Shown: positions 1 to 64,000 of the stretch, one piece after another | How positions within the stretch are numbered: position 1 is the stretch's first letter | Layout of the letters: every line of letters starts with the position of its first letter | Assembly (NCBI GenBank): GCA_035510575.1 | Contig: DATKGV010000004.1 | Coordinates: 6,839-70,838, forward strand | Length of the DNA: 64,000 nt | Direction: 5' to 3' | DNA from: Minisyncoccota bacterium | GTDB taxonomy: Bacteria > Patescibacteriota > Minisyncoccia > Phycocordibacterales > UBA9973 | Program-made: the position numbers and the translations under genes | The notes under the pieces: model-generated | Told to the model about the DNA's origin: nothing | Databases searched by the model: none | Seen by the model: the letters and a program-made list of their open reading frames with translations, nothing else

Positions 1-250
1 AAGGCTTCAATCTCCATAAGAACATGGGTAAAAAGTTCGTCCGATATATCCTCATTCTTAAATTCAACTTTCCGTTTAAAATTATTCACTTCCAAAAATA
101 GCCTGCGTTTTTTGTCCTCAAAATTATATAGAACGACCAGAGCGAAAGATCCGTCCAGTTTTTCGTGGTACCACAGGGTGGCTTTTTCTCCTTCCCATAT
201 GTGTCCGTTTTTTCTCAGATTTTCAAAAGGGTCCAGCTCAACTTTTGGCA
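1..250 (-). CDS. hypothetical protein, partial (start codon at 250; gene continues past the left window edge)
   Basis: Open frame on minus strand reading MPKVELDPFENLRKNGHIWEGEKATLWYHEKLDGSF... to position 1. Absent from the ORF track because it is truncated. Lies in the higher-GC island. Confidence 0.35.
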
Positions 251-293
251 TGCTAATAAATTAGCATACTATTTTGTTTTTTCGTAATGTCCT

Positions 294-656
294 GTGGATT
301 CAAAGTTCACTTTTTATAAGCAAAATGATACACTTGGATTTAGCATGATACCCGACGAAGAAAAAAATGCCATATGGAGAGAAATATCTCCCGATCTGAT
401 AAAGGCTTTTTTGTCAGTGAAGAATGAAGAAGAACTAAAAGCTTTTTTTCGGGATCTTATGAGCGAAAGGGATCTGAGAGAATTGCAGATGCGGTGGGAT
501 GTCGCGAAAAAGCTCGATGCGGGCGTTCCGTTTACTCAAATCTCAGAGGAGTCCGGTCAGTCTCCGGTGACTATCACAAAAATCAATCGCTGGCTTAAAG
601 AGGGATGCGGCGGATATAAAATGATGATAGATCGCATGAAAGACGGGCAGAAATAA
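294..656 (+). CDS. YerC/YecD-type TrpR-like DNA-binding protein
   Basis: 120 aa. C-terminal pattern ...ISEESGQSPVTITKINRWLKEG... matches the Trp-repressor-like YerC family (compare B. subtilis YerC ISEKTGASTATISRVKRCLNYG). Confidence 0.7.
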   Translation: MDSKFTFYKQNDTLGFSMIPDEEKNAIWREISPDLIKAFLSVKNEEELKAFFRDLMSERDLRELQMRWDVAKKLDAGVPFTQISEESGQSPVTITKINRWLKEGCGGYKMMIDRMKDGQK

Positions 657-749
657 TTAGGACTATATCCAATAAAACTATACACTGAAAAAGGATCGGC
701 AATCGCCGACGTTCTTTTCATTTTAATAACAACCAAAAAGGAGGATCTC

Positions 750-1757
750 ATGAAATTTGTAAATCGGGTATCTCGTCGTGGAACTTACGTGGTTACTTTC
801 GATGCTGAGAGCCGTCTTCAAGCCTACAGAGCGGGAGGGCTTAATGTCCCGCACCAGTATGATCCGCTCTTTGGAAATTTTCACCGAATTCTTTCGGAGA
901 AATTAAAGAGCGCTCTGCCCGATGTGAACATACATACGGTCGGCATGGGGAGAGTGAGGCTCAAAATTTGGAAAGAGGTCGAGAATCGCATTCAAGACAT
1001 GACCCATCAGGTCGTGCTAAGCACCTGCCAAGAAATTGCAGACTCAACCCCAAGGAGCGAAGGTCTTGTCCTTAACATCAACCGATTGTTCAACACGGAA
1101 GGGGAAATGATTGAGTACGGTCCGCGACACGGTTTCAAACCGCTTGATGAGCAATTCAAAGAACTAGCGGAAAAGATCGCTGGTCGGTCCGTCGTCCTCA
1201 TTGAAGACGGCGCATTTACCGGCGGCACGATTCTCTATGTTTTGAAAGAGCTCAAAGATCTCGGTATCAAGGTTACCGCTGTTGTCATCGGATTTTGCTG
1301 TACGCAAGCGCATCCACTTCTTAAGGAATTGCTAAATGGTGAGCTGGCGGTTGTGGATTCTCTCGAAAATTTAGTCGATTGGATTCCCGACCACGATCTC
1401 ATTCCGTTTATTCCAAATTGTGGGCGCGTTCTCGGGGAGCAATCCTCGTCGGGATACGCACCTGTAAAAACAGTGAGCGGCGCGAGCTGCGCCTACCCCT
1501 ACATTCTGCCGTTCGGCAAAATGGAGAAGTGGGCAACCATGCCATCTGAAGGTGCTCGAGACTTGTCGTGTTTTTGTCTAGACACAAGCATCGAGATCTT
1601 CAGCAGAGTGGGGAACGGAAAAGTAACAATAGGAGAGCTCATAAAGGCTTGCCCGGGGGTTTCTCTTCCCATTGTGGTGGGTGTTCACGAGGATCTTCCT
1701 TCTTTGGATATTGAGGTGGTCAGCTTTCTCCGGCATATGCGAGGAAGGCTCGCGTGA
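750..1757 (+). CDS. phosphoribosyltransferase (type I PRTase) domain protein, function unknown
   Basis: 335 aa. Central PRPP-binding-like motif VVLIEDGAFTGGTILYVLKELKDLGIKVTAVVIGF. GC content clearly higher than the rest of the window. RBS aaaggagg upstream. Confidence 0.5.
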   Translation: MKFVNRVSRRGTYVVTFDAESRLQAYRAGGLNVPHQYDPLFGNFHRILSEKLKSALPDVNIHTVGMGRVRLKIWKEVENRIQDMTHQVVLSTCQEIADSTPRSEGLVLNINRLFNTEGEMIEYGPRHGFKPLDEQFKELAEKIAGRSVVLIEDGAFTGGTILYVLKELKDLGIKVTAVVIGFCCTQAHPLLKELLNGELAVVDSLENLVDWIPDHDLIPFIPNCGRVLGEQSSSGYAPVKTVSGASCAYPYILPFGKMEKWATMPSEGARDLSCFCLDTSIEIFSRVGNGKVTIGELIKACPGVSLPIVVGVHEDLPSLDIEVVSFLRHMRGRLA

Positions 1758-1783
1758 TTCCTTGTTCTTTGCAGCAAAATCAG

Positions 1784-1819
1784 TCGCACCACCTCAAAAA
1801 TGGTGCGACTTTCTATATT
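1784..1819 (+). terminator. rho-independent terminator after the PRTase-like gene
   Basis: Hairpin gtcgcacca-cctcaaaaa-tggtgcgac followed by tttctatatt. Confidence 0.55.
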
Positions 1820-2173
1820 ATCTCAAAAACCCTTATTTCACTTGACTTTTTACTAGTTTTTATTTTTTATAATTGGAATACACATCGTCCTTCTTGACAA
1901 TATTTGCTCACTACACTAGGATGTAGTGACAATCAAATATGAATCCATTGTCCCGGAAGGGATCGGCCGATACTCGGCAAGATGCTAGCAATGGACTTTA
2001 CCAAAGCATCATCTTGCTTTCTCGCTCAGAATAGGAGTAAGATGATAGCACATACCCTCGAGGGTATGCGTCCCAAGCTTGGGATTGGCAGGAGCCGAAT
2101 AATTTATTAAGCGGCTAATGTCGCCAAAAGTCCACTTTGACTAGCATCAGGTGGACTTTTTGGTTGGCATTTT

Positions 2174-3310
2174 ATGAAATTAACTCAAGCCATCGAAGAA
2201 TTCAAAAATTGGAGAGGATTCAAAGTAACCGGACATACGGTCGTGCGCTACGACAGCGCGCTCCGGATTTTTTGCCTTACCATAGGTGATGTTGAAATCG
2301 AGCAAATCCAAATCCAGCACGTTTTGCATTACCTGAAACAAATGGAGTTGCTCGGGTGGAAAAGAAACGGAGTAAATATCGTCGCCCTCGCGCTGCGAAA
2401 GTTTTTTGAATTTTACAATCTTCAAGGATATCGATGCTTGAATGAGTCTCTCATACCTTTGCCAAAAAAAGAATTCAATATCCCACGTGTTGCCAATGAG
2501 AAAGATTTTAATAAATTGGTGAAATCGATTCCTCGCGACCGTGACTCGGTTAACATTCGCAATCTTGCTTTGGTCCACATGGTCTGGGATACTTGGGCGC
2601 GAAGTGGCGAAATAATTTCTCTCGATGGGGACGATTTACAATTTAATAAGGATGGGTCTGGTTTCGCCACTATCAAGACCGAAAAATCGAGAGGCAAACG
2701 ACCGATCCGTGAAATTTTCTGGACAGCTCAAACGAATAAGTACCTGAAGGCATGGCTGAAAGAAAAAGAAAGGATCCAAGACCAGATGGTATTTGAAGAC
2801 GTAGGTGCGGTTTTCATTTCAATCAGAAAATGTGGACCATACGATGTCCGCGGAAAAAGAATGACCAATAGGGGAGTCTGCGAAGTGTTTCGAACCATAT
2901 CGAATCGAGCGGGCTTGCCTTCAATATTCAATGCTCACTCCGCTCGGCACTATGGCGGACGAAAAATTATCAAGGATGGCGGCGCCAGTGCCGACGTCAC
3001 GAACATCCTAGGACACTCTAACCTTGAAAGTTCTCAATTTTATACCATGATGTGGGGTAACGATCTCAGGGAGAGGTGGACTCACTTCCACAACGAACAT
3101 GCTAATCCGAAGCACGATAAGGGTCGGCTAAATAAAAACCTGAAAAGCATCATGAGTTTGAATAATCTGGATAATGCCAAGGAGGTATTCGAATCCTTCA
3201 TAGAATATATGCAGAAGGACAATGTGCCTACCAACGACCAATTTGTCAATCGACCAAAAAGAAACACTGTCATCGATACCGGTCACGGAGGACGGTGGTC
3301 AAAATTCTAG
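2174..3310 (+). CDS. tyrosine-type site-specific recombinase/integrase
   Basis: 378 aa. C-terminal catalytic R..H-x-x-R..H..Y signature (HSARHYGGRKII ... LGHSNLESSQFY). Island GC content differs from the flanking genes. Confidence 0.8.
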   Translation: MKLTQAIEEFKNWRGFKVTGHTVVRYDSALRIFCLTIGDVEIEQIQIQHVLHYLKQMELLGWKRNGVNIVALALRKFFEFYNLQGYRCLNESLIPLPKKEFNIPRVANEKDFNKLVKSIPRDRDSVNIRNLALVHMVWDTWARSGEIISLDGDDLQFNKDGSGFATIKTEKSRGKRPIREIFWTAQTNKYLKAWLKEKERIQDQMVFEDVGAVFISIRKCGPYDVRGKRMTNRGVCEVFRTISNRAGLPSIFNAHSARHYGGRKIIKDGGASADVTNILGHSNLESSQFYTMMWGNDLRERWTHFHNEHANPKHDKGRLNKNLKSIMSLNNLDNAKEVFESFIEYMQKDNVPTNDQFVNRPKRNTVIDTGHGGRWSKF

Positions 3311-3354
3311 GTCAGCGATTTTCCACGGTCCTCATTTTGTAGTATTATTCGACT

Positions 3355-3606
3355 ATGGCAAATAAGCCGAATCAGAAACGAAATGACGAGATCGTCAGAC
3401 TGCACGATTTTGATCCAATAAAATACTCCTTCGTAAATCTTTCAAAGCGTTACAAAAATCCTAAAACCAAAAAGCCCTTGGCCGGATCCACGCTTCATGA
3501 GATTTACATGCGGGAAAAGGCAAAATTAGGCGACGAAAATGCCCAATCTTCCGCTGTTGTAAAGACAAAATACCCCAAATTGATATCCCCTAATAAGAGG
3601 ACTTAA
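3355..3606 (+). CDS. hypothetical basic protein (island cargo)
   Basis: 83 aa ORF directly after the integrase. No recognisable domain. Confidence 0.3.
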   Translation: MANKPNQKRNDEIVRLHDFDPIKYSFVNLSKRYKNPKTKKPLAGSTLHEIYMREKAKLGDENAQSSAVVKTKYPKLISPNKRT

Positions 3607-3875
3607 CTTACTTGCTTCAAATTAGGAGTTGAGGTAAAATGGTTCCTATACGATCTTTGACAACAAAAACAGATTTCGCCCACCTGCCCAGTTTCTGAGA
3701 TACTCGGAATTTGAGCAGGTGAGCGCGTAGGGATTTTCATTAGAAATCCTTATGTGGTAAAATGGAGAGATGAAAAATAATCACTCCAAAATAATATTAT
3801 TCAGTGGTTGGTATGACAATGAACTGGGGTATACATATACGCTTGTTGATCATGTAGTCAAAACAGGGCAGACAA

Positions 3876-4748
3876 TTAAATAATCTCTCCCTTAAACACA
3901 AAAGTAGCGGGGCCACGGAGGATGACGTGGCCTTTGTCGTTTTGAGATAAGAATAATTTACCACCCGGAAATTCCAAAGTTACCTCACTTTGCGTTAGGT
4001 CTTGCCTAACGCTGTTTTTTGTAAGTATGGAATAAACTGCGCAAGCGCCAGTGCCACAGGCAAGAGTGGCACCACAACCGCGCTCCCAGACCTTCACTTT
4101 GTAATAATTATCCCCGCCTGCTCCCGAACTATCGTGAGGGCGGGCAGGATTTACTTTTTCAACTAATTCCATATTTATTTTGTTTGGGAAATTTTTATCA
4201 TTCTCAATTTTAGGACCAATTATTGAAAGGTTATATTTATTTAAATCATCAACAAGTCCGACAGCATGTGGATTACCCATTGATACAAATTCAAATAAAA
4301 TATTTTCAAGTTCCATTGGATTAGCAGGGAAGTCGTTATGAGCAAATACAGGCGCACCCATATCAACAGAATATGTCCCATCTTTATGGCATGTAATTTT
4401 CTTTATGCCAGCTCGCGTATCAATAAATAATTCTTCTTTAAATTGTGAGGTCTGTTCTAAGAAGAATTTCGCCACGCAACGCACCCCATTACCGCACATT
4501 TCAGCTGTTGTTCCATCGGAATTATAATAATTCATAAAACAATCAGCTTTATCCGATGATTCAACTAAAATTACACCATCAGCGCCTATTCCTAAATGCC
4601 TATCACATAAAAACTTTATATATTCAGGCGCAAAATTAACCACACCATTCATGTTATTTATCATGATGAAATCATTGCCGGCGCCGTGATATTTATAGAA
4701 ATTAATCATATATCTTTTATTATACCAATAAAATGGTATAATTATCAC
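3876..4748 (-). CDS. dapF: diaminopimelate epimerase, carrying two in-frame palindromic insertions
   Basis: FYKYHGAGNDFI and CGNGVRCVA DapF motifs, plus ERGCGATLACGTGACA. Contains element A1 (4112-4148, encodes PARPHDSSGAGGD) and B1 (3992-4012, encodes VRQDLTQ). Confidence 0.8.
   Translation of the reverse strand: MIIIPFYWYNKRYMINFYKYHGAGNDFIMINNMNGVVNFAPEYIKFLCDRHLGIGADGVILVESSDKADCFMNYYNSDGTTAEMCGNGVRCVAKFFLEQTSQFKEELFIDTRAGIKKITCHKDGTYSVDMGAPVFAHNDFPANPMELENILFEFVSMGNPHAVGLVDDLNKYNLSIIGPKIENDKNFPNKINMELVEKVNPARPHDSSGAGGDNYYKVKVWERGCGATLACGTGACAVYSILTKNSVRQDLTQSEVTLEFPGGKLFLSQNDKGHVILRGPATFVFKGEII
3992..4012. repeat. family B palindrome B1 (gcgttaggtcttgcctaacgc), in-frame in dapF
   Basis: Stem gcgttagg / cctaacgc around loop tcttgc. 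Encodes VRQDLTQ. Confidence 0.7.
4112..4148. repeat. GC-rich hairpin element A1 (family A), in-frame in dapF
   Basis: ccccgcctgctcccgaactatcgtgagggcgggcagg. Near-identical to 41008-41043 and the reverse complement of 21064-21103. Confidence 0.75.
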
Positions 4749-4750
4749 AT

Positions 4751-5182
4751 ATGAAAATCTACATTGGAGCAGATCATGCAGGATATGAATTAAAAGAAAA
4801 TCTTAAAACTTATTTAACAGGACTTGGTTTAGAGGTTATTGATAAGGGCGCATTTGAATTAAATAATAATGACGATTATCCTGATTTTATTACACCAGTA
4901 GCGGAAGCAGTAGCCAAAGAAGAAAGTTTCGGTGTTATTATCGGTGGTTCAGGCCAAGGTGAAGCTATGTGTGCCAATCGGGTAGCAGGCATTAGAGCTT
5001 CAGTTTATTATGGTCATTCTTTAGATATAATAAAAATAACAAGAGAGCATAATAATGCCAACATCCTTTCATTAGGCGCACGATTTATAACAATCGATGA
5101 AGCAAAAGAAGCTATCAAATTATTTATTGATACTAAATTTAGCGGTGACGAAAGGCACATTCGTAGAATTAGGAAATTTTAA
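4751..5182 (+). CDS. rpiB: ribose-5-phosphate isomerase B
   Basis: MKIYIGADHAGYELKENL... plus GGSGQGEAMCANR, typical of RpiB/LacAB. Confidence 0.85.
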   Translation: MKIYIGADHAGYELKENLKTYLTGLGLEVIDKGAFELNNNDDYPDFITPVAEAVAKEESFGVIIGGSGQGEAMCANRVAGIRASVYYGHSLDIIKITREHNNANILSLGARFITIDEAKEAIKLFIDTKFSGDERHIRRIRKF

Positions 5183-5185
5183 ATT

Positions 5186-5872
5186 ATGACAGAAATAATA
5201 CCGGCGATATTAGCCAAAGATTTTGAAGAATTGCGCGAAAAAATTTCACGATTTGCAAGTGTGGCGAGAACTGTGCAGATAGATGTCTGCGACGGCAAAT
5301 TTGTGCCATCTGTCTCATGGCCGATGCACGCAGGAGATAAAGAAAGCGTATCGGCAATAATAAATGAAGAAGAGGGTTTGCCATATTGGGATTCGCTTGA
5401 TTTTGAATTTGACTTAATGGTCAAAGATGCTCACAAGCAATTTGAATTTTTTACGCGGCTGGGAGCCAAAAGGATTGTTTTTCATTTGGAAGCAGAAGAT
5501 GAAAAAGACCTTAAAGAATTTTTGGAGGGTTTGGATATGTATACGAAAGAAAATATACAAATAGGTTTAGCTATCAATATCACGACAAATGTTGATAAAT
5601 TATTTCCCTTTATAAATCTGATTGATTTTGTGCAATGCATGGGAATAGATCATATTGGTTTTCAAGGCCAGCCCTTTGATGAACGCGACCTAAAACAGAT
5701 ATCAACATTGCGGGCAAATTATAGAGAACTTATAATAAGCGTAGACGGAGGCGTAAATAACCGCACAGCGCCTATGATGGTGAAAGCCGGAGCTAATAGA
5801 TTAATAGTAGGTTCAGCTCTCATCAACAGTCATGATATTTATGAGACAATCAAAGAATTAGAAAATTTATAA
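5186..5872 (+). CDS. rpe: ribulose-phosphate 3-epimerase family protein
   Basis: IIPAILAKDF ... QIDVCDGKFVPS resembles the RPE N-terminal motifs (IAPSILSADF / HVDVMDGHFVPN). 228 aa. Confidence 0.65.
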   Translation: MTEIIPAILAKDFEELREKISRFASVARTVQIDVCDGKFVPSVSWPMHAGDKESVSAIINEEEGLPYWDSLDFEFDLMVKDAHKQFEFFTRLGAKRIVFHLEAEDEKDLKEFLEGLDMYTKENIQIGLAINITTNVDKLFPFINLIDFVQCMGIDHIGFQGQPFDERDLKQISTLRANYRELIISVDGGVNNRTAPMMVKAGANRLIVGSALINSHDIYETIKELENL

Positions 5873-5873
5873 A

Positions 5874-6743
5874 ATGGAAAATCTTACCGACACAAAAGTA
5901 AAAGAATTGGAGATTCAGGCCAATGATATACGGGAGAGCATTATTGAAATGCTTGTTGAAGCAGGATCGGGCCATACTGCCGGCCCGCTTGGAATGGCTG
6001 ATATTTTCACTTTGCTTTATTTTCATGCCATGAAGCATGATCCTAAAAATCCGGAATGGCCGGATCGTGATCGATTGGTGCTTTCAAATGGCCATATATG
6101 CCCGGTACTTTACGCCACAATGGCTCATGCCGGTTATATGCCTATGGATGAGCTAAAAACATTGCGTAAGTTCGGTTCGCGCCTTCAAGGCCATCCGCAT
6201 CGGGAATATATGCCTTGGCTTGAGAATTCTTCAGGTCCGCTTGGAGCCGGCCTTTCACAAGCCATCGGCATGGCTCTTGCTGACCGTATGAATAATGGAG
6301 TAAGCACAAATAAAACAATTTACGCTCTGCTGTCTGATGGCGAACACGACGAAGGAAATACTTGGGAAGCAGTGCTTCTTGCCGGCAAGGAAAAATTGCG
6401 CAATCTTCTGGCAATAGTTGATCGCAACAATATTCAGATTGACGGACCAACGGAAAAAATAATGCCGCTTGGCGACCTTGGTTTGAAATATGAGCAATTC
6501 GGCTGGCATGTGCAAGAAATAGACGGGCATAATTTTAATGAAATAAATGACGCAATCAATAGAGCAAAAGCAGTTTATGACAAACCGTCGGTTATAATTG
6601 CTCGCACAATACCAGGCAAAGGAGTGAAAGAATTTGAACGCGATTATCGCTGGCATGGCGTTCCGCCGAATAAAGAGCAGGGAGAGATGGCGCTTAAAGA
6701 ATTGCGCGCCCTTGGCGAGAAAATCAAAAGCAAACAGGAATAA
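5874..6743 (+). CDS. tkt: transketolase, N-terminal (TPP-binding) subunit
   Basis: GSGHTAGPLGMADIF ... NGH ... DGEHDEGNTWEA. Split-gene arrangement with the C-terminal subunit immediately downstream. Confidence 0.85.
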   Translation: MENLTDTKVKELEIQANDIRESIIEMLVEAGSGHTAGPLGMADIFTLLYFHAMKHDPKNPEWPDRDRLVLSNGHICPVLYATMAHAGYMPMDELKTLRKFGSRLQGHPHREYMPWLENSSGPLGAGLSQAIGMALADRMNNGVSTNKTIYALLSDGEHDEGNTWEAVLLAGKEKLRNLLAIVDRNNIQIDGPTEKIMPLGDLGLKYEQFGWHVQEIDGHNFNEINDAINRAKAVYDKPSVIIARTIPGKGVKEFERDYRWHGVPPNKEQGEMALKELRALGEKIKSKQE

Positions 6744-6748
6744 ACATT

Positions 6749-7750
6749 ATGCTTAATCAATCGTTAAAATTAAATACAAAAGTTTTCAATGAAGATGTTG
6801 AACAGATTCCCATTCGCCAAGGTTTCGGCGAGGGCTTGCTTGCCGCCGGAATTGAGAATGAAAATATTGTCGGGCTTTGCGCCGATCTTACAGAATCCAC
6901 AAAAATGAATTTATTTGCTGAGAAATTTCCGGAAAGATTCATAGAGATTGGCGTTGCTGAACAGAATTTAGCAACAGTGGCTTCAGGCATGGCGGCCATG
7001 GGCAAGATTCCTTTCGTTTCTTCTTATGCAATGTTTTCCCCGGGACGCAATTGGGAGCAGATTCGCACTACCATTTGCTACAATGACCGCCCTGTAAAAA
7101 TTGCCGGTTCTCATGCTGGCGTATCTGTAGGGCCGGATGGTGGCACGCATCAAGCTATTGAAGACATAGCCATTACTCGCGTAATGCCCAATATGGTTGT
7201 TATTTCGCCGTGTGACGCCATAGAAGCCAAAAAAGCGACAATGGCATGCGCTAAGACCAAAGAACCGACATATTTGCGCCTAGCTCGCGAAAAAACGCCA
7301 ATTATAACTACAACAGACACTCCTTTTGAAATAGGCAGAGCGCAAATAGTATTCACACCGGAAATCGGACTGGCGCAGGTCGGAATTATCGCGACTGGAG
7401 CATTGCTTTATAAGGCGCTTATAGTAGCTCATAATTTAGAAAAGAAAGGCATTAAAATAAAAGTTATGAATTTATCCACTATCAAGCCCCTTGATACGGA
7501 AGCGATTATTGCTCTTGCTAAAGAAACGAAAGCCATAGTCACAGTAGAAGAGCATCAGATAGCAGGCGGTATGGGCAGCGCTATTGCTGAATGTTTGGTG
7601 CAAAATTATCCAGTACCGATAGAATTTATCGGGGTTAAAAATAAATTCGGCCAGTCAGGCACGCCTGCGGAACTCATAGAACATTACGAGATGGGAGTTT
7701 CGCATATAATTTCGGCAGTTGAGAAAGTTTTAAAAAGAAAATTAGTTTAA
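6749..7750 (+). CDS. tkt: transketolase, C-terminal (pyrimidine-binding) subunit
   Basis: RQGFGEGL ... FIEIGVAEQNLATVASGMAAMGKIPFVSSYAMF. Confidence 0.85.
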   Translation: MLNQSLKLNTKVFNEDVEQIPIRQGFGEGLLAAGIENENIVGLCADLTESTKMNLFAEKFPERFIEIGVAEQNLATVASGMAAMGKIPFVSSYAMFSPGRNWEQIRTTICYNDRPVKIAGSHAGVSVGPDGGTHQAIEDIAITRVMPNMVVISPCDAIEAKKATMACAKTKEPTYLRLAREKTPIITTTDTPFEIGRAQIVFTPEIGLAQVGIIATGALLYKALIVAHNLEKKGIKIKVMNLSTIKPLDTEAIIALAKETKAIVTVEEHQIAGGMGSAIAECLVQNYPVPIEFIGVKNKFGQSGTPAELIEHYEMGVSHIISAVEKVLKRKLV

Positions 7751-8739
7751 TTTATCTTCTTTGGCTTATAATCAGCTGGAGCATTTTTGAGATAATCCAA
7801 AAGAGCTTCTTGCGTAAGCAATCCTTTTTGCGCGCCGACTTTCAGCACGACAGACATGGCATTAATCGGCGCCCACATCAACGCTTCAGGAATGGTCTTG
7901 CCCAAAAGAAGAGCCGTAGTAAAAGTGGAAGAGAAAGCGTCTCCCGCGCCAGTACGCTCATATGGCACATGAGGATAGACCGGCATGAACCAAGCATCTG
8001 TTCCATCATAGGCATAAGCGCCGTTGATGCTGTCAGTCATAACCACGATTTTAGGACCAAGGCCTCGCAGCATGCTCATAAGCTTTATTTTATCTTCTTC
8101 CTCGCTTCCAAGTATGCGCTGTGCTTCTTCAACATTGCAGAGGAACACTTCCGTGCGGGCATATATGTCTTTCAGAACTTCCACTCCAAGCTTCATCTGG
8201 AATGTTCCCGGCTGAAACGCAAGCTTTGTATTGGGATGCTGTTTCAAATATTCCGCAATTTCCAAATGATATGAAGCGGAGTTTGATGCAAGGGAAGAAA
8301 GATAAATCCATTTTGGTTCTGGCAGATTCATTGGGAAAGAATAGGGGAATTCAGTATGCTTGACCAGTATAGTGCGATCCACATCATACCAAAGAACATA
8401 ATGATAGTTGGAAGCCATTCCCGGAACTTTCATCATGTATTCTGTATTGACATTGTCTTTTATAAGCGACTCCAAATCTCCTTTGCCGATTTCATCATCG
8501 CCAATATAAGATATAAGATATGAATTCACCCCAAGCCGCGAGGCAGACACGGCAGCATTCGGACTGTTGCCGACAGCATGGCATACTTCCACGGATTCAT
8601 AAGGAACTTTGTCTCCAAAGCGAAGGCAAAGCCGGCAATGCTCGCCATGAAGATCGCAAGTCGCTTCAGCATCCGCAATTCTTATAAATGGCTCCGTTAC
8701 TACATCGCCTATAGCAAGAAAATCAATTTGTTTTTCCAT
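7747..8739 (-). CDS. PfkB-family carbohydrate kinase
   Basis: TGAGDAFSSTF motif (the PfkB GAGD box). 330 aa, with an unusual Cys-rich N-terminal insert (CDLHGEHCRLC). Confidence 0.7.
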   Translation of the reverse strand: MEKQIDFLAIGDVVTEPFIRIADAEATCDLHGEHCRLCLRFGDKVPYESVEVCHAVGNSPNAAVSASRLGVNSYLISYIGDDEIGKGDLESLIKDNVNTEYMMKVPGMASNYHYVLWYDVDRTILVKHTEFPYSFPMNLPEPKWIYLSSLASNSASYHLEIAEYLKQHPNTKLAFQPGTFQMKLGVEVLKDIYARTEVFLCNVEEAQRILGSEEEDKIKLMSMLRGLGPKIVVMTDSINGAYAYDGTDAWFMPVYPHVPYERTGAGDAFSSTFTTALLLGKTIPEALMWAPINAMSVVLKVGAQKGLLTQEALLDYLKNAPADYKPKKIN

Positions 8740-8745
8740 ATGACC

Positions 8746-8800
8746 CTTATTATACCCCGTAGTGAAATTTTTAACAAAATTCTACTACAGGGGATATCAC
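8746..8800. repeat. 55-bp conserved palindromic element G1 in a divergent promoter region (second copy at 35541-35594)
   Basis: cttattataccccgtagtgaaatttttaacaaaattctactacaggggatatcac. About 90 percent identical to the copy upstream of the zinc-ribbon ORF. Internal inverted repeat cccgtagt / actacaggg. Confidence 0.6.
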
Positions 8801-8820
8801 AATATGATATAATATTTAAT

Positions 8821-9684
8821 ATGAAAACATTAAGAGAATGTGTAAAAGAGGCATACGAAAAAAAAGTGGCAATCGGCCATTTTAATATTTCAAATCTTGA
8901 AGGTTTGCATGGCGTTTATAATGCTGCGAAAAAATTAAACGTTCCGATTATAATAGGACTTTCAGAAGGGGAAGAAGATTTTGTCGGCAAAGATGAAGCT
9001 GTGGCTCTGATAAAAGAAATCCGAGAGAAAGATCAATATCCAATATTTCTAAATGCCGATCATCATTACAGTTTTGAAACTGTGAAGAATGCTATTGACG
9101 CTGGCTTTGATTCAGTTATCTATGATGGCGCAAATTTAAGTTTTGAAGAAAATTCAAAAATTACCAAACAATGCGTCGAATATGCACGAGAGGTAAGTAA
9201 GCAAACTGGTAGAGATATTTTAGTCGAAGCTGAGCTTGGATACATAGGTTCTGGTTCAAGTATTAAAGAATCAATTCCGGAAGGCGCTGGAATAAAAACA
9301 AAACCAGAAGAAGCTAAAAAATTTGTGGAAGAAACTGACATAGACATGCTTGCACCTTCGGTTGGTTCTATTCATGGACTAATAAAGAGTGGCAAGCCAC
9401 ATATTGATGGGGAACTTGTAAAACAAATTCGTGATATAACTGGCGTGCCATTAGTTCTTCACGGCGGTTCAGGACTTCGTGATGAAGATTTCACAAATGC
9501 CATACAAGCAGGGATTTCAATTGTTCATATAAATACAGAAATACGCGTGGCTTTCACCGAAGCAGTAAAAAAGTTTATAGCCGAAAATCCCAATGAAACT
9601 ACACCTTATAAAATATTAGAGCCAGCTGTTCTTGCAATTGAAAAAGTTGTAGAAGAAAGATTGAAATTGTTTAATAGAATGTAA
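8821..9684 (+). CDS. fba: class II fructose-bisphosphate aldolase
   Basis: MKTLRECVKEAYEKKVAIGHFN ... LNADHH ... EAELG ... LVLHGGSG align with B. subtilis FbaA. The upstream part of the ORF overlaps the kinase and contains the G1 element, so the start is placed at 8821. Confidence 0.85.
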   Translation: MKTLRECVKEAYEKKVAIGHFNISNLEGLHGVYNAAKKLNVPIIIGLSEGEEDFVGKDEAVALIKEIREKDQYPIFLNADHHYSFETVKNAIDAGFDSVIYDGANLSFEENSKITKQCVEYAREVSKQTGRDILVEAELGYIGSGSSIKESIPEGAGIKTKPEEAKKFVEETDIDMLAPSVGSIHGLIKSGKPHIDGELVKQIRDITGVPLVLHGGSGLRDEDFTNAIQAGISIVHINTEIRVAFTEAVKKFIAENPNETTPYKILEPAVLAIEKVVEERLKLFNRM

Positions 9685-9835
9685 TATAAAAAAATCCAGT
9701 AAACTTTAAAAGGTTTACTGGATTAACTCATAGAGAGGTAGGGTTCTTGTTCTCTTAGATTTACATTCGGCGGATTAGCATAAAGCGAATCGGCTATAAT
9801 AAATCGGAATTATCCCTTTAGGAAGAAATTAATCT

Positions 9836-10078
9836 TCAACCTTGTCTTTTTTCTTTTTCAATTACTTTATCAAATTCGGCAATTGTTTTTTTATATAACT
9901 CTTCAAACATAACTTTTGCAAATTCTGCTACCTCATTAGTTGGAATGCCAGATTTTTTTGCATTATTAATCACTGCACGTTTTACTTCCTTTGGTTTCAA
10001 AGGAAGACCTTCATGTTCCATTTTATCCATAAGAACAAAAAAGGCAATTTCATTAATTCTTTCTTTAGTAAGTGCCAT
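9836..10078 (-). CDS. hypothetical small protein
   Basis: 80 aa ORF with no recognised domain. Confidence 0.25.
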   Translation of the reverse strand: MALTKERINEIAFFVLMDKMEHEGLPLKPKEVKRAVINNAKKSGIPTNEVAEFAKVMFEELYKKTIAEFDKVIEKEKRQG

Positions 10079-10208
10079 AACACCTCCGTTTTTAATAAGA
10101 ACAACATTATTCTCGTCTTCATATTATCATAAATATAACACTATGTCAAGTATTTTCTCGGTAGATAAACCCTTGTTTTTGAAGGCTTTTAATGTTAATA
10201 TCTCTCAC

Positions 10209-10880
10209 ATGCAAACATTAACCGCAACAAAGCGAAGTAAGGCAGAAAAGCTTGAAACCATGCGAAATAACGGCATGATTCCGGGCGTTGTCTATGGCGC
10301 TCGCGTGGAAAATACTCCAATTTCCGTGCCGAGTGTTCTCTTCGGCAAAGTATTAAAAGAAGCTGGCGAATCAAGTACAATCGTACTTGATCTAGCAAAT
10401 AAAAAAATTGATGTTCTTATTCACGATGTACAAGTTGATCCAGTAAAAGGTCAACCTATTCATGTGGATTTTCTAGCTATCGATATGAACAAATCAATTC
10501 AAGTTAAAGTTCCAGTTGAATTTATCGGGATCGCGCCGGGCGAGAAGAGCGGTCTGGGCGTTCTTGTGAAAGTTCTTCATGAAATAACGATTGAAGCTCT
10601 CCCTAAAGATCTTCCTCATTCAGTAACTGTTGATATATCGACGCTTGTTAATCTTAATGATCAGGTTCACGTCAAAGATATTAAGTTTCCAAAAGGAGTA
10701 ACTGCCATTACCGGTGGAGACGAAGTTGTCGGCCTCTTAGCGGCTGTTAAAGAGGAAGTCGTAGAAGAAGTCGCCGCGCCAGTTGATCTTTCTGCTATTG
10801 AAGTAGAGAAGAAAGGCAAACAAGAAGAAGAAAATCCTGTTGGAGAAGAAAAAGGTGAAGATAACTCAACAAAGAAATAA
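10209..10880 (+). CDS. rplY: 50S ribosomal protein L25 / general stress protein Ctc
   Basis: MQTLTATKRSKAEKLETMRNNGMIPGVVYG ... IHVDFLAI ... The long upstream ORF extension is rejected. Acidic C-terminal tail. Confidence 0.8.
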   Translation: MQTLTATKRSKAEKLETMRNNGMIPGVVYGARVENTPISVPSVLFGKVLKEAGESSTIVLDLANKKIDVLIHDVQVDPVKGQPIHVDFLAIDMNKSIQVKVPVEFIGIAPGEKSGLGVLVKVLHEITIEALPKDLPHSVTVDISTLVNLNDQVHVKDIKFPKGVTAITGGDEVVGLLAAVKEEVVEEVAAPVDLSAIEVEKKGKQEEENPVGEEKGEDNSTKK

Positions 10881-10933
10881 TGGTAATTAATTATCATTAT
10901 TTTCTGTTTGCTAATATGTTATAATGCGAATAT

Positions 10934-12289
10934 ATGAATCATCGCATTCAATATTTTTTTTCTTTCATTCTGGCAAGCGCTATGATTTTTTACGGATTTT
11001 TATCCGCTATTTTGCCGGCGCAAGCCGACCAATTAAGCAATGCTCAAGCCGATAAAGCGCAGCTTGAATCCGAATTATCCGTATTAGAACAAGAAATAGC
11101 TCAAAAACAGCAAGAACTTAATGCACAGAAAGGGCAGTCCGTCTCTCTTTCGCGCGATATAGCGATATTAACGACGCAAATTAAAAAAGCTCAACTTGAT
11201 ATAAAAGCAAAAAATCTTATTATAAAAAAGCTCGGCGGAGAAATAACTCAAAAGAACACTCAAATCCAAACTCTTCAGAATAAAATAGAAACTGAAAAGG
11301 AGTCGCTTGCCCAATTAATACGCAAAGACAGGGAAATTGATAATCAGTCGATAATAACTCTAGTATTATCGCAGGAAACTATTTCAGACGCTTATGGCGA
11401 TATAGAGGCCTTTGCTTCGCTGAAACAGGAAATAAAGAAATCGGTTGATGAAATTAACGGCATAAAAAATGAAACTGAATCCGAAAAGCAAACATTGGAA
11501 GTGCAGAAAAACCAGCAAACCGACGCTAAAGTCCAGCTTGAAGAGGCGCAGCAGCAGGTTAAATTGAATGAAGTGCAAAAACAGCAATTATTATCGATAA
11601 GCAAAGATAAAGAAAAACAATACCAACAAATTCTCGCAGATAAAGCGGCGCGCCGAGCGCAAATACTAGCCATGCTGTTCAATCTTCGCGATGTGTCGGC
11701 AATTCCATTCGGTCAAGCCCTAGATTATGCAAATGCCGCTTCAAAAATCACAAATGTAACTCCTGCATTCATTCTTGCAATTATCACTCAAGAAAGCAAT
11801 CTTGGAACAGATCAAGGATCTTGCTATTTAACAAATATGAATACTGGCGCCGGAGTAAGCTCAAAGTCCGGAAATATTGTCGCTAATGTGATGAAACCGG
11901 ATCGCGATATTGGCCCATTTACAGAAATTACTTCATCCTTGGGGCGCGATCCTCTTAAAACATTAGTGTCTTGCCCAATAGGCGGATATGGTTATGGAGG
12001 AGCTATGGGTCCCGCGCAATTTATACCGTCAACGTGGAAAGGTATGATTAATAAAATCGAGAATTATCTAGGAATATCTATCGCGGATCCATGGAATCCT
12101 AGAGACGCAATTATGGCTTCAGCGCTTTTCCTTTCAGATCTTGGGGCGTCAGGTGACAGTTACACGTCTGAAATAAGAGCTGCTTGCAAGTATTATGGCT
12201 CTGGCGGTTCCACTTGTTCTTATGGCAGACAGGTAGTGGCGAAGATGCAAAATATTCAAACTAATATGATAGATCCGTTGCAAAATTAA
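10934..12289 (+). CDS. secreted coiled-coil protein with C-terminal lytic transglycosylase (SLT/lysozyme-like) domain
   Basis: Signal peptide, about 200 aa of Q/K/E-rich coiled coil, then ...AIITQESNLG ... GAMGPAQFIPSTW, resembling the SLT catalytic region (ES...GLMQ). Confidence 0.5.
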   Translation: MNHRIQYFFSFILASAMIFYGFLSAILPAQADQLSNAQADKAQLESELSVLEQEIAQKQQELNAQKGQSVSLSRDIAILTTQIKKAQLDIKAKNLIIKKLGGEITQKNTQIQTLQNKIETEKESLAQLIRKDREIDNQSIITLVLSQETISDAYGDIEAFASLKQEIKKSVDEINGIKNETESEKQTLEVQKNQQTDAKVQLEEAQQQVKLNEVQKQQLLSISKDKEKQYQQILADKAARRAQILAMLFNLRDVSAIPFGQALDYANAASKITNVTPAFILAIITQESNLGTDQGSCYLTNMNTGAGVSSKSGNIVANVMKPDRDIGPFTEITSSLGRDPLKTLVSCPIGGYGYGGAMGPAQFIPSTWKGMINKIENYLGISIADPWNPRDAIMASALFLSDLGASGDSYTSEIRAACKYYGSGGSTCSYGRQVVAKMQNIQTNMIDPLQN

Positions 12290-12315
12290 TAATATCGTGA
12301 TATTATGAGCGCTAT

Positions 12316-12534
12316 ATGAAAAAAGATATACATCCAAAATATAACAATAATTCCAAAGTTACCTGCGCATGCGGAGCGACTTTTCCTGTGGGCTCAACAA
12401 TGGATAAAATAGAAGTTGAAATTTGCAGCCAATGCCATCCGTTCTATACAGGCAATGAGAAGGTCTTAGATGCCGCCGGACGCGTTGACAGATTCAAGAA
12501 GCGCGCCGCATTATCTAGCAAGAAAAAGAAATAA
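12316..12534 (+). CDS. rpmE: 50S ribosomal protein L31
   Basis: MKKDIHPKY ... CxC ... [10 protein letters not shown]. Confidence 0.85.
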
Positions 12535-12555
12535 ATTAATGAAGCAAGAAACTAG

Positions 12556-12590
12556 TTATGAAAAGCTAGTTTTTTGTTTTTGTAATATAA
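12556..12590 (+). terminator. rho-independent terminator after rpmE
   Basis: aaactagtt-atgaaaag-ctagttt followed by a T-run. Confidence 0.5.
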
Positions 12591-12597
12591 TATAAAG

Positions 12598-13569
12598 ATG
12601 AATTTAGATTTGGAACAATTGAAGAAAGATCATAAAACAAGCTATTTCGCCGAAGAATATGAACGGCTTGCCAATGAAGAAAAGAAAGTAAATGCCATGG
12701 TGGCGCAGGACGAGAGTTTGCGCGATTTGGCAGACGAAGAACTGCAAAATATCCGTTTCCAGAAAGAAGCGATAGAACGGCAGTTGGAAGAAATAATGAA
12801 AAGCGAAAAAGAAGAAGAGGAATTCCCGAATGAAATTGTCCTCGAAATCAGAGCCGGAGCCGGAGGAGATGAGGCCTCTCTCTTTGCCTGGGAACTTGCC
12901 CATATGTATGAGCGTTTTTCCGAAGGACGAGGTTGGGCTTTTAAAACTATCAATGAATCCATAAATGATGTCGGCGGATATAAAGAAGCATCGTTTGAAA
13001 TCAGAGGCAAAGATGCCTATAAGCTTCTTCGCTATGAAACGGGAGTTCATCGAGTCCAGCGCATACCTGCCACCGAGAAAAATGGCAGAATTCACACTTC
13101 TACGGCATCAGTGGCTATCCTGCCAATACGAAAAAAAACAAAGATTGAAATTAATCCGGCTGATTTGGAATTGGAATATTCCCGTTCCGGAGGCGCTGGC
13201 GGGCAGAATGTCAATAAAGTTGAGACAGCAGTCCGCATAATTCATAAACCGACAGGCATTGATGTCCGCTCCACGTCGGAGCGCAATCAGCTTGGCAATC
13301 GCGAGAAAGCCATGGCAATCTTGATATCCAAGATACAAATGCAGAAGGACGAGGAAGAAGCCAAAAAATATTCCGCTGATCGCAAGAATCAAATCGGCAC
13401 AAGCGACAGAAGCGAAAAAATCCGCACTTATAATTTCCCGCAAGACCGCGTTACCGACCATAGGATCAAGCAATCATGGTCCAACATACCGAGCATCATG
13501 GAAGGGAACATAGGCAAGATAATAGAAGCGCTTTCATCCGGAGTAGTAGGGAATGCAGAAGAGGAATAA
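12598..13569 (+). CDS. prfA: peptide chain release factor 1
   Basis: [17 protein letters not shown] (the PxT motif of RF1) and [25 protein letters not shown] (GGQ). Confidence 0.8.
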
Positions 13570-13595
13570 AAAACAAATATAAAAAATAAAAAACC

Positions 13596-13630
13596 AGTGA
13601 ATAAATCCACTGGGTTTTTTTATAATTATT
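13596..13630 (+). terminator. rho-independent terminator after prfA
   Basis: aaaccagtg-aataaatc-cactgggttttttt. Confidence 0.5.
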
Positions 13631-13652
13631 TTTTATTAATACCTCAAAGTAG

Positions 13653-13907
13653 TTAAAGTTTTGAAGTTAATTCTTCATAAAATTCTTTTGAAATTTGAAA
13701 AAAAGCATACATATTACCAATACAGCTTCTAGCTGTTTTAATTTCTTTTTCATTTCTTAAATTAAAAAGAATTGGTTCTTTTTGAGATTTTAAATATAAA
13801 GTTAGTAATTTATTTTTTTTACTAAATTGATATTTGTCTTTTTTTCCTTCCTCATTATTTTTATTTTCAGAAGAAATGATTTCAATTTGCTCCAAAATTT
13901 CTGCCAT
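13653..13907 (-). CDS. hypothetical protein in an extremely AT-rich island
   Basis: 84 aa K/N/E-rich ORF. Local GC is far below the window average. Confidence 0.2.
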   Translation of the reverse strand: MAEILEQIEIISSENKNNEEGKKDKYQFSKKNKLLTLYLKSQKEPILFNLRNEKEIKTARSCIGNMYAFFQISKEFYEELTSKL

Positions 13908-14063
13908 AGTATTAATGTTTTTAAGGTTAATAAATAAATATTTGTTTGTATTCTAACATGCATCAACCTCTATTGTCAAGCACTTTTTAATATTGACTTT
14001 TATGTTAATAATTATAAAATGTATCTAAATATGTAAATTTTTAATTAACTAAAAGTAACTAAT

Positions 14064-14312
14064 ATGAAAAGAAACCATTATTTAAGGAAGGTTGATCCAA
14101 AATCAACAACGAGTAATAATATTTCTGTACATAAAAAAGTAGAAATAAACCAAACTCCAATTGAACTTTTAAGTTGTCTTAATAGTTCGGTTTCTAAAAA
14201 ATCGAAGAAATTGGTATTAAATTTTACTAAATTGTCAGATTATAAAAAAAGAAAAGTAATAGGTGATATAGCTAAACATACAAGTCTACCTTTGTTGGCC
14301 CAATTGGGTTAA
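14064..14312 (+). CDS. hypothetical protein (AT-rich island)
   Basis: 82 aa ORF followed by the hairpin aggccagc-tatttataatact-gctggcct (14347-14377). Confidence 0.25.
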   Translation: MKRNHYLRKVDPKSTTSNNISVHKKVEINQTPIELLSCLNSSVSKKSKKLVLNFTKLSDYKKRKVIGDIAKHTSLPLLAQLG

Positions 14313-14568
14313 AACTAAAAAAATATTAAGTTAAATAATAATAAGGCCAGCTATTTATAATACTGCTGGCCTATAATTTTTCTATTCTAACGTCGCAAAA
14401 GATATATTGTACGACATTCATATATAATATATAAAGATACTTCCCTTTAATTAATGACTATTAAAATATGATGCTGTGCGATTATATGCATTCCAGATAT
14501 CATTTCTTACTATAAAAAGAGATAAAGCGACAAATATTATTACAAAGATATAAAATAATTTCATATGT

Positions 14569-14958
14569 TTATTTGCAAGATGTTGATAATGTATAACCTG
14601 ACTTCTCTGCCTCCACTGCTGTATTAAACCATACTTCATTCTTCTGTGCTATCCTCTTGGCACCTGCACACGTTGGCGTGTAATATAGTTTACCATTTTT
14701 TGAGGCAACATAATTTTTACCAGATTGAATAATATTACTTGTATTACTATTAGTAGATAAAGATGCGCTGGCTAATTCATTATTTTGCGTTATTGTAATA
14801 CCTAAATTATCGTCTTTTGATAAATTATTTTGAACAGATATACGACCGAGCCCAAAAGCCGATATTCCTACTCCTATAATCACCAAAGAATACATAATTG
14901 TAACTTTGTCAACATTAATACTACCCTTGATTTTATTAAGAAAATAATTTATACTCAT
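14569..14958 (-). CDS. membrane-anchored protein with C-terminal Cys motif (Ada-Zn/sunset-like)
   Basis: N-terminal TM helix, Ser/Asn-rich linker, then C-terminal KNGKLYYTPTCAGAKRIAQKNEVWFNTAVEAEKSGYTLSTSC. The pattern Y.TP.C....I...N.V.F....EA...GY...C resembles the Ada metal-binding / sunset-type fold. Confidence 0.35.
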   Translation of the reverse strand: MSINYFLNKIKGSINVDKVTIMYSLVIIGVGISAFGLGRISVQNNLSKDDNLGITITQNNELASASLSTNSNTSNIIQSGKNYVASKNGKLYYTPTCAGAKRIAQKNEVWFNTAVEAEKSGYTLSTSCK

Positions 14959-15051
14959 ACGAGCTTAATTATAAATCATTTGTTGATAGTTTGGCTACTG
15001 TTGCATAAGCATAAACATAAAGTAGTCATTTTTAAATCATAATCAAAATAT

Positions 15052-15330
15052 ATGGCACATCGAAAAGCCGGCGGTTCAGCCAAAAACTTAACAGATTCAA
15101 AGCCAAAGTACCTAGGTACTAAGCTTTATGACGGTGAAAAGGCAAATGCTGGATCAATTATAGTCCGCCAACGCGGCACAAAGATTCTTCCCGGCAAAAA
15201 TGTCGGTTTGGGCAAAGATCATACCCTCTTTTCTTTGGCGTCCGGAACAGTAAAATACGGCACAAAAAGAAAAATTGATTTCAATAGAACATCATCAATC
15301 AAGAAGATAGTTCATGTTATTGAGCTATAA
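15052..15330 (+). CDS. rpmA: 50S ribosomal protein L27
   Basis: [12 protein letters not shown] ... very conserved L27 N-terminus. Confidence 0.85.
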
Positions 15331-15757
15331 TAATCACATTGCACTTCCCTTGCCTATTCCCTTTCTTTATCGTAATAGTGTGATTTCCTAAATTCTTAAT
15401 ATGATCAACTTTTATGTCATGCTCGTCTATTTCTATTCCAGACGATTCCTTAATAGCTTCCATTACATCATGAACACTGACTGCCTTAAATAAATGACCT
15501 TTTTCATTTGCTTTAGCTTTTATAATTACAGTTTTATTATCTACAGAAGCAATTAATTCATTAAAAGATTTTATTTCATCTTCTCTTTTTTTATTCATCT
15601 GGGCTTTTATTGAAGCTAAATGAGCCAATGCTTGCGGAGTTGCAAGCTCCGCCAGTCCCTTGGCAAGAAGCACATTTTGAGCATATCCTTCCTTGAAATC
15701 TTTAATATCATGCTTGTTGCCAACTTTTGGTACATCAGTAAGTAAAATAACTTTCAT
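15317..15757 (-). CDS. rplI: 50S ribosomal protein L9
   Basis: [31 protein letters not shown]..., a typical L9 N-domain. Confidence 0.8.
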
Positions 15758-15763
15758 AAACAA

Positions 15764-16993
15764 TTAAGGATTAGCTGTTAATATTTCTACTGCTTTATCC
15801 ATCTGAGGATCGCGATGAGCTGCGATATCTTTATCTGTAATGCTTACTTTCACGTCAGGAGTAAGCCCATGCAAAGATATAGATGTGCCATTCGGAGTAA
15901 GCCATTTGGCTACTGTAACTTTAAGTGAAGTCGTATCAGTTATATTCAACAACTCTTGCACCGAACCTTTGCCAAAGGTCTGTTCACCAACAAGAGTGCC
16001 AATACCATGCTCTTGCAGAGCGCCAGCAAGAATCTCAGAAGCCGATGCAGATCCGCCGTCAACCAGAACTATCAGCTTAAGATTATCATTAAATAGCCGA
16101 GGTCCATGGCTACGATAAACTTCAGGCTTGCGATTGCCGCCAAAATCCTCGCTGACTATCACTTTACCTTCGTCTATAAACCAAGAACCAATATTCACGG
16201 CAGAATCTAAATATCCTCCGGGATTGCCGCGCAAATCGATTATAAGCTTGTGCGAGCCAGAATTAGCGAATTTAATAAGCGCGTCTTTAAACATATTATC
16301 TGAATTAAGAGAGAAACTGTAGAATTTAATGACAAATATATTGTCTTTGAGCACTTCGGTGTCTATGGTCGGGATATCTATATTGGCGCGCGTAATTTTG
16401 AAGTCGCGGGTGGCATTTTCATTAGGACGAACGATCGTCAAAGTGACAACCGTGCCTACAGGACCGCGGATCAAACTAATGGCTTTGTCGATAGTCATGC
16501 TGCTGGCATCTGTATTATCTATTTTTAAAATTTTATCGCCTTTTTTTATGCCTGAGTTCCAAGCTGGCGTATCTTTAAGCGGAGCGATAATAGTCAGAAC
16601 TTTATCCTTCATCCCGATTTCAGCGCCGATTCCGCCGAAAGAGCCCCTTATTTCATCATTAAATGCCTTATTTTCTTCAGGCGGAAAGAATACCGAGTAA
16701 GGATCGCCTAAAGAAGACACCAGGCCTGATATGGCGCCCCATACCCTGTCCTGATCGGTAGTACTGCCGGCATAAATTGATTTTTCATTTATTAGGTTCC
16801 AGACCTTCCAAAATGAATTAAAATCGACAGCAGTCGTGATTCCCGATTGAGGATTTTTATTAATTACAGAAAATACCTTGTCTATCTCAGGCCGATTGTT
16901 ATATCCGACATAGGCGCCGGCGCCAAAGACCGCGCTTAGAAGGATCAGCGAGGCAATTACATAAATAGAAGTTTTAATGATATTTCTTTTCAT
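15764..16993 (-). CDS. ctpA: carboxyl-terminal processing protease (S41 family) with PDZ domain
   Basis: N-terminal TM, GIGAEIG ... PDZ, IIDLRGNPGGYLDSAV, GGSASASEILAGAL. Confidence 0.8.
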   Translation of the reverse strand: MKRNIIKTSIYVIASLILLSAVFGAGAYVGYNNRPEIDKVFSVINKNPQSGITTAVDFNSFWKVWNLINEKSIYAGSTTDQDRVWGAISGLVSSLGDPYSVFFPPEENKAFNDEIRGSFGGIGAEIGMKDKVLTIIAPLKDTPAWNSGIKKGDKILKIDNTDASSMTIDKAISLIRGPVGTVVTLTIVRPNENATRDFKITRANIDIPTIDTEVLKDNIFVIKFYSFSLNSDNMFKDALIKFANSGSHKLIIDLRGNPGGYLDSAVNIGSWFIDEGKVIVSEDFGGNRKPEVYRSHGPRLFNDNLKLIVLVDGGSASASEILAGALQEHGIGTLVGEQTFGKGSVQELLNITDTTSLKVTVAKWLTPNGTSISLHGLTPDVKVSITDKDIAAHRDPQMDKAVEILTANP

Positions 16994-17014
16994 TCTGATT
17001 TCATTATTGCAAAA

Positions 17015-18262
17015 TTAATTCATAGTTTCAAGTTCTAAAGCCGAAGGGGTATATTTGTTATTAGGATCCCATAACATCCAAGAAGAAAGCCCATTATCAT
17101 AAACAGCTTTTATTTCAGCGCGCACCATGCCTTCATTATAAATTGCGCCTAAATTAAAATCTTGCAGCCATGGACGAATTTTATTTATATCCTGATTTAA
17201 CGCTTTTGTCCGAGTTATTGCGCTAATAAGCGCCGTATTGATGATCTCATACGGATACAAAGCCGGATTTTTGTATCCATCTTTTCCCGGCGCATAATGC
17301 GACGGATATACCATCGGGCAAATATAATCAAAATAAGGAATTGTTTTTTCCCAAATTTGACCTATGCCCATGTCATCTGTCGCCTCCGTAGTTAAGCCGA
17401 AAAGATCGGCTGAGATGGGAATATTTTTATCTTTCTTTACTTCCTGCGAAAGATATTTGAAAAAATCTTCAATATTATCCGAGCGCGTTTTGCCCGGCGC
17501 CAAATTATAATTTATATCTTTCATATCACCATCCGAGGGATATCTGATATAATCAAAATTTATTTCATCAAATCCGCTGTCATAAGCGCCTAGCGCGATA
17601 TCCACGATATACTTATCCACTTCCTTATTTGTCGGATCAAGATAAGATAATCCTTTTTTGTCTTTCCATACTCCCCCGTCGCTTTTCCTGGTTATGGACC
17701 ATTCGGGCTTTATTTTAGTCATATATGGATCTTGAAATGAAGCGATGCGCCCGATGACATATATATTTTTCTTATGAAGCTCTGATATTAGTGCGCGAAT
17801 GTCAGGAATGCGCCTTTCAATGCTGCCATATTTCTGAATTTCCGGATTGGCAATATAAAAAGAAATGCGCCCCGTTGAATCCTTGATATCTATAACAACG
17901 GCATTAAGTTCCGTATCATCAACAAGTTTGATTATAGGATCGCGATATTTCACGGATCCAGCCACCCAAGCGGACATATACACGGCTTTTACATGCTCTG
18001 GAGTTTCAATATGGGTAATCGGTATCTGCAAATCGGATTCTTGAGCCGAGATAGGAACCATAACAATATCCGTCGGTTTTTCATTTTGCGCAATATTACT
18101 ATCAGGTGTAAGAGTAGATGATGAAACGGCTAGCGGGCTATTGTATTTTATTTCAGTGAAGAATATCGGCGATATGAAATAAACAATAACCCCACATATT
18201 ACAAATGTGAGGCCGCCGAATAAAAATTTTTTTTTATTATTGAAAATGAATGACATATTCAT
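17015..18262 (-). CDS. membrane-anchored putative glycoside hydrolase (GHL/DUF4015-like TIM-barrel)
   Basis: 415 aa, N-terminal TM. Pattern AVVIDIKD ... GFDEINFDYIRYP ... typical of uncharacterised GH-like families. Assignment tentative. Confidence 0.4.
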   Translation of the reverse strand: MNMSFIFNNKKKFLFGGLTFVICGVIVYFISPIFFTEIKYNSPLAVSSSTLTPDSNIAQNEKPTDIVMVPISAQESDLQIPITHIETPEHVKAVYMSAWVAGSVKYRDPIIKLVDDTELNAVVIDIKDSTGRISFYIANPEIQKYGSIERRIPDIRALISELHKKNIYVIGRIASFQDPYMTKIKPEWSITRKSDGGVWKDKKGLSYLDPTNKEVDKYIVDIALGAYDSGFDEINFDYIRYPSDGDMKDINYNLAPGKTRSDNIEDFFKYLSQEVKKDKNIPISADLFGLTTEATDDMGIGQIWEKTIPYFDYICPMVYPSHYAPGKDGYKNPALYPYEIINTALISAITRTKALNQDINKIRPWLQDFNLGAIYNEGMVRAEIKAVYDNGLSSWMLWDPNNKYTPSALELETMN

Positions 18263-18496
18263 CTATACCCCATTGTTAATATTATCTACAAATGTTTGGC
18301 TATTGTCATCACTTTTCGGCAAACGGGCCTTGGCTTCTATATGAAACAAATAAGCAAGATAAATAAGGGCAAAACCGGTAATAACAAAAAATACTTCGCG
18401 CCAAGAATTAGGAAAACCCAAAAACGGCAATATGGCAACCCACAGGCCAATTAAAAACAATGTTCGTTCTTTTCTCATATGGCCATTATACAGCAT
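18263..18496 (-). CDS. small membrane protein, 2 TM
   Basis: 77 aa, two hydrophobic helices. Confidence 0.3.
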   Translation of the reverse strand: MLYNGHMRKERTLFLIGLWVAILPFLGFPNSWREVFFVITGFALIYLAYLFHIEAKARLPKSDDNSQTFVDNINNGV

Positions 18497-19186
18497 TTAT
18501 TTATGATGGACAATCACGACAAATTCACCCCTCTGCTTGTCTTTATTTTCGGAAAAATAGGAAATCATTTCTTTGGGAGTGCCCTTGATAAATTGCTCAA
18601 ATTGCTTTGTTATTTCACGGGCTACCACGACAGCGCAATCAGGCGAATACATGTCAAGCTTGGCAAAAGTTTTCATAATCCTATGAGTGGACTCATAAAA
18701 TACAACTGTTTTTTTAGAAATGGCGATTTCCTTAAATAATGTCTCTCTGCCTTTTTTATGAGGAAGAAATCCAAGAAAGACAAATTCTGAGGAAGGTATG
18801 CCGCTTGCCGAAAGAGCCGAAATAACGGCGCTTGGGCCAGGAATTGGCGTAACCTGGGCGCTTGCGCCTAATTCTTTGCGCACATTGGCAACAAGAAGGA
18901 CTCCCGGATCAGAAATGCAAGGCGTACCGGCATCAGATACCAGCGCCAGATTCTTGCCTCCTTTAAGCATATTTATGATAGAAGATTCTTTTGCAATAGT
19001 GCTATGGGCGTGATAACTTATGGTTTTTGTCTTTATGTCATATCTATCGAGCAGTTTTTTGGTAGTCAGAGTATCTTCGCATAATATATAATCAACTTCT
19101 TTTAGAATGCGAAGCGCTCGAAGAGTGATATCTTCAAGATTGCCTATAGGAGTCGCAACTATATATAAAGTGCCTATATTATTCAT
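18497..19186 (-). CDS. rsmI: 16S rRNA (cytidine1402-2'-O)-methyltransferase
   Basis: LYIVATPIGNLEDITLRALRILKEVDYILCEDT, tetrapyrrole-methylase-like. Confidence 0.8.
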   Translation of the reverse strand: MNNIGTLYIVATPIGNLEDITLRALRILKEVDYILCEDTLTTKKLLDRYDIKTKTISYHAHSTIAKESSIINMLKGGKNLALVSDAGTPCISDPGVLLVANVRKELGASAQVTPIPGPSAVISALSASGIPSSEFVFLGFLPHKKGRETLFKEIAISKKTVVFYESTHRIMKTFAKLDMYSPDCAVVVAREITKQFEQFIKGTPKEMISYFSENKDKQRGEFVVIVHHK

Positions 19187-20202
19187 ATCTGTCCGTTTTT
19201 AGTCCACAAAGCCGAAACAGATTCGCCGTTATGGAGATTATCAATAGTTTGAGCTATGAGCTTGGCAACGGAGATAAATACAATGCTTTTCCCCGCTTTT
19301 TGAACAGCCGACACGAAGTCATTACCGACAGGAACCGTATCGGTAACCCACACAGATGAGAATTCAGATTGAATTATATTTTCAACAGTTTCCTCGCTAA
19401 AATCCGCATGAGTCGCAATCGCGCAATAATTCACGATTTGAGTTTGCTCTTTATGGAGAGCATCGCCGGCTTGGCGAAGCGTGGTAAAAGTTGAAATCAA
19501 ATCATCAACGAATATGACCGTATCTATATTTTCCGAAATATCGCCCTGGGTATAGACCTTCATGGCTCTGGTCTTGCCGGTTCTGGGGTCTCTGTCTTTG
19601 TCGGTAATAATTAGCGGCACCCTGAGTTCTTCGGCAATCTTGCGGGAATATTTTGATCCGCCCATATCGCCGGAAGCGACGGCAACATTTGAAAGGTCTG
19701 AGAACTTAGATCTTATATTCTCAATAATAAGTTTCGTAGTGTCAACATTTTCCATTGGCGGATTGCTCGTGCAACTGGCCGGATTATGAAGCTTGCAGAC
19801 AACCATGCGATCAACTCCCGCGGTCTTAAGCAGTTCCGGGAAAAAGTCGCTTAGCTTGGGCTGCCTTAATTCTCGATTTTCTACATCTTGCCTCTGATGA
19901 AGAAGCTTAGGCATCACTGCAGTTATCTTGTGCGGCTGGCCATGCTTCACGGCTCTGGCAAAACGCAAATAATCCACAATCCATTTGTCTGTTTCTCCCC
20001 CATTTAAGCTGGTAAAAATTATGTAGACATCCTTGCCTCGCACAGTTATATTCTGATGAGAAATTCTTTCGCCATTTGGGAAAGATTTAGTCGTATGCGG
20101 AGATAAAGGAACTTCAAGTAATTTGGCGATTTCTTCGCCCAATCTAGTATTACTGCCATAAACAAATATCTGCTTTGGGTAAGGGTTTAGATTATTTATC
20201 AT
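19183..20202 (-). CDS. prs: ribose-phosphate pyrophosphokinase family protein
   Basis: Two PRTase-like halves. FPNGE ... and VIFVDDLISTFTTL PRPP-binding-loop-like motif. Confidence 0.65.
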   Translation of the reverse strand: MINNLNPYPKQIFVYGSNTRLGEEIAKLLEVPLSPHTTKSFPNGERISHQNITVRGKDVYIIFTSLNGGETDKWIVDYLRFARAVKHGQPHKITAVMPKLLHQRQDVENRELRQPKLSDFFPELLKTAGVDRMVVCKLHNPASCTSNPPMENVDTTKLIIENIRSKFSDLSNVAVASGDMGGSKYSRKIAEELRVPLIITDKDRDPRTGKTRAMKVYTQGDISENIDTVIFVDDLISTFTTLRQAGDALHKEQTQIVNYCAIATHADFSEETVENIIQSEFSSVWVTDTVPVGNDFVSAVQKAGKSIVFISVAKLIAQTIDNLHNGESVSALWTKNGQI

Positions 20203-20319
20203 AGTATAGGTGAATTATCAATCAATCAGGGTGATAAGTCAAATATATGGCACCTGTGGCATGGACATGTATCTGTTTGAGATAAGAGTGAAGTAAAAAA
20301 TTATATTAATTTTCCTTTC

Positions 20320-20348
20320 TTGACACAAATAAATAGTTATGCTATTAT
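20320..20348 (+). promoter_or_regulatory. sigma70-like promoter (TTGACA-17-TATTAT) for the downstream hypothetical gene
   Basis: ttgaca caaataaatagttatgc tattat, located 30 bp upstream of the ATG at 20382. Confidence 0.4.
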
Positions 20349-20381
20349 CTAATAAAATATTTATAATTTAAATATATAATT

Positions 20382-20675
20382 ATGATTTATAAAAATCTTA
20401 TAAGAGAAATGGGATTAACTCAGAGTTATATGATTTTATTAGGTGCAACTGTCGATTTCCAAAAGGCATTTTATGAAAAAGCTGCAGCAATTATAAATGC
20501 AGTATGTAAAGAATTAAGAATAACACAAAAAGAAATTCTTAATTCCGAGCTATTCAAAAAAGCTAGTACAGATGACAGTGTACAATTTAATAGTGAGGAA
20601 GTAGAAAAAGCGTACACTGATTTTAAGATCTGGTATGAAAAAAATGTAGTTAATTGTTATGAAGCGTCACAATAG
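20382..20675 (+). CDS. hypothetical protein
   Basis: 97 aa. Terminator hairpin atgaagcg...cgcttcat-ttttttg overlaps its stop (20653-20692). Confidence 0.3.
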   Translation: MIYKNLIREMGLTQSYMILLGATVDFQKAFYEKAAAIINAVCKELRITQKEILNSELFKKASTDDSVQFNSEEVEKAYTDFKIWYEKNVVNCYEASQ

Positions 20676-20718
20676 GCGCTTCATTTTTTTGTTTAAATAA
20701 TGAAGCTTACAACATTTG

Positions 20719-20790
20719 TGACCTCACTGGGAATCGCACCCAGCTTCCAAGCTTGAGAAGCTTGTGTCCTAACTGATAGACGATGAGGCC
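20719..20790 (-). tRNA. tRNA-Glu (anticodon CUC)
   Basis: Minus-strand cloverleaf: GGCCTCA / TC / GTCT-ATCAGTTA-GGAC / A / CAAGC-TTCTCAA-GCTTG / GAAG / CTGGG-TGCGATT-CCCAG / TGAGGTC / A. Anticodon CTC. G54 in the T-loop is atypical. No encoded CCA. Confidence 0.65.
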
Positions 20791-21032
20791 AATATTTTTA
20801 TTTTATTTTTTATATACTTTCTACCAAAACCACTTTTGAAATATTTTTCTTTTTTCCTCGCATCCTGTATGTTATCCGTATTTTCATAATAAATCAATTC
20901 AAAAGGTGCTCTAGACCTTGTTGATCTTACTGTTTTATTATTATGATTTTCTAATCTTTTCTCAAGATTATTAGTAAACCCATAATATAGCTTATTATCT
21001 ATTTTACTTTTTATAACGTATACAAAGTACAT
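20769..21032 (-). CDS. GIY-YIG nuclease superfamily protein (YhbQ/UPF0213-like)
   Basis: MYFVYVIKSKIDNKLYYGFTNNLEKRLENHN is a GIY-YIG motif. The last 7 codons are read from the tRNA-Glu 5' end. The longer track ORF (to 21113) has an N-terminus encoded by a duplicated tRNA fragment plus hairpin element A2. Confidence 0.6.
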   Translation of the reverse strand: MYFVYVIKSKIDNKLYYGFTNNLEKRLENHNNKTVRSTRSRAPFELIYYENTDNIQDARKKEKYFKSGFGRKYIKNKIKILASSSIS

Positions 21033-21050
21033 ATTTTGATGTCCTAACTG

Positions 21051-21115
21051 ATACCTGCCCGCCCTCACGAAAGCTCGTTCGGGAGCAGGCGGGGACGATG
21101 AGGCCATTGACACTA
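21051..21115 (-). repeat. partial duplicate of tRNA-Glu nucleotides 1-25, interrupted by the 40-nt GC-rich hairpin element A2 (21064-21103)
   Basis: gtcctaactgata + cctgcccgccctcacgaaagctcgttcgggagcaggcggg + gacgatgaggcc. The flanking 25 nt are identical to 20766-20790. Confidence 0.7.
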
Positions 21116-21200
21116 TTTAATAAAATTAACAAAATATACGATTATTTACAAGTAGATAAAATAATAGCCGTCCAACAATATGAACGGCTATATATTTTAA

Positions 21201-21473
21201 TTACCACAAGACAGCTTTGGCTGCAGAAACCGCATAGGATGTGTTGCCATTTTCAAGAGCAGTTAAATCTTTTCCTTCCAAAAGGATAACCCATTGTACC
21301 CATTTTTTAACTTTTCCCATGATAGGATGATGCTTTCCACACCCACATTTAACAGCAACTTTAATAAAGAAATTATTTGTAATAATTTCTTCAACATGAC
21401 ATTTTTCAGGACGTTTTGGAGAATTATTCTCTAATTCCTGAAATTCTGGCAGATAATTAATTTTCGTTCTCAT
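21201..21473 (-). CDS. hypothetical Cys/His-containing small protein
   Basis: 90 aa with CHVEE ... CGCGKHH. Confidence 0.25.
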   Translation of the reverse strand: MRTKINYLPEFQELENNSPKRPEKCHVEEIITNNFFIKVAVKCGCGKHHPIMGKVKKWVQWVILLEGKDLTALENGNTSYAVSAAKAVLW

Positions 21474-21539
21474 AATCTTATTGATTTAATTGAACATTTA
21501 CCAGTACTTTTGCATATTTCAAAAAATAAAGCAAGCAAA

Positions 21540-22850
21540 CTACCTAATTTGCCATTCTTTCTCTTGCCTGCATAGGAGCTTCGTTTTGAGTTCAGGATGC
21601 GCCATAATGGCCTCTACAGCCCTTTCCAGGCGTATTCCTTGGGAACCTTTCAAAAGCACTATATCCCCTTTTCGGATGATTCCCTTCAAGTATTCTCCCG
21701 TAATTTTAGATGAATCAAAACTGTGAATTTTCTCTGCTTTAAAACCGCTATCAATAGCGCTTTCTGCTATCAATTTTGCTCTAGGCCCGACCACGACAAG
21801 CATGTCTGCCACACCCGCGACTTTCTGCCCGATAGCGCGATGGGCCTCATCTGTAAATTTGCCAAGTTCAAGCATATCGCCCAAAACGGCAATTTTATTC
21901 TTGCCTTTCATTTCCGCCAGCACTTCAATCGCCGCTTCCATCGCCACAGGCGAGGCGTTATAAGTATCATCGATTATAACTGAATTATTTATTCCTTCAA
22001 TAAGCGAGAGCCGGCCAGGCGGATTAACATATTCAGAAACCGCGCTTATGGATTGCAAAAGATCGCATCCCAATTCATTGGCGCAAGCGATGGAGGCAAG
22101 TGCTGATCCGATATAGTGCATGCCGATAATATGCGGCAAATTTACCGGGAAAGTATTGCCGCCATATTCCAGTTTGAAATTAATTCCTGTCGGGATAGTT
22201 ACGCCATTTTCTGTTTTGTACAGATAAGCGGGGTAAGCAAAGCGATATGTGGCATTGTCGTGCATCCCATACGAGACAGTTCTTCTTTTAGCTTTGTCAT
22301 GAAGAGCGTAGACCTTTTCATCATCATGATTCAATATTAGAACGCCGTCTTTTTTCATAGCAAGAGCAATAGCGCTCTTTTCTTCAATCACTTTTTCGGC
22401 GCTGCCGAAGAATTCAACATGAACCGGCTTATCGGGAAATCTGGTGACAACGACAATATCCGGCAGAAGCCATTTGGCTACGCTCTTTATGTCATTCGGC
22501 TTGCCAGCTCCAACTTCAAGCACAAGATATTCCGGATATGGCTGTTTCTTAATTAGAATAATAAAACCATGAATTACGATCTCAAACCAAGTAAAAAAAC
22601 TATTCCATCCATTGGAAGCTCCAAGAATAGTCAGAGGAAGGCCTATTTCGCTATTAAAGCTCTTTTCGCTTTTGCGGACAGTTTTGAATTTTGCAAGCAC
22701 GGCAAAAATGGCATCTTTAGTTGAAGTTTTCCCGACTGATCCGGTCACAGCAATAATTTTCGGGCGATAACGCGCTAAAACAAGCTTGGCTTGCCAAGTT
22801 ATTATTGTTACGACAATTTGCTTTAAAATTTGTTTAGATATTTTTTCCAT
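21540..22850 (-). CDS. murF: UDP-N-acetylmuramoyl-tripeptide--D-alanyl-D-alanine ligase
   Basis: Mur ligase P-loop IAVTGSVGKTSTKD. Lies after ftsI in a dcw cluster. Confidence 0.7.
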   Translation of the reverse strand: MEKISKQILKQIVVTIITWQAKLVLARYRPKIIAVTGSVGKTSTKDAIFAVLAKFKTVRKSEKSFNSEIGLPLTILGASNGWNSFFTWFEIVIHGFIILIKKQPYPEYLVLEVGAGKPNDIKSVAKWLLPDIVVVTRFPDKPVHVEFFGSAEKVIEEKSAIALAMKKDGVLILNHDDEKVYALHDKAKRRTVSYGMHDNATYRFAYPAYLYKTENGVTIPTGINFKLEYGGNTFPVNLPHIIGMHYIGSALASIACANELGCDLLQSISAVSEYVNPPGRLSLIEGINNSVIIDDTYNASPVAMEAAIEVLAEMKGKNKIAVLGDMLELGKFTDEAHRAIGQKVAGVADMLVVVGPRAKLIAESAIDSGFKAEKIHSFDSSKITGEYLKGIIRKGDIVLLKGSQGIRLERAVEAIMAHPELKTKLLCRQEKEWQIR

Positions 22851-22852
22851 AA

Positions 22853-24562
22853 TTATCTGTCCGGCGGAACATCATAATAATTCATGAGGAATTTTGCTAT
22901 ATCCATGAATGGCGGTATGAGCGTCTGCGAAGCATATTTGACCTCCTTGGGATTTTCAAGAAAAAGAAAGATCAGAAATTTGGGATCATAAGCTGGAAAG
23001 TAGCTGAAGAATGAATGCATATGGCGGTCTGCATAATACCCTTTTCCGTTTTCCATTGCTATCTGCGCAGTGCCAGTTTTTGCCGCGACGCTGTAATGAT
23101 CAAATTTATGAATGCCATTATCGTATGATTCAAAAACATGCACAAGCATCTGAGTAATAGTATCCGACGTCTCCTTCTTTATTATACCCTGACGCCCCGC
23201 CGGATAGCCAATGTTTTTTGACAGTCCGTCATCATATTTGATCTCTTTGACTAAATGCGGAGTTATAAGATTGCCTCCATTGGCGATAGCCGAGAATGCT
23301 CTGGCAGCCTCCATAGGAGTCAAAGCTATGCCCTGGCCGAAAGCCGCATTAGCATACTCTAAATCGCGCGGGCTTTCAAGATTTTTTATCAATCCGGATG
23401 TTTCATTCGGCAAATCAATGCCTGTTTTTTCGCCTATGCCATAGGCCTCGAGATATGAGCGCATATTGGCATGGCCAAGCTTGCTCGCCACAAAGACCAT
23501 GCCTGTATTGAGCGATTGATCAAGCACGGTCTGCATCGTGGATAAGCCGCGGCCTTTATTGTCAAAGTTATTTATCTGCTTGTTGTTGACAATTACAAAT
23601 CCCTTGTCAAAATAAGTGGTCTCCGGCGTAACTGCGTTAACGTCAATTGCCGCCGACATGATAAGCGGCTTGATAACCGATCCGAATTCATAAACGTTTT
23701 CAATCAGAGGGTTGCGATAAACGCTTGTATCAGGCACGCTTGCAAAATTGTTCAAGTCGAAAGTCGGATTGCCCGCCATGGCGTAGATTTCGCCTGTTTG
23801 CGGATTTATGATTATGCCGCCGGCTTGATCGGCATGCCACTTATCCATAGTTTCAGCCAGTTCTGTCTCAAGCATATGCTCAGTCGACGGCTCAATAGTG
23901 GTTACAATATCGCCCTGCGCGCTGCTGTCTGAAATGCTATCGCGAAGATTTGAAAATACTTCAGCGAAAAAATTCACATATGATTCATCTTTGGGTTTTG
24001 ACAATACATTATCATAATATCGTTCAAGCCCATATTGGCCCACTAGATCATTATCCTTATAGGCAAGGAATCCCAGAGTATGAGCGGACATGCTTGCGCC
24101 AGGATAGAAACGCCAGTTGTCCTTGTATATTGAAACTCCTTTCAAATCAAGGCCGCTAATCTCATCTGCTTGCTCTTTTGTTAGATGAGTTGCTACTTCT
24201 TCATATGGGTCATTTTTTTTTGCCGCTTTACTTATGAAAATATCATGATCCATAGTCAAATAGTTATGAAGAGATTCGTATATTGATTCCGGATCTTGTA
24301 TATTTTTAGGATTTAAGGCAATTTTAAAGCCTGCAGATATAGTCGCCCCAGCCACGAGAGATCCATCTTTTTTTGTAAGAAATATAGAACCTCTATTGAA
24401 CATGTCGCCGGCCGGAGTGGCATATTGCTTATCCGCTTTTTCCGCATATAAATTATTATGAATAATTTGGATAAGAAAGAGCTTGGCGACAAGAATGCCA
24501 GCAAACAAAAAAATAAATACGGAGATAGTCCTTATTCGCGATTGGAACGAGTGAAAATTCAT
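22853..24562 (-). CDS. ftsI: penicillin-binding protein 2 / FtsI-type transpeptidase
   Basis: N-terminal TM. SxxK (FGSVIKP), SxN-like region and KTGTA motifs. Confidence 0.8.
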   Translation of the reverse strand: MNFHSFQSRIRTISVFIFLFAGILVAKLFLIQIIHNNLYAEKADKQYATPAGDMFNRGSIFLTKKDGSLVAGATISAGFKIALNPKNIQDPESIYESLHNYLTMDHDIFISKAAKKNDPYEEVATHLTKEQADEISGLDLKGVSIYKDNWRFYPGASMSAHTLGFLAYKDNDLVGQYGLERYYDNVLSKPKDESYVNFFAEVFSNLRDSISDSSAQGDIVTTIEPSTEHMLETELAETMDKWHADQAGGIIINPQTGEIYAMAGNPTFDLNNFASVPDTSVYRNPLIENVYEFGSVIKPLIMSAAIDVNAVTPETTYFDKGFVIVNNKQINNFDNKGRGLSTMQTVLDQSLNTGMVFVASKLGHANMRSYLEAYGIGEKTGIDLPNETSGLIKNLESPRDLEYANAAFGQGIALTPMEAARAFSAIANGGNLITPHLVKEIKYDDGLSKNIGYPAGRQGIIKKETSDTITQMLVHVFESYDNGIHKFDHYSVAAKTGTAQIAMENGKGYYADRHMHSFFSYFPAYDPKFLIFLFLENPKEVKYASQTLIPPFMDIAKFLMNYYDVPPDR

Positions 24563-24885
24563 CAGCGTATAGCGACACGTGGAGTGGCGCGTGTGGCAAA
24601 TAAATTATTATTTGCATCGACGAATCCTTTAGATAAAGCGTAATTTTTATCAATTTTATCGGAACTGTCGAGATACTCAAGCTCAAGCTGGTTTACATTA
24701 TGAGAAAGCGCGCTGATCGTATTTGTAAGGGACTTAGAAGCTAAAACATTGAAAGTAATGGAACCTATCAGATAAATATAGATGCAAAAAAGAAAAGACA
24801 AAGAGGAAACAAGCACGCGGAACAATATGCGCTGAGTGCTTTCGTTTTTCGCTATATAAGTTGTAATTTCTTTTGCTTTGCTCAT
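24562..24885 (-). CDS. ftsL: cell division protein FtsL-like
   Basis: 107 aa single-TM coiled-coil protein between rsmH and ftsI. Confidence 0.5.
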   Translation of the reverse strand: MSKAKEITTYIAKNESTQRILFRVLVSSLSFLFCIYIYLIGSITFNVLASKSLTNTISALSHNVNQLELEYLDSSDKIDKNYALSKGFVDANNNLFATRATPRVAIR

Positions 24886-25790
24886 ATTTTTTCTATTATC
24901 CTTAATTTGGCGCTGCGGGAGCGCGGATTCTCGCGCAATTCATCATCGCTCGGTGTTATGGGTTTTTTGGTGATAATATTCGCATATCCTTTTTGTTTTA
25001 AATCAACGAAGGCGCGCTTGACTATGCGATCCTCCAAGCTGTGAAAAGTTATAATTGCCATGCGTCCATTGTCTCCAAGCAGGTTAAATCCTTTTTCTAT
25101 AGCTTTTTCCAGATTTACGAGTTCGCTGTTCGTTGCTATGCGAAGGGCTTGGAAAGTCCTTGTTGCCGGATGGATTTTCATCCTCTTATAGCTCCTGCCC
25201 ACGGCTTCATCGATTATCTTCACTAAATCAAATGTGGTCTTTATGGGCTTTTTTTTGCGGGCATCTATAATGGCCTTGGCAATCTTGCGGGAATATTTCT
25301 CTTCACCGAAGCCGTATATGATATCAGCTAGTGTTTTCTCTTCCCACGTATTCACGATATCGCGGGCCGTTAAGTCATCATCAGTTGGATCTTTTTTCAT
25401 CGTCATCAGAAGCGGTTCATCTTTTAAAAAAGAGAATCCCCTGCCCGCCTCTTCCAGCTGGAATGAACTGATGCCAAGATCAAGCAATATTCTGTCTGCA
25501 TGAATGATATTCAACTCATGAAGAATTTTATCCATGTCTTGAAAGCCAGCCGTCCGCAAAATTGCATCGTGCGGAAGATCGCCTACTAATGATTTGAAGC
25601 GGCCGACTGCATCGGAATCCAGATCAAGGCCGATAATCTTAATGCCTGAACCGAAACGGCGGATTATTTCAAAACTATGCCCCCCGCCGCCAAGCGTTCC
25701 GTCAACGACAATATCGCCGGACTTTATCTTAAGCCCGTCAATCGATTCGTTTTTCAGTACTGAAATATGCGTCATATTATTAAAGAACAC
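24882..25790 (-). CDS. rsmH: 16S rRNA (cytosine1402-N4)-methyltransferase
   Basis: HISVLKNESIDGL ... DGTLGGGGHS. Confidence 0.85.
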   Translation of the reverse strand: MFFNNMTHISVLKNESIDGLKIKSGDIVVDGTLGGGGHSFEIIRRFGSGIKIIGLDLDSDAVGRFKSLVGDLPHDAILRTAGFQDMDKILHELNIIHADRILLDLGISSFQLEEAGRGFSFLKDEPLLMTMKKDPTDDDLTARDIVNTWEEKTLADIIYGFGEEKYSRKIAKAIIDARKKKPIKTTFDLVKIIDEAVGRSYKRMKIHPATRTFQALRIATNSELVNLEKAIEKGFNLLGDNGRMAIITFHSLEDRIVKRAFVDLKQKGYANIITKKPITPSDDELRENPRSRSAKLRIIEKI

Positions 25791-26214
25791 CTACCTGCCC
25801 TAATTTATCGGCGAGGGCGTCTGCCTGCGCTTCTACAACTTTCTTGTAGTCATTCCATGCTTTTTCGTTCCAGATTTCTGCGCGATTCTGCACTCCAATA
25901 ACAGTCACTTTGGTAGAGAGACCTGAACGATTTTTTAAATTTTCCGGGATCAGTATTCGGCCTTGGGCATCCACATCGACTATGACTGCCTGACCGAACA
26001 TAAATCTCGAGAAACTTCTGTTGTCGCTAGCCAGCATTGATGAATCAGAAAGTTTAGCGGAAATTTTTTGCCATTCTTTCGTTGTAAATATTGAAAGGCA
26101 ATTATCAAGCCCCGGGGCGACGACAACGCTGCTGCCCATCTCCTTGCGGAATTTCACCGGTAATGACATGCGATTCTTTTCATCCAATGTATGGTTGTAT
26201 TCTCCGATTAGCAT
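25780..26214 (-). CDS. mraZ: transcriptional regulator MraZ
   Basis: MLIGEYNHTLDEKNRMSLPVKFR. Duplicated MraZ fold. Confidence 0.85.
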   Translation of the reverse strand: MLIGEYNHTLDEKNRMSLPVKFRKEMGSSVVVAPGLDNCLSIFTTKEWQKISAKLSDSSMLASDNRSFSRFMFGQAVIVDVDAQGRILIPENLKNRSGLSTKVTVIGVQNRAEIWNEKAWNDYKKVVEAQADALADKLGQVGVL

Positions 26215-26392
26215 ATAAAGTAAAGTGGAATATGATTAAAATTCTTAAATCCCACTATATCCCACTGGGTTCTATTATAAACCACTTCATCCCACAATAC
26301 AAATACCGCTCCCCACTCTAAACTGTGGATAACTAAACAGCAAAAAAGGCATCCAAATTATGAATGCCTTTTTAAAAAATATAACCTCTTAA

Positions 26393-26548
26393 TCAGAAGT
26401 CATCTCCATAGAGTATTTCTTTTTTTCTTGCTCTTTTACTCCTTTTTGCTGTTTCCACTAATTTATCTACTAATTTTCTACGAAACCTTCTTTTACTTGA
26501 AGTTTCGCTTAATTCTGCATAAAAATCATTTGTACTCTTTGTACTCAT
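26393..26548 (-). CDS. possible small basic protein (51 aa), unannotated by the ORF track
   Basis: MSTKSTNDFYAELSETSSKRRFRRKLVDKLVETAKRSKRARKKEILYGDDF, followed by the hairpin aaggcat...atgcctt. Below the track length cutoff. Confidence 0.2.
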   Translation of the reverse strand: MSTKSTNDFYAELSETSSKRRFRRKLVDKLVETAKRSKRARKKEILYGDDF

Positions 26549-26611
26549 AGTTTTTAAATATTTAATTTTTCTACATTATACAGTATTTAAATTATAAAGT
26601 CAATTTTTTAT

Positions 26612-28066
26612 TTATCTTGGTTTCATTAGCGGAAAAGCTTGCGTTTCGCGGATTGGTTTATCTACCATAAAGGCAAAAAGTCGTTCAGGGAAACCGAAAC
26701 CGCAAGTCGGCGGCATGCCATGCTCTAGCATTTCCACAAATTCCCATTCTGGCATCATAGCTTCGTTATCGCCCCGATCAATAAGCTTCTGTTGCGCCTC
26801 AAAGCGTGCTCGCTGATCAATAGGATCATTGAGTTCTGAGAATCCATTCCCTACTTCGCTGCCGGCAATTATTATCTGGAATCTTTCTGTCAGTTGTGGA
26901 TTATCAACACAAGCTTTCGCCAGTGGAGAAACAAGTTTAGGATGATTAATTAAAAATACTGGACCAGATATATTCATACGACAATATTTCCATAAGGTAT
27001 CCATTAAACGCTCGCGATTATTACCTTCATATTTCACGCCTAACTCATCAAGCTTATTTTTCATTTCTTTATCAGATGATTTCAAAACATCAATGCCAGT
27101 TTGCTTCAAAACTTCTTGCTGGTAATCAATTCTTGGCCACTCACCCGAAAGATCAAAAGTGTATCCACGTGTTGTAAACGTAGTCGTGCCAAAAACTTCC
27201 TCAGCAATTTTTTGATAAAGTTCTTGAGATAATTTCATCCCGTCTTTATAATTCGCATATGCCCAATAAAATTCCATATTGGTAAACTCCTGCAAGTGGT
27301 CGGGGCTTGTGCCCTCATTGCGATAAACTCGCCCAATTTCAAAAGTTTTTGGAAATCCTGCCGCCATTAGGCGCTTCTGCCAAAGCTCTCCGACTGAAAT
27401 ACGGAGAAAAACATCAAGATCAAAATCTTTATGATGCGTCTTAAAAGGATTGGCTTCAGCCCCGCCGGTGGTAATCTCAAGCGTCGGCGTTTCAACTTCA
27501 AGAAAACCGCGCTCTTTCATAAAATTGCGAGTCACTTCCCAAAACTTGGCTTTTTTTATAAAAAGATCTTTAAGTTCCGGAGCGGTTAAAATGTCAAGAT
27601 ATCTTTTTCGAAAACGTTCCTCTGCATCCTGAAGTCCGTGCCATTTGTCAGGAAGCGGAGCAAGCGCTTTTGTAAGAATCCTCCAGTTCTTTACAAGAAT
27701 GGTCTGCTGATTAGTTTTGGTCTGAAATAATGCGCCGGTCACTTCTACAAAATCGGCGATATCAACCGCATCCGTGAAAAGTTTAAAAAGAGCATCGTCT
27801 ATCTCGCCTTTTTTTACTAAGCCCTGAAAATTGCCCGTGCCGTCCGTAAAATTAAAAAATATCAAAGCCCCTTGCGCGCGCAAAGTCATAATTCGGCCGG
27901 CAAGAGTCACTTCGCTTGCTCCAGCTGAAAGCATTTCAAAACCAGAAATAACTTCACCGATAGTGTGAGTGCGGAAAGCCGCAGAAGTGAACGGATTCAT
28001 TCCGGCTTTTTTCAGTATTTCTATTTTCTGCAATCGAGCAATGCGCAATTCTTCAATTGATGCCAT
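26612..28066 (-). CDS. lysS: lysine--tRNA ligase (class II)
   Basis: OB-fold anticodon-binding domain plus class II motifs (FLEVETP ... GRVYRNEG). Start chosen at MASIEEL to avoid overlapping greA. Confidence 0.85.
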   Translation of the reverse strand: MASIEELRIARLQKIEILKKAGMNPFTSAAFRTHTIGEVISGFEMLSAGASEVTLAGRIMTLRAQGALIFFNFTDGTGNFQGLVKKGEIDDALFKLFTDAVDIADFVEVTGALFQTKTNQQTILVKNWRILTKALAPLPDKWHGLQDAEERFRKRYLDILTAPELKDLFIKKAKFWEVTRNFMKERGFLEVETPTLEITTGGAEANPFKTHHKDFDLDVFLRISVGELWQKRLMAAGFPKTFEIGRVYRNEGTSPDHLQEFTNMEFYWAYANYKDGMKLSQELYQKIAEEVFGTTTFTTRGYTFDLSGEWPRIDYQQEVLKQTGIDVLKSSDKEMKNKLDELGVKYEGNNRERLMDTLWKYCRMNISGPVFLINHPKLVSPLAKACVDNPQLTERFQIIIAGSEVGNGFSELNDPIDQRARFEAQQKLIDRGDNEAMMPEWEFVEMLEHGMPPTCGFGFPERLFAFMVDKPIRETQAFPLMKPR

Positions 28067-28070
28067 AGCT

Positions 28071-28541
28071 CTATTGTATATCAACAAGAGTGTATTTGAC
28101 TAGCCCCTTGGGAGTTGTGATTGATATGACATCGCCCTTTCCTTTGCCGAAGAGGGCCTCGCCGAGCGGCGATTTATTGGAAATTTTATTATGCGCCATA
28201 TCAGCTTCTTCAGCGCCGACAATGCCGTATGTAGCGGTATCTTTTGACCCTTCTTTTCTGACTATGACAGTCGTACCGATCTCAACTTTGGCGCTGTGAT
28301 GCTTCTTGACAACAATCGACGATTGAAGCATATATTCAATCTGGTTTATGCGGTCCTCGGTCTTGCCTTGATCTTCGCGGGCTTGATGATATTCGGCATT
28401 TTCGGAAAGGTCGCCCAGAGCTTTGGCGGCCTCAAGCGATTCAAGTATCTCTTTGCGTTTTATGGTCTTTAAATGATTCAATTCATCAAGCAAGGCCTGC
28501 CTTTTTTCCTCAGTTATATAGCTCTTTTCTTCCATAGTCAC
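28071..28541 (-). CDS. greA: transcription elongation factor GreA
   Basis: KALGDLSENAEYHQARED coiled coil plus FKBP-like C-terminus. Confidence 0.85.
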   Translation of the reverse strand: MTMEEKSYITEEKRQALLDELNHLKTIKRKEILESLEAAKALGDLSENAEYHQAREDQGKTEDRINQIEYMLQSSIVVKKHHSAKVEIGTTVIVRKEGSKDTATYGIVGAEEADMAHNKISNKSPLGEALFGKGKGDVISITTPKGLVKYTLVDIQ

Positions 28542-28631
28542 CGAATAGTATCAGTTTTTTATAAATAAGTCAAAGAAAAATAAATATGCGCGATTTTACC
28601 CAAAAAATGCGATCGCAAAAATTAGGTAAAG

Positions 28632-29663
28632 TTATTTAAATGTAGAATTAATTTCTTTTTCTAACTTCTTCGCATCCCCATGCCTCAACATTCCTAAATA
28701 GGATTGTATACTTTCCTCTTTGTAATTGTTCTTTTTCAAATTCCTAAACATTCTTTTCTTGGTCGCTGTCCTTAAAACTCTGTGATACGGGAATTGAACC
28801 CAACCCAAGAAATCCACACCGGAAGCAAGGGTCTTGATATACAGCTTGTCCGGATGAAGTTGTAGTTTTAAATTATTATTTAAGAATTGTGAGATTTTTG
28901 GTATAAGATTCTCAAGATATGATTTGTTTTCTGAAAGAATCACAAAATCATCGGCATATCTGATATAGTATTTTACTTTCAATACATGCTTCATATATTG
29001 GTCAAATTCGTTCATATAGACATTAACTAGAAGTTGAGAAGTCAGATTGCCAAGAGGAAGACCTCGTTTGCTTGATGCTACAAACTCTGCACGTGCAGAG
29101 TTTGTAGCATTTTTGGTATAAAAGCTGTCGATGATGTTTGATAAAAGGATGTGAGTATCAGAATCGTGCATATGCACAGAAATGATACTCTTTAATATTT
29201 CGTGATTAATATTGGCGAAGAATTTGCGTATGTCGCATTTTAAAATCCAGCAAGTTTTAGTATTATTCTTTGAAACTTTTCTTGAGAAATCACGGAAGCG
29301 ATTTATGGCTTTATGAGTTCCCTTACCTATTCGGCATGAATACGAATCATAGATGAATTTCCTATCAAAATATGGGTAGAGTATTCTATATATTGCATGA
29401 TGAAGTAACCTATCTCTAACACTTGCTTTGTGAATATCGCGAGGTTTGGGGTCATTGATTTTAAAAGCTTTATATTCACCATGCTTGTAGGTTTTATTTT
29501 TTAAATCTTGATGCAAATTAAAAATATTATCCATTAATTGCAATTGGAATTTCTGCACATCTTCTTTTTGTTTTTTATCTTTTATAAATTCTTGCCATGC
29601 TAAAAGCAAATTCTCTATGGATGTGATAGAATCAAAACTATGAATAGCACCCCCCCCCCGCAC
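28632..29663 (-). CDS. diversity-generating retroelement reverse transcriptase
   Basis: RT motifs through YADDFVIL. Motif 4 reads LPLGNLTSQLLVNVYMNEFDQYM, the DGR-specific SQ form rather than QGxxxSP. GTG start immediately followed by a G10 tract. Confidence 0.75.
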   Translation of the reverse strand: MRGGGAIHSFDSITSIENLLLAWQEFIKDKKQKEDVQKFQLQLMDNIFNLHQDLKNKTYKHGEYKAFKINDPKPRDIHKASVRDRLLHHAIYRILYPYFDRKFIYDSYSCRIGKGTHKAINRFRDFSRKVSKNNTKTCWILKCDIRKFFANINHEILKSIISVHMHDSDTHILLSNIIDSFYTKNATNSARAEFVASSKRGLPLGNLTSQLLVNVYMNEFDQYMKHVLKVKYYIRYADDFVILSENKSYLENLIPKISQFLNNNLKLQLHPDKLYIKTLASGVDFLGWVQFPYHRVLRTATKKRMFRNLKKNNYKEESIQSYLGMLRHGDAKKLEKEINSTFK

Positions 29664-29721
29664 AATTCAAACCGCTTCGGTCATTAACCGAATCAAGGAA
29701 TCTTTCAGTATTTGGTGCAGT

Positions 29722-30030
29722 TTGATTGTTCCTCATATGCCAAGAACAGCCAGATACACGATTGGCGCAAGAATTGAAAACCATTTCCTTGATCTGCTTG
29801 AACTTGTGTATAAAGCATACTACGCTTCATTTGAAAATAAAAATGAAAAAATTATTGAATGCATAAGTAAAAATGATTTAATTAAATACTTGCTTCAAAT
29901 CGCTTGGGAAAATAAACTGCTCAAAGAAAAACCATATATGGAACTATCTCAAAAACTGCAAGAAGTCGGTAAAATACTTGGCGGGTGGAAAAAAGGAATT
30001 GAAAGTAAAATAAAAACTCCTGCCAAGTGA
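29722..30030 (+). CDS. Avd-like four-helix-bundle accessory protein (bAvd / 23S-IVS protein family)
   Basis: 102 aa helical protein ending ...KLQEVGKILGGWKKGI, closely resembling the bAvd C-terminus (EVGRILGSWIARV). Oriented opposite to the RT and TR. Confidence 0.5.
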   Translation: MIVPHMPRTARYTIGARIENHFLDLLELVYKAYYASFENKNEKIIECISKNDLIKYLLQIAWENKLLKEKPYMELSQKLQEVGKILGGWKKGIESKIKTPAK

Positions 30031-30046
30031 CAGGAGAAAAATGTTT

Positions 30047-30161
30047 GTTTCGAAAGAAAGAACTGTTGCCGGCATTCCACTTGTTCTTGGGATCAAACTT
30101 GTTCACGTTCACGTTCGGACCATCAGCATTGTGCCACACGTTCACGTTGCAAAGCTCGCCT
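30047..30161 (-). repeat. DGR template repeat (TR)
   Basis: 115 nt, 87 percent identical to 30484-30600. All roughly 15 mismatches are T on the plus strand (A on the minus strand) in this copy against G/A/C in the other. Its translation shows the classic AAC-rich pattern (NVWHNADGPNVNVNKFDPKNKWNAGN). Confidence 0.7.
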
Positions 30162-30413
30162 TTTGTGATAAAACCATCTATGACACCGGAGTTTAAATCA
30201 TAAACTCCTGAATATTATTCGGGACATCAAAGTCCGCCAATTTTATCACCAACAAATAATTTTATTTTTTGGAAAGTAATAAAATACTCTTGTATAAGAT
30301 ATCTCCGACACAATTCTGATTTTATTAAAATCAAAACAATGTATTTCAAGCCAAGGCCGGAAATTACCGCATTGTTCTGAATCGATCATACCATTTTCAA
30401 AATAAAAAAACTC

Positions 30414-30950
30414 TTAAATCTTTTTTAAGGATCTAAGAGTTTCAGATTCAAAGTGTCCGAAGACACTAAAAATCAAAGTATTAGTTGCGAAAGAAAGAAC
30501 TGTGGCCGGCATACCACTCGAGCTCTCGGGAGCAAACTCGTGCACGTTCACGTTCGGACCATCAGCAAAGCGCCACACGTTCACGCGGCAAAGCTCGCCT
30601 CCATCTTTAAACCATACAAGACCTTCTTTTTCATCCTGTACCATTTTAGCGGCCAATCCAAATGCTTCTTCTTTGCTGAAAAATTCATGGCCATCAGTTA
30701 TTTCTTTTTCAGTCATAACTTTGTCATTTGTTTTTTCAATAAACTTTTCAGGAACAGAAAGCATTTCTGGAAGATTGTCAAAAAATTCTTTAAATTCCCA
30801 ATAATAATTGGTTTTCAAAATTTTCTTTGCAATTTTTCCTATTGTCACTGTAGAAGATAGCTGAAGATTTTGTTTTTTTCTTAAAAGAATTATCATATAA
30901 ATAACTCCGATAAGAATCGCTAACTGAATTAAAAGATAAACTGTTTCCAT
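30414..30950 (-). CDS. DGR variable target protein (small membrane-anchored, C-terminal VR)
   Basis: 178 aa. N-terminal TM helix. C-terminal ...GGELCRVNVWRFADGPNVNVHEFAPESSSGMPATVLSF is encoded by the VR. Confidence 0.65.
   Translation of the reverse strand: METVYLLIQLAILIGVIYMIILLRKKQNLQLSSTVTIGKIAKKILKTNYYWEFKEFFDNLPEMLSVPEKFIEKTNDKVMTEKEITDGHEFFSKEEAFGLAAKMVQDEKEGLVWFKDGGELCRVNVWRFADGPNVNVHEFAPESSSGMPATVLSFATNTLIFSVFGHFESETLRSLKKI
30484..30600 (-). repeat. DGR variable repeat (VR)
   Basis: Cognate of the TR. Differs only at TR-adenine positions, plus one 2-nt indel. The 3' end (gccggccacagttctttctttcgcaac) is IMH-like. Confidence 0.7.
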
Positions 30951-31108
30951 TTTTTTATTTATTTAATTGTGAATTCTTGGTGGTATTGTAACACAAGAAT
31001 ATTAGTTTTGTCAATGGCAAATTTTAAGCTTATTTTATATAGATTTTTAGTTAACTTATACTCATCTCTAACGATTGTATAAATTGAGTATAAATTTTAT
31101 AAAGTAAA

Positions 31109-32080
31109 TTATTTAATCACGCCATTTATAACCACACCTTTTTCAAACATTGAAATTATATTTTTCGCTACTATTTCTGCCATCAAATTGCGGCAGCTCG
31201 CCCGAGCTGATGCGATATGCGGAGTCAGGACCACATTAGATAATTTCAGAAGCCCTTTCGCGAGCTTCGGCTCAAATTCATAAACATCAAGACCGGCGCC
31301 CTTAATGACGCCATTCTTAAGCGCTTCTACTAGGGCATTCTCGTCAACGACAGGCCCGCGGGAAGTATTAATTAAATATGCGGTCTTTTTCATGGTAGAA
31401 AGCGAGTCTTTATTTATAAGATGATGAGTTGTAGGAAGCAAAGGAACATGGAGAGACACAATATCTGCAATTTTTAAAATTTCAGCCGTTTCCATTTTGG
31501 TTGCGCCGTCAATCTTCTCAAGCGTGGGATTTGGCACTATATCGCTGTAAATAATTTTCGCGCCGAATCCAAAGTGGAGAATTTTCGCCACTTTGGTGCC
31601 GATATCGCCCACGCCTATCAATCCTATAACTTTATCTTTCAAGTCGGTGCCGATCAATAATTCGGCATCCCATCCTTTATACTTTCCGCTCCTCATAAAC
31701 CTATCGCCTTCATCCATGCGGGTAGTCATAGTGAGCATGAAAGCTACTGTGTGCTCTGAAACAGCCGTTCCGGCAACTCCGGGAGTGTTTGAAACGGCTA
31801 TATTTCTTTTTTGGGCTTCTTCCAAATCGATATTATTGAAGCCGACAGAGAAATTCGCAAAGACCTTGGCAGAAGGGCAAGCATCAAATATTTCGGCGTC
31901 TATATTATCCGTCAGGAATGATATCACTCCATCATAGGGCTTGTCTTTGAGAGCTTTAATTAAATCTTTTTTGCTCGGCGGAGTTTTCCATTTGCCGACA
32001 TCGAATTCTATATTTTTTTCTCTAAGCATCTTCAGCCCAACTTCAGGAATATTCCTTGTTATAAAAATTTTGTATGACAT
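31109..32080 (-). CDS. D-isomer-specific 2-hydroxyacid dehydrogenase (hydroxypyruvate/glycerate or phosphoglycerate dehydrogenase-like)
   Basis: NAD-binding GLIGVGDIGTKVA. Catalytic-domain pattern of D-2-HDH enzymes. Confidence 0.75.
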   Translation of the reverse strand: MSYKIFITRNIPEVGLKMLREKNIEFDVGKWKTPPSKKDLIKALKDKPYDGVISFLTDNIDAEIFDACPSAKVFANFSVGFNNIDLEEAQKRNIAVSNTPGVAGTAVSEHTVAFMLTMTTRMDEGDRFMRSGKYKGWDAELLIGTDLKDKVIGLIGVGDIGTKVAKILHFGFGAKIIYSDIVPNPTLEKIDGATKMETAEILKIADIVSLHVPLLPTTHHLINKDSLSTMKKTAYLINTSRGPVVDENALVEALKNGVIKGAGLDVYEFEPKLAKGLLKLSNVVLTPHIASARASCRNLMAEIVAKNIISMFEKGVVINGVIK

Positions 32081-32090
32081 ATTTATTATT

Positions 32091-32882
32091 TTATTGACCT
32101 ATTTTAATAATATTGAGATTTTTCTCAGCGACCAATGCAATTTTCTCCATCATAGCGACTGCTTCTACCGGATATTTTCCCTTAGCCGATTCTTCGGATA
32201 GCATTACGCCGTCCGCGCCGTCTAATATGGCATAAGCCACATCGGAAACCTCGGCGCGAGTGGGAGTCGGATTTTCCACCATGGATTCAAGCATTTGAGT
32301 GGCCACTATGACCATCTTGCCGCTTTTCTTAGTTTCTTTTATGATGCGATGCTGTATAAATGGAATCTCTTCAAGCGGATATTCATTGCCGAGATCCCCG
32401 CGCGCTATCATTATAGCATCGGCTTCTTTTATTATTGAGGCAAGATTTTCCACCGCTTCTTTCCTTTCTATTTTGGCTATGATTTTTTGTCTGCCTCCTT
32501 TTTCACTTATCAGCTTTCTTAAATTGACAATATCGCCGGCATTGCCCACGAAAGATTGCGCGATATAGTCGACATCTTGCTTGATGCCGAACGATAAATC
32601 GGCAATATCTTTATCGGTGGTCACATTATCATTTCCGCCGAAATGGTGGCCGCTTTTATCCTGCACCCTGGGGCCTGATAAATCTTGTATTATTGGAATG
32701 GATACTTTTAATTCTTTTGAAACTTGCCTGATGAGTTTTATGACATCGGCATCTTCTTCATGCGTTCCCCATGAGAAATTCAGGCGCGCCATGTCCATGC
32801 GATGTTTTATAAGTTCGATTAAAATTTCCTTTGTGCTGCTTGCCGGCCCGATAGTTGCAATGATAATTGTTTTTGATTCCAT
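32091..32882 (-). CDS. pyk: minimal pyruvate kinase (TIM-barrel A domain only; lacks B lid and C-terminal regulatory domains)
   Basis: IIATIGPAS ... [13 protein letters not shown] ... [14 protein letters not shown] ... MIARGDLG ... but only 263 aa. The B domain is replaced by about 12 residues. Confidence 0.6.
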
Positions 32883-32890
32883 ATATTATT

Positions 32891-34114
32891 TTACTTTGTT
32901 ATTTTGATAAGCCGCTCATATTTTACATCTCTTTCCCGCGGACCCAAAGCGCCGGCCTTAATGCCAAAACATCCGAAGGCATAGGCGAGATCGGCGATGA
33001 AATCATCCATCGTTTCTCCGCTTCTGTGGCTGACAATGCAATCTATGCCGCTGGCTCTGGCAAGCGACATGGTAGCAAATGTTTCGCTTAAAGTGCCGAT
33101 CTGATTCGGCTTGATTATTATGGCTTTAATGCTTTTATCTTTTATGGCCATGCTTAATCTGTCTTTATTTGTCACGGTCAAATCATCGCCGACAAGCAAC
33201 TCGCTCTTGAGAATATTCTGCAACGAGGCAAAACTTTCAAAGTCCTCCTCATCAAACGGATCTTCAATTGAAATCATTTTATAATCGGCGCATATTTTCT
33301 TGTAAAGTTCTTGCATATCCGAAGGGGCAAAATCGCGGTTCATTAATTTATATATTTTCTTCTCATTGTCATAAAAAGAACTGGCCGCAACATCAAGGGC
33401 AAACATGATTTTATCGGAATATCCGAGCTCATCAGCCGCCTGCGCGAGCAAGGCAAGCGGAACAAAAATATCATCAACTGAGAGCGCCAATCCTCCCTCG
33501 TCGCCTTTTACAGGCAGATTGCCGTATTTTTTTAATATAATTTCATCCAGCTTTTTCTGAATATTCCGGCACATCATGACGCTCTCTTCTATTTTATCCA
33601 CTTGCGGAACTACGTGATACTCCTGGAAAGCAAGCTTGGAAGACGCATGCTTGCCGCCATTGATAAGATTGAAATAAAGAAATGGCACAGGGCGGGAGGG
33701 AGTAATATTGGCAATAGTTCTTAAGTATTCATAAACTTCCATTTGATTTGAAAGCGCGGCCGCTTTAGCGCAAGCAATGCTGACTCCGATCATGCTGTTG
33801 CCGCCGAGATTTGTTTTTTGAGTTGTGCCGTCAAGCGTAATCATTGTTTCGTCTATAAGCGCCTGCTTGCCGACATCCATGCCAAGCAATGCCGGTTTGA
33901 TTATTGTTTCAATTTTCTTTATCGCTTTAGCGACGCCGCTTTTATTATTATCTTCATCGCGAAGCTCGCAGGCCTCATACTTGCCCGTGCTGGCGCCCGA
34001 TGGCACCTCAAAAACGCCGACAATATCGCCCGCATAGACCGATACCTTGAGAGTGGGATTTTTTCTTGAGTCCAAGATTTGTTCCGCTGTTATATTCGTG
34101 ATTTGTTTATTCAT
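32891..34114 (-). CDS. eno: enolase
   Basis: ITAEQILDSRKNPTLKV ... SGETMD ... full-length 407 aa. Confidence 0.9.
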   Translation of the reverse strand: MNKQITNITAEQILDSRKNPTLKVSVYAGDIVGVFEVPSGASTGKYEACELRDEDNNKSGVAKAIKKIETIIKPALLGMDVGKQALIDETMITLDGTTQKTNLGGNSMIGVSIACAKAAALSNQMEVYEYLRTIANITPSRPVPFLYFNLINGGKHASSKLAFQEYHVVPQVDKIEESVMMCRNIQKKLDEIILKKYGNLPVKGDEGGLALSVDDIFVPLALLAQAADELGYSDKIMFALDVAASSFYDNEKKIYKLMNRDFAPSDMQELYKKICADYKMISIEDPFDEEDFESFASLQNILKSELLVGDDLTVTNKDRLSMAIKDKSIKAIIIKPNQIGTLSETFATMSLARASGIDCIVSHRSGETMDDFIADLAYAFGCFGIKAGALGPRERDVKYERLIKITK

Positions 34115-34118
34115 ATTG

Positions 34119-35387
34119 TTATTTTCTAAGCAATATCATCGCATCCGAGACATTGCTGCCCGTCTCGCCGGTTATAATCTGATCGCCGGTTTTCTTGAAA
34201 AATTCATCAATCGTATTTTCTTCAATCATTTTTTCTATTGAAAGATTTTTTTCTTTTGCTTTGGCAATAGTTTCGGCGTCGGCTACGGCTCCGGCCGATG
34301 CTGACAGATTATCTATGCCGTCTGAAGCAAATGACGACATAGTGTCAAGCTGGCTGATTTTATTAAGCGCTTTTATGGCGAAATATTCGCAGCGCCCGCT
34401 TACGCCTCTTTTGCCTTTTATAATAACCGATGGCTCGCCGGCGCCGATTACGACAGAATGCTGAGTGGCTTTTGATAAAAATAAATCAATGACCGATTCG
34501 GAGTCCTGATAAAGCTCCGCTCCGGCATTATGGACGATATATCCGAGCTCTTTGGCTTTCTTTTCCATGCCCGACAAAGCATAAGTGTTAGTGACGAGCG
34601 GAATATTATAAACTTTTTCAAAATAAATATCTTCCTTGGGCGTTTCATTAAGAGTAAGATTAAACGGCAATTTATATTTCTTAAGTATCGCTTCCGCATC
34701 GGCAATCGTCGATGTGTCTTTGTAGGTGGGACCGGAAGCAACTTCATCAAAATGATCTCCCGGCACATCGCAGAATATCAATGACGCCACAGTGGCGGGA
34801 TAGAGCAATTTGGCCAGCCCGCCGCCTTTCAACATTGAAAGATGCTTCCTTAAGGTATTAAGCTCGGTAATATTGCCTCCTGATTTCAAAAATTCGTCAT
34901 AAAGTATTATTCCCTGCTTGCATTCGGATTCCGGCCAGCAAAGCATCGCCGAACCTCCGCCTGAAACCACGATTATGGCTAAGTCCTTCTCATCCAAACT
35001 CTCTGCTAATTTGGCCAGCTCTTCCGAGGCGAGAATATTGCCAGATGAAGGGACAGGATGAGTGCAAATATATTTCTTGACGTATTTGCATTCGCCGAGC
35101 TTCTTATCCATGACGATACCTCCGCTAATCTTGTCATGCAATATATCCTCTATGGCTTTTACCGCCACCGACGAGGCCTTGCCGAAACCTATGAGGTAAA
35201 TGTGGTCGAAATTCTTGAGATCGAATGCCTTGCCGGCAATTGCAAGAACTTCGTTGTTTAAATTAAGATTCTTTTTTATTATCTCCGTCGTGTCTATGGC
35301 TTCATAAGCCCCTTCTATGATTGTTAGCATGTCTGCGCGCTCTTTCGTCACTGCCAGCTGATCAAAATTTTGTATGTAATTTTTCAT
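34119..35387 (-). CDS. glycerate 2-kinase (MOFRL family)
   Basis: DUF4147 plus MOFRL architecture: IYLIGFGKAS ... VVSGGGSAML ... MLKGGGLAKL. Confidence 0.7.
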   Translation of the reverse strand: MKNYIQNFDQLAVTKERADMLTIIEGAYEAIDTTEIIKKNLNLNNEVLAIAGKAFDLKNFDHIYLIGFGKASSVAVKAIEDILHDKISGGIVMDKKLGECKYVKKYICTHPVPSSGNILASEELAKLAESLDEKDLAIIVVSGGGSAMLCWPESECKQGIILYDEFLKSGGNITELNTLRKHLSMLKGGGLAKLLYPATVASLIFCDVPGDHFDEVASGPTYKDTSTIADAEAILKKYKLPFNLTLNETPKEDIYFEKVYNIPLVTNTYALSGMEKKAKELGYIVHNAGAELYQDSESVIDLFLSKATQHSVVIGAGEPSVIIKGKRGVSGRCEYFAIKALNKISQLDTMSSFASDGIDNLSASAGAVADAETIAKAKEKNLSIEKMIEENTIDEFFKKTGDQIITGETGSNVSDAMILLRK

Positions 35388-35540
35388 TGATAAGCTGATT
35401 ATATCAAAATTCTCCGCAATGCCAAAGCATTGCGGAGAATTTCTACTATTATTTCTTGGCCTTTTTCGGCTTTTTTGCCTCTTTCCTATGCGTTACTCCT
35501 TTTGCCATATTTTATGAGCATATTATTTATTGATAATGAA

Positions 35541-35594
35541 CTTATTATACCCTGTAGTGAATTTTTAACAAAATCTACTACGGGGTTATACCAC
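35541..35594. repeat. 55-bp conserved palindromic element G2 (copy of 8746-8800)
   Basis: cttattataccctgtagtgaatttttaacaaaatctactacggggttataccac. Again sits between divergently transcribed genes, about 45 bp upstream of an ATG. Confidence 0.6.
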
Positions 35595-35639
35595 TTACAA
35601 GACATTTTAAATAATAAAAGAATATATTATAATAGGACT

Positions 35640-35801
35640 ATGGAAGATGAAGAAACAACGCAAAAAGAAGAAAAAGAGCCGGTTTGCCCGCGCTGCGGCT
35701 TGAGGTCTTACGATAGTCATTGCCCGAACTGCGGGACGCCTATTGTGGATAATAGCGACGATGAGGAAGAAGAATATGATTGGCGCGAGAAAAAAAGATA
35801 A
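35640..35801 (+). CDS. small acidic zinc-ribbon protein
   Basis: MEDEETTQKEEKEPVCPRCGLRSYDSHCPNCG... The longer track ORF start (35430) is rejected because it reads through the G2 element. Confidence 0.35.
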   Translation: MEDEETTQKEEKEPVCPRCGLRSYDSHCPNCGTPIVDNSDDEEEEYDWREKKR

Positions 35802-35844
35802 ATACAGGCACCAAAATCTTATTTTTAACGTATAATAAGGCGTA

Positions 35845-36405
35845 ATGAAAAAATTTGCATTATCATTTTTGGTTGTTGTTACATTCGGCTTCTATGCCCT
35901 AATTCAGAAATCGAATACGACACCTGAACCTGTCGTTGTTAATGATAGATCTGCAATAACTATTAAACCAATAGAAAATTCCACTGATATAACATCAAGT
36001 CAGGAACCTAATACAAATGCTGATGTTATACCGACTCCGGTCATACAACCGACAAAGCAACCTCAGTCCACAATTCAAACGCCAATAGCAAAACCAGCAG
36101 TTAAACCAAAACCCGCAAGCGGTTGGAATGACGGCGCTTTCCTTGGCAGTGACGAAGATGCATATTATGATCATCTTCAAGTAAAAGCTGTCATATCCGG
36201 CGGAAAATTATCTGATGTTGTATTTGTTTACTACCCTAAAGATAATCCTACATCAGCCAGGAAAAGCGCTCATGCAACGCCTATTCTAAAATCTGAAGCT
36301 ATTGCCTCGCAAAGCGCAAATGTAAATACTGTGTCTGGCGCAACTTATACAAGCGAGGCATTTATGAGATCACTTGCCTCCGCTTTAGCGCAGGCAAAAG
36401 CTTAA
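35845..36405 (+). CDS. secreted FMN-binding domain protein
   Basis: Signal/anchor, Pro/Thr/Gln-rich linker, then an FMN_bind domain with the flavinylation motif VSGATYTSEA. Confidence 0.6.
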   Translation: MKKFALSFLVVVTFGFYALIQKSNTTPEPVVVNDRSAITIKPIENSTDITSSQEPNTNADVIPTPVIQPTKQPQSTIQTPIAKPAVKPKPASGWNDGAFLGSDEDAYYDHLQVKAVISGGKLSDVVFVYYPKDNPTSARKSAHATPILKSEAIASQSANVNTVSGATYTSEAFMRSLASALAQAKA

Positions 36406-36409
36406 CAAT

Positions 36410-37153
36410 ATGAAAGACACAAAAATTATCATGGGCATGCCGATAACAGTCGAAATAGTTGACGCGCATGCGACTAATGATGCGATTGAAATGGTATTTG
36501 ATTATTTCAAATATGTTGATGGCAAATTCAGCACGTATAAAAATGAAAGTGAAATTATGAAAATAAATCGCGGCGAAATATCTTTTGAAAAATATAGCGC
36601 TGACATGAAAGAAATTTTCATATTAGCGGAAAAAACCAAAAAAGAAACTGATAATTATTTCGATATTCGCCGAAAAGACGGTCTGATTGATCCTTCAGGA
36701 TTGGTCAAGGGCTGGGCAATACATAAAGCGTGTAATTTATTAAAAGAAAAAGGATTCAAGAATTTCTGCATAGAAGCAGGCGGCGACATAGAAACTTATG
36801 GATTAAATAATGAAGGAAAATCTTGGACTGTTGGCATTCGCAATCCTTTCAAACAAGAAGAAGTCGTTAAAATATTAAAGAGCAAAAATAACGGCATTGC
36901 CACTTCCGGCACATATATCCGCGGACAGCATATATATAATCCTAAAGATTATTCCAATGAATTAAATGATATAGTGAGCATGACTGTCATAGGCCCAAAT
37001 ATTTATGAGGCTGACCGATTTGCCACAGCATCGTTTGCCATGGGTAAAGATGGAATTATGTTTATAGAAAATTTGCCAAAATTTGAAGGTTATATGATAG
37101 ATAAAGGCGGTATTGCCACAATGACAAGCGGATTTGAACAATATATTAATTAA
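36410..37153 (+). CDS. apbE: FAD:protein FMN transferase
   Basis: ApbE family: GMPITVEI ... GLVKGWAIHKA ... AGGDIETYG. Confidence 0.8.
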   Translation: MKDTKIIMGMPITVEIVDAHATNDAIEMVFDYFKYVDGKFSTYKNESEIMKINRGEISFEKYSADMKEIFILAEKTKKETDNYFDIRRKDGLIDPSGLVKGWAIHKACNLLKEKGFKNFCIEAGGDIETYGLNNEGKSWTVGIRNPFKQEEVVKILKSKNNGIATSGTYIRGQHIYNPKDYSNELNDIVSMTVIGPNIYEADRFATASFAMGKDGIMFIENLPKFEGYMIDKGGIATMTSGFEQYIN

Positions 37154-37165
37154 CAGAAATAAAAA

Positions 37166-38698
37166 ATGATTAGATTTATAGATAATTTATTAAATAAGAT
37201 AACGATGTATAAATTGGTTTTATACTTTCTTATTTTTTTATTGCTTGTTGCTTTAACATTTAGTTTCTTTGGAATGCTTCCATACAGCCCGTTGATGCTG
37301 ATTCTTTCAATAGTCACGCTCGTTATTATCTGTTTCATTATTAATAAAATATTTTCAAAAGTATTCAAAGCGCCAGCCAATGTGGAATCGCTTTATATCA
37401 CGGCTCTTATTCTTGCGCTTATTATTACTCCACCTTCTTCACTGCAAGATATATCTTATCTTATTTTTATATTCTGGGCTGCTGTCTGGGCTATGGCGTC
37501 AAAATACATATTTGCCATCGGCAAGAAGCATATATTTAATCCAGCGGCTTTTGCTGTCGTTATCACAGCATTTACTATTAATCAATCAGCAAGCTGGTGG
37601 ATAGGCACCGCGTCAATGATGCCGTTCGTGCTTATAGGCGGACTTCTTATTACCCGCAAAATACGAAGGTTTGATTTGGTATTTTCTTTTATTATCGTAT
37701 CGCTCCTTGCCACTATTTTGATGCATGCGCATAATTTCACGGATATATTTAAATTTGCCTATAACGCCGTAGTAGCTTCCCCGCTTTTATTCTTTGCTTT
37801 TGTCATGCTCACTGAACCGCTCACCACGCCTCCGACAAAATATCTACGCATGAGCTATGGAGCGCTAGTCGGAGCAATTTTTGATCCAGTGACTCATCTG
37901 GGATTCATTTATTCAACACCGGAATTAGCATTAATTGTCGGCAATTTCTTTTCTTATCTTGTCAGTCCCAAAATTAAGCTTCTTCTAAAACTCAAGCAGA
38001 AAACACAGATTGCCAATGATACCTATGATTTTGCTTTTGCTTCAAATAAAGACGAAGTTCCTTTCCGCCCCGGGCAATATATGGAGTGGACACTTGCTCA
38101 TCGTCATCCTGACAGCCGCGGCAACAGAAGATATTTCACTGTGTCATCATCGCCGATAGATGAACAGCTTCATATCGGAGTCAAGTTCTATCCAAAAGCA
38201 AGCTCATTTAAAAAAGCACTATTCAATATGCAGCCGAATGACACAATCGTAGCTTCGCAAATTGCCGGCGATTTCACTATGCCGAGGAATAAAAATATGC
38301 GGCTTTGCTTTATCGCTGGAGGCATCGGAGTAACGCCGTTTGAAAGCATGATCTCATACATGCTGGCGCGAAAGCAAAAAAGAAACGTCGTAATGTTCTA
38401 TATGAACAAAACACCGGCAGATATCGCCTACAAAGATGTATTTGAAAAAGCGCGGACTGAGATTGGAATTAATACAATATATGCCCTCTCAGATCAAACC
38501 TCTGTGCCAAAAGATTGGAATGGATTAGTCGGCAATTTGACTGGTGAAATGATTGTAAAAACTATGCCTGATTATGAAAATAGAATGTATTATATTTCAG
38601 GACCACGTGCCATGGTTGTGACTTTTGAAGATATACTTTCCAAAATGGGCATACCTCAAACGCAAATTAAAAAAGATTTCTTCCCCGGATTTGCGTAG
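37166..38698 (+). CDS. membrane oxidoreductase: RnfD/NqrB-like polytopic domain fused to an FNR-like FAD/NAD(P)-binding domain
   Basis: About 8 TM helices with KHIFNPAAFAVV (RnfD/NqrB-like NPA motif) and LTEPLTTPPT. C-terminal RPGQYMEW ... YFTVSSSP ... CFIAGGIGVTPF typical of ferredoxin-NADP reductase-like modules. Confidence 0.5.
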   Translation: MIRFIDNLLNKITMYKLVLYFLIFLLLVALTFSFFGMLPYSPLMLILSIVTLVIICFIINKIFSKVFKAPANVESLYITALILALIITPPSSLQDISYLIFIFWAAVWAMASKYIFAIGKKHIFNPAAFAVVITAFTINQSASWWIGTASMMPFVLIGGLLITRKIRRFDLVFSFIIVSLLATILMHAHNFTDIFKFAYNAVVASPLLFFAFVMLTEPLTTPPTKYLRMSYGALVGAIFDPVTHLGFIYSTPELALIVGNFFSYLVSPKIKLLLKLKQKTQIANDTYDFAFASNKDEVPFRPGQYMEWTLAHRHPDSRGNRRYFTVSSSPIDEQLHIGVKFYPKASSFKKALFNMQPNDTIVASQIAGDFTMPRNKNMRLCFIAGGIGVTPFESMISYMLARKQKRNVVMFYMNKTPADIAYKDVFEKARTEIGINTIYALSDQTSVPKDWNGLVGNLTGEMIVKTMPDYENRMYYISGPRAMVVTFEDILSKMGIPQTQIKKDFFPGFA

Positions 38699-38706
38699 AA
38701 AAATAT

Positions 38707-39480
38707 TTATTTTTTATGCAAATAATATTTTCTTTTAGCTTCAGGCAATCTTTCTATTGCGTAGCGGAGCATGGTGCGGGACATGTTTTTAATATTGGAA
38801 TCTAGAAATTTTATGAGTTCTTTTTCAGACACTCTTTTCCCTACTTCGCGAAGCATCCAGCCACAGGCCTTTTTAATCAAGTCGTGTTTGTCTTTCATCA
38901 AGATTTTTACAATCTTAAAAGTCCATTTATACCCGCCCGCATCGCCTTGTGAAGCATGGCGGGCAGGTTCCCCTTTGTAAATAAAAGCAAACGTAGAAAT
39001 AATTGCAATTCTTTTCTCCCAAAGATTTTTTGAATTGGCAAGTTTCTCAAGGACGGTCCTTGGGGAAACTCTCTTAATGACCGTCCTTTTGTACAAATAA
39101 TCCCCAACAATATAACCAGCTGATAAATCAACCAAATCCCAATTATTTATATATTTCGTATGCGATAAATAAAAATCACAAATCTGCTTACCCCATAGGT
39201 CTTGCCTATGGGGTTGTCTAGTTTTATATTTATGAACTAATATTAAAAGCGCTACTAGTCGTGCCTCATGATATTTATTTTTTATAAGTTTTGAAACATC
39301 AGAAAGCGCAAGCTCGCCGTATTTTACGGCGAGCTTGCGCGATTCCGGAACTGCAATTCCCAAGAAAAAATCGCCTTTTCCATATTCCCCTTTGCCTGTC
39401 TTAAAAAATCCGGATAATATGCGAGCTTTCTCCGGATTGGCTTTCACTTTTAATTCCTTGAGAAGATCATACAAAAGCAT
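38707..39480 (-). CDS. DNA alkylation repair protein (AlkD/AlkC HEAT-repeat family), with two in-frame palindromic insertions
   Basis: DNA_alkylation family pattern (WMLREVGK ..., NWDLVD). Contains A3 (38932-38967, encodes EPARHASQGDAGG) and B2 (39191-39213, encodes PHRQDLWG). Confidence 0.65.
   Translation of the reverse strand: MLLYDLLKELKVKANPEKARILSGFFKTGKGEYGKGDFFLGIAVPESRKLAVKYGELALSDVSKLIKNKYHEARLVALLILVHKYKTRQPHRQDLWGKQICDFYLSHTKYINNWDLVDLSAGYIVGDYLYKRTVIKRVSPRTVLEKLANSKNLWEKRIAIISTFAFIYKGEPARHASQGDAGGYKWTFKIVKILMKDKHDLIKKACGWMLREVGKRVSEKELIKFLDSNIKNMSRTMLRYAIERLPEAKRKYYLHKK
38932..38967. repeat. GC-rich hairpin element A3 (family A subtype ii), in-frame in alkD-like gene
   Basis: cccgcccgcatcgccttgtgaagcatggcgggcagg. 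Shares its termini and loop core with 45232-45268. Confidence 0.7.
39191..39213. repeat. family B palindrome B2 (ccccataggtcttgcctatgggg), in-frame in alkD-like gene
   Basis: Stem ccccatagg / cctatgggg, loop tcttgc. Encodes PHRQDLWG. Confidence 0.7.
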
Positions 39481-39494
39481 GATTTTAATTCATT

Positions 39495-39941
39495 TTAAAT
39501 TCTATATTTCTTATTTCTCCATTTATCGGCAATTTTGACTCGAGTTAGAGATCGTTCAAGCTCAGTCGTGAAATGCTCAAGATCGACAATTTCCTTATTT
39601 TCAGCTTGTTTTCTTAATTCTTCGGCGCGAGCTTTTGCGCGAGCTATGGCTTCGTCGGAAAGCTCCGAGACATGCTCCGCGAAATCCGCAAGCACTGTGA
39701 CAGTGGTATGGCCATTGTCTCCTTTTTTGACTTCTATTGCTCCTCCAACGACTGCCATGGGAATATGCTCGCCATCCGATATTGCCACAATATCCCCGGA
39801 AGCAAGCTCGGCAATCATAGGTACGTGATCGGCAAGCACGGACACTTCTCCTTCGGTAGTTGGCATAACCACGACGTCAACCATTTCATCAAGAATTAGT
39901 TTTTCCGGCGTTACAATTTTAAGTTCTAATTTTTTTGACAT
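39495..39941 (-). CDS. atpC: F1 ATP synthase epsilon subunit
   Basis: MSKKLELKIVTPEKLILDE... Confidence 0.8.
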   Translation of the reverse strand: MSKKLELKIVTPEKLILDEMVDVVVMPTTEGEVSVLADHVPMIAELASGDIVAISDGEHIPMAVVGGAIEVKKGDNGHTTVTVLADFAEHVSELSDEAIARAKARAEELRKQAENKEIVDLEHFTTELERSLTRVKIADKWRNKKYRI

Positions 39942-39944
39942 AAT

Positions 39945-41339
<1,395 letters not shown>

Positions 41340-41358
41340 TTATAATTTTAACTAATAA

Positions 41359-42339
41359 TTAATTCACGCTTGCCATGCCTGCGCTTATTTCCGATATCTC
41401 TTGAGTAATGCCGGCTTGGCGGGCCTTATTAAACACCAGAGTCAAATCGCTTATCATCTCGCCTGCAGCATCCGTCGCATTCTTCATGGCGACCATTCTG
41501 GACGATTGCTCGGAAGCGCTTGATTCAAGCGTCATTTGATAAATCTGAGTTCGGATAATCTTTTCAGCCAATGATTCCACAAGCGCCACTGCATCTCCTT
41601 CAAATATATACGGCGTTTCTGAATTTTCTCTCTTTTCAGACCCCTCCTCAGTCCTCCCCTTATCAAGGGGAGGAAGAACTTCATTGATTGTGTCAATCAA
41701 TTCTTTTATTTCCTGTTTTGATATCGGCAGAAGCTTGCGCATATTTGCTTTCTGATTTAGCGCCGATATGAAATCAGTATATGCCACAAAAATATCCTTA
41801 TATTCCCCTTTTTTATATTCGTCAACAATAAGCTTCGAGAGAGGAACAATATCAAAAAGAGTTTTATTGTCGGGAATATCAACAAATGAAGCTATAACAT
41901 TCTGCCCGGTACGGCGCATAGCGCCATCGCCTTTTTTGCCAACAGTTATGATATCAACTTTTATTTCCTTCCCCGACACCTGGTGTAGGGGAGTTTCCCC
42001 GACACCAGGTGTAGGGGAAATTTTCGTTTTTAACATACTAATAGCTTTTTTTATAACTTGAGTATTATAGGCCCCGCAAAGTCCGGTATTGGAAGTTATG
42101 AGAATAAGCAAAGTTTTGCCTTCTTTTTTTTCCATAAAAAATGGGTGGTTTATATCATCCAACCGCACAGAAAGCGAAGTTAAAACATTCCAAGAATAAG
42201 TCGCATATAATCTGGAAGCAAGAGCGCTCGAGACCGCGCGCCTCATCTTGGAAGCCGCCACGAGCTCCATGGCTTTCGTGATTTTTTTCGTGTTCTTCAC
42301 GCTTTTTATTCGCTGTTTGATTTCTTTTGTGCTTGCCAT
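41359..42339 (-). CDS. atpG: F1 ATP synthase gamma subunit, with three in-frame palindromic insertions
   Basis: N- and C-terminal gamma helices (MASTKEIKQRIKSVKNTKKITKAMELVAASKMRRA ... ). Contains D1 (41653-41673) and tandem E1/E2 (41971-42017). Confidence 0.8.
   Translation of the reverse strand: MASTKEIKQRIKSVKNTKKITKAMELVAASKMRRAVSSALASRLYATYSWNVLTSLSVRLDDINHPFFMEKKEGKTLLILITSNTGLCGAYNTQVIKKAISMLKTKISPTPGVGETPLHQVSGKEIKVDIITVGKKGDGAMRRTGQNVIASFVDIPDNKTLFDIVPLSKLIVDEYKKGEYKDIFVAYTDFISALNQKANMRKLLPISKQEIKELIDTINEVLPPLDKGRTEEGSEKRENSETPYIFEGDAVALVESLAEKIIRTQIYQMTLESSASEQSSRMVAMKNATDAAGEMISDLTLVFNKARQAGITQEISEISAGMASVN
41653..41673. repeat. perfect palindrome D1 cctcccctt-atca-aggggagg, in-frame in atpG
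   Basis: Read directly; encodes part of ...LPPLDKGRTEEG... Confidence 0.65.
41971..42017. repeat. tandem duplicated palindromes E1/E2 (ccccgacacctggtgtagggg, ccccgacaccaggtgtagggg), in-frame in atpG
   Basis: Two 21-nt near-palindromes 5 nt apart. Encode ...SPTPGVGETPLHQVSG... Confidence 0.65.
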
Positions 42340-42344
42340 AAATA

Positions 42345-43847
42345 TTATTTATTAAAAGAATTTTTGAATTCTGTAATCGCTTTTTTGAGCGAGTTTTCTG
42401 ATTCATCGGTCCACATTTTTTTCTCTACGATATCTCTGTAAAAATCTTTAGCATGGCGTTCCGTATAGTCCAGAAGTCCAGTTTCAAATTCCTTGATTTT
42501 TTCGACTGGCACATCATCAAGATAGCCCTTTACAAGAGCATATAGCGTGACCACTTGGCGTTCTATAACTACGGGAGCATATTGGGGCTGCTTGAGAACT
42601 TCCACGGATCTCTTTCCGCGTTCAAGCTGCCGTTTGGTATTTTCATCAAGGTCAGAACCAAATTGGGAGAACACTTCAAGTTCGCGGAATTGAGCAAGAT
42701 CAAGCTTAAGCGTGCCCGCAATTTTTTTCATAGCTTTAATCTGCGCCGATGAGCCGACGCGGGAAACAGACAACCCGACATTTACCGCCGGACGGATGCC
42801 TTTGTAGAAAAGATCTGTTTCAAGGAAAATTTGCCCGTCAGTAATGGAAATAACATTCGTGGGAATATACGCAGACACGTCGCCAGCTTGCGTTTCAATA
42901 ATTGGAAGCGCTGTGATTGATCCGCCGCCATATTCCTTGTTTCTTCGGCAGGCGCGTTCAAGCAGGCGCGAATGCAAGTAAAAAACGTCGCCAGGATAGG
43001 CCTCACGTCCCGGCGGACGGCGAAGGAGGAGAGAAATCTCGCGATAAGCGACAGCATGCTTGGAAAGATCATCGTAAATAATCAGCACATCCTTGCCTTG
43101 ATCCATGAAATACTCAGCGATGGACACTCCGGTATAAGGAGCGATGTATGCGAGGGCCGCCGGCTCTGAAGCTCCAGCTGAAATAATAATCGTATAATCC
43201 ATAGCGCCTCCCTCCTCCAAGCGGGCTTGCAGTTTGCGAAGCTTGGAGTCCTTCTGGCCGATAGAAACATAGACGCAAATAATATTCTGGCCTTTTTGAT
43301 TCAAAATCGTATCTATGGCAATGGCGGTCTTGCCTGTCTGCCTGTCGCCTATTAGAAGTTCGCGCTGTCCGCGGCCGATCGGAATAAGCGCATCAATCGC
43401 CTTAATTCCCGTAATTACCGGCTGATCAACGGAAAGACGCGTCACCACGCCCGGAGCAACTTTTTCAATGGGATTTGTTTTATCTGTTTTGATGTCGCCT
43501 TTGCCATCTATAGGAGAGCCAAGAGCATTTAACACACGGCCTATTTCAGAATCAGATACGGGCACGGATAGTATGCGGCCTGTAGCTTTCACTTCCTCGC
43601 CTTCCTTAATATTGAAAAAATCTCCAAGAACAATGACGCCGACAGAATCTTCATCCAGATTAAGCGCCACCCCCATAGACCCGGATGCGAAACTTACCAT
43701 TTCAGACGCCTTTAAATCAGAGAGTCCTGAAACGCGGGCTATGCCATCGAACACTTCTATGACATGACCGACTTTCTCCGCCTTGGCAACGGCTTGGAAT
43801 TTCTCAATCTGTTTTCTTAAATTTTCTACAATGTGATTCTTTGTCAT
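42345..43847 (-). CDS. atpA: F1 ATP synthase alpha subunit
   Basis: [21 protein letters not shown]-loop. 500 aa. Confidence 0.9.
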
Positions 43848-43848
43848 A

Positions 43849-44256
43849 TTAATTTGTATTTAAATAATTTTGTAATTGGCCTATTTTATTTGAAAGCGTC
43901 ATGTCTATAACTTCATCTCCAACTTCTATCTTGATTCCGCCCAGCAATTTTTTATCTTCAATATAAGTTGGGATTATTTCTTTGGCCTTGTAGCGCTTCT
44001 TCAATAATTCTTCTACCGCATCAGTTATCTTTTTATCCGTCTTTGTCCGAGTGCTGACGCGAGCCCGTACTATACCATTATCTTCATCTATGATATTCTC
44101 AAGTTTATCTAATATAAGATTTGATTTGCCAAGCATATGCTTCTCCGCAAGCAAGCAAGCCGCATTTTCCATAAGCGCGTCAAGATCTTCTCCAGTTTTT
44201 CCTTTGGAGGAATCATATATTGCCTGAGCTAGATTGTTGATAGAAATAATTGGCAT
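43849..44256 (-). CDS. atpH: F1 ATP synthase delta (OSCP) subunit, short form
   Basis: 135 aa. C-terminal [24 protein letters not shown] matches the delta C-domain. Confidence 0.6.
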
Positions 44257-44262
44257 AATGTT

Positions 44263-44754
44263 TTATATATTTTTCATATTCTTCAAAGTTTTTGCGTCGT
44301 ACGACTCATCGGTATTTGATTCAAGTAATTTTTCAGTCGCTTTAACCACCAAAGAAACGATTTCTTTTTTTGCCTCCTCCATCATTTTGACTTTTTCGAC
44401 TTCGAGAATCTTCTTGCCATTTATAATCATGGCCTCAATTTCATGATTGGCTTTTGAAATCATATCGGCTTTGTTCGCTTCGGCCTCATGCTTCCCCTGC
44501 TCGAATATATCGCGGGCCAGAGCGCGGGCTTTATTTAAAATATCGTCATATTCCTTGCGAGTTTTTTGGATAAGCTCGGCATTGGCTTTGGCATCGGCAA
44601 GACCGTTCTCTATGCGCTGCTGCCTGTCGGACATTAATTTCTTAAGGGGCTTGAGAGCAAAAAGATATAAAACCAAAAAAACAATGCCGAAATTTACCGC
44701 TTGAGCGACGATTATTTTCCAATCTATGTGAAATGTAGCTATAAGTGAATCCAT
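44263..44754 (-). CDS. atpF: Fo ATP synthase b subunit
   Basis: N-terminal TM plus long charged coiled coil. Confidence 0.7.
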   Translation of the reverse strand: MDSLIATFHIDWKIIVAQAVNFGIVFLVLYLFALKPLKKLMSDRQQRIENGLADAKANAELIQKTRKEYDDILNKARALARDIFEQGKHEAEANKADMISKANHEIEAMIINGKKILEVEKVKMMEEAKKEIVSLVVKATEKLLESNTDESYDAKTLKNMKNI

Positions 44755-44800
44755 GAATTAGTTTTTAGTGATTAGTTTATAGTTTTTATATAATTAGTTG

Positions 44801-44818
44801 CTAGCGCCTAGGCGCTAG
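44801..44818. repeat. perfect 18-nt palindrome ctagcgcctaggcgctag (family F) followed by ctagaa-type short repeats, in the atpF-atpE intergenic region
   Basis: Read directly. The related core cgcctaggcg recurs at 62981-62990 inside the uvrA N-terminal extension. Confidence 0.6.
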
Positions 44819-44852
44819 TTTTCACTAGAACCTAGAAACTAGAACCCAATTG

Positions 44853-45080
<228 letters not shown>

Positions 45081-45120
45081 TTATTAATAATATCGACTTT
45101 AATTTTATAAAAATAACTCC

Positions 45121-45200
45121 ATAAAAGATTGTTTTTACAAAAGTCCTCGGATCTCCTCGCGATTACACTCGGCCAGACTTTCCTAAAAACAATCTTTTAT
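45121..45200. repeat. about 80-nt palindromic element C1, between atpE and the atpB stop
   Basis: ataaaagattgtttttac aaaagtcctcggatctcctcgcgattacactcggccagac tttcctaaaaacaatcttttat. The outer arms are inverted repeats. The core recurs twice inside uvrC. Confidence 0.65.
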
Positions 45201-46150
45201 TACGTTACCATCATTTCCTTTTTTACATGTTCCCCGCCTGCATTGTCTTGCAAAGCATGGCGGGCAGGATGCTCTTCATGTTCATCATGATCTTGCGAAG
45301 CTATTGTAAAGTACACAAGCACTAAGATCGCAAAAATGAATGCCTGTATCACTCCCACAAAGATCTCAAGGAACAAGAACGGTATAGGAAGACCATATGC
45401 CAAAAGAGCGCTCATAGATACCAGAAGCACTTCGCCGGCAAAGACGTTCCCGAATAATCGGAACGAGAGCGAAGCAACCTTGGCAAATTCACCAATAAGC
45501 TCAAGCAAGCCCACAAAGAAAGTGACTGGAGCGACAATGATTATCATCGGATCTCGGCGAATATTGGTGAAAATGCCGCCAAGCGCCTTTATATTAACAT
45601 ATTTATTGAATGTTTTCCAAGCTCCGATGGAAACTATGCCGAATATATTGGCGCTTATAACAGACATTAATGATAAAGCCAAAGTTGTATTTATATCTGC
45701 CGTACCGCTTCGAATAAATGGCACAAAGGACAGGCCTTCACCGCCCTTCTCAATAAGGCCCAAGCCGCCTAATGGCAATATGCCCAGCCAATTATTTACA
45801 AGCACAAACATGAAAATTGAGAATGCCAATGGAAAAACTTTATTGGAAATCTTTCTGCTCCCGGTAACCTGATCACAAAGAGAAAGAGCGCCTTCAAGCA
45901 TGATTTCAAAAAAATTCTGAATGCCTTTCGGAATTTCTTTTAATTTAAAACGTATTCCCATAACCAATATAATTATAAAAAGAACGGCAGCCCAACTGGT
46001 TAAAAGCGCATTGGTAACGGGAAGAGGCCCGATATGCGCGACTGGCTCTGCATAAAGAGTAACTTCATGCGAAACTTCTGTTTGATTTTCATTAATTTGA
46101 TTTTCCATTTTTCTCTTTTTTTTCTGTCTGCGCAGGCAGGTCCTTTTCAA
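45200..46150 (-). CDS. atpB: Fo ATP synthase a subunit, with C-terminal in-frame hairpin insertion
   Basis: Polytopic; conserved R in ...FRLFGNVFAGE... True start is probably MENQ (46108). The C-terminal ...HPARHALQDNAGGEH... is encoded by element A5 (45232-45268). Confidence 0.8.
   Translation of the reverse strand: MKRTCLRRQKKKRKMENQINENQTEVSHEVTLYAEPVAHIGPLPVTNALLTSWAAVLFIIILVMGIRFKLKEIPKGIQNFFEIMLEGALSLCDQVTGSRKISNKVFPLAFSIFMFVLVNNWLGILPLGGLGLIEKGGEGLSFVPFIRSGTADINTTLALSLMSVISANIFGIVSIGAWKTFNKYVNIKALGGIFTNIRRDPMIIIVAPVTFFVGLLELIGEFAKVASLSFRLFGNVFAGEVLLVSMSALLAYGLPIPFLFLEIFVGVIQAFIFAILVLVYFTIASQDHDEHEEHPARHALQDNAGGEHVKKEMMVT
45232..45268. repeat. GC-rich hairpin element A5 (family A subtype ii), in-frame at the atpB C-terminus
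   Basis: ccccgcctgcattgtcttgcaaagcatggcgggcagg. Confidence 0.7.
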
Positions 46151-46376
46151 TATTGTGAATATAATCCAATGAAATTTTCGCCAGGGCTACTATAGAAATA
46201 ATAAATCCCAAAATTGTCATTCCAATAAACATCCATGGATCGGTGCCATAACGCTTGTCCAAATATTTGCCTATAAATAACGCGCAGATTACAGGTACGG
46301 CAATCCAGATCGAGGACTTGGCAAACATTATCAGCGCCGGTTCCCACCAAGCTCTGTTTTTTTTGTTATTTTCCAT
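46092..46376 (-). CDS. AtpI/AtpZ-like small membrane protein preceding the atp operon
   Basis: 94 aa, two TM helices, located immediately upstream of atpB. Confidence 0.4.
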   Translation of the reverse strand: MENNKKNRAWWEPALIMFAKSSIWIAVPVICALFIGKYLDKRYGTDPWMFIGMTILGFIISIVALAKISLDYIHNIEKDLPAQTEKKEKNGKSN

Positions 46377-46455
46377 AAAAATAAAACGGCTTGCGCCGCC
46401 TATAATCTACCAAATAATTGCGGTTTTTTCAAGTTTTTGTTATATTGGCGGATAT

Positions 46456-46527
46456 GCGTGTGTAGTTCAGTGGTAGAACGCTGTCCTGATAAGACAGAGG
46501 CCGTAGGTCCGATTCCTACCACACGCA
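46456..46527 (+). tRNA. tRNA-Ile (anticodon GAU)
   Basis: GCGTGTG / TA / GTTC-AGTGGTA-GAAC / G / CTGTC-CTGATAA-GACAG / AGGCC / GTAGG-TCCGATT-CCTAC / CACACGC / A. All stems Watson-Crick. No encoded CCA. Confidence 0.75.
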
Positions 46528-46580
46528 CAAACAAAAATCCCCTGCTCTTGCGAGTGGGGATTTTTGCTAGAAAATTTTAT

Positions 46581-46865
46581 TTATCTATTTCCGCGGAAAC
46601 CGCCCGCTGGGCGCTCTTCCATGGGACGAGCTTCGTTCACAGTAAGATTGCGACCTTCGTAATCCTTACCGTCAAACATTGAGATAGCTTTCGCAGCATC
46701 GGAATCATTTTCCATTTCTACGAAACCAAAGCCCTTTGAACGACCGGTCATCTTATCCATAATAATAGTTGCTGATGCAACTTGACCTGCAGCCTCAAAG
46801 TGAGACTTCAGTTCGTCATTGGTCGTCTTGTAAGGAAGACCGCCGACATATAACTTTTTTGCCAT
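46581..46865 (-). CDS. RRM-type RNA-binding protein with C-terminal RGG tail
   Basis: MAKKLYVGGLPYKTTNDELKSHF ... KGFGFVEM (RNP-2 and RNP-1 motifs). The upstream part of the track ORF is rejected. Confidence 0.75.
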   Translation of the reverse strand: MAKKLYVGGLPYKTTNDELKSHFEAAGQVASATIIMDKMTGRSKGFGFVEMENDSDAAKAISMFDGKDYEGRNLTVNEARPMEERPAGGFRGNR

Positions 46866-47105
46866 ATATGACAATGTGCTTCTCGCGAGCGTACTTTCAT
46901 ACACGCGCTTGAAGAAAACTAATTTATAAATGTAATCGCATAGGCCGATTTTCATTTACATACTCAATGTTTAAAGCAACGAATATGAAACAAATACCAA
47001 AACATAAGCTAACTACTGGGAGCGATTATAGCAGACATCAGGAAATATAGCAAGGACTTTATAAATTAAGCTTTATTCCCTATATATCAAATTTCCCTTT
47101 ACACC

Positions 47106-47134
47106 TTGACTTATCTATCTAAAAGTGATATAAT
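47106..47134 (+). promoter_or_regulatory. consensus sigma70 promoter (TTGACT-17-TATAAT)
   Basis: ttgact tatctatctaaaagtga tataat. A strong RBS AAGGAGG follows before the ATG at 47202. Confidence 0.45.
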
Positions 47135-47201
47135 GTGAGCAAGAAAATTCATTGAAATAATAATATAAAATAAATAAAAACAGCCAAGGAGGGCTGACAA
47201 A

Positions 47202-48155
47202 ATGGCAAAAATTATTGTTCCATCAACGAAAACACCTGAGTATATTGTTCCAATTTTATTGGCAATAATGATAGGGTTAGGAATACTTCTCTGTTTATTT
47301 CTTGGACTCGGAAAATGGGGGCTGCTTATTCTTTTAGCATGCTTAGCTTCTACTACTTCCCTTTATACGGAGAGTAACATTCCAGCATTCCATGCAATTA
47401 TTATTTTAAATATATTTACGGGTAAAATGCGTACTGCTTTCTCGGGAGTAAATTTTAAACTCCCCTGGGAAAAAGTACAACATGAAGCTGAAGAGAAAAA
47501 ATATATTGATTTAAGAGTTGATCTTAAAGAGGTGTGTGAGGAAACTTATGCATCATCAGATGCATTAATGGAAGTAAAATATGTTTACACCATCAGACCA
47601 GATATTTCAGAGGATGATGAAGATGAAAAAGATGCTGGAGAAAAAATTCTTTTGTTTTCATCTTTTGAACCTTCTGCCATAAAATCAAAGGGGCGCGCAT
47701 TATTTTCAATGCTTCTTTCAGATTATTATGGTCGTAATCCTGGAGAGAAACTTCTAAATAAAGCATTAATAAATAAAGAAATTTTTGGTGATGATGAGCA
47801 AAAACCAAAACAGCCCATTTTGGAGTTCGAAAAAAATCATGGCGTTCAAGTCACTGTGCGTCTTGAAGACAGCGACTTTGATAAGGCTACTCAGAAATTC
47901 CGCGATATGATTTCAGGAGCGAAGTCAATTGATCAAGCTATAGTAGCTCTTATGACAGACACAAAACTTCCAGACGGAACTATTATCAAAGGAATGGAGA
48001 GACCTCAAGCTGAAAAAGTTGTAAAGCTTATGAATCTTGATGGTTATAAAGAACAGGACTTTAATTTGAATGTTACTGCTCCTGATCTGAAAAATGTTAG
48101 AGATATAACCGTTCTTGGAGGATTGGCTGAAGAAAAGAAAGGAGGTAAAAAATGA
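47202..48155 (+). CDS. SPFH/band-7-like membrane protein (tentative)
   Basis: Two N-terminal TM helices, then a segment resembling the SPFH fold (FTGKMRTAFSGVNFKLPWEKV ... VKYVYTIRP), and an acidic patch. Confidence 0.35.
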   Translation: MAKIIVPSTKTPEYIVPILLAIMIGLGILLCLFLGLGKWGLLILLACLASTTSLYTESNIPAFHAIIILNIFTGKMRTAFSGVNFKLPWEKVQHEAEEKKYIDLRVDLKEVCEETYASSDALMEVKYVYTIRPDISEDDEDEKDAGEKILLFSSFEPSAIKSKGRALFSMLLSDYYGRNPGEKLLNKALINKEIFGDDEQKPKQPILEFEKNHGVQVTVRLEDSDFDKATQKFRDMISGAKSIDQAIVALMTDTKLPDGTIIKGMERPQAEKVVKLMNLDGYKEQDFNLNVTAPDLKNVRDITVLGGLAEEKKGGKK

Positions 48156-48619
48156 GTACTGTTAAAATAAAATCGGAGAATACGACTATAAAATGGATCT
48201 TTTGGGGAATATTTTTTGTTGTTTTATTATTTATTATAAACTCAGGAATTAAATCTTGTAATAGGGATGGTAATTCCAAAAAAGATAACAGTAGTAATAC
48301 TAATAAAATAGAACAACCGGAACTCATCACTATGCCTCCGCATGATGCAATGGTCATAAAGATTAATAGTTCGTTGTCTAATGGCACAATCATGCCGGCA
48401 GGTTACAATACAATTTTTGATTGTAATCAACCATATCAAGTAGTTGATCAAAATGGCAAGACCTATGATGGCGAAATTGGTAAAGATGTAAACATAGGAT
48501 TCCTTTACTCTTATGAATCAACGGCTAATCTTTTATTGCGATTTCGAACTAGAAATGGTGCTAAAACTGAAATGAGAATTTCTTTTATACCACTTACTAT
48601 TAAAAATCCTGCAAGATAA
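48152..48619 (+). CDS. hypothetical single-TM exported protein (possible partner of the upstream membrane protein)
   Basis: 155 aa. Start overlaps the upstream stop (ATGA). Confidence 0.3.
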   Translation: MSTVKIKSENTTIKWIFWGIFFVVLLFIINSGIKSCNRDGNSKKDNSSNTNKIEQPELITMPPHDAMVIKINSSLSNGTIMPAGYNTIFDCNQPYQVVDQNGKTYDGEIGKDVNIGFLYSYESTANLLLRFRTRNGAKTEMRISFIPLTIKNPAR

Positions 48620-48687
48620 AGAAATAAATCAAAAGCGCCCGGATGGACTTATTCATCAGAGCGCTTTTTTTATGCCTTTTATATTTT

Positions 48688-49005
48688 CTACTGGCCTACC
48701 GTATAATTTCCACTGCTGTCTATTTTAATTTTATTCTCTCCGAAAGTGCCTAAAATTAAATTCATGATTCCAAAAACCGCCACCATGATGAACAGTCCGA
48801 CGATTCCCCAGAGCATATGCGACTTGCTGCTTTTGCGGATTTCTTCATTATCTGGCGATAATAGATATTGTGCAAGACCATATAAGAAGTAAACCATCGA
48901 TAAGGCGAATAAAAAGTAGATGATAGGATTGATGACAACCTTATCAATACTTTTCATAAGCGTTACTACGCTTGCTTCCGCGACTGGAATAATCTGAAAA
49001 TTCAT
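48688..49005 (-). CDS. pilin-like double-TM small protein, paralog 1 (VirB2/TrbC-like architecture)
   Basis: Hydrophobic helix, LLSPDNEEIRKSSKSHMLWGIVGLFIMV loop motif, second helix. Confidence 0.4.
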   Translation of the reverse strand: MNFQIIPVAEASVVTLMKSIDKVVINPIIYFLFALSMVYFLYGLAQYLLSPDNEEIRKSSKSHMLWGIVGLFIMVAVFGIMNLILGTFGENKIKIDSSGNYTVGQ

Positions 49006-49017
49006 ATCAACAATATG

Positions 49018-49374
49018 CTAGCAAGTTACGCCAGGACCAGGAATACAAGGAATAGCGCCTGGATTCAATTGTTCCGAGCCAACTCCGAAAGTAGTGGTAA
49101 TAAGGCGGATAATGCCCCAGAATGCTATTATAATGAATAATCCAATAAGACCATTGATTATCATACCGCGAGCAGCTTTCTTCTTTTCTTCATCTCCTGC
49201 AACAAGATATTGAATAACACCCCAGATAAACCAAACAACTGCTAAACTGATCAATATAGGAATTATAGTATTCAAAATCTGATTTATAGTCGTAAGAATA
49301 CTAAACGCATTCGCCGCAAGGGCGAAGAATGGAACCGACCCTATAACAATACCTAATGAAATGACTTTTTTCAT
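49018..49374 (-). CDS. pilin-like double-TM small protein, paralog 2
   Basis: Signal peptide plus WGVIQYLVAGDEEKKKAARGMIINGLIGLFIII, and a C-terminal Cys-Pro-rich tail. Confidence 0.4.
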   Translation of the reverse strand: MKKVISLGIVIGSVPFFALAANAFSILTTINQILNTIIPILISLAVVWFIWGVIQYLVAGDEEKKKAARGMIINGLIGLFIIIAFWGIIRLITTTFGVGSEQLNPGAIPCIPGPGVTC

Positions 49375-49486
49375 AAATGACTATTTTTATTTAAAATTAA
49401 GCGACCTGATAATAATAATTGCACCTACTCCAGCACTTTTTTACTACCTGCATTATATCACAAAAAAACATATTGCGAGCAATGCC

Positions 49487-49951
49487 CTACTGTGAAAGCT
49501 GTGGAATGAGAGTTTTAATGCCGAATGTATTAGAGAAAACCCCAACCAATCCCCACATACTTATCATTACGAACAAAGCAATCAAACCCCATATCATATA
49601 GCTTTTCCCGGACTTGCGTTTCTCTTCATTGTCGGGATTTAGGAAATACTTGATTATTCCCCAAATAAATGCGGCTGTAGCGAGAGTGAATAAAAACGGT
49701 ACCACTGATTTTATTAGCGTACAGCTGAAAAAATTGAAAACATTGCCTATACTTGTAAAACTTATATTGCTGCAAACATCTGGATTTTGTATGCCTGTAT
49801 TCACATACATATTGCCAGTAGTACCACCAGGACAATCGGCCTCACCCGGACATATAGCTCTCACAGTAGAAAAAGGTGGCATTGTGACTGAAAAAACAAA
49901 AAGTATTGAAAGCGATAAAAATACAGTTATTGTTTTATTTACTATATTCAT
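49487..49951 (-). CDS. pilin-like double-TM small protein, paralog 3
   Basis: Signal peptide, Cys-rich ectodomain (CPGEADCPGG), then IWGIIKYFLNPDNEEKRKSGKSYMIWGLIALFVMI. Confidence 0.4.
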   Translation of the reverse strand: MNIVNKTITVFLSLSILFVFSVTMPPFSTVRAICPGEADCPGGTTGNMYVNTGIQNPDVCSNISFTSIGNVFNFFSCTLIKSVVPFLFTLATAAFIWGIIKYFLNPDNEEKRKSGKSYMIWGLIALFVMISMWGLVGVFSNTFGIKTLIPQLSQ

Positions 49952-50414
49952 AAAATATATTATGTCGTGCTTTTAATCTGATCGACCGTTCCGTGCTTTT
50001 AATCTGATCGACCGTTCCTTTAATGGCGTTCGCTATGACAAATGAGCCCAAGAGCAATGCCGCGCCTATCAAGGTGTACATGAGCGTCTTTTTCGCCTTG
50101 GTAAGTTCTTCCGGATTGCCTCGCGCTTTGACAAAAAGGAAACCGCTATAAATGATAGCCAGCGTGACTATCGGCACCCCGACAACAAGGACAATATTGA
50201 GAATAGCTTCAATGAAAGCAGGAAGAGTGGTAAGAGAAGGACCTAATGGGTTATTAATCTGAGTTTTTACTTGGACGCCAGGTATTGTTCCGCCTTCTGC
50301 GCTAATAAATATTACGGGCATAAGAAGAGAGAAACCTATAATAAAAATGAAGCTATATTTTGCAAAAGTTGAGAGAATGCTGTATTTATTTTTCTTTAAA
50401 ATTTTCATAATCAT
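49935..50414 (-). CDS. pilin-like double-TM small protein, paralog 4
   Basis: Signal/anchor, ectodomain, then IIYSGFLFVKARGNPEELTKAKKTLMYTLIGAALLLG. Confidence 0.4.
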   Translation of the reverse strand: MIMKILKKNKYSILSTFAKYSFIFIIGFSLLMPVIFISAEGGTIPGVQVKTQINNPLGPSLTTLPAFIEAILNIVLVVGVPIVTLAIIYSGFLFVKARGNPEELTKAKKTLMYTLIGAALLLGSFVIANAIKGTVDQIKSTERSIRLKARHNIFYEYSK

Positions 50415-50430
50415 AAAATATTAATAATAA

Positions 50431-50907
50431 TTAACTTGCAAGAAACATTGGTCCAGTAAAGCCAAGCGTTACGAGAATCGTCTTGACTACAAGCCACGCC
50501 GCGAGAGCTATGACAAAACCGATAACCACATTTTTTATGATGCTTTTGGCCTTGGTAACTTTCTCAGAGCTGCCACCCGAGAATATCATCAGAAATCCAG
50601 CATAGACCAAAATCAAAGCAACAAGCGGTGTAACAATGGTAATTAAAAGAAAATTTATGACATTGTTTATTAAAGTCATCAGAGAGTCAAAATTACAAGG
50701 ATTTTTATATACTTGTTCATATACTGGTTGATTTTTGCTATCTAAAAGAGGCTTACCATTTTGATCATAAAGAGGTTTACCATTGATAAGCGCGCCAGTA
50801 TTACAATCAGGAACTATGGGATTCGCCGCATAAGCTACACTAAAAGATAAAGCTGGAGTTAAGACAATTGCGCATCCCACTATTAAAATAAATATCTTTT
50901 TTTTCAT
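50431..50907 (-). CDS. pilin-like double-TM small protein, paralog 5
   Basis: Signal peptide (cleavage after AYA), Cys-containing ectodomain, then LVYAGFLMIFSGGSSEKVTKAKSIIKNVVIGFVIALAAW. Confidence 0.4.
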   Translation of the reverse strand: MKKKIFILIVGCAIVLTPALSFSVAYAANPIVPDCNTGALINGKPLYDQNGKPLLDSKNQPVYEQVYKNPCNFDSLMTLINNVINFLLITIVTPLVALILVYAGFLMIFSGGSSEKVTKAKSIIKNVVIGFVIALAAWLVVKTILVTLGFTGPMFLAS

Positions 50908-50909
50908 AA

Positions 50910-52214
50910 TTATTTCTTGGTTATAAGCTCAAGTTCGTTTTGAGCTTTATTAATGGCATCGTCGACGGATAATTTGCTTGATAAAATATTCTGAATCAAT
51001 TCAGAGAAAATTGCATCGCTCTTGACGCTGTCAGGGTCGAGCCATGTTCTTGATATGATAGCCGAATTAAAGAATGTAAACAAATACGGATCTGTCGGCC
51101 TGTTTGCAAGCAACGCCTTTGATGCCGGCGGCAAGGAAACGGCGGCGGCAAAATTGCTGGCAGTATCTCCAGAGCTTAATATTCCGGCCAGTCCGAATGC
51201 CGCCGTTATATTGGCTGATCTTTTATTTACAGCAATGGCGTAGATATTTCCATAAGTGCGCTTATTGGGAGAATTTCTTGTCTGCAGCATTTGCGCCACG
51301 TCAAAGCTCAAATTCGGATTTGTTGATTGAATTTTAAACAATTCGCTGGCATAGCCCAGATATAAAGCCAACTTTCCGCCGGTAAACATATCTATAGAGT
51401 TAGGCAAAGCGCTATTCCACGAATAGGCCGAGTCAGTCGGATTTGAGAATTCAGTGAAGAAATTAAGTATAGTTGCAAACGGCGAAATTGACGAAGAAGA
51501 CGATGAGCCGTTTAATATCGGAGCATAGCCTGTGGCAGTTCGCTCTACAATGGCATTGCCGCTCTGAAGCAATAAAGTGGAAAGTATTTCCTTGGCATTA
51601 TTTATGTTGTCATATCTGCCGAGAGCAATCATGCTTTGCAATATTGTGCCGTTATTCTGCTTTTTGGTCAAAGCGGAATTTAGATTGAATAATTCATCCC
51701 AATATGAGGGCGGCTCTGATATGCCTTCATTTGAAAGAAGATCTTTGTTGTAATACATAACCATCGGATCCACGACTATCGGCAGGCCAATCACGCCGTC
51801 GCTTGCCAGATACACATCCGCTCCGTTTATGAATGAATCAGTGAATGTTTTCTGCGGGTAACTAGCATATGGGATTTTATACGCAAAGTTTTCAAATTTT
51901 TGAATCATGGCAGGAGTAATTAAAAATAAATCAGGACCCGTGCCGCTTGCGAATGCTTCAATCAACGATTGCTCGTAGCTCGATTCATCTTTTTTCACAT
52001 AATTAATAATCAAATCTTTATTCGCTCCGCTAGTATCGCTGAAGACCTTTAACAATTCGGGATTAGAAAACGTGCCCCAAACGACAACCTTGCCGACTGG
52101 AGCGGAGGCGCTGTTTGATGAGCCGCCTATTTTTATAAGTCCAGAGAATATAAGCACGGCAAAAACAAAGAAAGCTATGAAGATTCCAACCAAAATTGTC
52201 TGAAAATTACTCAT
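50910..52214 (-). CDS. extracellular solute-binding protein (ABC transporter family 1 SBP), orphan
   Basis: N-terminal TM/signal, SBP_bac_1-like (VVVWGTF ... ). No permease or ATPase genes adjacent. Confidence 0.55.
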   Translation of the reverse strand: MSNFQTILVGIFIAFFVFAVLIFSGLIKIGGSSNSASAPVGKVVVWGTFSNPELLKVFSDTSGANKDLIINYVKKDESSYEQSLIEAFASGTGPDLFLITPAMIQKFENFAYKIPYASYPQKTFTDSFINGADVYLASDGVIGLPIVVDPMVMYYNKDLLSNEGISEPPSYWDELFNLNSALTKKQNNGTILQSMIALGRYDNINNAKEILSTLLLQSGNAIVERTATGYAPILNGSSSSSSISPFATILNFFTEFSNPTDSAYSWNSALPNSIDMFTGGKLALYLGYASELFKIQSTNPNLSFDVAQMLQTRNSPNKRTYGNIYAIAVNKRSANITAAFGLAGILSSGDTASNFAAAVSLPPASKALLANRPTDPYLFTFFNSAIISRTWLDPDSVKSDAIFSELIQNILSSKLSVDDAINKAQNELELITKK

Positions 52215-52755
52215 ACTTGAAGATTATACCATAATGATTAATGCTTGCCTCAATATTTTCCAGAAACTTAAACCCGCGCTTAACGAAAAATTCTTTGGCT
52301 TTTTCGGAAGTAATGATCCTGTCTTTGCCCAAAGTCCGACTTAGGGCTTGCCCTAAGTCGGACTTTGGGTTATCTTCCCAGTCAATCAATAAGATCTTGC
52401 CGCCTTTTTTTAAAACACGCTTAGCTTCATCTATCAGGCCGAGCTTGTCTTCCGCCTGGGATAAGACATTTGAAATAATAACTGCATCCATGCTTCTATC
52501 GGCTATTTTCGTGCCGCCTGCTCGTTCTATATCGCCCCAAATGCAATCAATATTTGAAATTTTTCGCTGAATCAGATCTTTTTCAAGATTTTTCACAAGA
52601 TCCTTTTGCGCTTCAATTGCATAGACCTTGCCTGTATGGCCGACTCGCGCGCCAGCCGCTTTTGAATAAAATCCGGTTCCAGCGCCGAAATCAGCAACAC
52701 GCATACCTTCGTAAAGTCCAAGTCGGGCGACAATTTTATCGGGGTTCACAAACAT
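52207..52755 (-). CDS. class I SAM-dependent methyltransferase, with in-frame 42-nt palindromic insertion
   Basis: VADFGAGTGFYS motif I. Perfect palindrome cccaaagtccgacttagggcttgccctaagtcggactttggg (52328-52369) encodes ...NPKSDLGQALSRTLG... Confidence 0.7.
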   Translation of the reverse strand: MFVNPDKIVARLGLYEGMRVADFGAGTGFYSKAAGARVGHTGKVYAIEAQKDLVKNLEKDLIQRKISNIDCIWGDIERAGGTKIADRSMDAVIISNVLSQAEDKLGLIDEAKRVLKKGGKILLIDWEDNPKSDLGQALSRTLGKDRIITSEKAKEFFVKRGFKFLENIEASINHYGIIFKYE

Positions 52756-52798
52756 GATTTAATTATATCACGAACAAAACAGCAAAAACATCCTTTTG

Positions 52799-55243
52799 TT
52801 ACAAACATACTATAGACGCAATGCTGTCGCCTTCGTGGAGCTTCATAATTGTCACCCCTTGGGTCTGGCGGCCGGATGTCGGAATGGATTTCAAGTCAAC
52901 ACGTATAACCTGGCCTTTCTGCGAGACAGCGATAATTTCATTTTCATCACCGACGATTTTTGCAACAATCAACTTCCCCGTCTTGGCTGTAACTTTAGCT
53001 GTTTTAATGCCTGATCCTCCGCGCTTTTGGGTCTTATATTCTTTTATGTTTGTCTTTTTCCCGCGGCCATTTGAACCGAGAACAAGCAGTGAGTGCGCGA
53101 TCTCGCCTTTGGGAATGCGATCAACTCCAATAACAGAATCGCCTTTGCCAAGCTTCATAGCTCTGACTCCTCCGGCACTGCGACCCATAACTCTGACATC
53201 TGATTCCTTGAATCTTATTGACTGGCCCATGGATGTGGCAAGCATGACATCATCGCCCTTTGAAATTGGCAAAACCGCCTGCAATTGATCATTTTTATCA
53301 AGTTTAATGGCTATTAGTCCGCTGCGGCGAACGTCTTTAAAGCTTTCGGCAGAAACTTTCTTGGCAGTTCCTTTCGCTGTCACAAGCATTAAATGCTCAA
53401 CAGTTTTTTTAGTTTCTTTATCTATAGGCAATATTGAAGTAACTTTCTCCTCGCCGTCAAGAGAAATGAAATTCATTATTGATTTGCCTTTTGTCGCGCG
53501 CTTGCCCTCGGGGATATCGTACATTTTAATCTGATAGGCCTTTCCAAGATTTGTAAAGAACAATAAATCACTGTGAGTATTGGCAGAGATAAGCATCGTC
53601 ACGAAATCTTCTTCTTTCGGCTCAATATCAATGACACCCACACCGCCGCGCTTTTGAATGCGATATTCGCCGGGGTCAGTGCGCTTGACATAACCGCCCT
53701 TCGTAAAAACCAGAACTGATTCTTTTTCAGGAATGAGATCTTCTTCATTGATAGCTTTGACTCCGCCTTTGATTATGCGAGTGCGCCTTTCGTCGGAATA
53801 TTTGTCTCTGATTTCTTTCAGTTCATTTGAAATAATCTGAAGCATTTTCTTCGGACTGGCAAGTAACATTTCCAATTCTTTTATCAAGTCCTGCTTTTCT
53901 TTCAATTCAAGTTCCACATTCTTGCGCTCAAGCGAGGCAAGCTTTGCAAGCTTCATTTCTAGTATGGCTGTCGCCTGCAAATCGGAAAACTTGAATTCTT
54001 TCATCAAATTTAATTTGGCGGCAACAGTGTCTTTGGAAGCGCGAATTATTGAGATAACCTTGTCTATGTGGTCAAGCGCTTTTTTCAATCCCAGCAGGAT
54101 ATGCTCGCGTTCTTTGGCTTTCTTTAAATCATATTCAGCGCGGCGGCGGACAACCACGACTCTGTGATTAATGAATTCGCCAAGCAAACTTTTTAATGAT
54201 AATGTCTGAGGCACGCCGTCGACGAGAGCCACGATGTTGAAATTGAACGACTGTTCAAGCTGAGTGTGCTTGTAGATATAATTTAAAATTTTCTGAGGGA
54301 ATACTCCTTGCTTAAGATCAATGACAATGCGCATATCTTTGGCTGATTCGTCGCGAAGCCCTTTAATGCCTTCAATCTTCTTCTCCTGTATAAGCAGGGC
54401 TATGGATTCTATGAGCACGGATTTATTGACTCGATAAGGTATGGAAGTAATGATAATCTGAAAAGTGCCGGATTTTTGTTCTGCGATTTCTGCTTCGCCG
54501 CGAGCAACAACGCCTCCTCGGCCGGTGGAATAAGCATGGAGAAGATCTGTCTGCCCGTAAACTATGCCGCCAGTCGGAAAATCAGGCCCTTTGATGAATT
54601 GCATCAATTCTTCAGTTGTTGCGTCCTTATTATCAATAAGATGGATTGCCGCATCGATGGTTTCAGCCAGATTATGAGGCGGTATGTTGGTAGCCATGCC
54701 GACAGCAATGCCCAGAGTGCCGTTTATAAGCAAATTAGGAACCGCTGTCGGAAGCACATTCGGCTCTTTGCGCGTTTGGTCGTAATTCGGGCGGAAATCC
54801 ACGGTCTCTTTTTCAAGATCAAGCAAAAGAAGCGAGGATACTTTTGACATCTTCGCTTCGGTGTAACGCATGGCAGCGGCGCCATCGCCATCGATTGAGC
54901 CGAAGTTTCCCTGTCCGAATATCAGCGGATAACGATAAGAGAAGTCCTGCGCCATATTGACCATGGAATCATAAACCGCCACGTCTCCATGAGGATGATA
55001 TTTCCCAAGCACGTCGCCGACCACGGCAGCCGACTTGCGAAATCTTCCCTGATAAGTCAAACCCATTTCATGCATTGCATAGAGAATGCGCCTATGGACA
55101 GGCTTCAAGCCGTCGCGAACGTCAGGCAAGGCGCGATCAGTAATCACAGACATGGCGTAGTCAATAAAGGACTCTTTCATTTCAGAGCCGATATCGACAG
55201 ACACTATATTTACATGTTCCTTCTTTATTTCTTCCTTAGCCAT
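52799..55243 (-). CDS. gyrA: DNA gyrase subunit A
   Basis: [21 protein letters not shown] ... full length, with C-terminal beta-pinwheel repeats. Confidence 0.9.
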
Positions 55244-55245
55244 AA

Positions 55246-55557
55246 TTATTGATTAGGATCTTTTATTACATTCAAATCTATCTGCTTGCCGTCTGCATTA
55301 CCGGTCTTCTTTGAAAAAGAAATATTGCCGACGCTGGCGCTTATATTTTTTAAAGCATCTCCAATCGAACTCCCTAAAAGAGCAAAGGGTTTCATGTCAG
55401 CGCTGGCTTGGCTCGCAACTTTAGCATCGAATCTGCCAGTCAAGTTGTATATCCATATTGATCCGACAATGACCATCGAAAAAATCATTAATCCGACAAG
55501 TATTTGTTTTCTGATATGCTCTTCTTTTGATTGTAATTTTTTTATATATGCGCGCAT
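55246..55557 (-). CDS. hypothetical small membrane protein
   Basis: 103 aa, one TM helix. Confidence 0.3.
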
Positions 55558-55571
55558 ATAAATTTAAATAT

Positions 55572-56201
55572 TTAATATGATAATACTACTATTTCTCCTT
55601 CGCGGCCGATAAGCTCTTTTGATTTGATTGAAAGCTTTTCAATCGGCGCAATTTTCTCTTGACCGCCTTCTTTAAGGAAAGCTTTCAATGTTTTTTCGTC
55701 ATAGTCCATAGGTATGATAATTTTCGGTTCAATCGATACTGCAAGCTTATACGCTTCCGACGGCGCAAGCAGCTCATTATTGCCGATAGGCACAAATAAT
55801 ATGTCGGGAGAGCCGATCTCTTCGAGAACATTTGAATCCAATTTAATTTTATTGGAAACAGCGCCAAGAAAGCACAAAGATATGTTATCAACCGATAAAG
55901 AATAAATAGTATTGATATATTTCTTGCCATCAAGCATTGTTTCAGTCATGATGCCTTTTATGAAAATATCTTTGATCTCGTAATCGCCCGGACCGCGGAC
56001 TTCAAAGGGTATTGTCTCGCCGTGAGAAACCATGTCAAAGCCATTGTAGTCGGGATGATTGGCGGTTGAAAGCGCAATTGTCGAGCCAAAACGAGATGGT
56101 TTCGCTCCGGACTTGGAATCCTTGCTGATTGGGTTGAAAGCAAGCACTAAATCCCCTTGCTGAATCTTGAAGAATTGCTTGCCTAAATATGTGATAATCA
56201 T
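55572..56201 (-). CDS. MBL-fold metal-dependent hydrolase (UPF0173-like)
   Basis: MIITYLGKQFFKIQQGDLVLAFNP resembles the MKITWLGHSAF...IDP N-terminus of MBL-fold hydrolases. Confidence 0.5.
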   Translation of the reverse strand: MIITYLGKQFFKIQQGDLVLAFNPISKDSKSGAKPSRFGSTIALSTANHPDYNGFDMVSHGETIPFEVRGPGDYEIKDIFIKGIMTETMLDGKKYINTIYSLSVDNISLCFLGAVSNKIKLDSNVLEEIGSPDILFVPIGNNELLAPSEAYKLAVSIEPKIIIPMDYDEKTLKAFLKEGGQEKIAPIEKLSIKSKELIGREGEIVVLSY

Positions 56202-56276
56202 GCGTCTATTATAGCAAAAATTTCATAAAAATACAAAAAAATAAAGCTGATATATGGGTGTTATCAGCTTTATGAT

Positions 56277-56654
56277 TTAGTTTCTTTGTGATTTTCTCAT
56301 TCTCGCACTTATGAACAAAAATTCAGGTGTTTTAATTGTTTGAGAATCAAAAAAAATTATCTCTTTCTCTTTTGAAAGTTTTAGGTATTTTTTTAGTTCA
56401 TTGACCTTTATATAATAACTGGCTGAAAGGTTATCTATTTTTTTACCTAACTCTTTTATTTCTTCATCTATTTTATGAGATGAAGGAAGATCATAGAGAG
56501 AATCAATCTCACACTCAATCTTTTTAATTTCTCTTGAACGTTCTTCAGAAAGAGCTAATATGGCCTTATTTAAATCCTCAAGAGTTTTAATTGGTGGTTT
56601 AATATCTTTTTCCATAATTTTCAGATTTTTCAATTTTCCTAAACTATACATCAA
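56277..56654 (-). CDS. hypothetical coiled-coil protein
   Basis: 125 aa K/E-rich. Confidence 0.3.
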   Translation of the reverse strand: MMYSLGKLKNLKIMEKDIKPPIKTLEDLNKAILALSEERSREIKKIECEIDSLYDLPSSHKIDEEIKELGKKIDNLSASYYIKVNELKKYLKLSKEKEIIFFDSQTIKTPEFLFISARMRKSQRN

Positions 56655-56746
56655 TGATAGCTAAAAGTCAACCGTTGCAAAGAGCTTAGATATATTGTAT
56701 ATTCTACACGTTATAAGCCCAGCTGTGGATAACCCTCTTTGCCTGT

Positions 56747-57940
56747 TTGGATAATCCAAGAGTTAAAGACACCCACTTCTGCGCCGCTATGGAGCGGTTT
56801 TTATTATTTATGAAAAAAAATGAAGAAAAGAACGTAATAGACAGCATTGCCGAGCATGCCAAGATTGAATTATCAAGCATCGGCAAAATGCTCGACAAGA
56901 CAGATCTTCCCCCTCAGGTAGATTCCCTTGTGGAAGGTCCGGTTATTTTGATCCAAAAATCATCAGTTTATATTGATCTGGCGCCGTTCGGCACCGGCAT
57001 AATTTATGGGCGGGAATTCATCAACGCCAAAGATATTATAAAGAAAATTAATATCGGCGATGTCGTCAAAGCGAAAGTTGTTTCGACTGATAATGAAGAG
57101 GGCTATATTGAGCTGTCTCTTAAAGAAGCCAAGCAAGCTCTTATCTGGAGCGAGGCCGATAAAGCGATAAAATCCAAAACTGCGCTTGAACTTATCGTCA
57201 AAGAAGCAAATAAAGGCGGTCTTATTTTGGAGTGGCAAGGTATACAGGGATTCCTTCCGGCTTCACAGCTCAAGAGCGAACATTATCCTCGCGTTGAGGA
57301 CTCGGACAAAGATAAAATTCTCAAGGCGCTCAAAATGCTTGTCGGCAAGCACATTAATGTCGTCATGATTTCAGCGCTTCCAAAAGAAGGCAAGCTTATT
57401 TTTTCTGAAAAAGACAATAATCCGGAAGAAAGGCAGGAAATTATAAATAAATACAATATCGGCGATGAGCTGGAATGCACCGTTGCCGGTATCGTTGACT
57501 TCGGAATTTTCTTGAAAGTTGAAGAAGGGCTTGAAGGGCTTGTCCATATATCAGAAATTGATTGGGGCTTAGTTGAAGATCCGCGTTCAATGTTCAAGAT
57601 TGGCGACAAGGTTAAGGCGAAGATAATCGAGATAAAGGACGGCAAAATTTCCCTCTCAATCAAAGCTCTGAAAGAAAATCCATGGAAAGAATTTGAGAAT
57701 AATTTAAAGAAAGGAGATATTGTCTCTGGAGTCGTGATTAAGTTCAACAAGCATGGCGCTCTTGTTTCTATCAAGCAGGGCGTTGCCGGACTTGTCCATA
57801 ATTCAAGCTTCGGTTCGGAAGAAAAATTAAGAAAGACACTTGAGCTTGGAAAAACATATAACTTCCAAGTCACATTGTTCGAACCGAAAGACCAGCGTAT
57901 GACGCTTGTCTATCTTGATAACGAAAAGAAAGCTGAGTAA
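56747..57940 (+). CDS. rpsA: S1 RNA-binding domain protein (short ribosomal protein S1 homolog)
   Basis: Four S1-like repeats (GDVVKAKV ... GDELECTV ... GDKVKAKI ... GDIVSGVV). The true start is possibly internal (MERF / MKKNEEK). Confidence 0.7.
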   Translation: MDNPRVKDTHFCAAMERFLLFMKKNEEKNVIDSIAEHAKIELSSIGKMLDKTDLPPQVDSLVEGPVILIQKSSVYIDLAPFGTGIIYGREFINAKDIIKKINIGDVVKAKVVSTDNEEGYIELSLKEAKQALIWSEADKAIKSKTALELIVKEANKGGLILEWQGIQGFLPASQLKSEHYPRVEDSDKDKILKALKMLVGKHINVVMISALPKEGKLIFSEKDNNPEERQEIINKYNIGDELECTVAGIVDFGIFLKVEEGLEGLVHISEIDWGLVEDPRSMFKIGDKVKAKIIEIKDGKISLSIKALKENPWKEFENNLKKGDIVSGVVIKFNKHGALVSIKQGVAGLVHNSSFGSEEKLRKTLELGKTYNFQVTLFEPKDQRMTLVYLDNEKKAE

Positions 57941-57948
57941 ATAATATA

Positions 57949-57989
57949 AAACTCGTTAGGAACTCGTTAGGTCTTGCCTAACGAGTTTT
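57949..57989. repeat. family B palindrome (aaactcgttagg aactcgttaggtcttgcctaacgagttt) overlapping the ddl stop codon; likely a bidirectional terminator between convergent genes
   Basis: Stem actcgttagg / cctaacgagt with loop tcttgc, the same loop as at 3992-4012 and 39191-39213. The ddl TAG stop lies inside the stem. Confidence 0.6.
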
Positions 57990-58910
57990 ATATATAGCAA
58001 GATTGATTATATGCTTTATAAATTCTGGCATGGATGAGCCGACTAATTGCAAATGTTTGCCTAATTGAGAATCTTCTGCAAGTTCAGGCAAAGTATCAAC
58101 TTCTATAGCGTATACGCCTTTTTTGGGAGAAATAATAAAATGAATTTGGGAGTAGTGATTCAAATCCAGGCCATTATGGATTTTAACTGCTAGAGATTCA
58201 ATTTTCTGTTTCTCATCCCTTGATAAATTATCGCTGGACAAAAACGGATATGTATCTTCTCCGCGAAAGTTGTCTATGACTGAAATAGAAGCATGCCTTC
58301 CTTCAATCATTTCTTCAACTAAAATGGAAATTTTCTCCCTGACGCCGATTTCAAATGCGCGAACTAATTCTTGAAATGTCCTGCAGACATGAATGCCCAT
58401 GGATGAATCGCCGGTTAATGACTTGACTATCCAAGGCGGAGGCAAAAGTTCTAAAATTTCGCGCGCTTTTTTATAAATATATTCTTCACGCGGACCGTCT
58501 AAATCTTCAAGATACGCTGAAAGTAATATGTGCTTGGGCGTATTGATTCCTAGTTCGGCAAATTTCTCTTTTGTAAGAACCTTATTATGGCTTATAAAAG
58601 ATGCTTGCAGATCACTTCCGGTATATGGAATTCCATATTTTTCCAAAAGTTTTTGAATTTGGCCATTTTTCCCATAATCTCCATGAAGCGCATTCCATAT
58701 GACATCAATTTTGTCTTTTAAAATATCTAATGTCACAGGCATGCCATTTGCATGCCAAACGCCGTCTTTGGAAATAAAAATATCTAAAGGCCAATATTCT
58801 CTATTCATTAAGTCGCTTCTTAAATGCGAAAGAATATGCTCACCACTTTTAAGCGAGACATCATAATATTGCGGGCTTGCGCCTCCGCGAATAACTCCTA
58901 CTCGTATCAT
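57978..58910 (-). CDS. ddl: D-alanine--D-alanine ligase
   Basis: MIRVGVIRGGASPQYYDVSLKSG ... ATP-grasp. 310 aa. Confidence 0.75.
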   Translation of the reverse strand: MIRVGVIRGGASPQYYDVSLKSGEHILSHLRSDLMNREYWPLDIFISKDGVWHANGMPVTLDILKDKIDVIWNALHGDYGKNGQIQKLLEKYGIPYTGSDLQASFISHNKVLTKEKFAELGINTPKHILLSAYLEDLDGPREEYIYKKAREILELLPPPWIVKSLTGDSSMGIHVCRTFQELVRAFEIGVREKISILVEEMIEGRHASISVIDNFRGEDTYPFLSSDNLSRDEKQKIESLAVKIHNGLDLNHYSQIHFIISPKKGVYAIEVDTLPELAEDSQLGKHLQLVGSSMPEFIKHIINLAIYKTR

Positions 58911-58914
58911 ACTT

Positions 58915-60276
58915 TTATTTTAGCATATTTTTACGGCTTTTATGCCTATAGAAAGCAATTGCAAATCTATGCGACTCGCCGTTGGCAAGCAAGATGGATT
59001 TCTTATGAAGCTTAATTATTTGTTCATCGCCGATTATAGCTTTAGCTTTATGCTTGTCATTTTTAACAACAGCAACTATTGGAATATCAAATTGATAACG
59101 ATTAAGCACTTTTTTGGCGACATTTATCTGAGCAATACTGCCATCCATAACTACAAGATTGGGAATCCCCCATTCAAGATGATGGAGTCGGCGAGACAAA
59201 ACTTCTTCAAGGGCGCCAGTATCATTTGAATGCGTTTGAGTACTTATAATGAATTTCCTGTACTCATTTTTATTTGATTTATTATTTTCAACAACTGTCA
59301 TAACGCCAACCATATTCTTGCCAGACATATGAGCAATATCATAAGCTTCTATCCTAAATGAAGCTATAAAATGATTTCCAGAATGGTCTGGCCGAGCGTA
59401 ATCGCGAGGAGATCCGAGGACCTTTTGGAAATCATTTTCTAGCGAAATATCTTCTTTTATAAGAGCCACATCATTTATGTGTTCTAAGGCGAAAATTCTT
59501 TTCTTAACCTCATTGGCCTTTTCAAATTCTTTTTTCTTTGCATAAGAAAGCATTTCCTTCTTAAAATTTTGAATTATCTTTTTCTTTTTGCCTTGAAAGA
59601 AAAGATTTAAATTGATAATATTTTTTTTATATTGGTTTAGTGAAGCAGAAAAAGAGTTTTCAAAATGGTCTGGCCGAGCCGAAGGCGAAGGAGATCCGAG
59701 GACCTTTTGAAAACTCTTTTTCTGCGAAATATTACTAATTTCTGGTGTTAAACCTAATTGTTTATAAAATTCATAATTTTGCTTCTTGCTGGAACTTGCA
59801 TCAATATACGGGAAAATCCTGCGAATTATCTTCATTGCTTCGCGAAGCTGCAAGCCATTCGGAAATGGACCGTAGACAGAATTAAAGAAAAGTTTTTCTT
59901 TAATTCTGTCTAGATTTCTCCCCCGCACCACCAAAACTTTCGGTAATTCTTCCCTAGTTATACAAACATAATTAAAACTTTTATTGTCTTTTTCTTTTGT
60001 ATTATATTTCGGCTGATATTTTTTTATTAAGTTCGCTTCAAGAATAATAGCTTCCAAAACAGAATCGGTTTCCTGCCATTTTATGCTGTCTGCTTGCATA
60101 ATCATATCCACAAGCAATGGTCCGCGAGTGGCTATCAAATCCTTGCCAAAATAGCTCTTTACTCTATCTCGTAAAGAAGTAGCTTTACCTGTATATAAAA
60201 GAGTTTTCTCTTTATAAAAGAAATAAACACCAGGTTTATCAGGAATTTTATATTTTTTTAAATCTTGACTTTTCAT
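58915..60276 (-). CDS. uvrC: excinuclease ABC subunit C (short form lacking C-terminal HhH), with two in-frame copies of element C
   Basis: N-terminal GIY-YIG (PGVYFFYKEKTLLYTGKATSLRDR), UvrB-interacting helix (EFEKANEVKKRIFALEHI), C-terminal RNaseH-like endonuclease (DGSIAQ ... ESHRFAIAFYR). The repeated FQKVLGSP..ARPDH segments are encoded by C2 (59397-59440) and C3 (59655-59710). Confidence 0.8.
   Translation of the reverse strand: MKSQDLKKYKIPDKPGVYFFYKEKTLLYTGKATSLRDRVKSYFGKDLIATRGPLLVDMIMQADSIKWQETDSVLEAIILEANLIKKYQPKYNTKEKDNKSFNYVCITREELPKVLVVRGRNLDRIKEKLFFNSVYGPFPNGLQLREAMKIIRRIFPYIDASSSKKQNYEFYKQLGLTPEISNISQKKSFQKVLGSPSPSARPDHFENSFSASLNQYKKNIINLNLFFQGKKKKIIQNFKKEMLSYAKKKEFEKANEVKKRIFALEHINDVALIKEDISLENDFQKVLGSPRDYARPDHSGNHFIASFRIEAYDIAHMSGKNMVGVMTVVENNKSNKNEYRKFIISTQTHSNDTGALEEVLSRRLHHLEWGIPNLVVMDGSIAQINVAKKVLNRYQFDIPIVAVVKNDKHKAKAIIGDEQIIKLHKKSILLANGESHRFAIAFYRHKSRKNMLK
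59397..59440. repeat. element C2 core (reverse complement of C1 core), in-frame in uvrC
   Basis: aatggtctggccgagcgtaatcgcgaggagatccgaggacctttt, flanked by its own inverted repeat aaatgatttcc / ggaaatcattt. Confidence 0.65.
59655..59710. repeat. element C3 core, in-frame in uvrC
   Basis: aatggtctggccgagccgaaggcgaaggagatccgaggaccttttg, flanked by the inverted repeat aaaaagagttttc / gaaaactcttttt. Confidence 0.65.
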
Positions 60277-60347
60277 GTTTATTTCCTCTTTAACACTTTC
60301 TTCAAATACCCCGAAGGAAAGAGTACTTCCTACGGGGCAAGTTTTCC

Positions 60348-63020
60348 CTATTTTTTCAAAACCCTTTTTAGATATTTACCGGTATATGAATTTTTATTAC
60401 CTGCCACTTCTTCAGGTGTTCCACGAGCGACAATTTTACCGCCACCAAGACCGCCTTCAGGCCCAATATCTATAATATAATCAGAGTTTTTTATGATATC
60501 CATATTATGTTCAATAATAACAACAGTATTCCCTTTATTCACAAGCTTATTTAAGACCTCTAAAAGTTTCGCCACATCATCATAATGCAATCCGACTGTC
60601 GGCTCGTCCAAAAGATAAATGGTTTTTTCCAGATGCGGACGGTACAGTTCCGAAGAAATTTTCACGCGCTGAGCTTCCCCGCCGGAAAGCGTTGTCGCCG
60701 ATTGTCCAAGCTTTATATATCCAAGTCCGACATCCATAAGAGTATTCAAGCGGTCATAGATTGCCGGTATGTCTTCAAAAAATTTTACGGCTTCTTCGAC
60801 AGTCATTTGGAGAATTTCGTAAATATTCTTCTTTTTGTATTTAACTGTCAGTGTTTCCTTATCGAAACGTTTGCCCAGACAGACATCGCAAGTCACATAA
60901 ACAGTCGGCAAGAAATGCATTTCCACCGCCACTTCGCCGTTGCCTTCGCAGGCCTCGCAGCGCCCGCCTTTGACATTGAAAGAAAAGCGATTTGATTTCC
61001 AGCCGCGCAAGCGGGCTTCCTCGCTTCCCGCAAATAAATCACGCATATGAGTAAAAGATCCTGTATAAGTGGCAATATTCGAGCGTGGCGTGCGGCCTAT
61101 CGGCGACTGATCAATCAATATCGAGCGCGACAAATATTCTGTTCCGGAAAATGAAGCGCAATTATAAACTTTGGCTGTACGATATTTCATATCATATTTG
61201 GCTTGCAGATTTTTATGCAGAATTTCATACATGAAAGAACTCTTGCCTGATCCCGAGACGCCGGTTATCGTAATCATTTTCCCGAGAGGAATTTCCACGT
61301 TAAGATTATTGATATTGAAAATTTTTCCGCCGATTATTTTTAGGGATCCTTTGTTGCTCGTACGACGCTTTTCCGGAATTTCGATTTTCAATTCATTGCG
61401 TAAATAAGCAAGCGTGCGCGACTTTGACGGATTTGTTTTGGCTGTCAGCAACGGCTCTAAATAATCCGAGACAATAACTTGCCCGCCATGAACTCCAGCT
61501 TTCGGCCCTATATCAACTATGTAATCAGATGCATAAATTGTATCTTCATCATGTTCCACTATTATAATCGTGTTGCCGATATCGCGAAGGTTTTCAAGCG
61601 TTTTTATTAATCGGTCGTTATCGCGCTGATGCAACCCTATTGTCGGTTCGTCAAGCACATACAGCGCACCGACAAGTCGAGAGCCGAGCTGGGAGGCCAG
61701 GCGTATGCGCTGGGCTTCTCCGCCAGATAAAGTATTGGCTTTTCTATCAAGCGACAGATAATCAAGCCCGACATTAAGCAAAAATTGGATTCTTGATTCA
61801 ATTTCTTTAATAACAACGTTTGAAATTTCTTTCTCCTGTTCGGTTAATTCAAGCTCAATGAAAAAATCGGCAACTTGCTGTATGGAAAGATGAGTAAGAT
61901 TTACTATATTCATTCCCTTCCCATAGGTCGGACCTATGGTCTTTTGGTTTTTATTATTTGTCCATAGGTCCGACCTATGGGAAGAACCTAAGAAAACATT
62001 TAATGCTTCAGGGCGCAAGCGAGCGCCAAGGCAGGTATCGCAAGGTTCCGTTCCGCCAAAATATTTGGTACCTAAGCCGTTACAAGTTGGACAGGCGCCA
62101 TAGGGAGAATTGAATGAGAATAACCTTGGCTCAATTTCTGGGAAAGAAAAACCGTCTTTCGGGCAAGCAAATTTAGAAGACATTAAAAATTCCTCGTCAG
62201 TAATTTTAATAATAACCAATCCTTCGGATTCAATAAGCGCGCGCTCAATAGCTTCAGCCAAGCGCATTCTGGCATCATCGGGAGCATCTTTAAATTCATG
62301 AATTGCAAAAGAATCCACAAGGACTTCTATATCGTGCTTTTTATTTTTTGAAATATCTATGCGTTCGCGAAGATTCCTGATTTCTCCATCCATGCGCACT
62401 TTAGTAAAACCCTTGTTAAGCAAATCATAAAGCAATTGGTAATATTCCCCCTTGCGCCCGCGAATAACCGGCGAAAGAATATCAACCGGTGTCTCATCCC
62501 ATTTCACACCCAGCACTTCCTTCTTGCCAGATGGCCTTTTGTGTACCTTTATTTTATCAAGAGCAAAATTCATTATTTCTCCACTCGAAAGTTTTTTTAT
62601 TTCATCTCCGCATATCGGGCAATGCGGCCTGCCAATGCGCGCATAAAGCACCCGAAGATAATCGTATATTTCAGTGATAGTAGCAACTGTTGAACGCGGA
62701 TTATTGGAACGCGATTTCTGGTCAATGGAAATTGCCGGAGAAAGGCCGGTAATCTCATCGACATCCGGCTTAGGCATTTGATTCAAAAATTGGCGGGCAT
62801 AAGCGGAAAGCGATTCCACATAGCGGCGCTGGCCTTCGGCAAAAATAGTATCAAAAGCAAGCGAGCTCTTTCCCGATCCCGATATGCCGGTAATAACCAC
62901 CATTTTATTGCGCGGCATTTCAACATCTATATTTTTCAAATTGTGCGTCCTAGCGCCTTTGATTATTATTTTACTTGCCCCGCCTAGGCGTGGGTCTGTG
63001 TTTTTATCTAATTTGTTCAT
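60348..63020 (-). CDS. uvrA: excinuclease ABC subunit A, with tandem in-frame palindromic insertions
   Basis: Two ABC ATPase modules ([24 protein letters not shown]) and zinc fingers. An extra segment ...[25 protein letters not shown]... coincides with palindromes 61921-61939 and 61962-61980. Confidence 0.9.
61921..61980. repeat. two tandem family B-variant perfect palindromes (ccataggtcggacctatgg and ccataggtccgacctatgg), in-frame in uvrA
   Basis: Separated by a 22-nt AT-rich spacer. Together they add about 24 residues after the second zinc finger. Confidence 0.7.
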
Positions 63021-63331
63021 ATGACAGAAACGACACCCCTTAATGTTCTATAGGGGTGCATATCAATATTAAACTGAGTTAATAGTAACACAAAGCGCAA
63101 CACTTGACAAATATTTTTGATTATGCTAGCATATCCATAAATCTGTTACTTCACGTAAACATCAAAAGCAAGAGATTTTATCTCCTCTGCACATTTGGCC
63201 GTTTATATATAGACTGATAAAGAACTATAGCTTTTCGGAGCTTATATTATTAGAAACTAATATATCCGCCCAACGCGTAAATTTAAATCGAATAACAGAT
63301 TATGGCAGCGACGACAAGTTGTTGCCATTTT

Positions 63332-64000
63332 TTATTTACCCTCTATTTTCCTTTTGAGCATCATAATTTCATCACGGAGAATTGCTGCAGTTTCAAAATC
63401 AAGTTCTTTGACTGCCCTATTCATTTCTTTTTCTTTTATATTTATAATTTTATTATAGACAAGTTTATTGCGCTCGTCATCTGGAAGTAAAAGATTGCTG
63501 ATTGATTCTTTTTCTGTCTTTCCCTTTTTATTTTTATCTTTAACAAACGCTTTCTTGAATAATTCAACATCAAGATCAAGTTCAGCATTTACTGCTTTCT
63601 CATGCTTGTTTTCAAGCTCTTCTGTTATATCTTTAATTTTTTTAATAATAGTTTTTGGAGTAATACCATTCTTTTTATTATATGCCACTTGAATGGCGCG
63701 TCTGCGATTCGTTTCGCCTATCGCTCTTTCAAGCGAACCTGTCATAATATCAGCGTAAAGTATTACTCTGCCTTCCACATTGCGAGCAGCGCGTCCGATA
63801 GTTTGAATAAGAGAGGTCTCGGATCGAAGAAATCCTTCCTTATCGGCATCCAGTATTCCGATAAGCGCGACTTCTGGCAAATCAAGCCCTTCTCTTAATA
63901 AGTTTACTCCAACTAAAATATCTATTTCCCCTTTTCTAAATTGCGTTAATATTTGAATACGTTCAATTGTTTTTATTTCACTGTGTAAATACTCTGCTTT
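63332..64000 (-). CDS. uvrB: excinuclease ABC subunit B, C-terminal part (gene continues past the right window edge)
   Basis: ...[26 protein letters not shown] ... [14 protein letters not shown] (UvrB-UvrC interaction domain). Upstream helicase motif [13 protein letters not shown] is readable to the window edge. Confidence 0.85.

Follow-up and report, generated by a model that had tools for sequence, protein, structure and literature searches.

A probable mobile hairpin element of Patescibacteria, found between ATP synthase genes and in frame in uvrC

Rickettsia palindromic elements (RPE-1 to RPE-10; Ogata et al. 2000) are short, dispersed, hairpin-forming repeats of ~100-150 nt in reduced genomes of Alphaproteobacteria. 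As summarized later (PMC10969869), they lie in frame in unrelated housekeeping genes and also in spacers, are present or absent among orthologues, add a peptide that is placed without disturbing the protein fold, and are described family by family with a conserved peptide. They have no known transposition mechanism or enzyme.

Several other systems combine small size with hairpin structure. One group is the bacterial MITEs (Correia/NEMIS, ERIC, BOX, RUP, Nezha and others), short multi-copy sequences that are non-coding, fold into hairpins and now and then lie within a gene as an in-frame fusion (PMC10969869). What defines a MITE is a pair of conserved inverted repeats at its ends, a target-site duplication of fixed length and a parent IS. 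REP/BIME elements, which RAYT (Y1 HUH) transposases mobilize, and IS200/IS605-derived palindrome-associated elements form imperfect hairpins that are recognized as single-stranded DNA (ssDNA) on one strand, with extrahelical bases and mismatches as identity marks. REPs, which carry a GTAG or CGTC tag, lie outside genes in many copies of 20-40 nt each (PMC3733652). In integron attC sites, structure is conserved over sequence and a single strand with extrahelical bases folds into the active hairpin, but these sites delimit gene cassettes, have R/L boxes and are not intragenic in-frame inserts. Fungal mitochondria contain GC-rich hairpins (GC clusters, double-hairpin elements and 'byp' elements).

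Here, we describe a hairpin family, Family C, that is best read as a selfish element resembling RPEs. It shares with them all the features listed above except that it is ~80-110 nt long, occurs in Patescibacteria (CPR), has no known sequence relationship to them and is found in all six reading frames. What sets it apart from these otherwise similar elements is that only the hairpin tip is conserved, whereas the stem is free to vary and covaries. We also know of no report of a strand polarity like that of Family C in RPEs. Compared with MITEs, its termini are variable and its centre conserved, its flanking direct repeats are irregular, and no parent IS was seen. None of the REP features of size, extragenic location, copy number and tag applies to it, although it has comparable candidate identity marks (a bulge, G·T and G·A pairs) and may likewise be recognized on one strand of ssDNA. 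With attC sites it has in common that structure is kept and sequence is not, that the active hairpin would form on one strand only, and that there are extrahelical bases. Like the fungal mitochondrial hairpins, it is GC-rich in an AT-richer genome, lies inside protein-coding genes and is present or absent between relatives; those, however, belong to eukaryotic organelles, are in some cases bypassed by ribosomes instead of translated, and have no sequence in common with it. The family is apparently undescribed: no matching family was found in Rfam, and a literature search found no paper connecting palindromic or MITE elements with CPR.

Three copies in the window

The window, i.e., the whole stretch of 64,000 nt that was analyzed, was searched with the gapped pattern GTCTGGCCGAG-N{5,14}-GGAGATCCGAGGAC. 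The core GTCTGGCCGAG-N7-9-GGAGATCCGAGGAC occurs exactly three times (0 expected), at 45143-45178 (-), 59386-59421 (+) and 59668-59703 (+), and was absent from all of 100 dinucleotide shuffles of the window. A covariance model with filters off recovered the same copies at 74-88 bits, the next-ranked match (24 bits) being a generic hairpin. Both searches confirm an earlier note on this DNA, which had placed one copy between atpE and atpB and two in frame in uvrC. Its core consensus, typed with a fixed N9, has no match in the window even at 3 mismatches, and of its core coordinates those of the spacer copy are correct while those in uvrC (59397-59440 and 59655-59710) are slightly off (Table 1).

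Table 1. Copies of the Family C hairpin and their host or neighboring genes in the window
Feature	Position	Strand	Description
atpE (ATP synthase subunit c)	44853..45065	-	downstream neighbor of copy 1; PF00137
Copy 1, full hairpin	45121..45200	-	atpB-atpE spacer; model match 74.5 bits
Copy 1, apical core GTCTGGCCGAG-TGTAATCGC-GAGGAGATCCGAGGAC	45143..45178	-	exact match
atpB (ATP synthase subunit a)	45200..46150	-	upstream neighbor of copy 1; PF00119 in identical contigs
uvrC, 453 aa	58915..60276	-	host gene; GIY-YIG aa 15-92; UVR ~233-266; RNase H-like endonuclease domain 308-440
Copy 2, full hairpin	59363..59443	+	in frame, uvrC site 2, aa ~279-307; model match 85.9 bits
Copy 2, core incl. 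closing G-C pair, GGTCTGGCCGAGCGTAATCGCGAGGAGATCCGAGGACC	59385..59422	+	sequence match
Copy 3, full hairpin	59645..59725	+	in frame, uvrC site 1, aa ~185-213; model match 87.8 bits
Copy 3, core incl. closing G-C pair, GGTCTGGCCGAGCCGAAGGCGAAGGAGATCCGAGGACC	59667..59704	+	sequence match

Each core caps a separate stem of 17-22 bp. The distance from ...CCGAG to GGAG... is 11 nt in all three copies, but these 11 nt are split differently (GCGTAATCGC, GTGTAATCGC and GCCGAAGGC(A)). When the full units were folded as DNA or RNA, a check the earlier note had proposed, all three surpassed their shuffles (z = -4.6 to -7.6), with 0 of 200 shuffles folding as well. The forward strand of the hairpin gives a fold 2-12 kcal/mol more stable than the reverse.

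In copy 1 (RNA fold -36.9 kcal/mol, z = -7.2), the structured, or forward, strand is the one on which the atp operon is transcribed, and the unit, which starts within or adjoining the atpB stop codon, is unchanged in 6 further samples of this species. Its outer repeat was described as perfect, and 17 bp of it are (ATAAAAGATTGTTTTTA, 45121-45137, versus TAAAAACAATCTTTTAT, 45184-45200); the final c/g pair is absent. The 3' end of atpB bears another, different GC-rich palindrome (45233-45276).

The forward strand of copy 2 is antisense to uvrC, and the copy encodes ...DFQKVLGSPRDYARPDHSGNHF...; copy 3, with its forward strand also on +, encodes ...SFQKVLGSPSPSARPDHFENSF... The arms of copy 3 are complementary over all of their 21 bp (fold -42.6 kcal/mol, z = -7.6), and its apical stem, GCC-GAA-GGC, has compensatory changes relative to copies 1 and 2. 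The two uvrC copies had been thought to possess different arms of their own, but the arms are not independent, the copies being 76% identical across 92 nt.

The host UvrC lacks the C-terminal HhH. A UVR (UvrB/UvrC) motif is situated between its two inserts (PF02151, aa 233-266, E = 0.0017, a weak match under the curated cut-off), and residues 203-264 form confident helices in the AlphaFold model, so the two copies do lie on either side of the UvrB-interacting helix, as the earlier note stated. In this model, pLDDT falls below 50 at residues 183-195 and 268-303; these stretches overlap the two inserts and flank confident domains, which places the encoded peptides in predicted low-confidence interdomain linkers.

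Distribution, covariation and strand polarity of the family

A scan of a genome collection for the core gave 81 matches, ~62 of them with the full GTCT...GGAC context and a hairpin; ~17 matches in high-GC non-CPR genomes have neither. All 61 distinct exact-core copies are in MAGs labeled as CPR (Paceibacterota, Vogelbacteria, Nomurabacteria, Parcubacteria, Minisyncoccia, Saccharibacteria or Patescibacteria) or unclassified; among the genomes scanned, the element was found only in Patescibacteria. The species representatives scanned have 1-3 exact-core copies per genome, in a sample biased by its ascertainment to conserved cores. About 46 of 64 copies (~70%) are inside ORFs of 240-1188 aa, in both orientations and all six frames, and the host genes include those for IleRS, LeuRS, PheT, ArgRS, LigA, PolA, UvrA, UvrC, UvrD, RecG, RNase R and the CCA enzyme. 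This distribution, the six reading frames and the strand polarity described below were absent from the earlier note.

The unit (~75-110 nt) consists of a conserved asymmetric apical module above a 20-30-bp stem. The module contains P1 (GUCU/GGAC, with an invariant U·G), P2 (GG/CC) and P3 (CC/GG), above which are a tandem G·A pair and a small stem that varies and is frequently a GC-GNA-GC mini-hairpin. In 46 of 61 copies, a T or C is bulged out immediately 5' of P1.

Active maintenance of the pairing is supported by sequence comparison. All 21 of 21 outer-stem pairs are altered on both sides, and double-change cells number 425 versus 160±10 in shuffles. Outer-stem pairing is 82%, compared with 64% in shuffles and 35-57% when partner columns are slid. 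One pair of orthologous copies (L028 and L033) differs by a compensatory change from A-T to G-C.

The two strands are not equivalent. G·T wobbles number 85 on the forward and 28 on the reverse strand, and symmetric loops are all-purine in 78 cases and all-pyrimidine in 12 (p = 5e-13), with GA/GA the most frequent internal loop (n=25). GNA triloops and tandem G·A pairs occur on one element strand. The purine-loop bias is equal in forward-host, reverse-host and intergenic copies; strand polarity is intrinsic to the element and independent of host transcription.

Insertion history

Site 1 of uvrC is a short empty linker of 9-17 aa in ~65 of 80 metagenomic relatives, and it is empty in ~40 of 120 closer homologues; the whole insert, both arms included, is missing from most orthologues. 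For example, a homologue 78% identical to the window UvrC (P0005) reads CCAGAA-AGTATTTTGCAA-TATAAG, and the window is ~96 nt longer there. Since empty sites have neither arm, the arms are net inserted DNA. One pheT (L056) has two copies with nearly identical arms, the second of which is missing in four orthologues, including one (L029) whose flanking DNA is 79% identical, and one MAG has three 'delta' copies at unrelated loci with arms 70-80% identical. The near-identical arms of such same-genome siblings, the two uvrC copies of the window among them, indicate that the hairpin moves as a unit and that arms diverge later. These observations support an insertion, as opposed to an ancestral linker, and do not fit arms newly made from the target each time, which calls for a change to the idea in the earlier note of a mechanism that creates or needs a local hairpin.

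In P0005, site 2 has a decayed half-core and still complementary arms, which also speaks for maintenance of the hairpin. Many uvrC orthologues selected by homology have decayed or replaced cores, or coreless hairpins, at the same site. In several copies, the outermost stem bases are inverted copies of adjoining host sequence (e.g., window uvrC site 1 versus P0005, and GTAGC...GCTAC in L029), which lends some support to hairpin extension. The second pheT copy of L056, a well-resolved recent insertion, has an 11-nt host segment within its apical loop, between the half-cores, a placement not expected if a contiguous unit were simply cut and pasted or copied and pasted. At insertion sites, neither conserved termini nor a target-site duplication of fixed length was found, and flanking direct repeats are enriched but variable in length and position. 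Neither the window nor other sequence yielded a transposase or another candidate enzyme. In different lineages, orthologous LigA, PheT, IleRS and UvrC genes carry copies at the same linkers; this recurrence and the few copies per genome could alternatively reflect long vertical retention under selection.

Proposed origin and alternative explanations

Family C is probably a mobile, selfish DNA element of Patescibacteria that forms a hairpin and is non-autonomous. Each new site receives a copy of the whole hairpin, and surviving copies are in frame and stop-free in tolerant linkers between the domains of large housekeeping proteins, or lie in spacers such as atpB-atpE. In-gene copies are translated as an additional, predicted disordered linker peptide. 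After insertion, arms diverge at an approximately neutral rate with complementarity preserved, probably by hairpin-templated correction (template switching), which may sometimes also lengthen the stem into the host flank. All structural asymmetries are on the same strand of the element, irrespective of how the host gene is transcribed, and the element would be recognized in a single-stranded, folded form. That this is ssDNA and not RNA is indirectly favored by the orientation independence, the GNA triloops and the sheared G·A pairs. The conserved apex may be the recognition site for a putative trans-acting enzyme.

Alternatively, the hairpin could be a host-beneficial cis-acting nucleic-acid signal kept by selection in and between housekeeping genes, with mobility secondary, e.g., a binding site for a conserved CPR protein, an ssDNA priming or replication-restart signal, or an element for the processing or stability of RNA. 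Copies with unrelated arms have cores that are 86-100% identical, against just 50-79% identity in flanking coding DNA, and conservation of the same nucleotides in six frames implies a constraint on nucleic acid and not on peptide. The compensatory changes, the one-stranded purine motifs, the reuse of linkers in different lineages and the position of copy 1 beside the atpB stop codon, oriented so that it folds well in the atp transcript, would also suit such a signal. However, these copies were chosen by exact core, and homology-selected orthologues often have decayed cores or none; most orthologues lack the element, its orientation to transcription varies, its few copies per genome are sporadically distributed, and they share no gene context. 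We regard this explanation as unlikely.

A less probable explanation still is that hairpins formed and grew locally by replication template-switching (quasi-palindrome formation), the core spreading by gene conversion between existing palindromes. It would account for the inverted host flanks, for the many unrelated palindromes at the same linker sites, including a coreless perfect one (L084), for the host 11-mer in L056, which suggests multi-step templated synthesis, and for core variants with a common GGTCTGG...CCGAGGACC clamp and different apices. Yet the net gain at uvrC site 1 is an entire hairpin and not the core alone, and siblings are alike in arms as well as core. The half-cores are not mutually complementary and so not producible by fold-back copying, and genomes of 28-67% GC could not share an identical 36-nt core without a common source.

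It is very improbable that the insert acts at the RNA level, as a mini-intron or ribosome-bypassed site, and leaves the mature protein without an extra peptide. Within an mRNA, the long perfect stems (-31 to -43 kcal/mol) would readily be cleaved by RNase III or would obstruct ribosomes, GAA/GAA and GA/GA loops are conserved at set distances from the core, and ribosomes bypass analogous GC-rich hairpins in fungal mitochondrial genes. Against this, all intragenic copies examined have lengths divisible by 3 and are stop-free in the host frame, which is unnecessary if they are removed, an argument that is partly circular as in-ORF status was defined from open frames. Moreover, copies occur in both orientations to the mRNA with the better-folding strand mostly antisense, no match to a ribozyme or intron family was found, and homologues annotated by many projects read straight through.

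Finally, a never-mobile ancestral part of the uvrC linker and atp spacer, shared by descent, could be suggested by ~30 uvrC homologues with VLGSP...ARPDH at the same site and similar flanks, but it is refuted by the empty sites found in the comparison with relatives that the earlier note had proposed, by cores in spacers as well as in over 15 unrelated gene families, and by a reversed element at the same uvrC site (L019/P0095).

Core matches and hairpin anatomy

Family C is a hairpin element with a conserved apical core, which the earlier note had written as two blocks separated by exactly nine nucleotides. In that form, the consensus had no match anywhere, even when 3 mismatches were allowed. 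The gapped pattern GTCTGGCCGAG-N{5,14}-GGAGATCCGAGGAC was used instead and gave three exact matches in the window (which has a GC content of ~40%) and zero in any shuffled window. The three cores reported by the note are real, but two of them had been placed about 10 nt off. All three units fold, as DNA or as RNA, far better than dinucleotide shuffles (z -4.6 to -7.6), and a covariance model built later recovered only these copies in the window (74-88 bits), the next match (24 bits) being a generic hairpin.

The spacer holding copy 1 is 134 nt long, and the copy adjoins the atpB stop codon. In uvrC, copies 2 and 3 are in frame, coding for ...FQKVLGSPRDYARPDH... and ...FQKVLGSPSPSARPDH..., respectively, with a common frame and 76% identity over 92 nt; below, the linker with copy 3 is designated site 1 and that with copy 2 site 2. 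The two copies had been said to bracket the UvrB-interacting helix, and they do flank the UVR motif (a weak Pfam match at amino acids 233-266) and confident AlphaFold helices at residues 203-264. Residues 183-195 and 268-303, which overlap the two inserts and adjoin confident domains, have pLDDT values below 50.

Repeats and hairpins in the window
Feature	Position	Core (strand)	Location	Description
Copy 1	45121-45200	45143-45178 (-)	atpB-atpE spacer	perfect arms of 17 bp plus 6 more pairs
Copy 2	59363-59443	59386-59421 (+)	uvrC, 58915-60276 (-)	
Copy 3	59645-59725	59668-59703 (+)	uvrC, 58915-60276 (-)	perfect arms of 21 bp
Second palindrome family	4111-4148			GC-rich, CCCGCCTGC...GCGGGCAGG
Second palindrome family	21053-21095			as above
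Second palindrome family	38932-38975			as above
Second palindrome family	41008-41044			as above
Second palindrome family	45233-45276		3' end of atpB, in frame	as above (…HPARHALQDNAGGEH…)
Third uvrC hairpin	59873-59912		uvrC, in frame	perfect, unrelated; GACAGAATTAAAGAAAAG-TTTT-CTTTTCTTTAATTCTGTC, coding for LDRIKEKLFFNSV
uvrA hairpin	61917-61984		uvrA (ORF 60348-63020), in frame	perfect 23-bp inverted repeat CTTCCCATAGGTCGGACCTATGG / CCATAGGTCCGACCTATGGGAAG; -48.8 kcal/mol
GC-rich hairpin	52327-52370		ORF 52207-52755, in frame	perfect, CCCAAAGTCCGACTTAGGGC... (…PKSDLGQALSRTLG…)
GC-rich hairpin	41969-42019			perfect, CCCCTACACCTGGTGTCGGGG...
Hairpin flagged by covariance model	29065-29121			
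Hairpin flagged by covariance model	35396-35452			
Hairpin flagged by covariance model	39297-39350			
Hairpin flagged by covariance model	57935-58003			
Tandem duplicate	49966-50017		junction of ORFs 49487-49951 and 49935-50414	26-nt unit CGTGCTTTTAATCTGATCGACCGTTC, exact
Repeated segments	30038-30161, 30475-30600			~120 nt, 86-88% identical, spacing 437-439 nt

In an alignment (A1) of 61 distinct copies, flanks of 32 nt included, the core blocks are invariant by choice of the search pattern and the flanks have almost no consensus. All 61 copies fold as hairpins, the unit being 75-110 nt long. Each of the 21 outer-stem pairs has changed on both sides; 82% of outer-stem cells are paired, compared with 64% after column shuffles and 35-57% when partner columns were slid, and cells with double changes number 425 versus 160±10. 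On the strand that reads the core pattern (the forward strand), the core folds into P1 (GUCU/GGAC, invariant U·G), a 3' GA bulge, P2 (GG/CC), a 3' AGAU bulge, P3 (CC/GG), and a tandem G·A pair (GA/GA) topped by a variable apical stem-loop. The latter occurs in compensatory versions (GCG-TAAT-CGC, GCC-GAA-GGC, AATC-GTA-GATT) and in many copies as a GC-GNA-GC mini-hairpin (GCGAAGC, GCGGAGC, GCGTAGC, GCAAAGC). A T or C bulge lies directly 5' of P1 in 46/61 copies.

By inspection, these loops do not fit the K-turn, sarcin-ricin/loop E, C/D box or bulge-helix-bulge motifs, and the likeness of TGGCCGAG to part of tRNA-Ser/Leu (the D-arm) is in our view a coincidence. When the window was scanned with Rfam 15, tRNAs alone passed the gathering score; near the copies, there were only sub-threshold matches to generic miRNA hairpins (best 31 bits against a gathering score of 61).

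Distribution and fate in host genes

Family C is probably a selfish mobile hairpin. A scan of a genome collection, one genome per species, with CTGGCCGAG-N{5,16}-GGAGATCCGAGG gave 81 loci, ~62 of which lie on a hairpin with the full GTCT...GGAC context. The core is dispersed beyond the window, and the ~62 records belong to MAGs named Paceibacterota/Paceibacteria, Vogelbacteria, Nomurabacteria, Parcubacteria, Minisyncoccia, 'Saccharibacteria' or Patescibacteria group, or to unclassified MAGs. Some 17 matches in other hosts (high-GC Actinomycetota, Acidobacteriota and others) have neither the extended core nor a hairpin, and their number is that expected by chance. The same applies to three IMG/VR matches, in phages of 59-62% GC, that lack the GTCT/GGAC context and a hairpin. 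Seven other contigs encoding an identical AtpE represent the same species (99.3-100% identity) with an identical spacer copy, and are uninformative on gain or loss of copy 1 in the population. This species occurs in ERZ27254220, ERZ28653749, ERZ27248486, SRR8676594, SRR8693976, JGI 3300014502 and JGI 3300038473.

The covariance model also detected sister elements that have the clamp GAATGGTCTGG...CCGAGGACCTGAG in common with family C and different apices, e.g., GGTCTGGCYGGGGTAGGGGACCCRGAGAACCGAGGACC, GGTCTGGCCCCTCGTCCTCCCTCGTCCGAGGACC and the minimal GGTCTGGGGATTTTTTCCGAGGACC; on 812 kb of uvrC-bearing contigs it gave 20 matches. One spacer (locus L015, 3658-3855) contains two family C copies back to back in opposite orientation, one with the variant core CCGAAATCGTAGATTGAGGAGAACCGAGGAC, and at locus L046 a full copy is immediately preceded by a truncated second core.

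Of 64 exact-core copies, about 46 (~70%) are situated within ORFs 240-1188 aa long; both orientations and six frames occur, with the core translated as VLGSP..ARPDH, GPRISS..SARP, SSDLLA..LGQT, GLAE..EEIRG, WSGRA..EEIRG or VWPS..RRSED. The conserved blocks are free of stop codons in every frame; for GC-rich sequence, this is no surprise. Large enzymes of nucleic-acid metabolism serve as hosts, i.e., IleRS, LeuRS, ArgRS, PheT, LigA and Pol I, as well as UvrA, UvrD, RecG, RNase R and the CCA-adding enzyme, and the element is usually situated between Pfam domains, as in UvrC, LigA and PolA. Intergenic copies occupy short spacers, and in several cases the adjacent genes diverge.

Orthologous linkers whose flanks are 58-79% identical carry copies with unrelated arms and even different core frames; for example, loci L056 and L061 use the SSDLLA..LGQT frame, and L029 and L001 the VLGSP..ARPDH frame. 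Since neutral sites are saturated at such divergence, arms that are unrelated yet complementary imply ongoing compensatory maintenance. In the site-2 copy of P0005, a UvrC homologue, the left half-core (one of the two conserved core blocks) has 5 substitutions and the arms are near-perfect; judging from this sequence, arm maintenance is independent of an intact core. In some copies, the outermost stem bases are an inverted copy of conserved host flank, e.g., in L029 (GTAGC...GCTAC) and at site 1 of the window relative to P0005.

Template switching at quasi-palindromes is an established mutational process. Hairpin-templated correction of this kind probably keeps the arms complementary without any need of selection, and would also account for stem extension. 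A maintained hairpin might also be viewed as a retained functional signal, but we consider this unlikely. Exact-core copies are few in each genome and their sample is skewed to intact cores, and it is therefore no gauge of selection strength on the core.

Insertion, strand polarity and a possible mode of copying

Insert-free relatives show that family C is inserted DNA, and copies with similar arms that it is copied as a unit. Among 120 close UvrC homologues (62-73% identity, up to 78% when aligned; 400-486 aa), length variation is confined to a few linker sites. Site 1, between QLGLTPE and YKKNI, is empty or short in ~40 of them and occupied by family C (VLGSP...ARPDH) in ~30; a few have the core in reversed orientation (e.g., P0095, locus L019, WSGRAESEEIRG), and the rest carry other apices or unrelated palindromes. 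In about 65 of 80 further metagenomic UvrC relatives, the linker is 9-17 aa long. In P0005 (78% protein identity), the DNA at site 1 reads CCAGAA-AGTATTTTGCAA-TATAAG, and the window has ~96 extra bases at this point, both arms included; the arms are therefore inserted DNA. Recent copying is indicated in pheT of L056, where the arms of two copies (GAGYCGGAAGTACTTTCMGAAACG...) are nearly alike and four orthologues lack one of the two, among them L029 (flanking DNA 79% identical). Three 'delta' copies at unrelated loci of one MAG, with arms 70-80% identical, point the same way, as does the likeness of the two uvrC copies in the window.

These observations bear on the remaining alternatives to a mobile hairpin. 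Palindromes generated locally, with the core made common to them by conversion, would suit the inverted host flank in outer stems, but inserted arms and arms alike between loci make such an origin quite improbable. Removal of the hairpin at the RNA level, for which the fold as RNA might speak, is given very little credence; reads or peptides spanning the uvrC segments VLGSPSPSARPDH and VLGSPRDYARPDH would be the mark of read-through translation. Finally, an ancestral uvrC linker, which the earlier note had named as the finding that would undo its proposal and which would be present nowhere else, is scarcely tenable given the empty sites in relatives and the same core in other genes.

Flanking direct 6-mers were found in 31 copies compared with 18.9±3.5 in controls. 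These repeats vary in length and distance and are missing from many copies, the best example being the 10-nt TGGTGGCCGG around a 78-nt unit at locus L059, and a target-site duplication of fixed length is not supported. No related autonomous IS, transposase or other candidate enzyme was found among the window genes and neighbours scanned.

The second L056 copy (copy B, L056:3551-3659) is the best-resolved recent insertion, and its apex is unusually long and unstructured. Compared with pheT of L029, its apical loop contains, between the half-cores, the host 11-mer ACAGAAAATAC (11/11 nt), which in the empty site of L029 provides the codons for TENT. Two inverted half-elements thus flank retained host DNA, a layout not predicted by insertion of one contiguous unit; it may reflect multi-step templated synthesis or a loop-centred reaction. 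We do not take capture of the target in the loop for a general rule: the apex of P0018, a homologue with a site-1 copy, matches the empty site at only 11/15 positions in AT-rich sequence, and the apices of other copies are self-paired mini-hairpins.

The variable stems are polar. On the forward strand they contain 85 G·T wobbles, and on the reverse strand 28; symmetric internal loops are all-purine in 78 cases and all-pyrimidine in 12 (p = 5e-13), the commonest being GA/GA (n=25), and unpaired bases comprise 525 purines and 197 pyrimidines. The loop bias is alike whether the host sense strand is the forward strand (18 all-purine, 2 all-pyrimidine) or the reverse strand (38 and 7) and in intergenic copies (22 and 3), so it is the element, independently of how the host is transcribed, that determines which strand is structured. 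For the majority of intragenic copies, this is the antisense strand relative to the mRNA. Stable DNA hairpins typically feature GNA triloops and sheared G·A pairs. The presence of such triloops and pairs in family C, together with its strand polarity, makes a folded single DNA strand more likely than RNA to be the active form. In a test for bias toward one replication strand, the GC skew of the element strand merely tracked host-gene orientation, and intergenic copies were divided 7:9.

The combination of a conserved apex, a free stem and polarity points to a putative enzyme recognizing folded single strands. On a more tentative level, family C may represent a class of mobile elements specified by structure and copied as single-stranded DNA hairpins. 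Their sole fixed sequence would be the asymmetric apical module, read by a putative hairpin-recognizing enzyme widespread in Patescibacteria; the stem would be continually re-symmetrized and extended through template switching, and at least one insertion would have left half-elements on either side of a retained host segment. If this is true, a large share of the new linker peptides in essential proteins of the Candidate Phyla Radiation (CPR, Patescibacteria) would come from family C together with several sister families in the same genomes.

Related elements and other repeats

Rickettsia palindromic elements (RPEs) are dispersed palindromic repeats with a stable hairpin, inserted in frame into unrelated genes that have insert-free orthologues, at surface or linker positions tolerated by the protein fold. 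Family C shares these traits, the last in the low-pLDDT UvrC linkers and the sites between Pfam domains, and by analogy it is the functional CPR counterpart of RPEs: in-frame hairpin repeats in permissive linkers of essential genes. In contrast, RPE families each have one conserved peptide in a fixed frame and orientation, and family C has six translations. Judged by this trait, it is not a member of the RPEs; it is set apart by its conserved asymmetric apex, free covarying stem and transcription-independent strand polarity. Nor does it agree with the definition of MITEs, which have conserved terminal inverted repeats, whereas the outer 20 nt of family C have no consensus ('n' in A1) and invariance is limited to the centre; a fixed duplication is not supported either. 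REP/RAYT palindromes, which are extragenic, 20-40 nt long and tagged with GTAG or CGTC, differ in size, location and tag, the flanks of family C having GAA/GAAGC motifs and not GTAG.

A 2024 review of MITEs treats Rickettsia as the extreme case of in-frame insertion, only speculates about other prokaryotes and does not mention CPR (PMC10969869). Our literature search found no description of palindromic or MITE-like elements in CPR, and a 2026 preprint on mining of non-coding elements does not use the word Patescibacteria. In-frame selfish DNA in essential genes, so far a Rickettsia speciality, would thus extend to the CPR, where its targets include aminoacyl-tRNA synthetases, DNA ligase, Pol I and UvrABCD, with many hairpin families at linker hot spots. 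This would account concretely for some of the unusual differences in length among CPR proteins and cautions against taking such inserts as lineage-specific protein features; the covariance model can help annotators mask them.

With the additional hairpins listed in the table, of which the uvrA repeat represents another family, elements of this type seem to pervade the genome. Both uvrC sites are insertion hot spots with many unrelated palindromic inserts across lineages (e.g., NSSRFTLKGSDATQN, SPHPDPLLIKERG, PYVGGGAQG and FDPAPFFGRIKGNKAGPSDTKI), and at locus L084 the uvrC linker has a perfect palindrome without the core. Some UvrC homologues have inserts with PAR..H..AGG-like peptides (PARPHDGSGAGG) resembling the second palindrome family, and many have other inserts at the linker of the third uvrC hairpin. 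All 120 close homologues, and UvrC of the window as well, are short proteins of 400-486 aa, in which Pfam detected GIY-YIG, the weak UVR motif and an RNase H-like domain only, with no C-terminal HhH. In the IleRS-like class I aminoacyl-tRNA synthetases of loci L054, L073 and L007, the catalytic domain is interrupted midway by a complete histidine-phosphatase domain (PF00300).

The repeated segments near 30 kb of the window are probably a repeat within a gene. Near 14 kb, cumulative GC skew turns from positive to negative; this could mark the terminus or the origin of replication, or reflect no more than a change of gene orientation.
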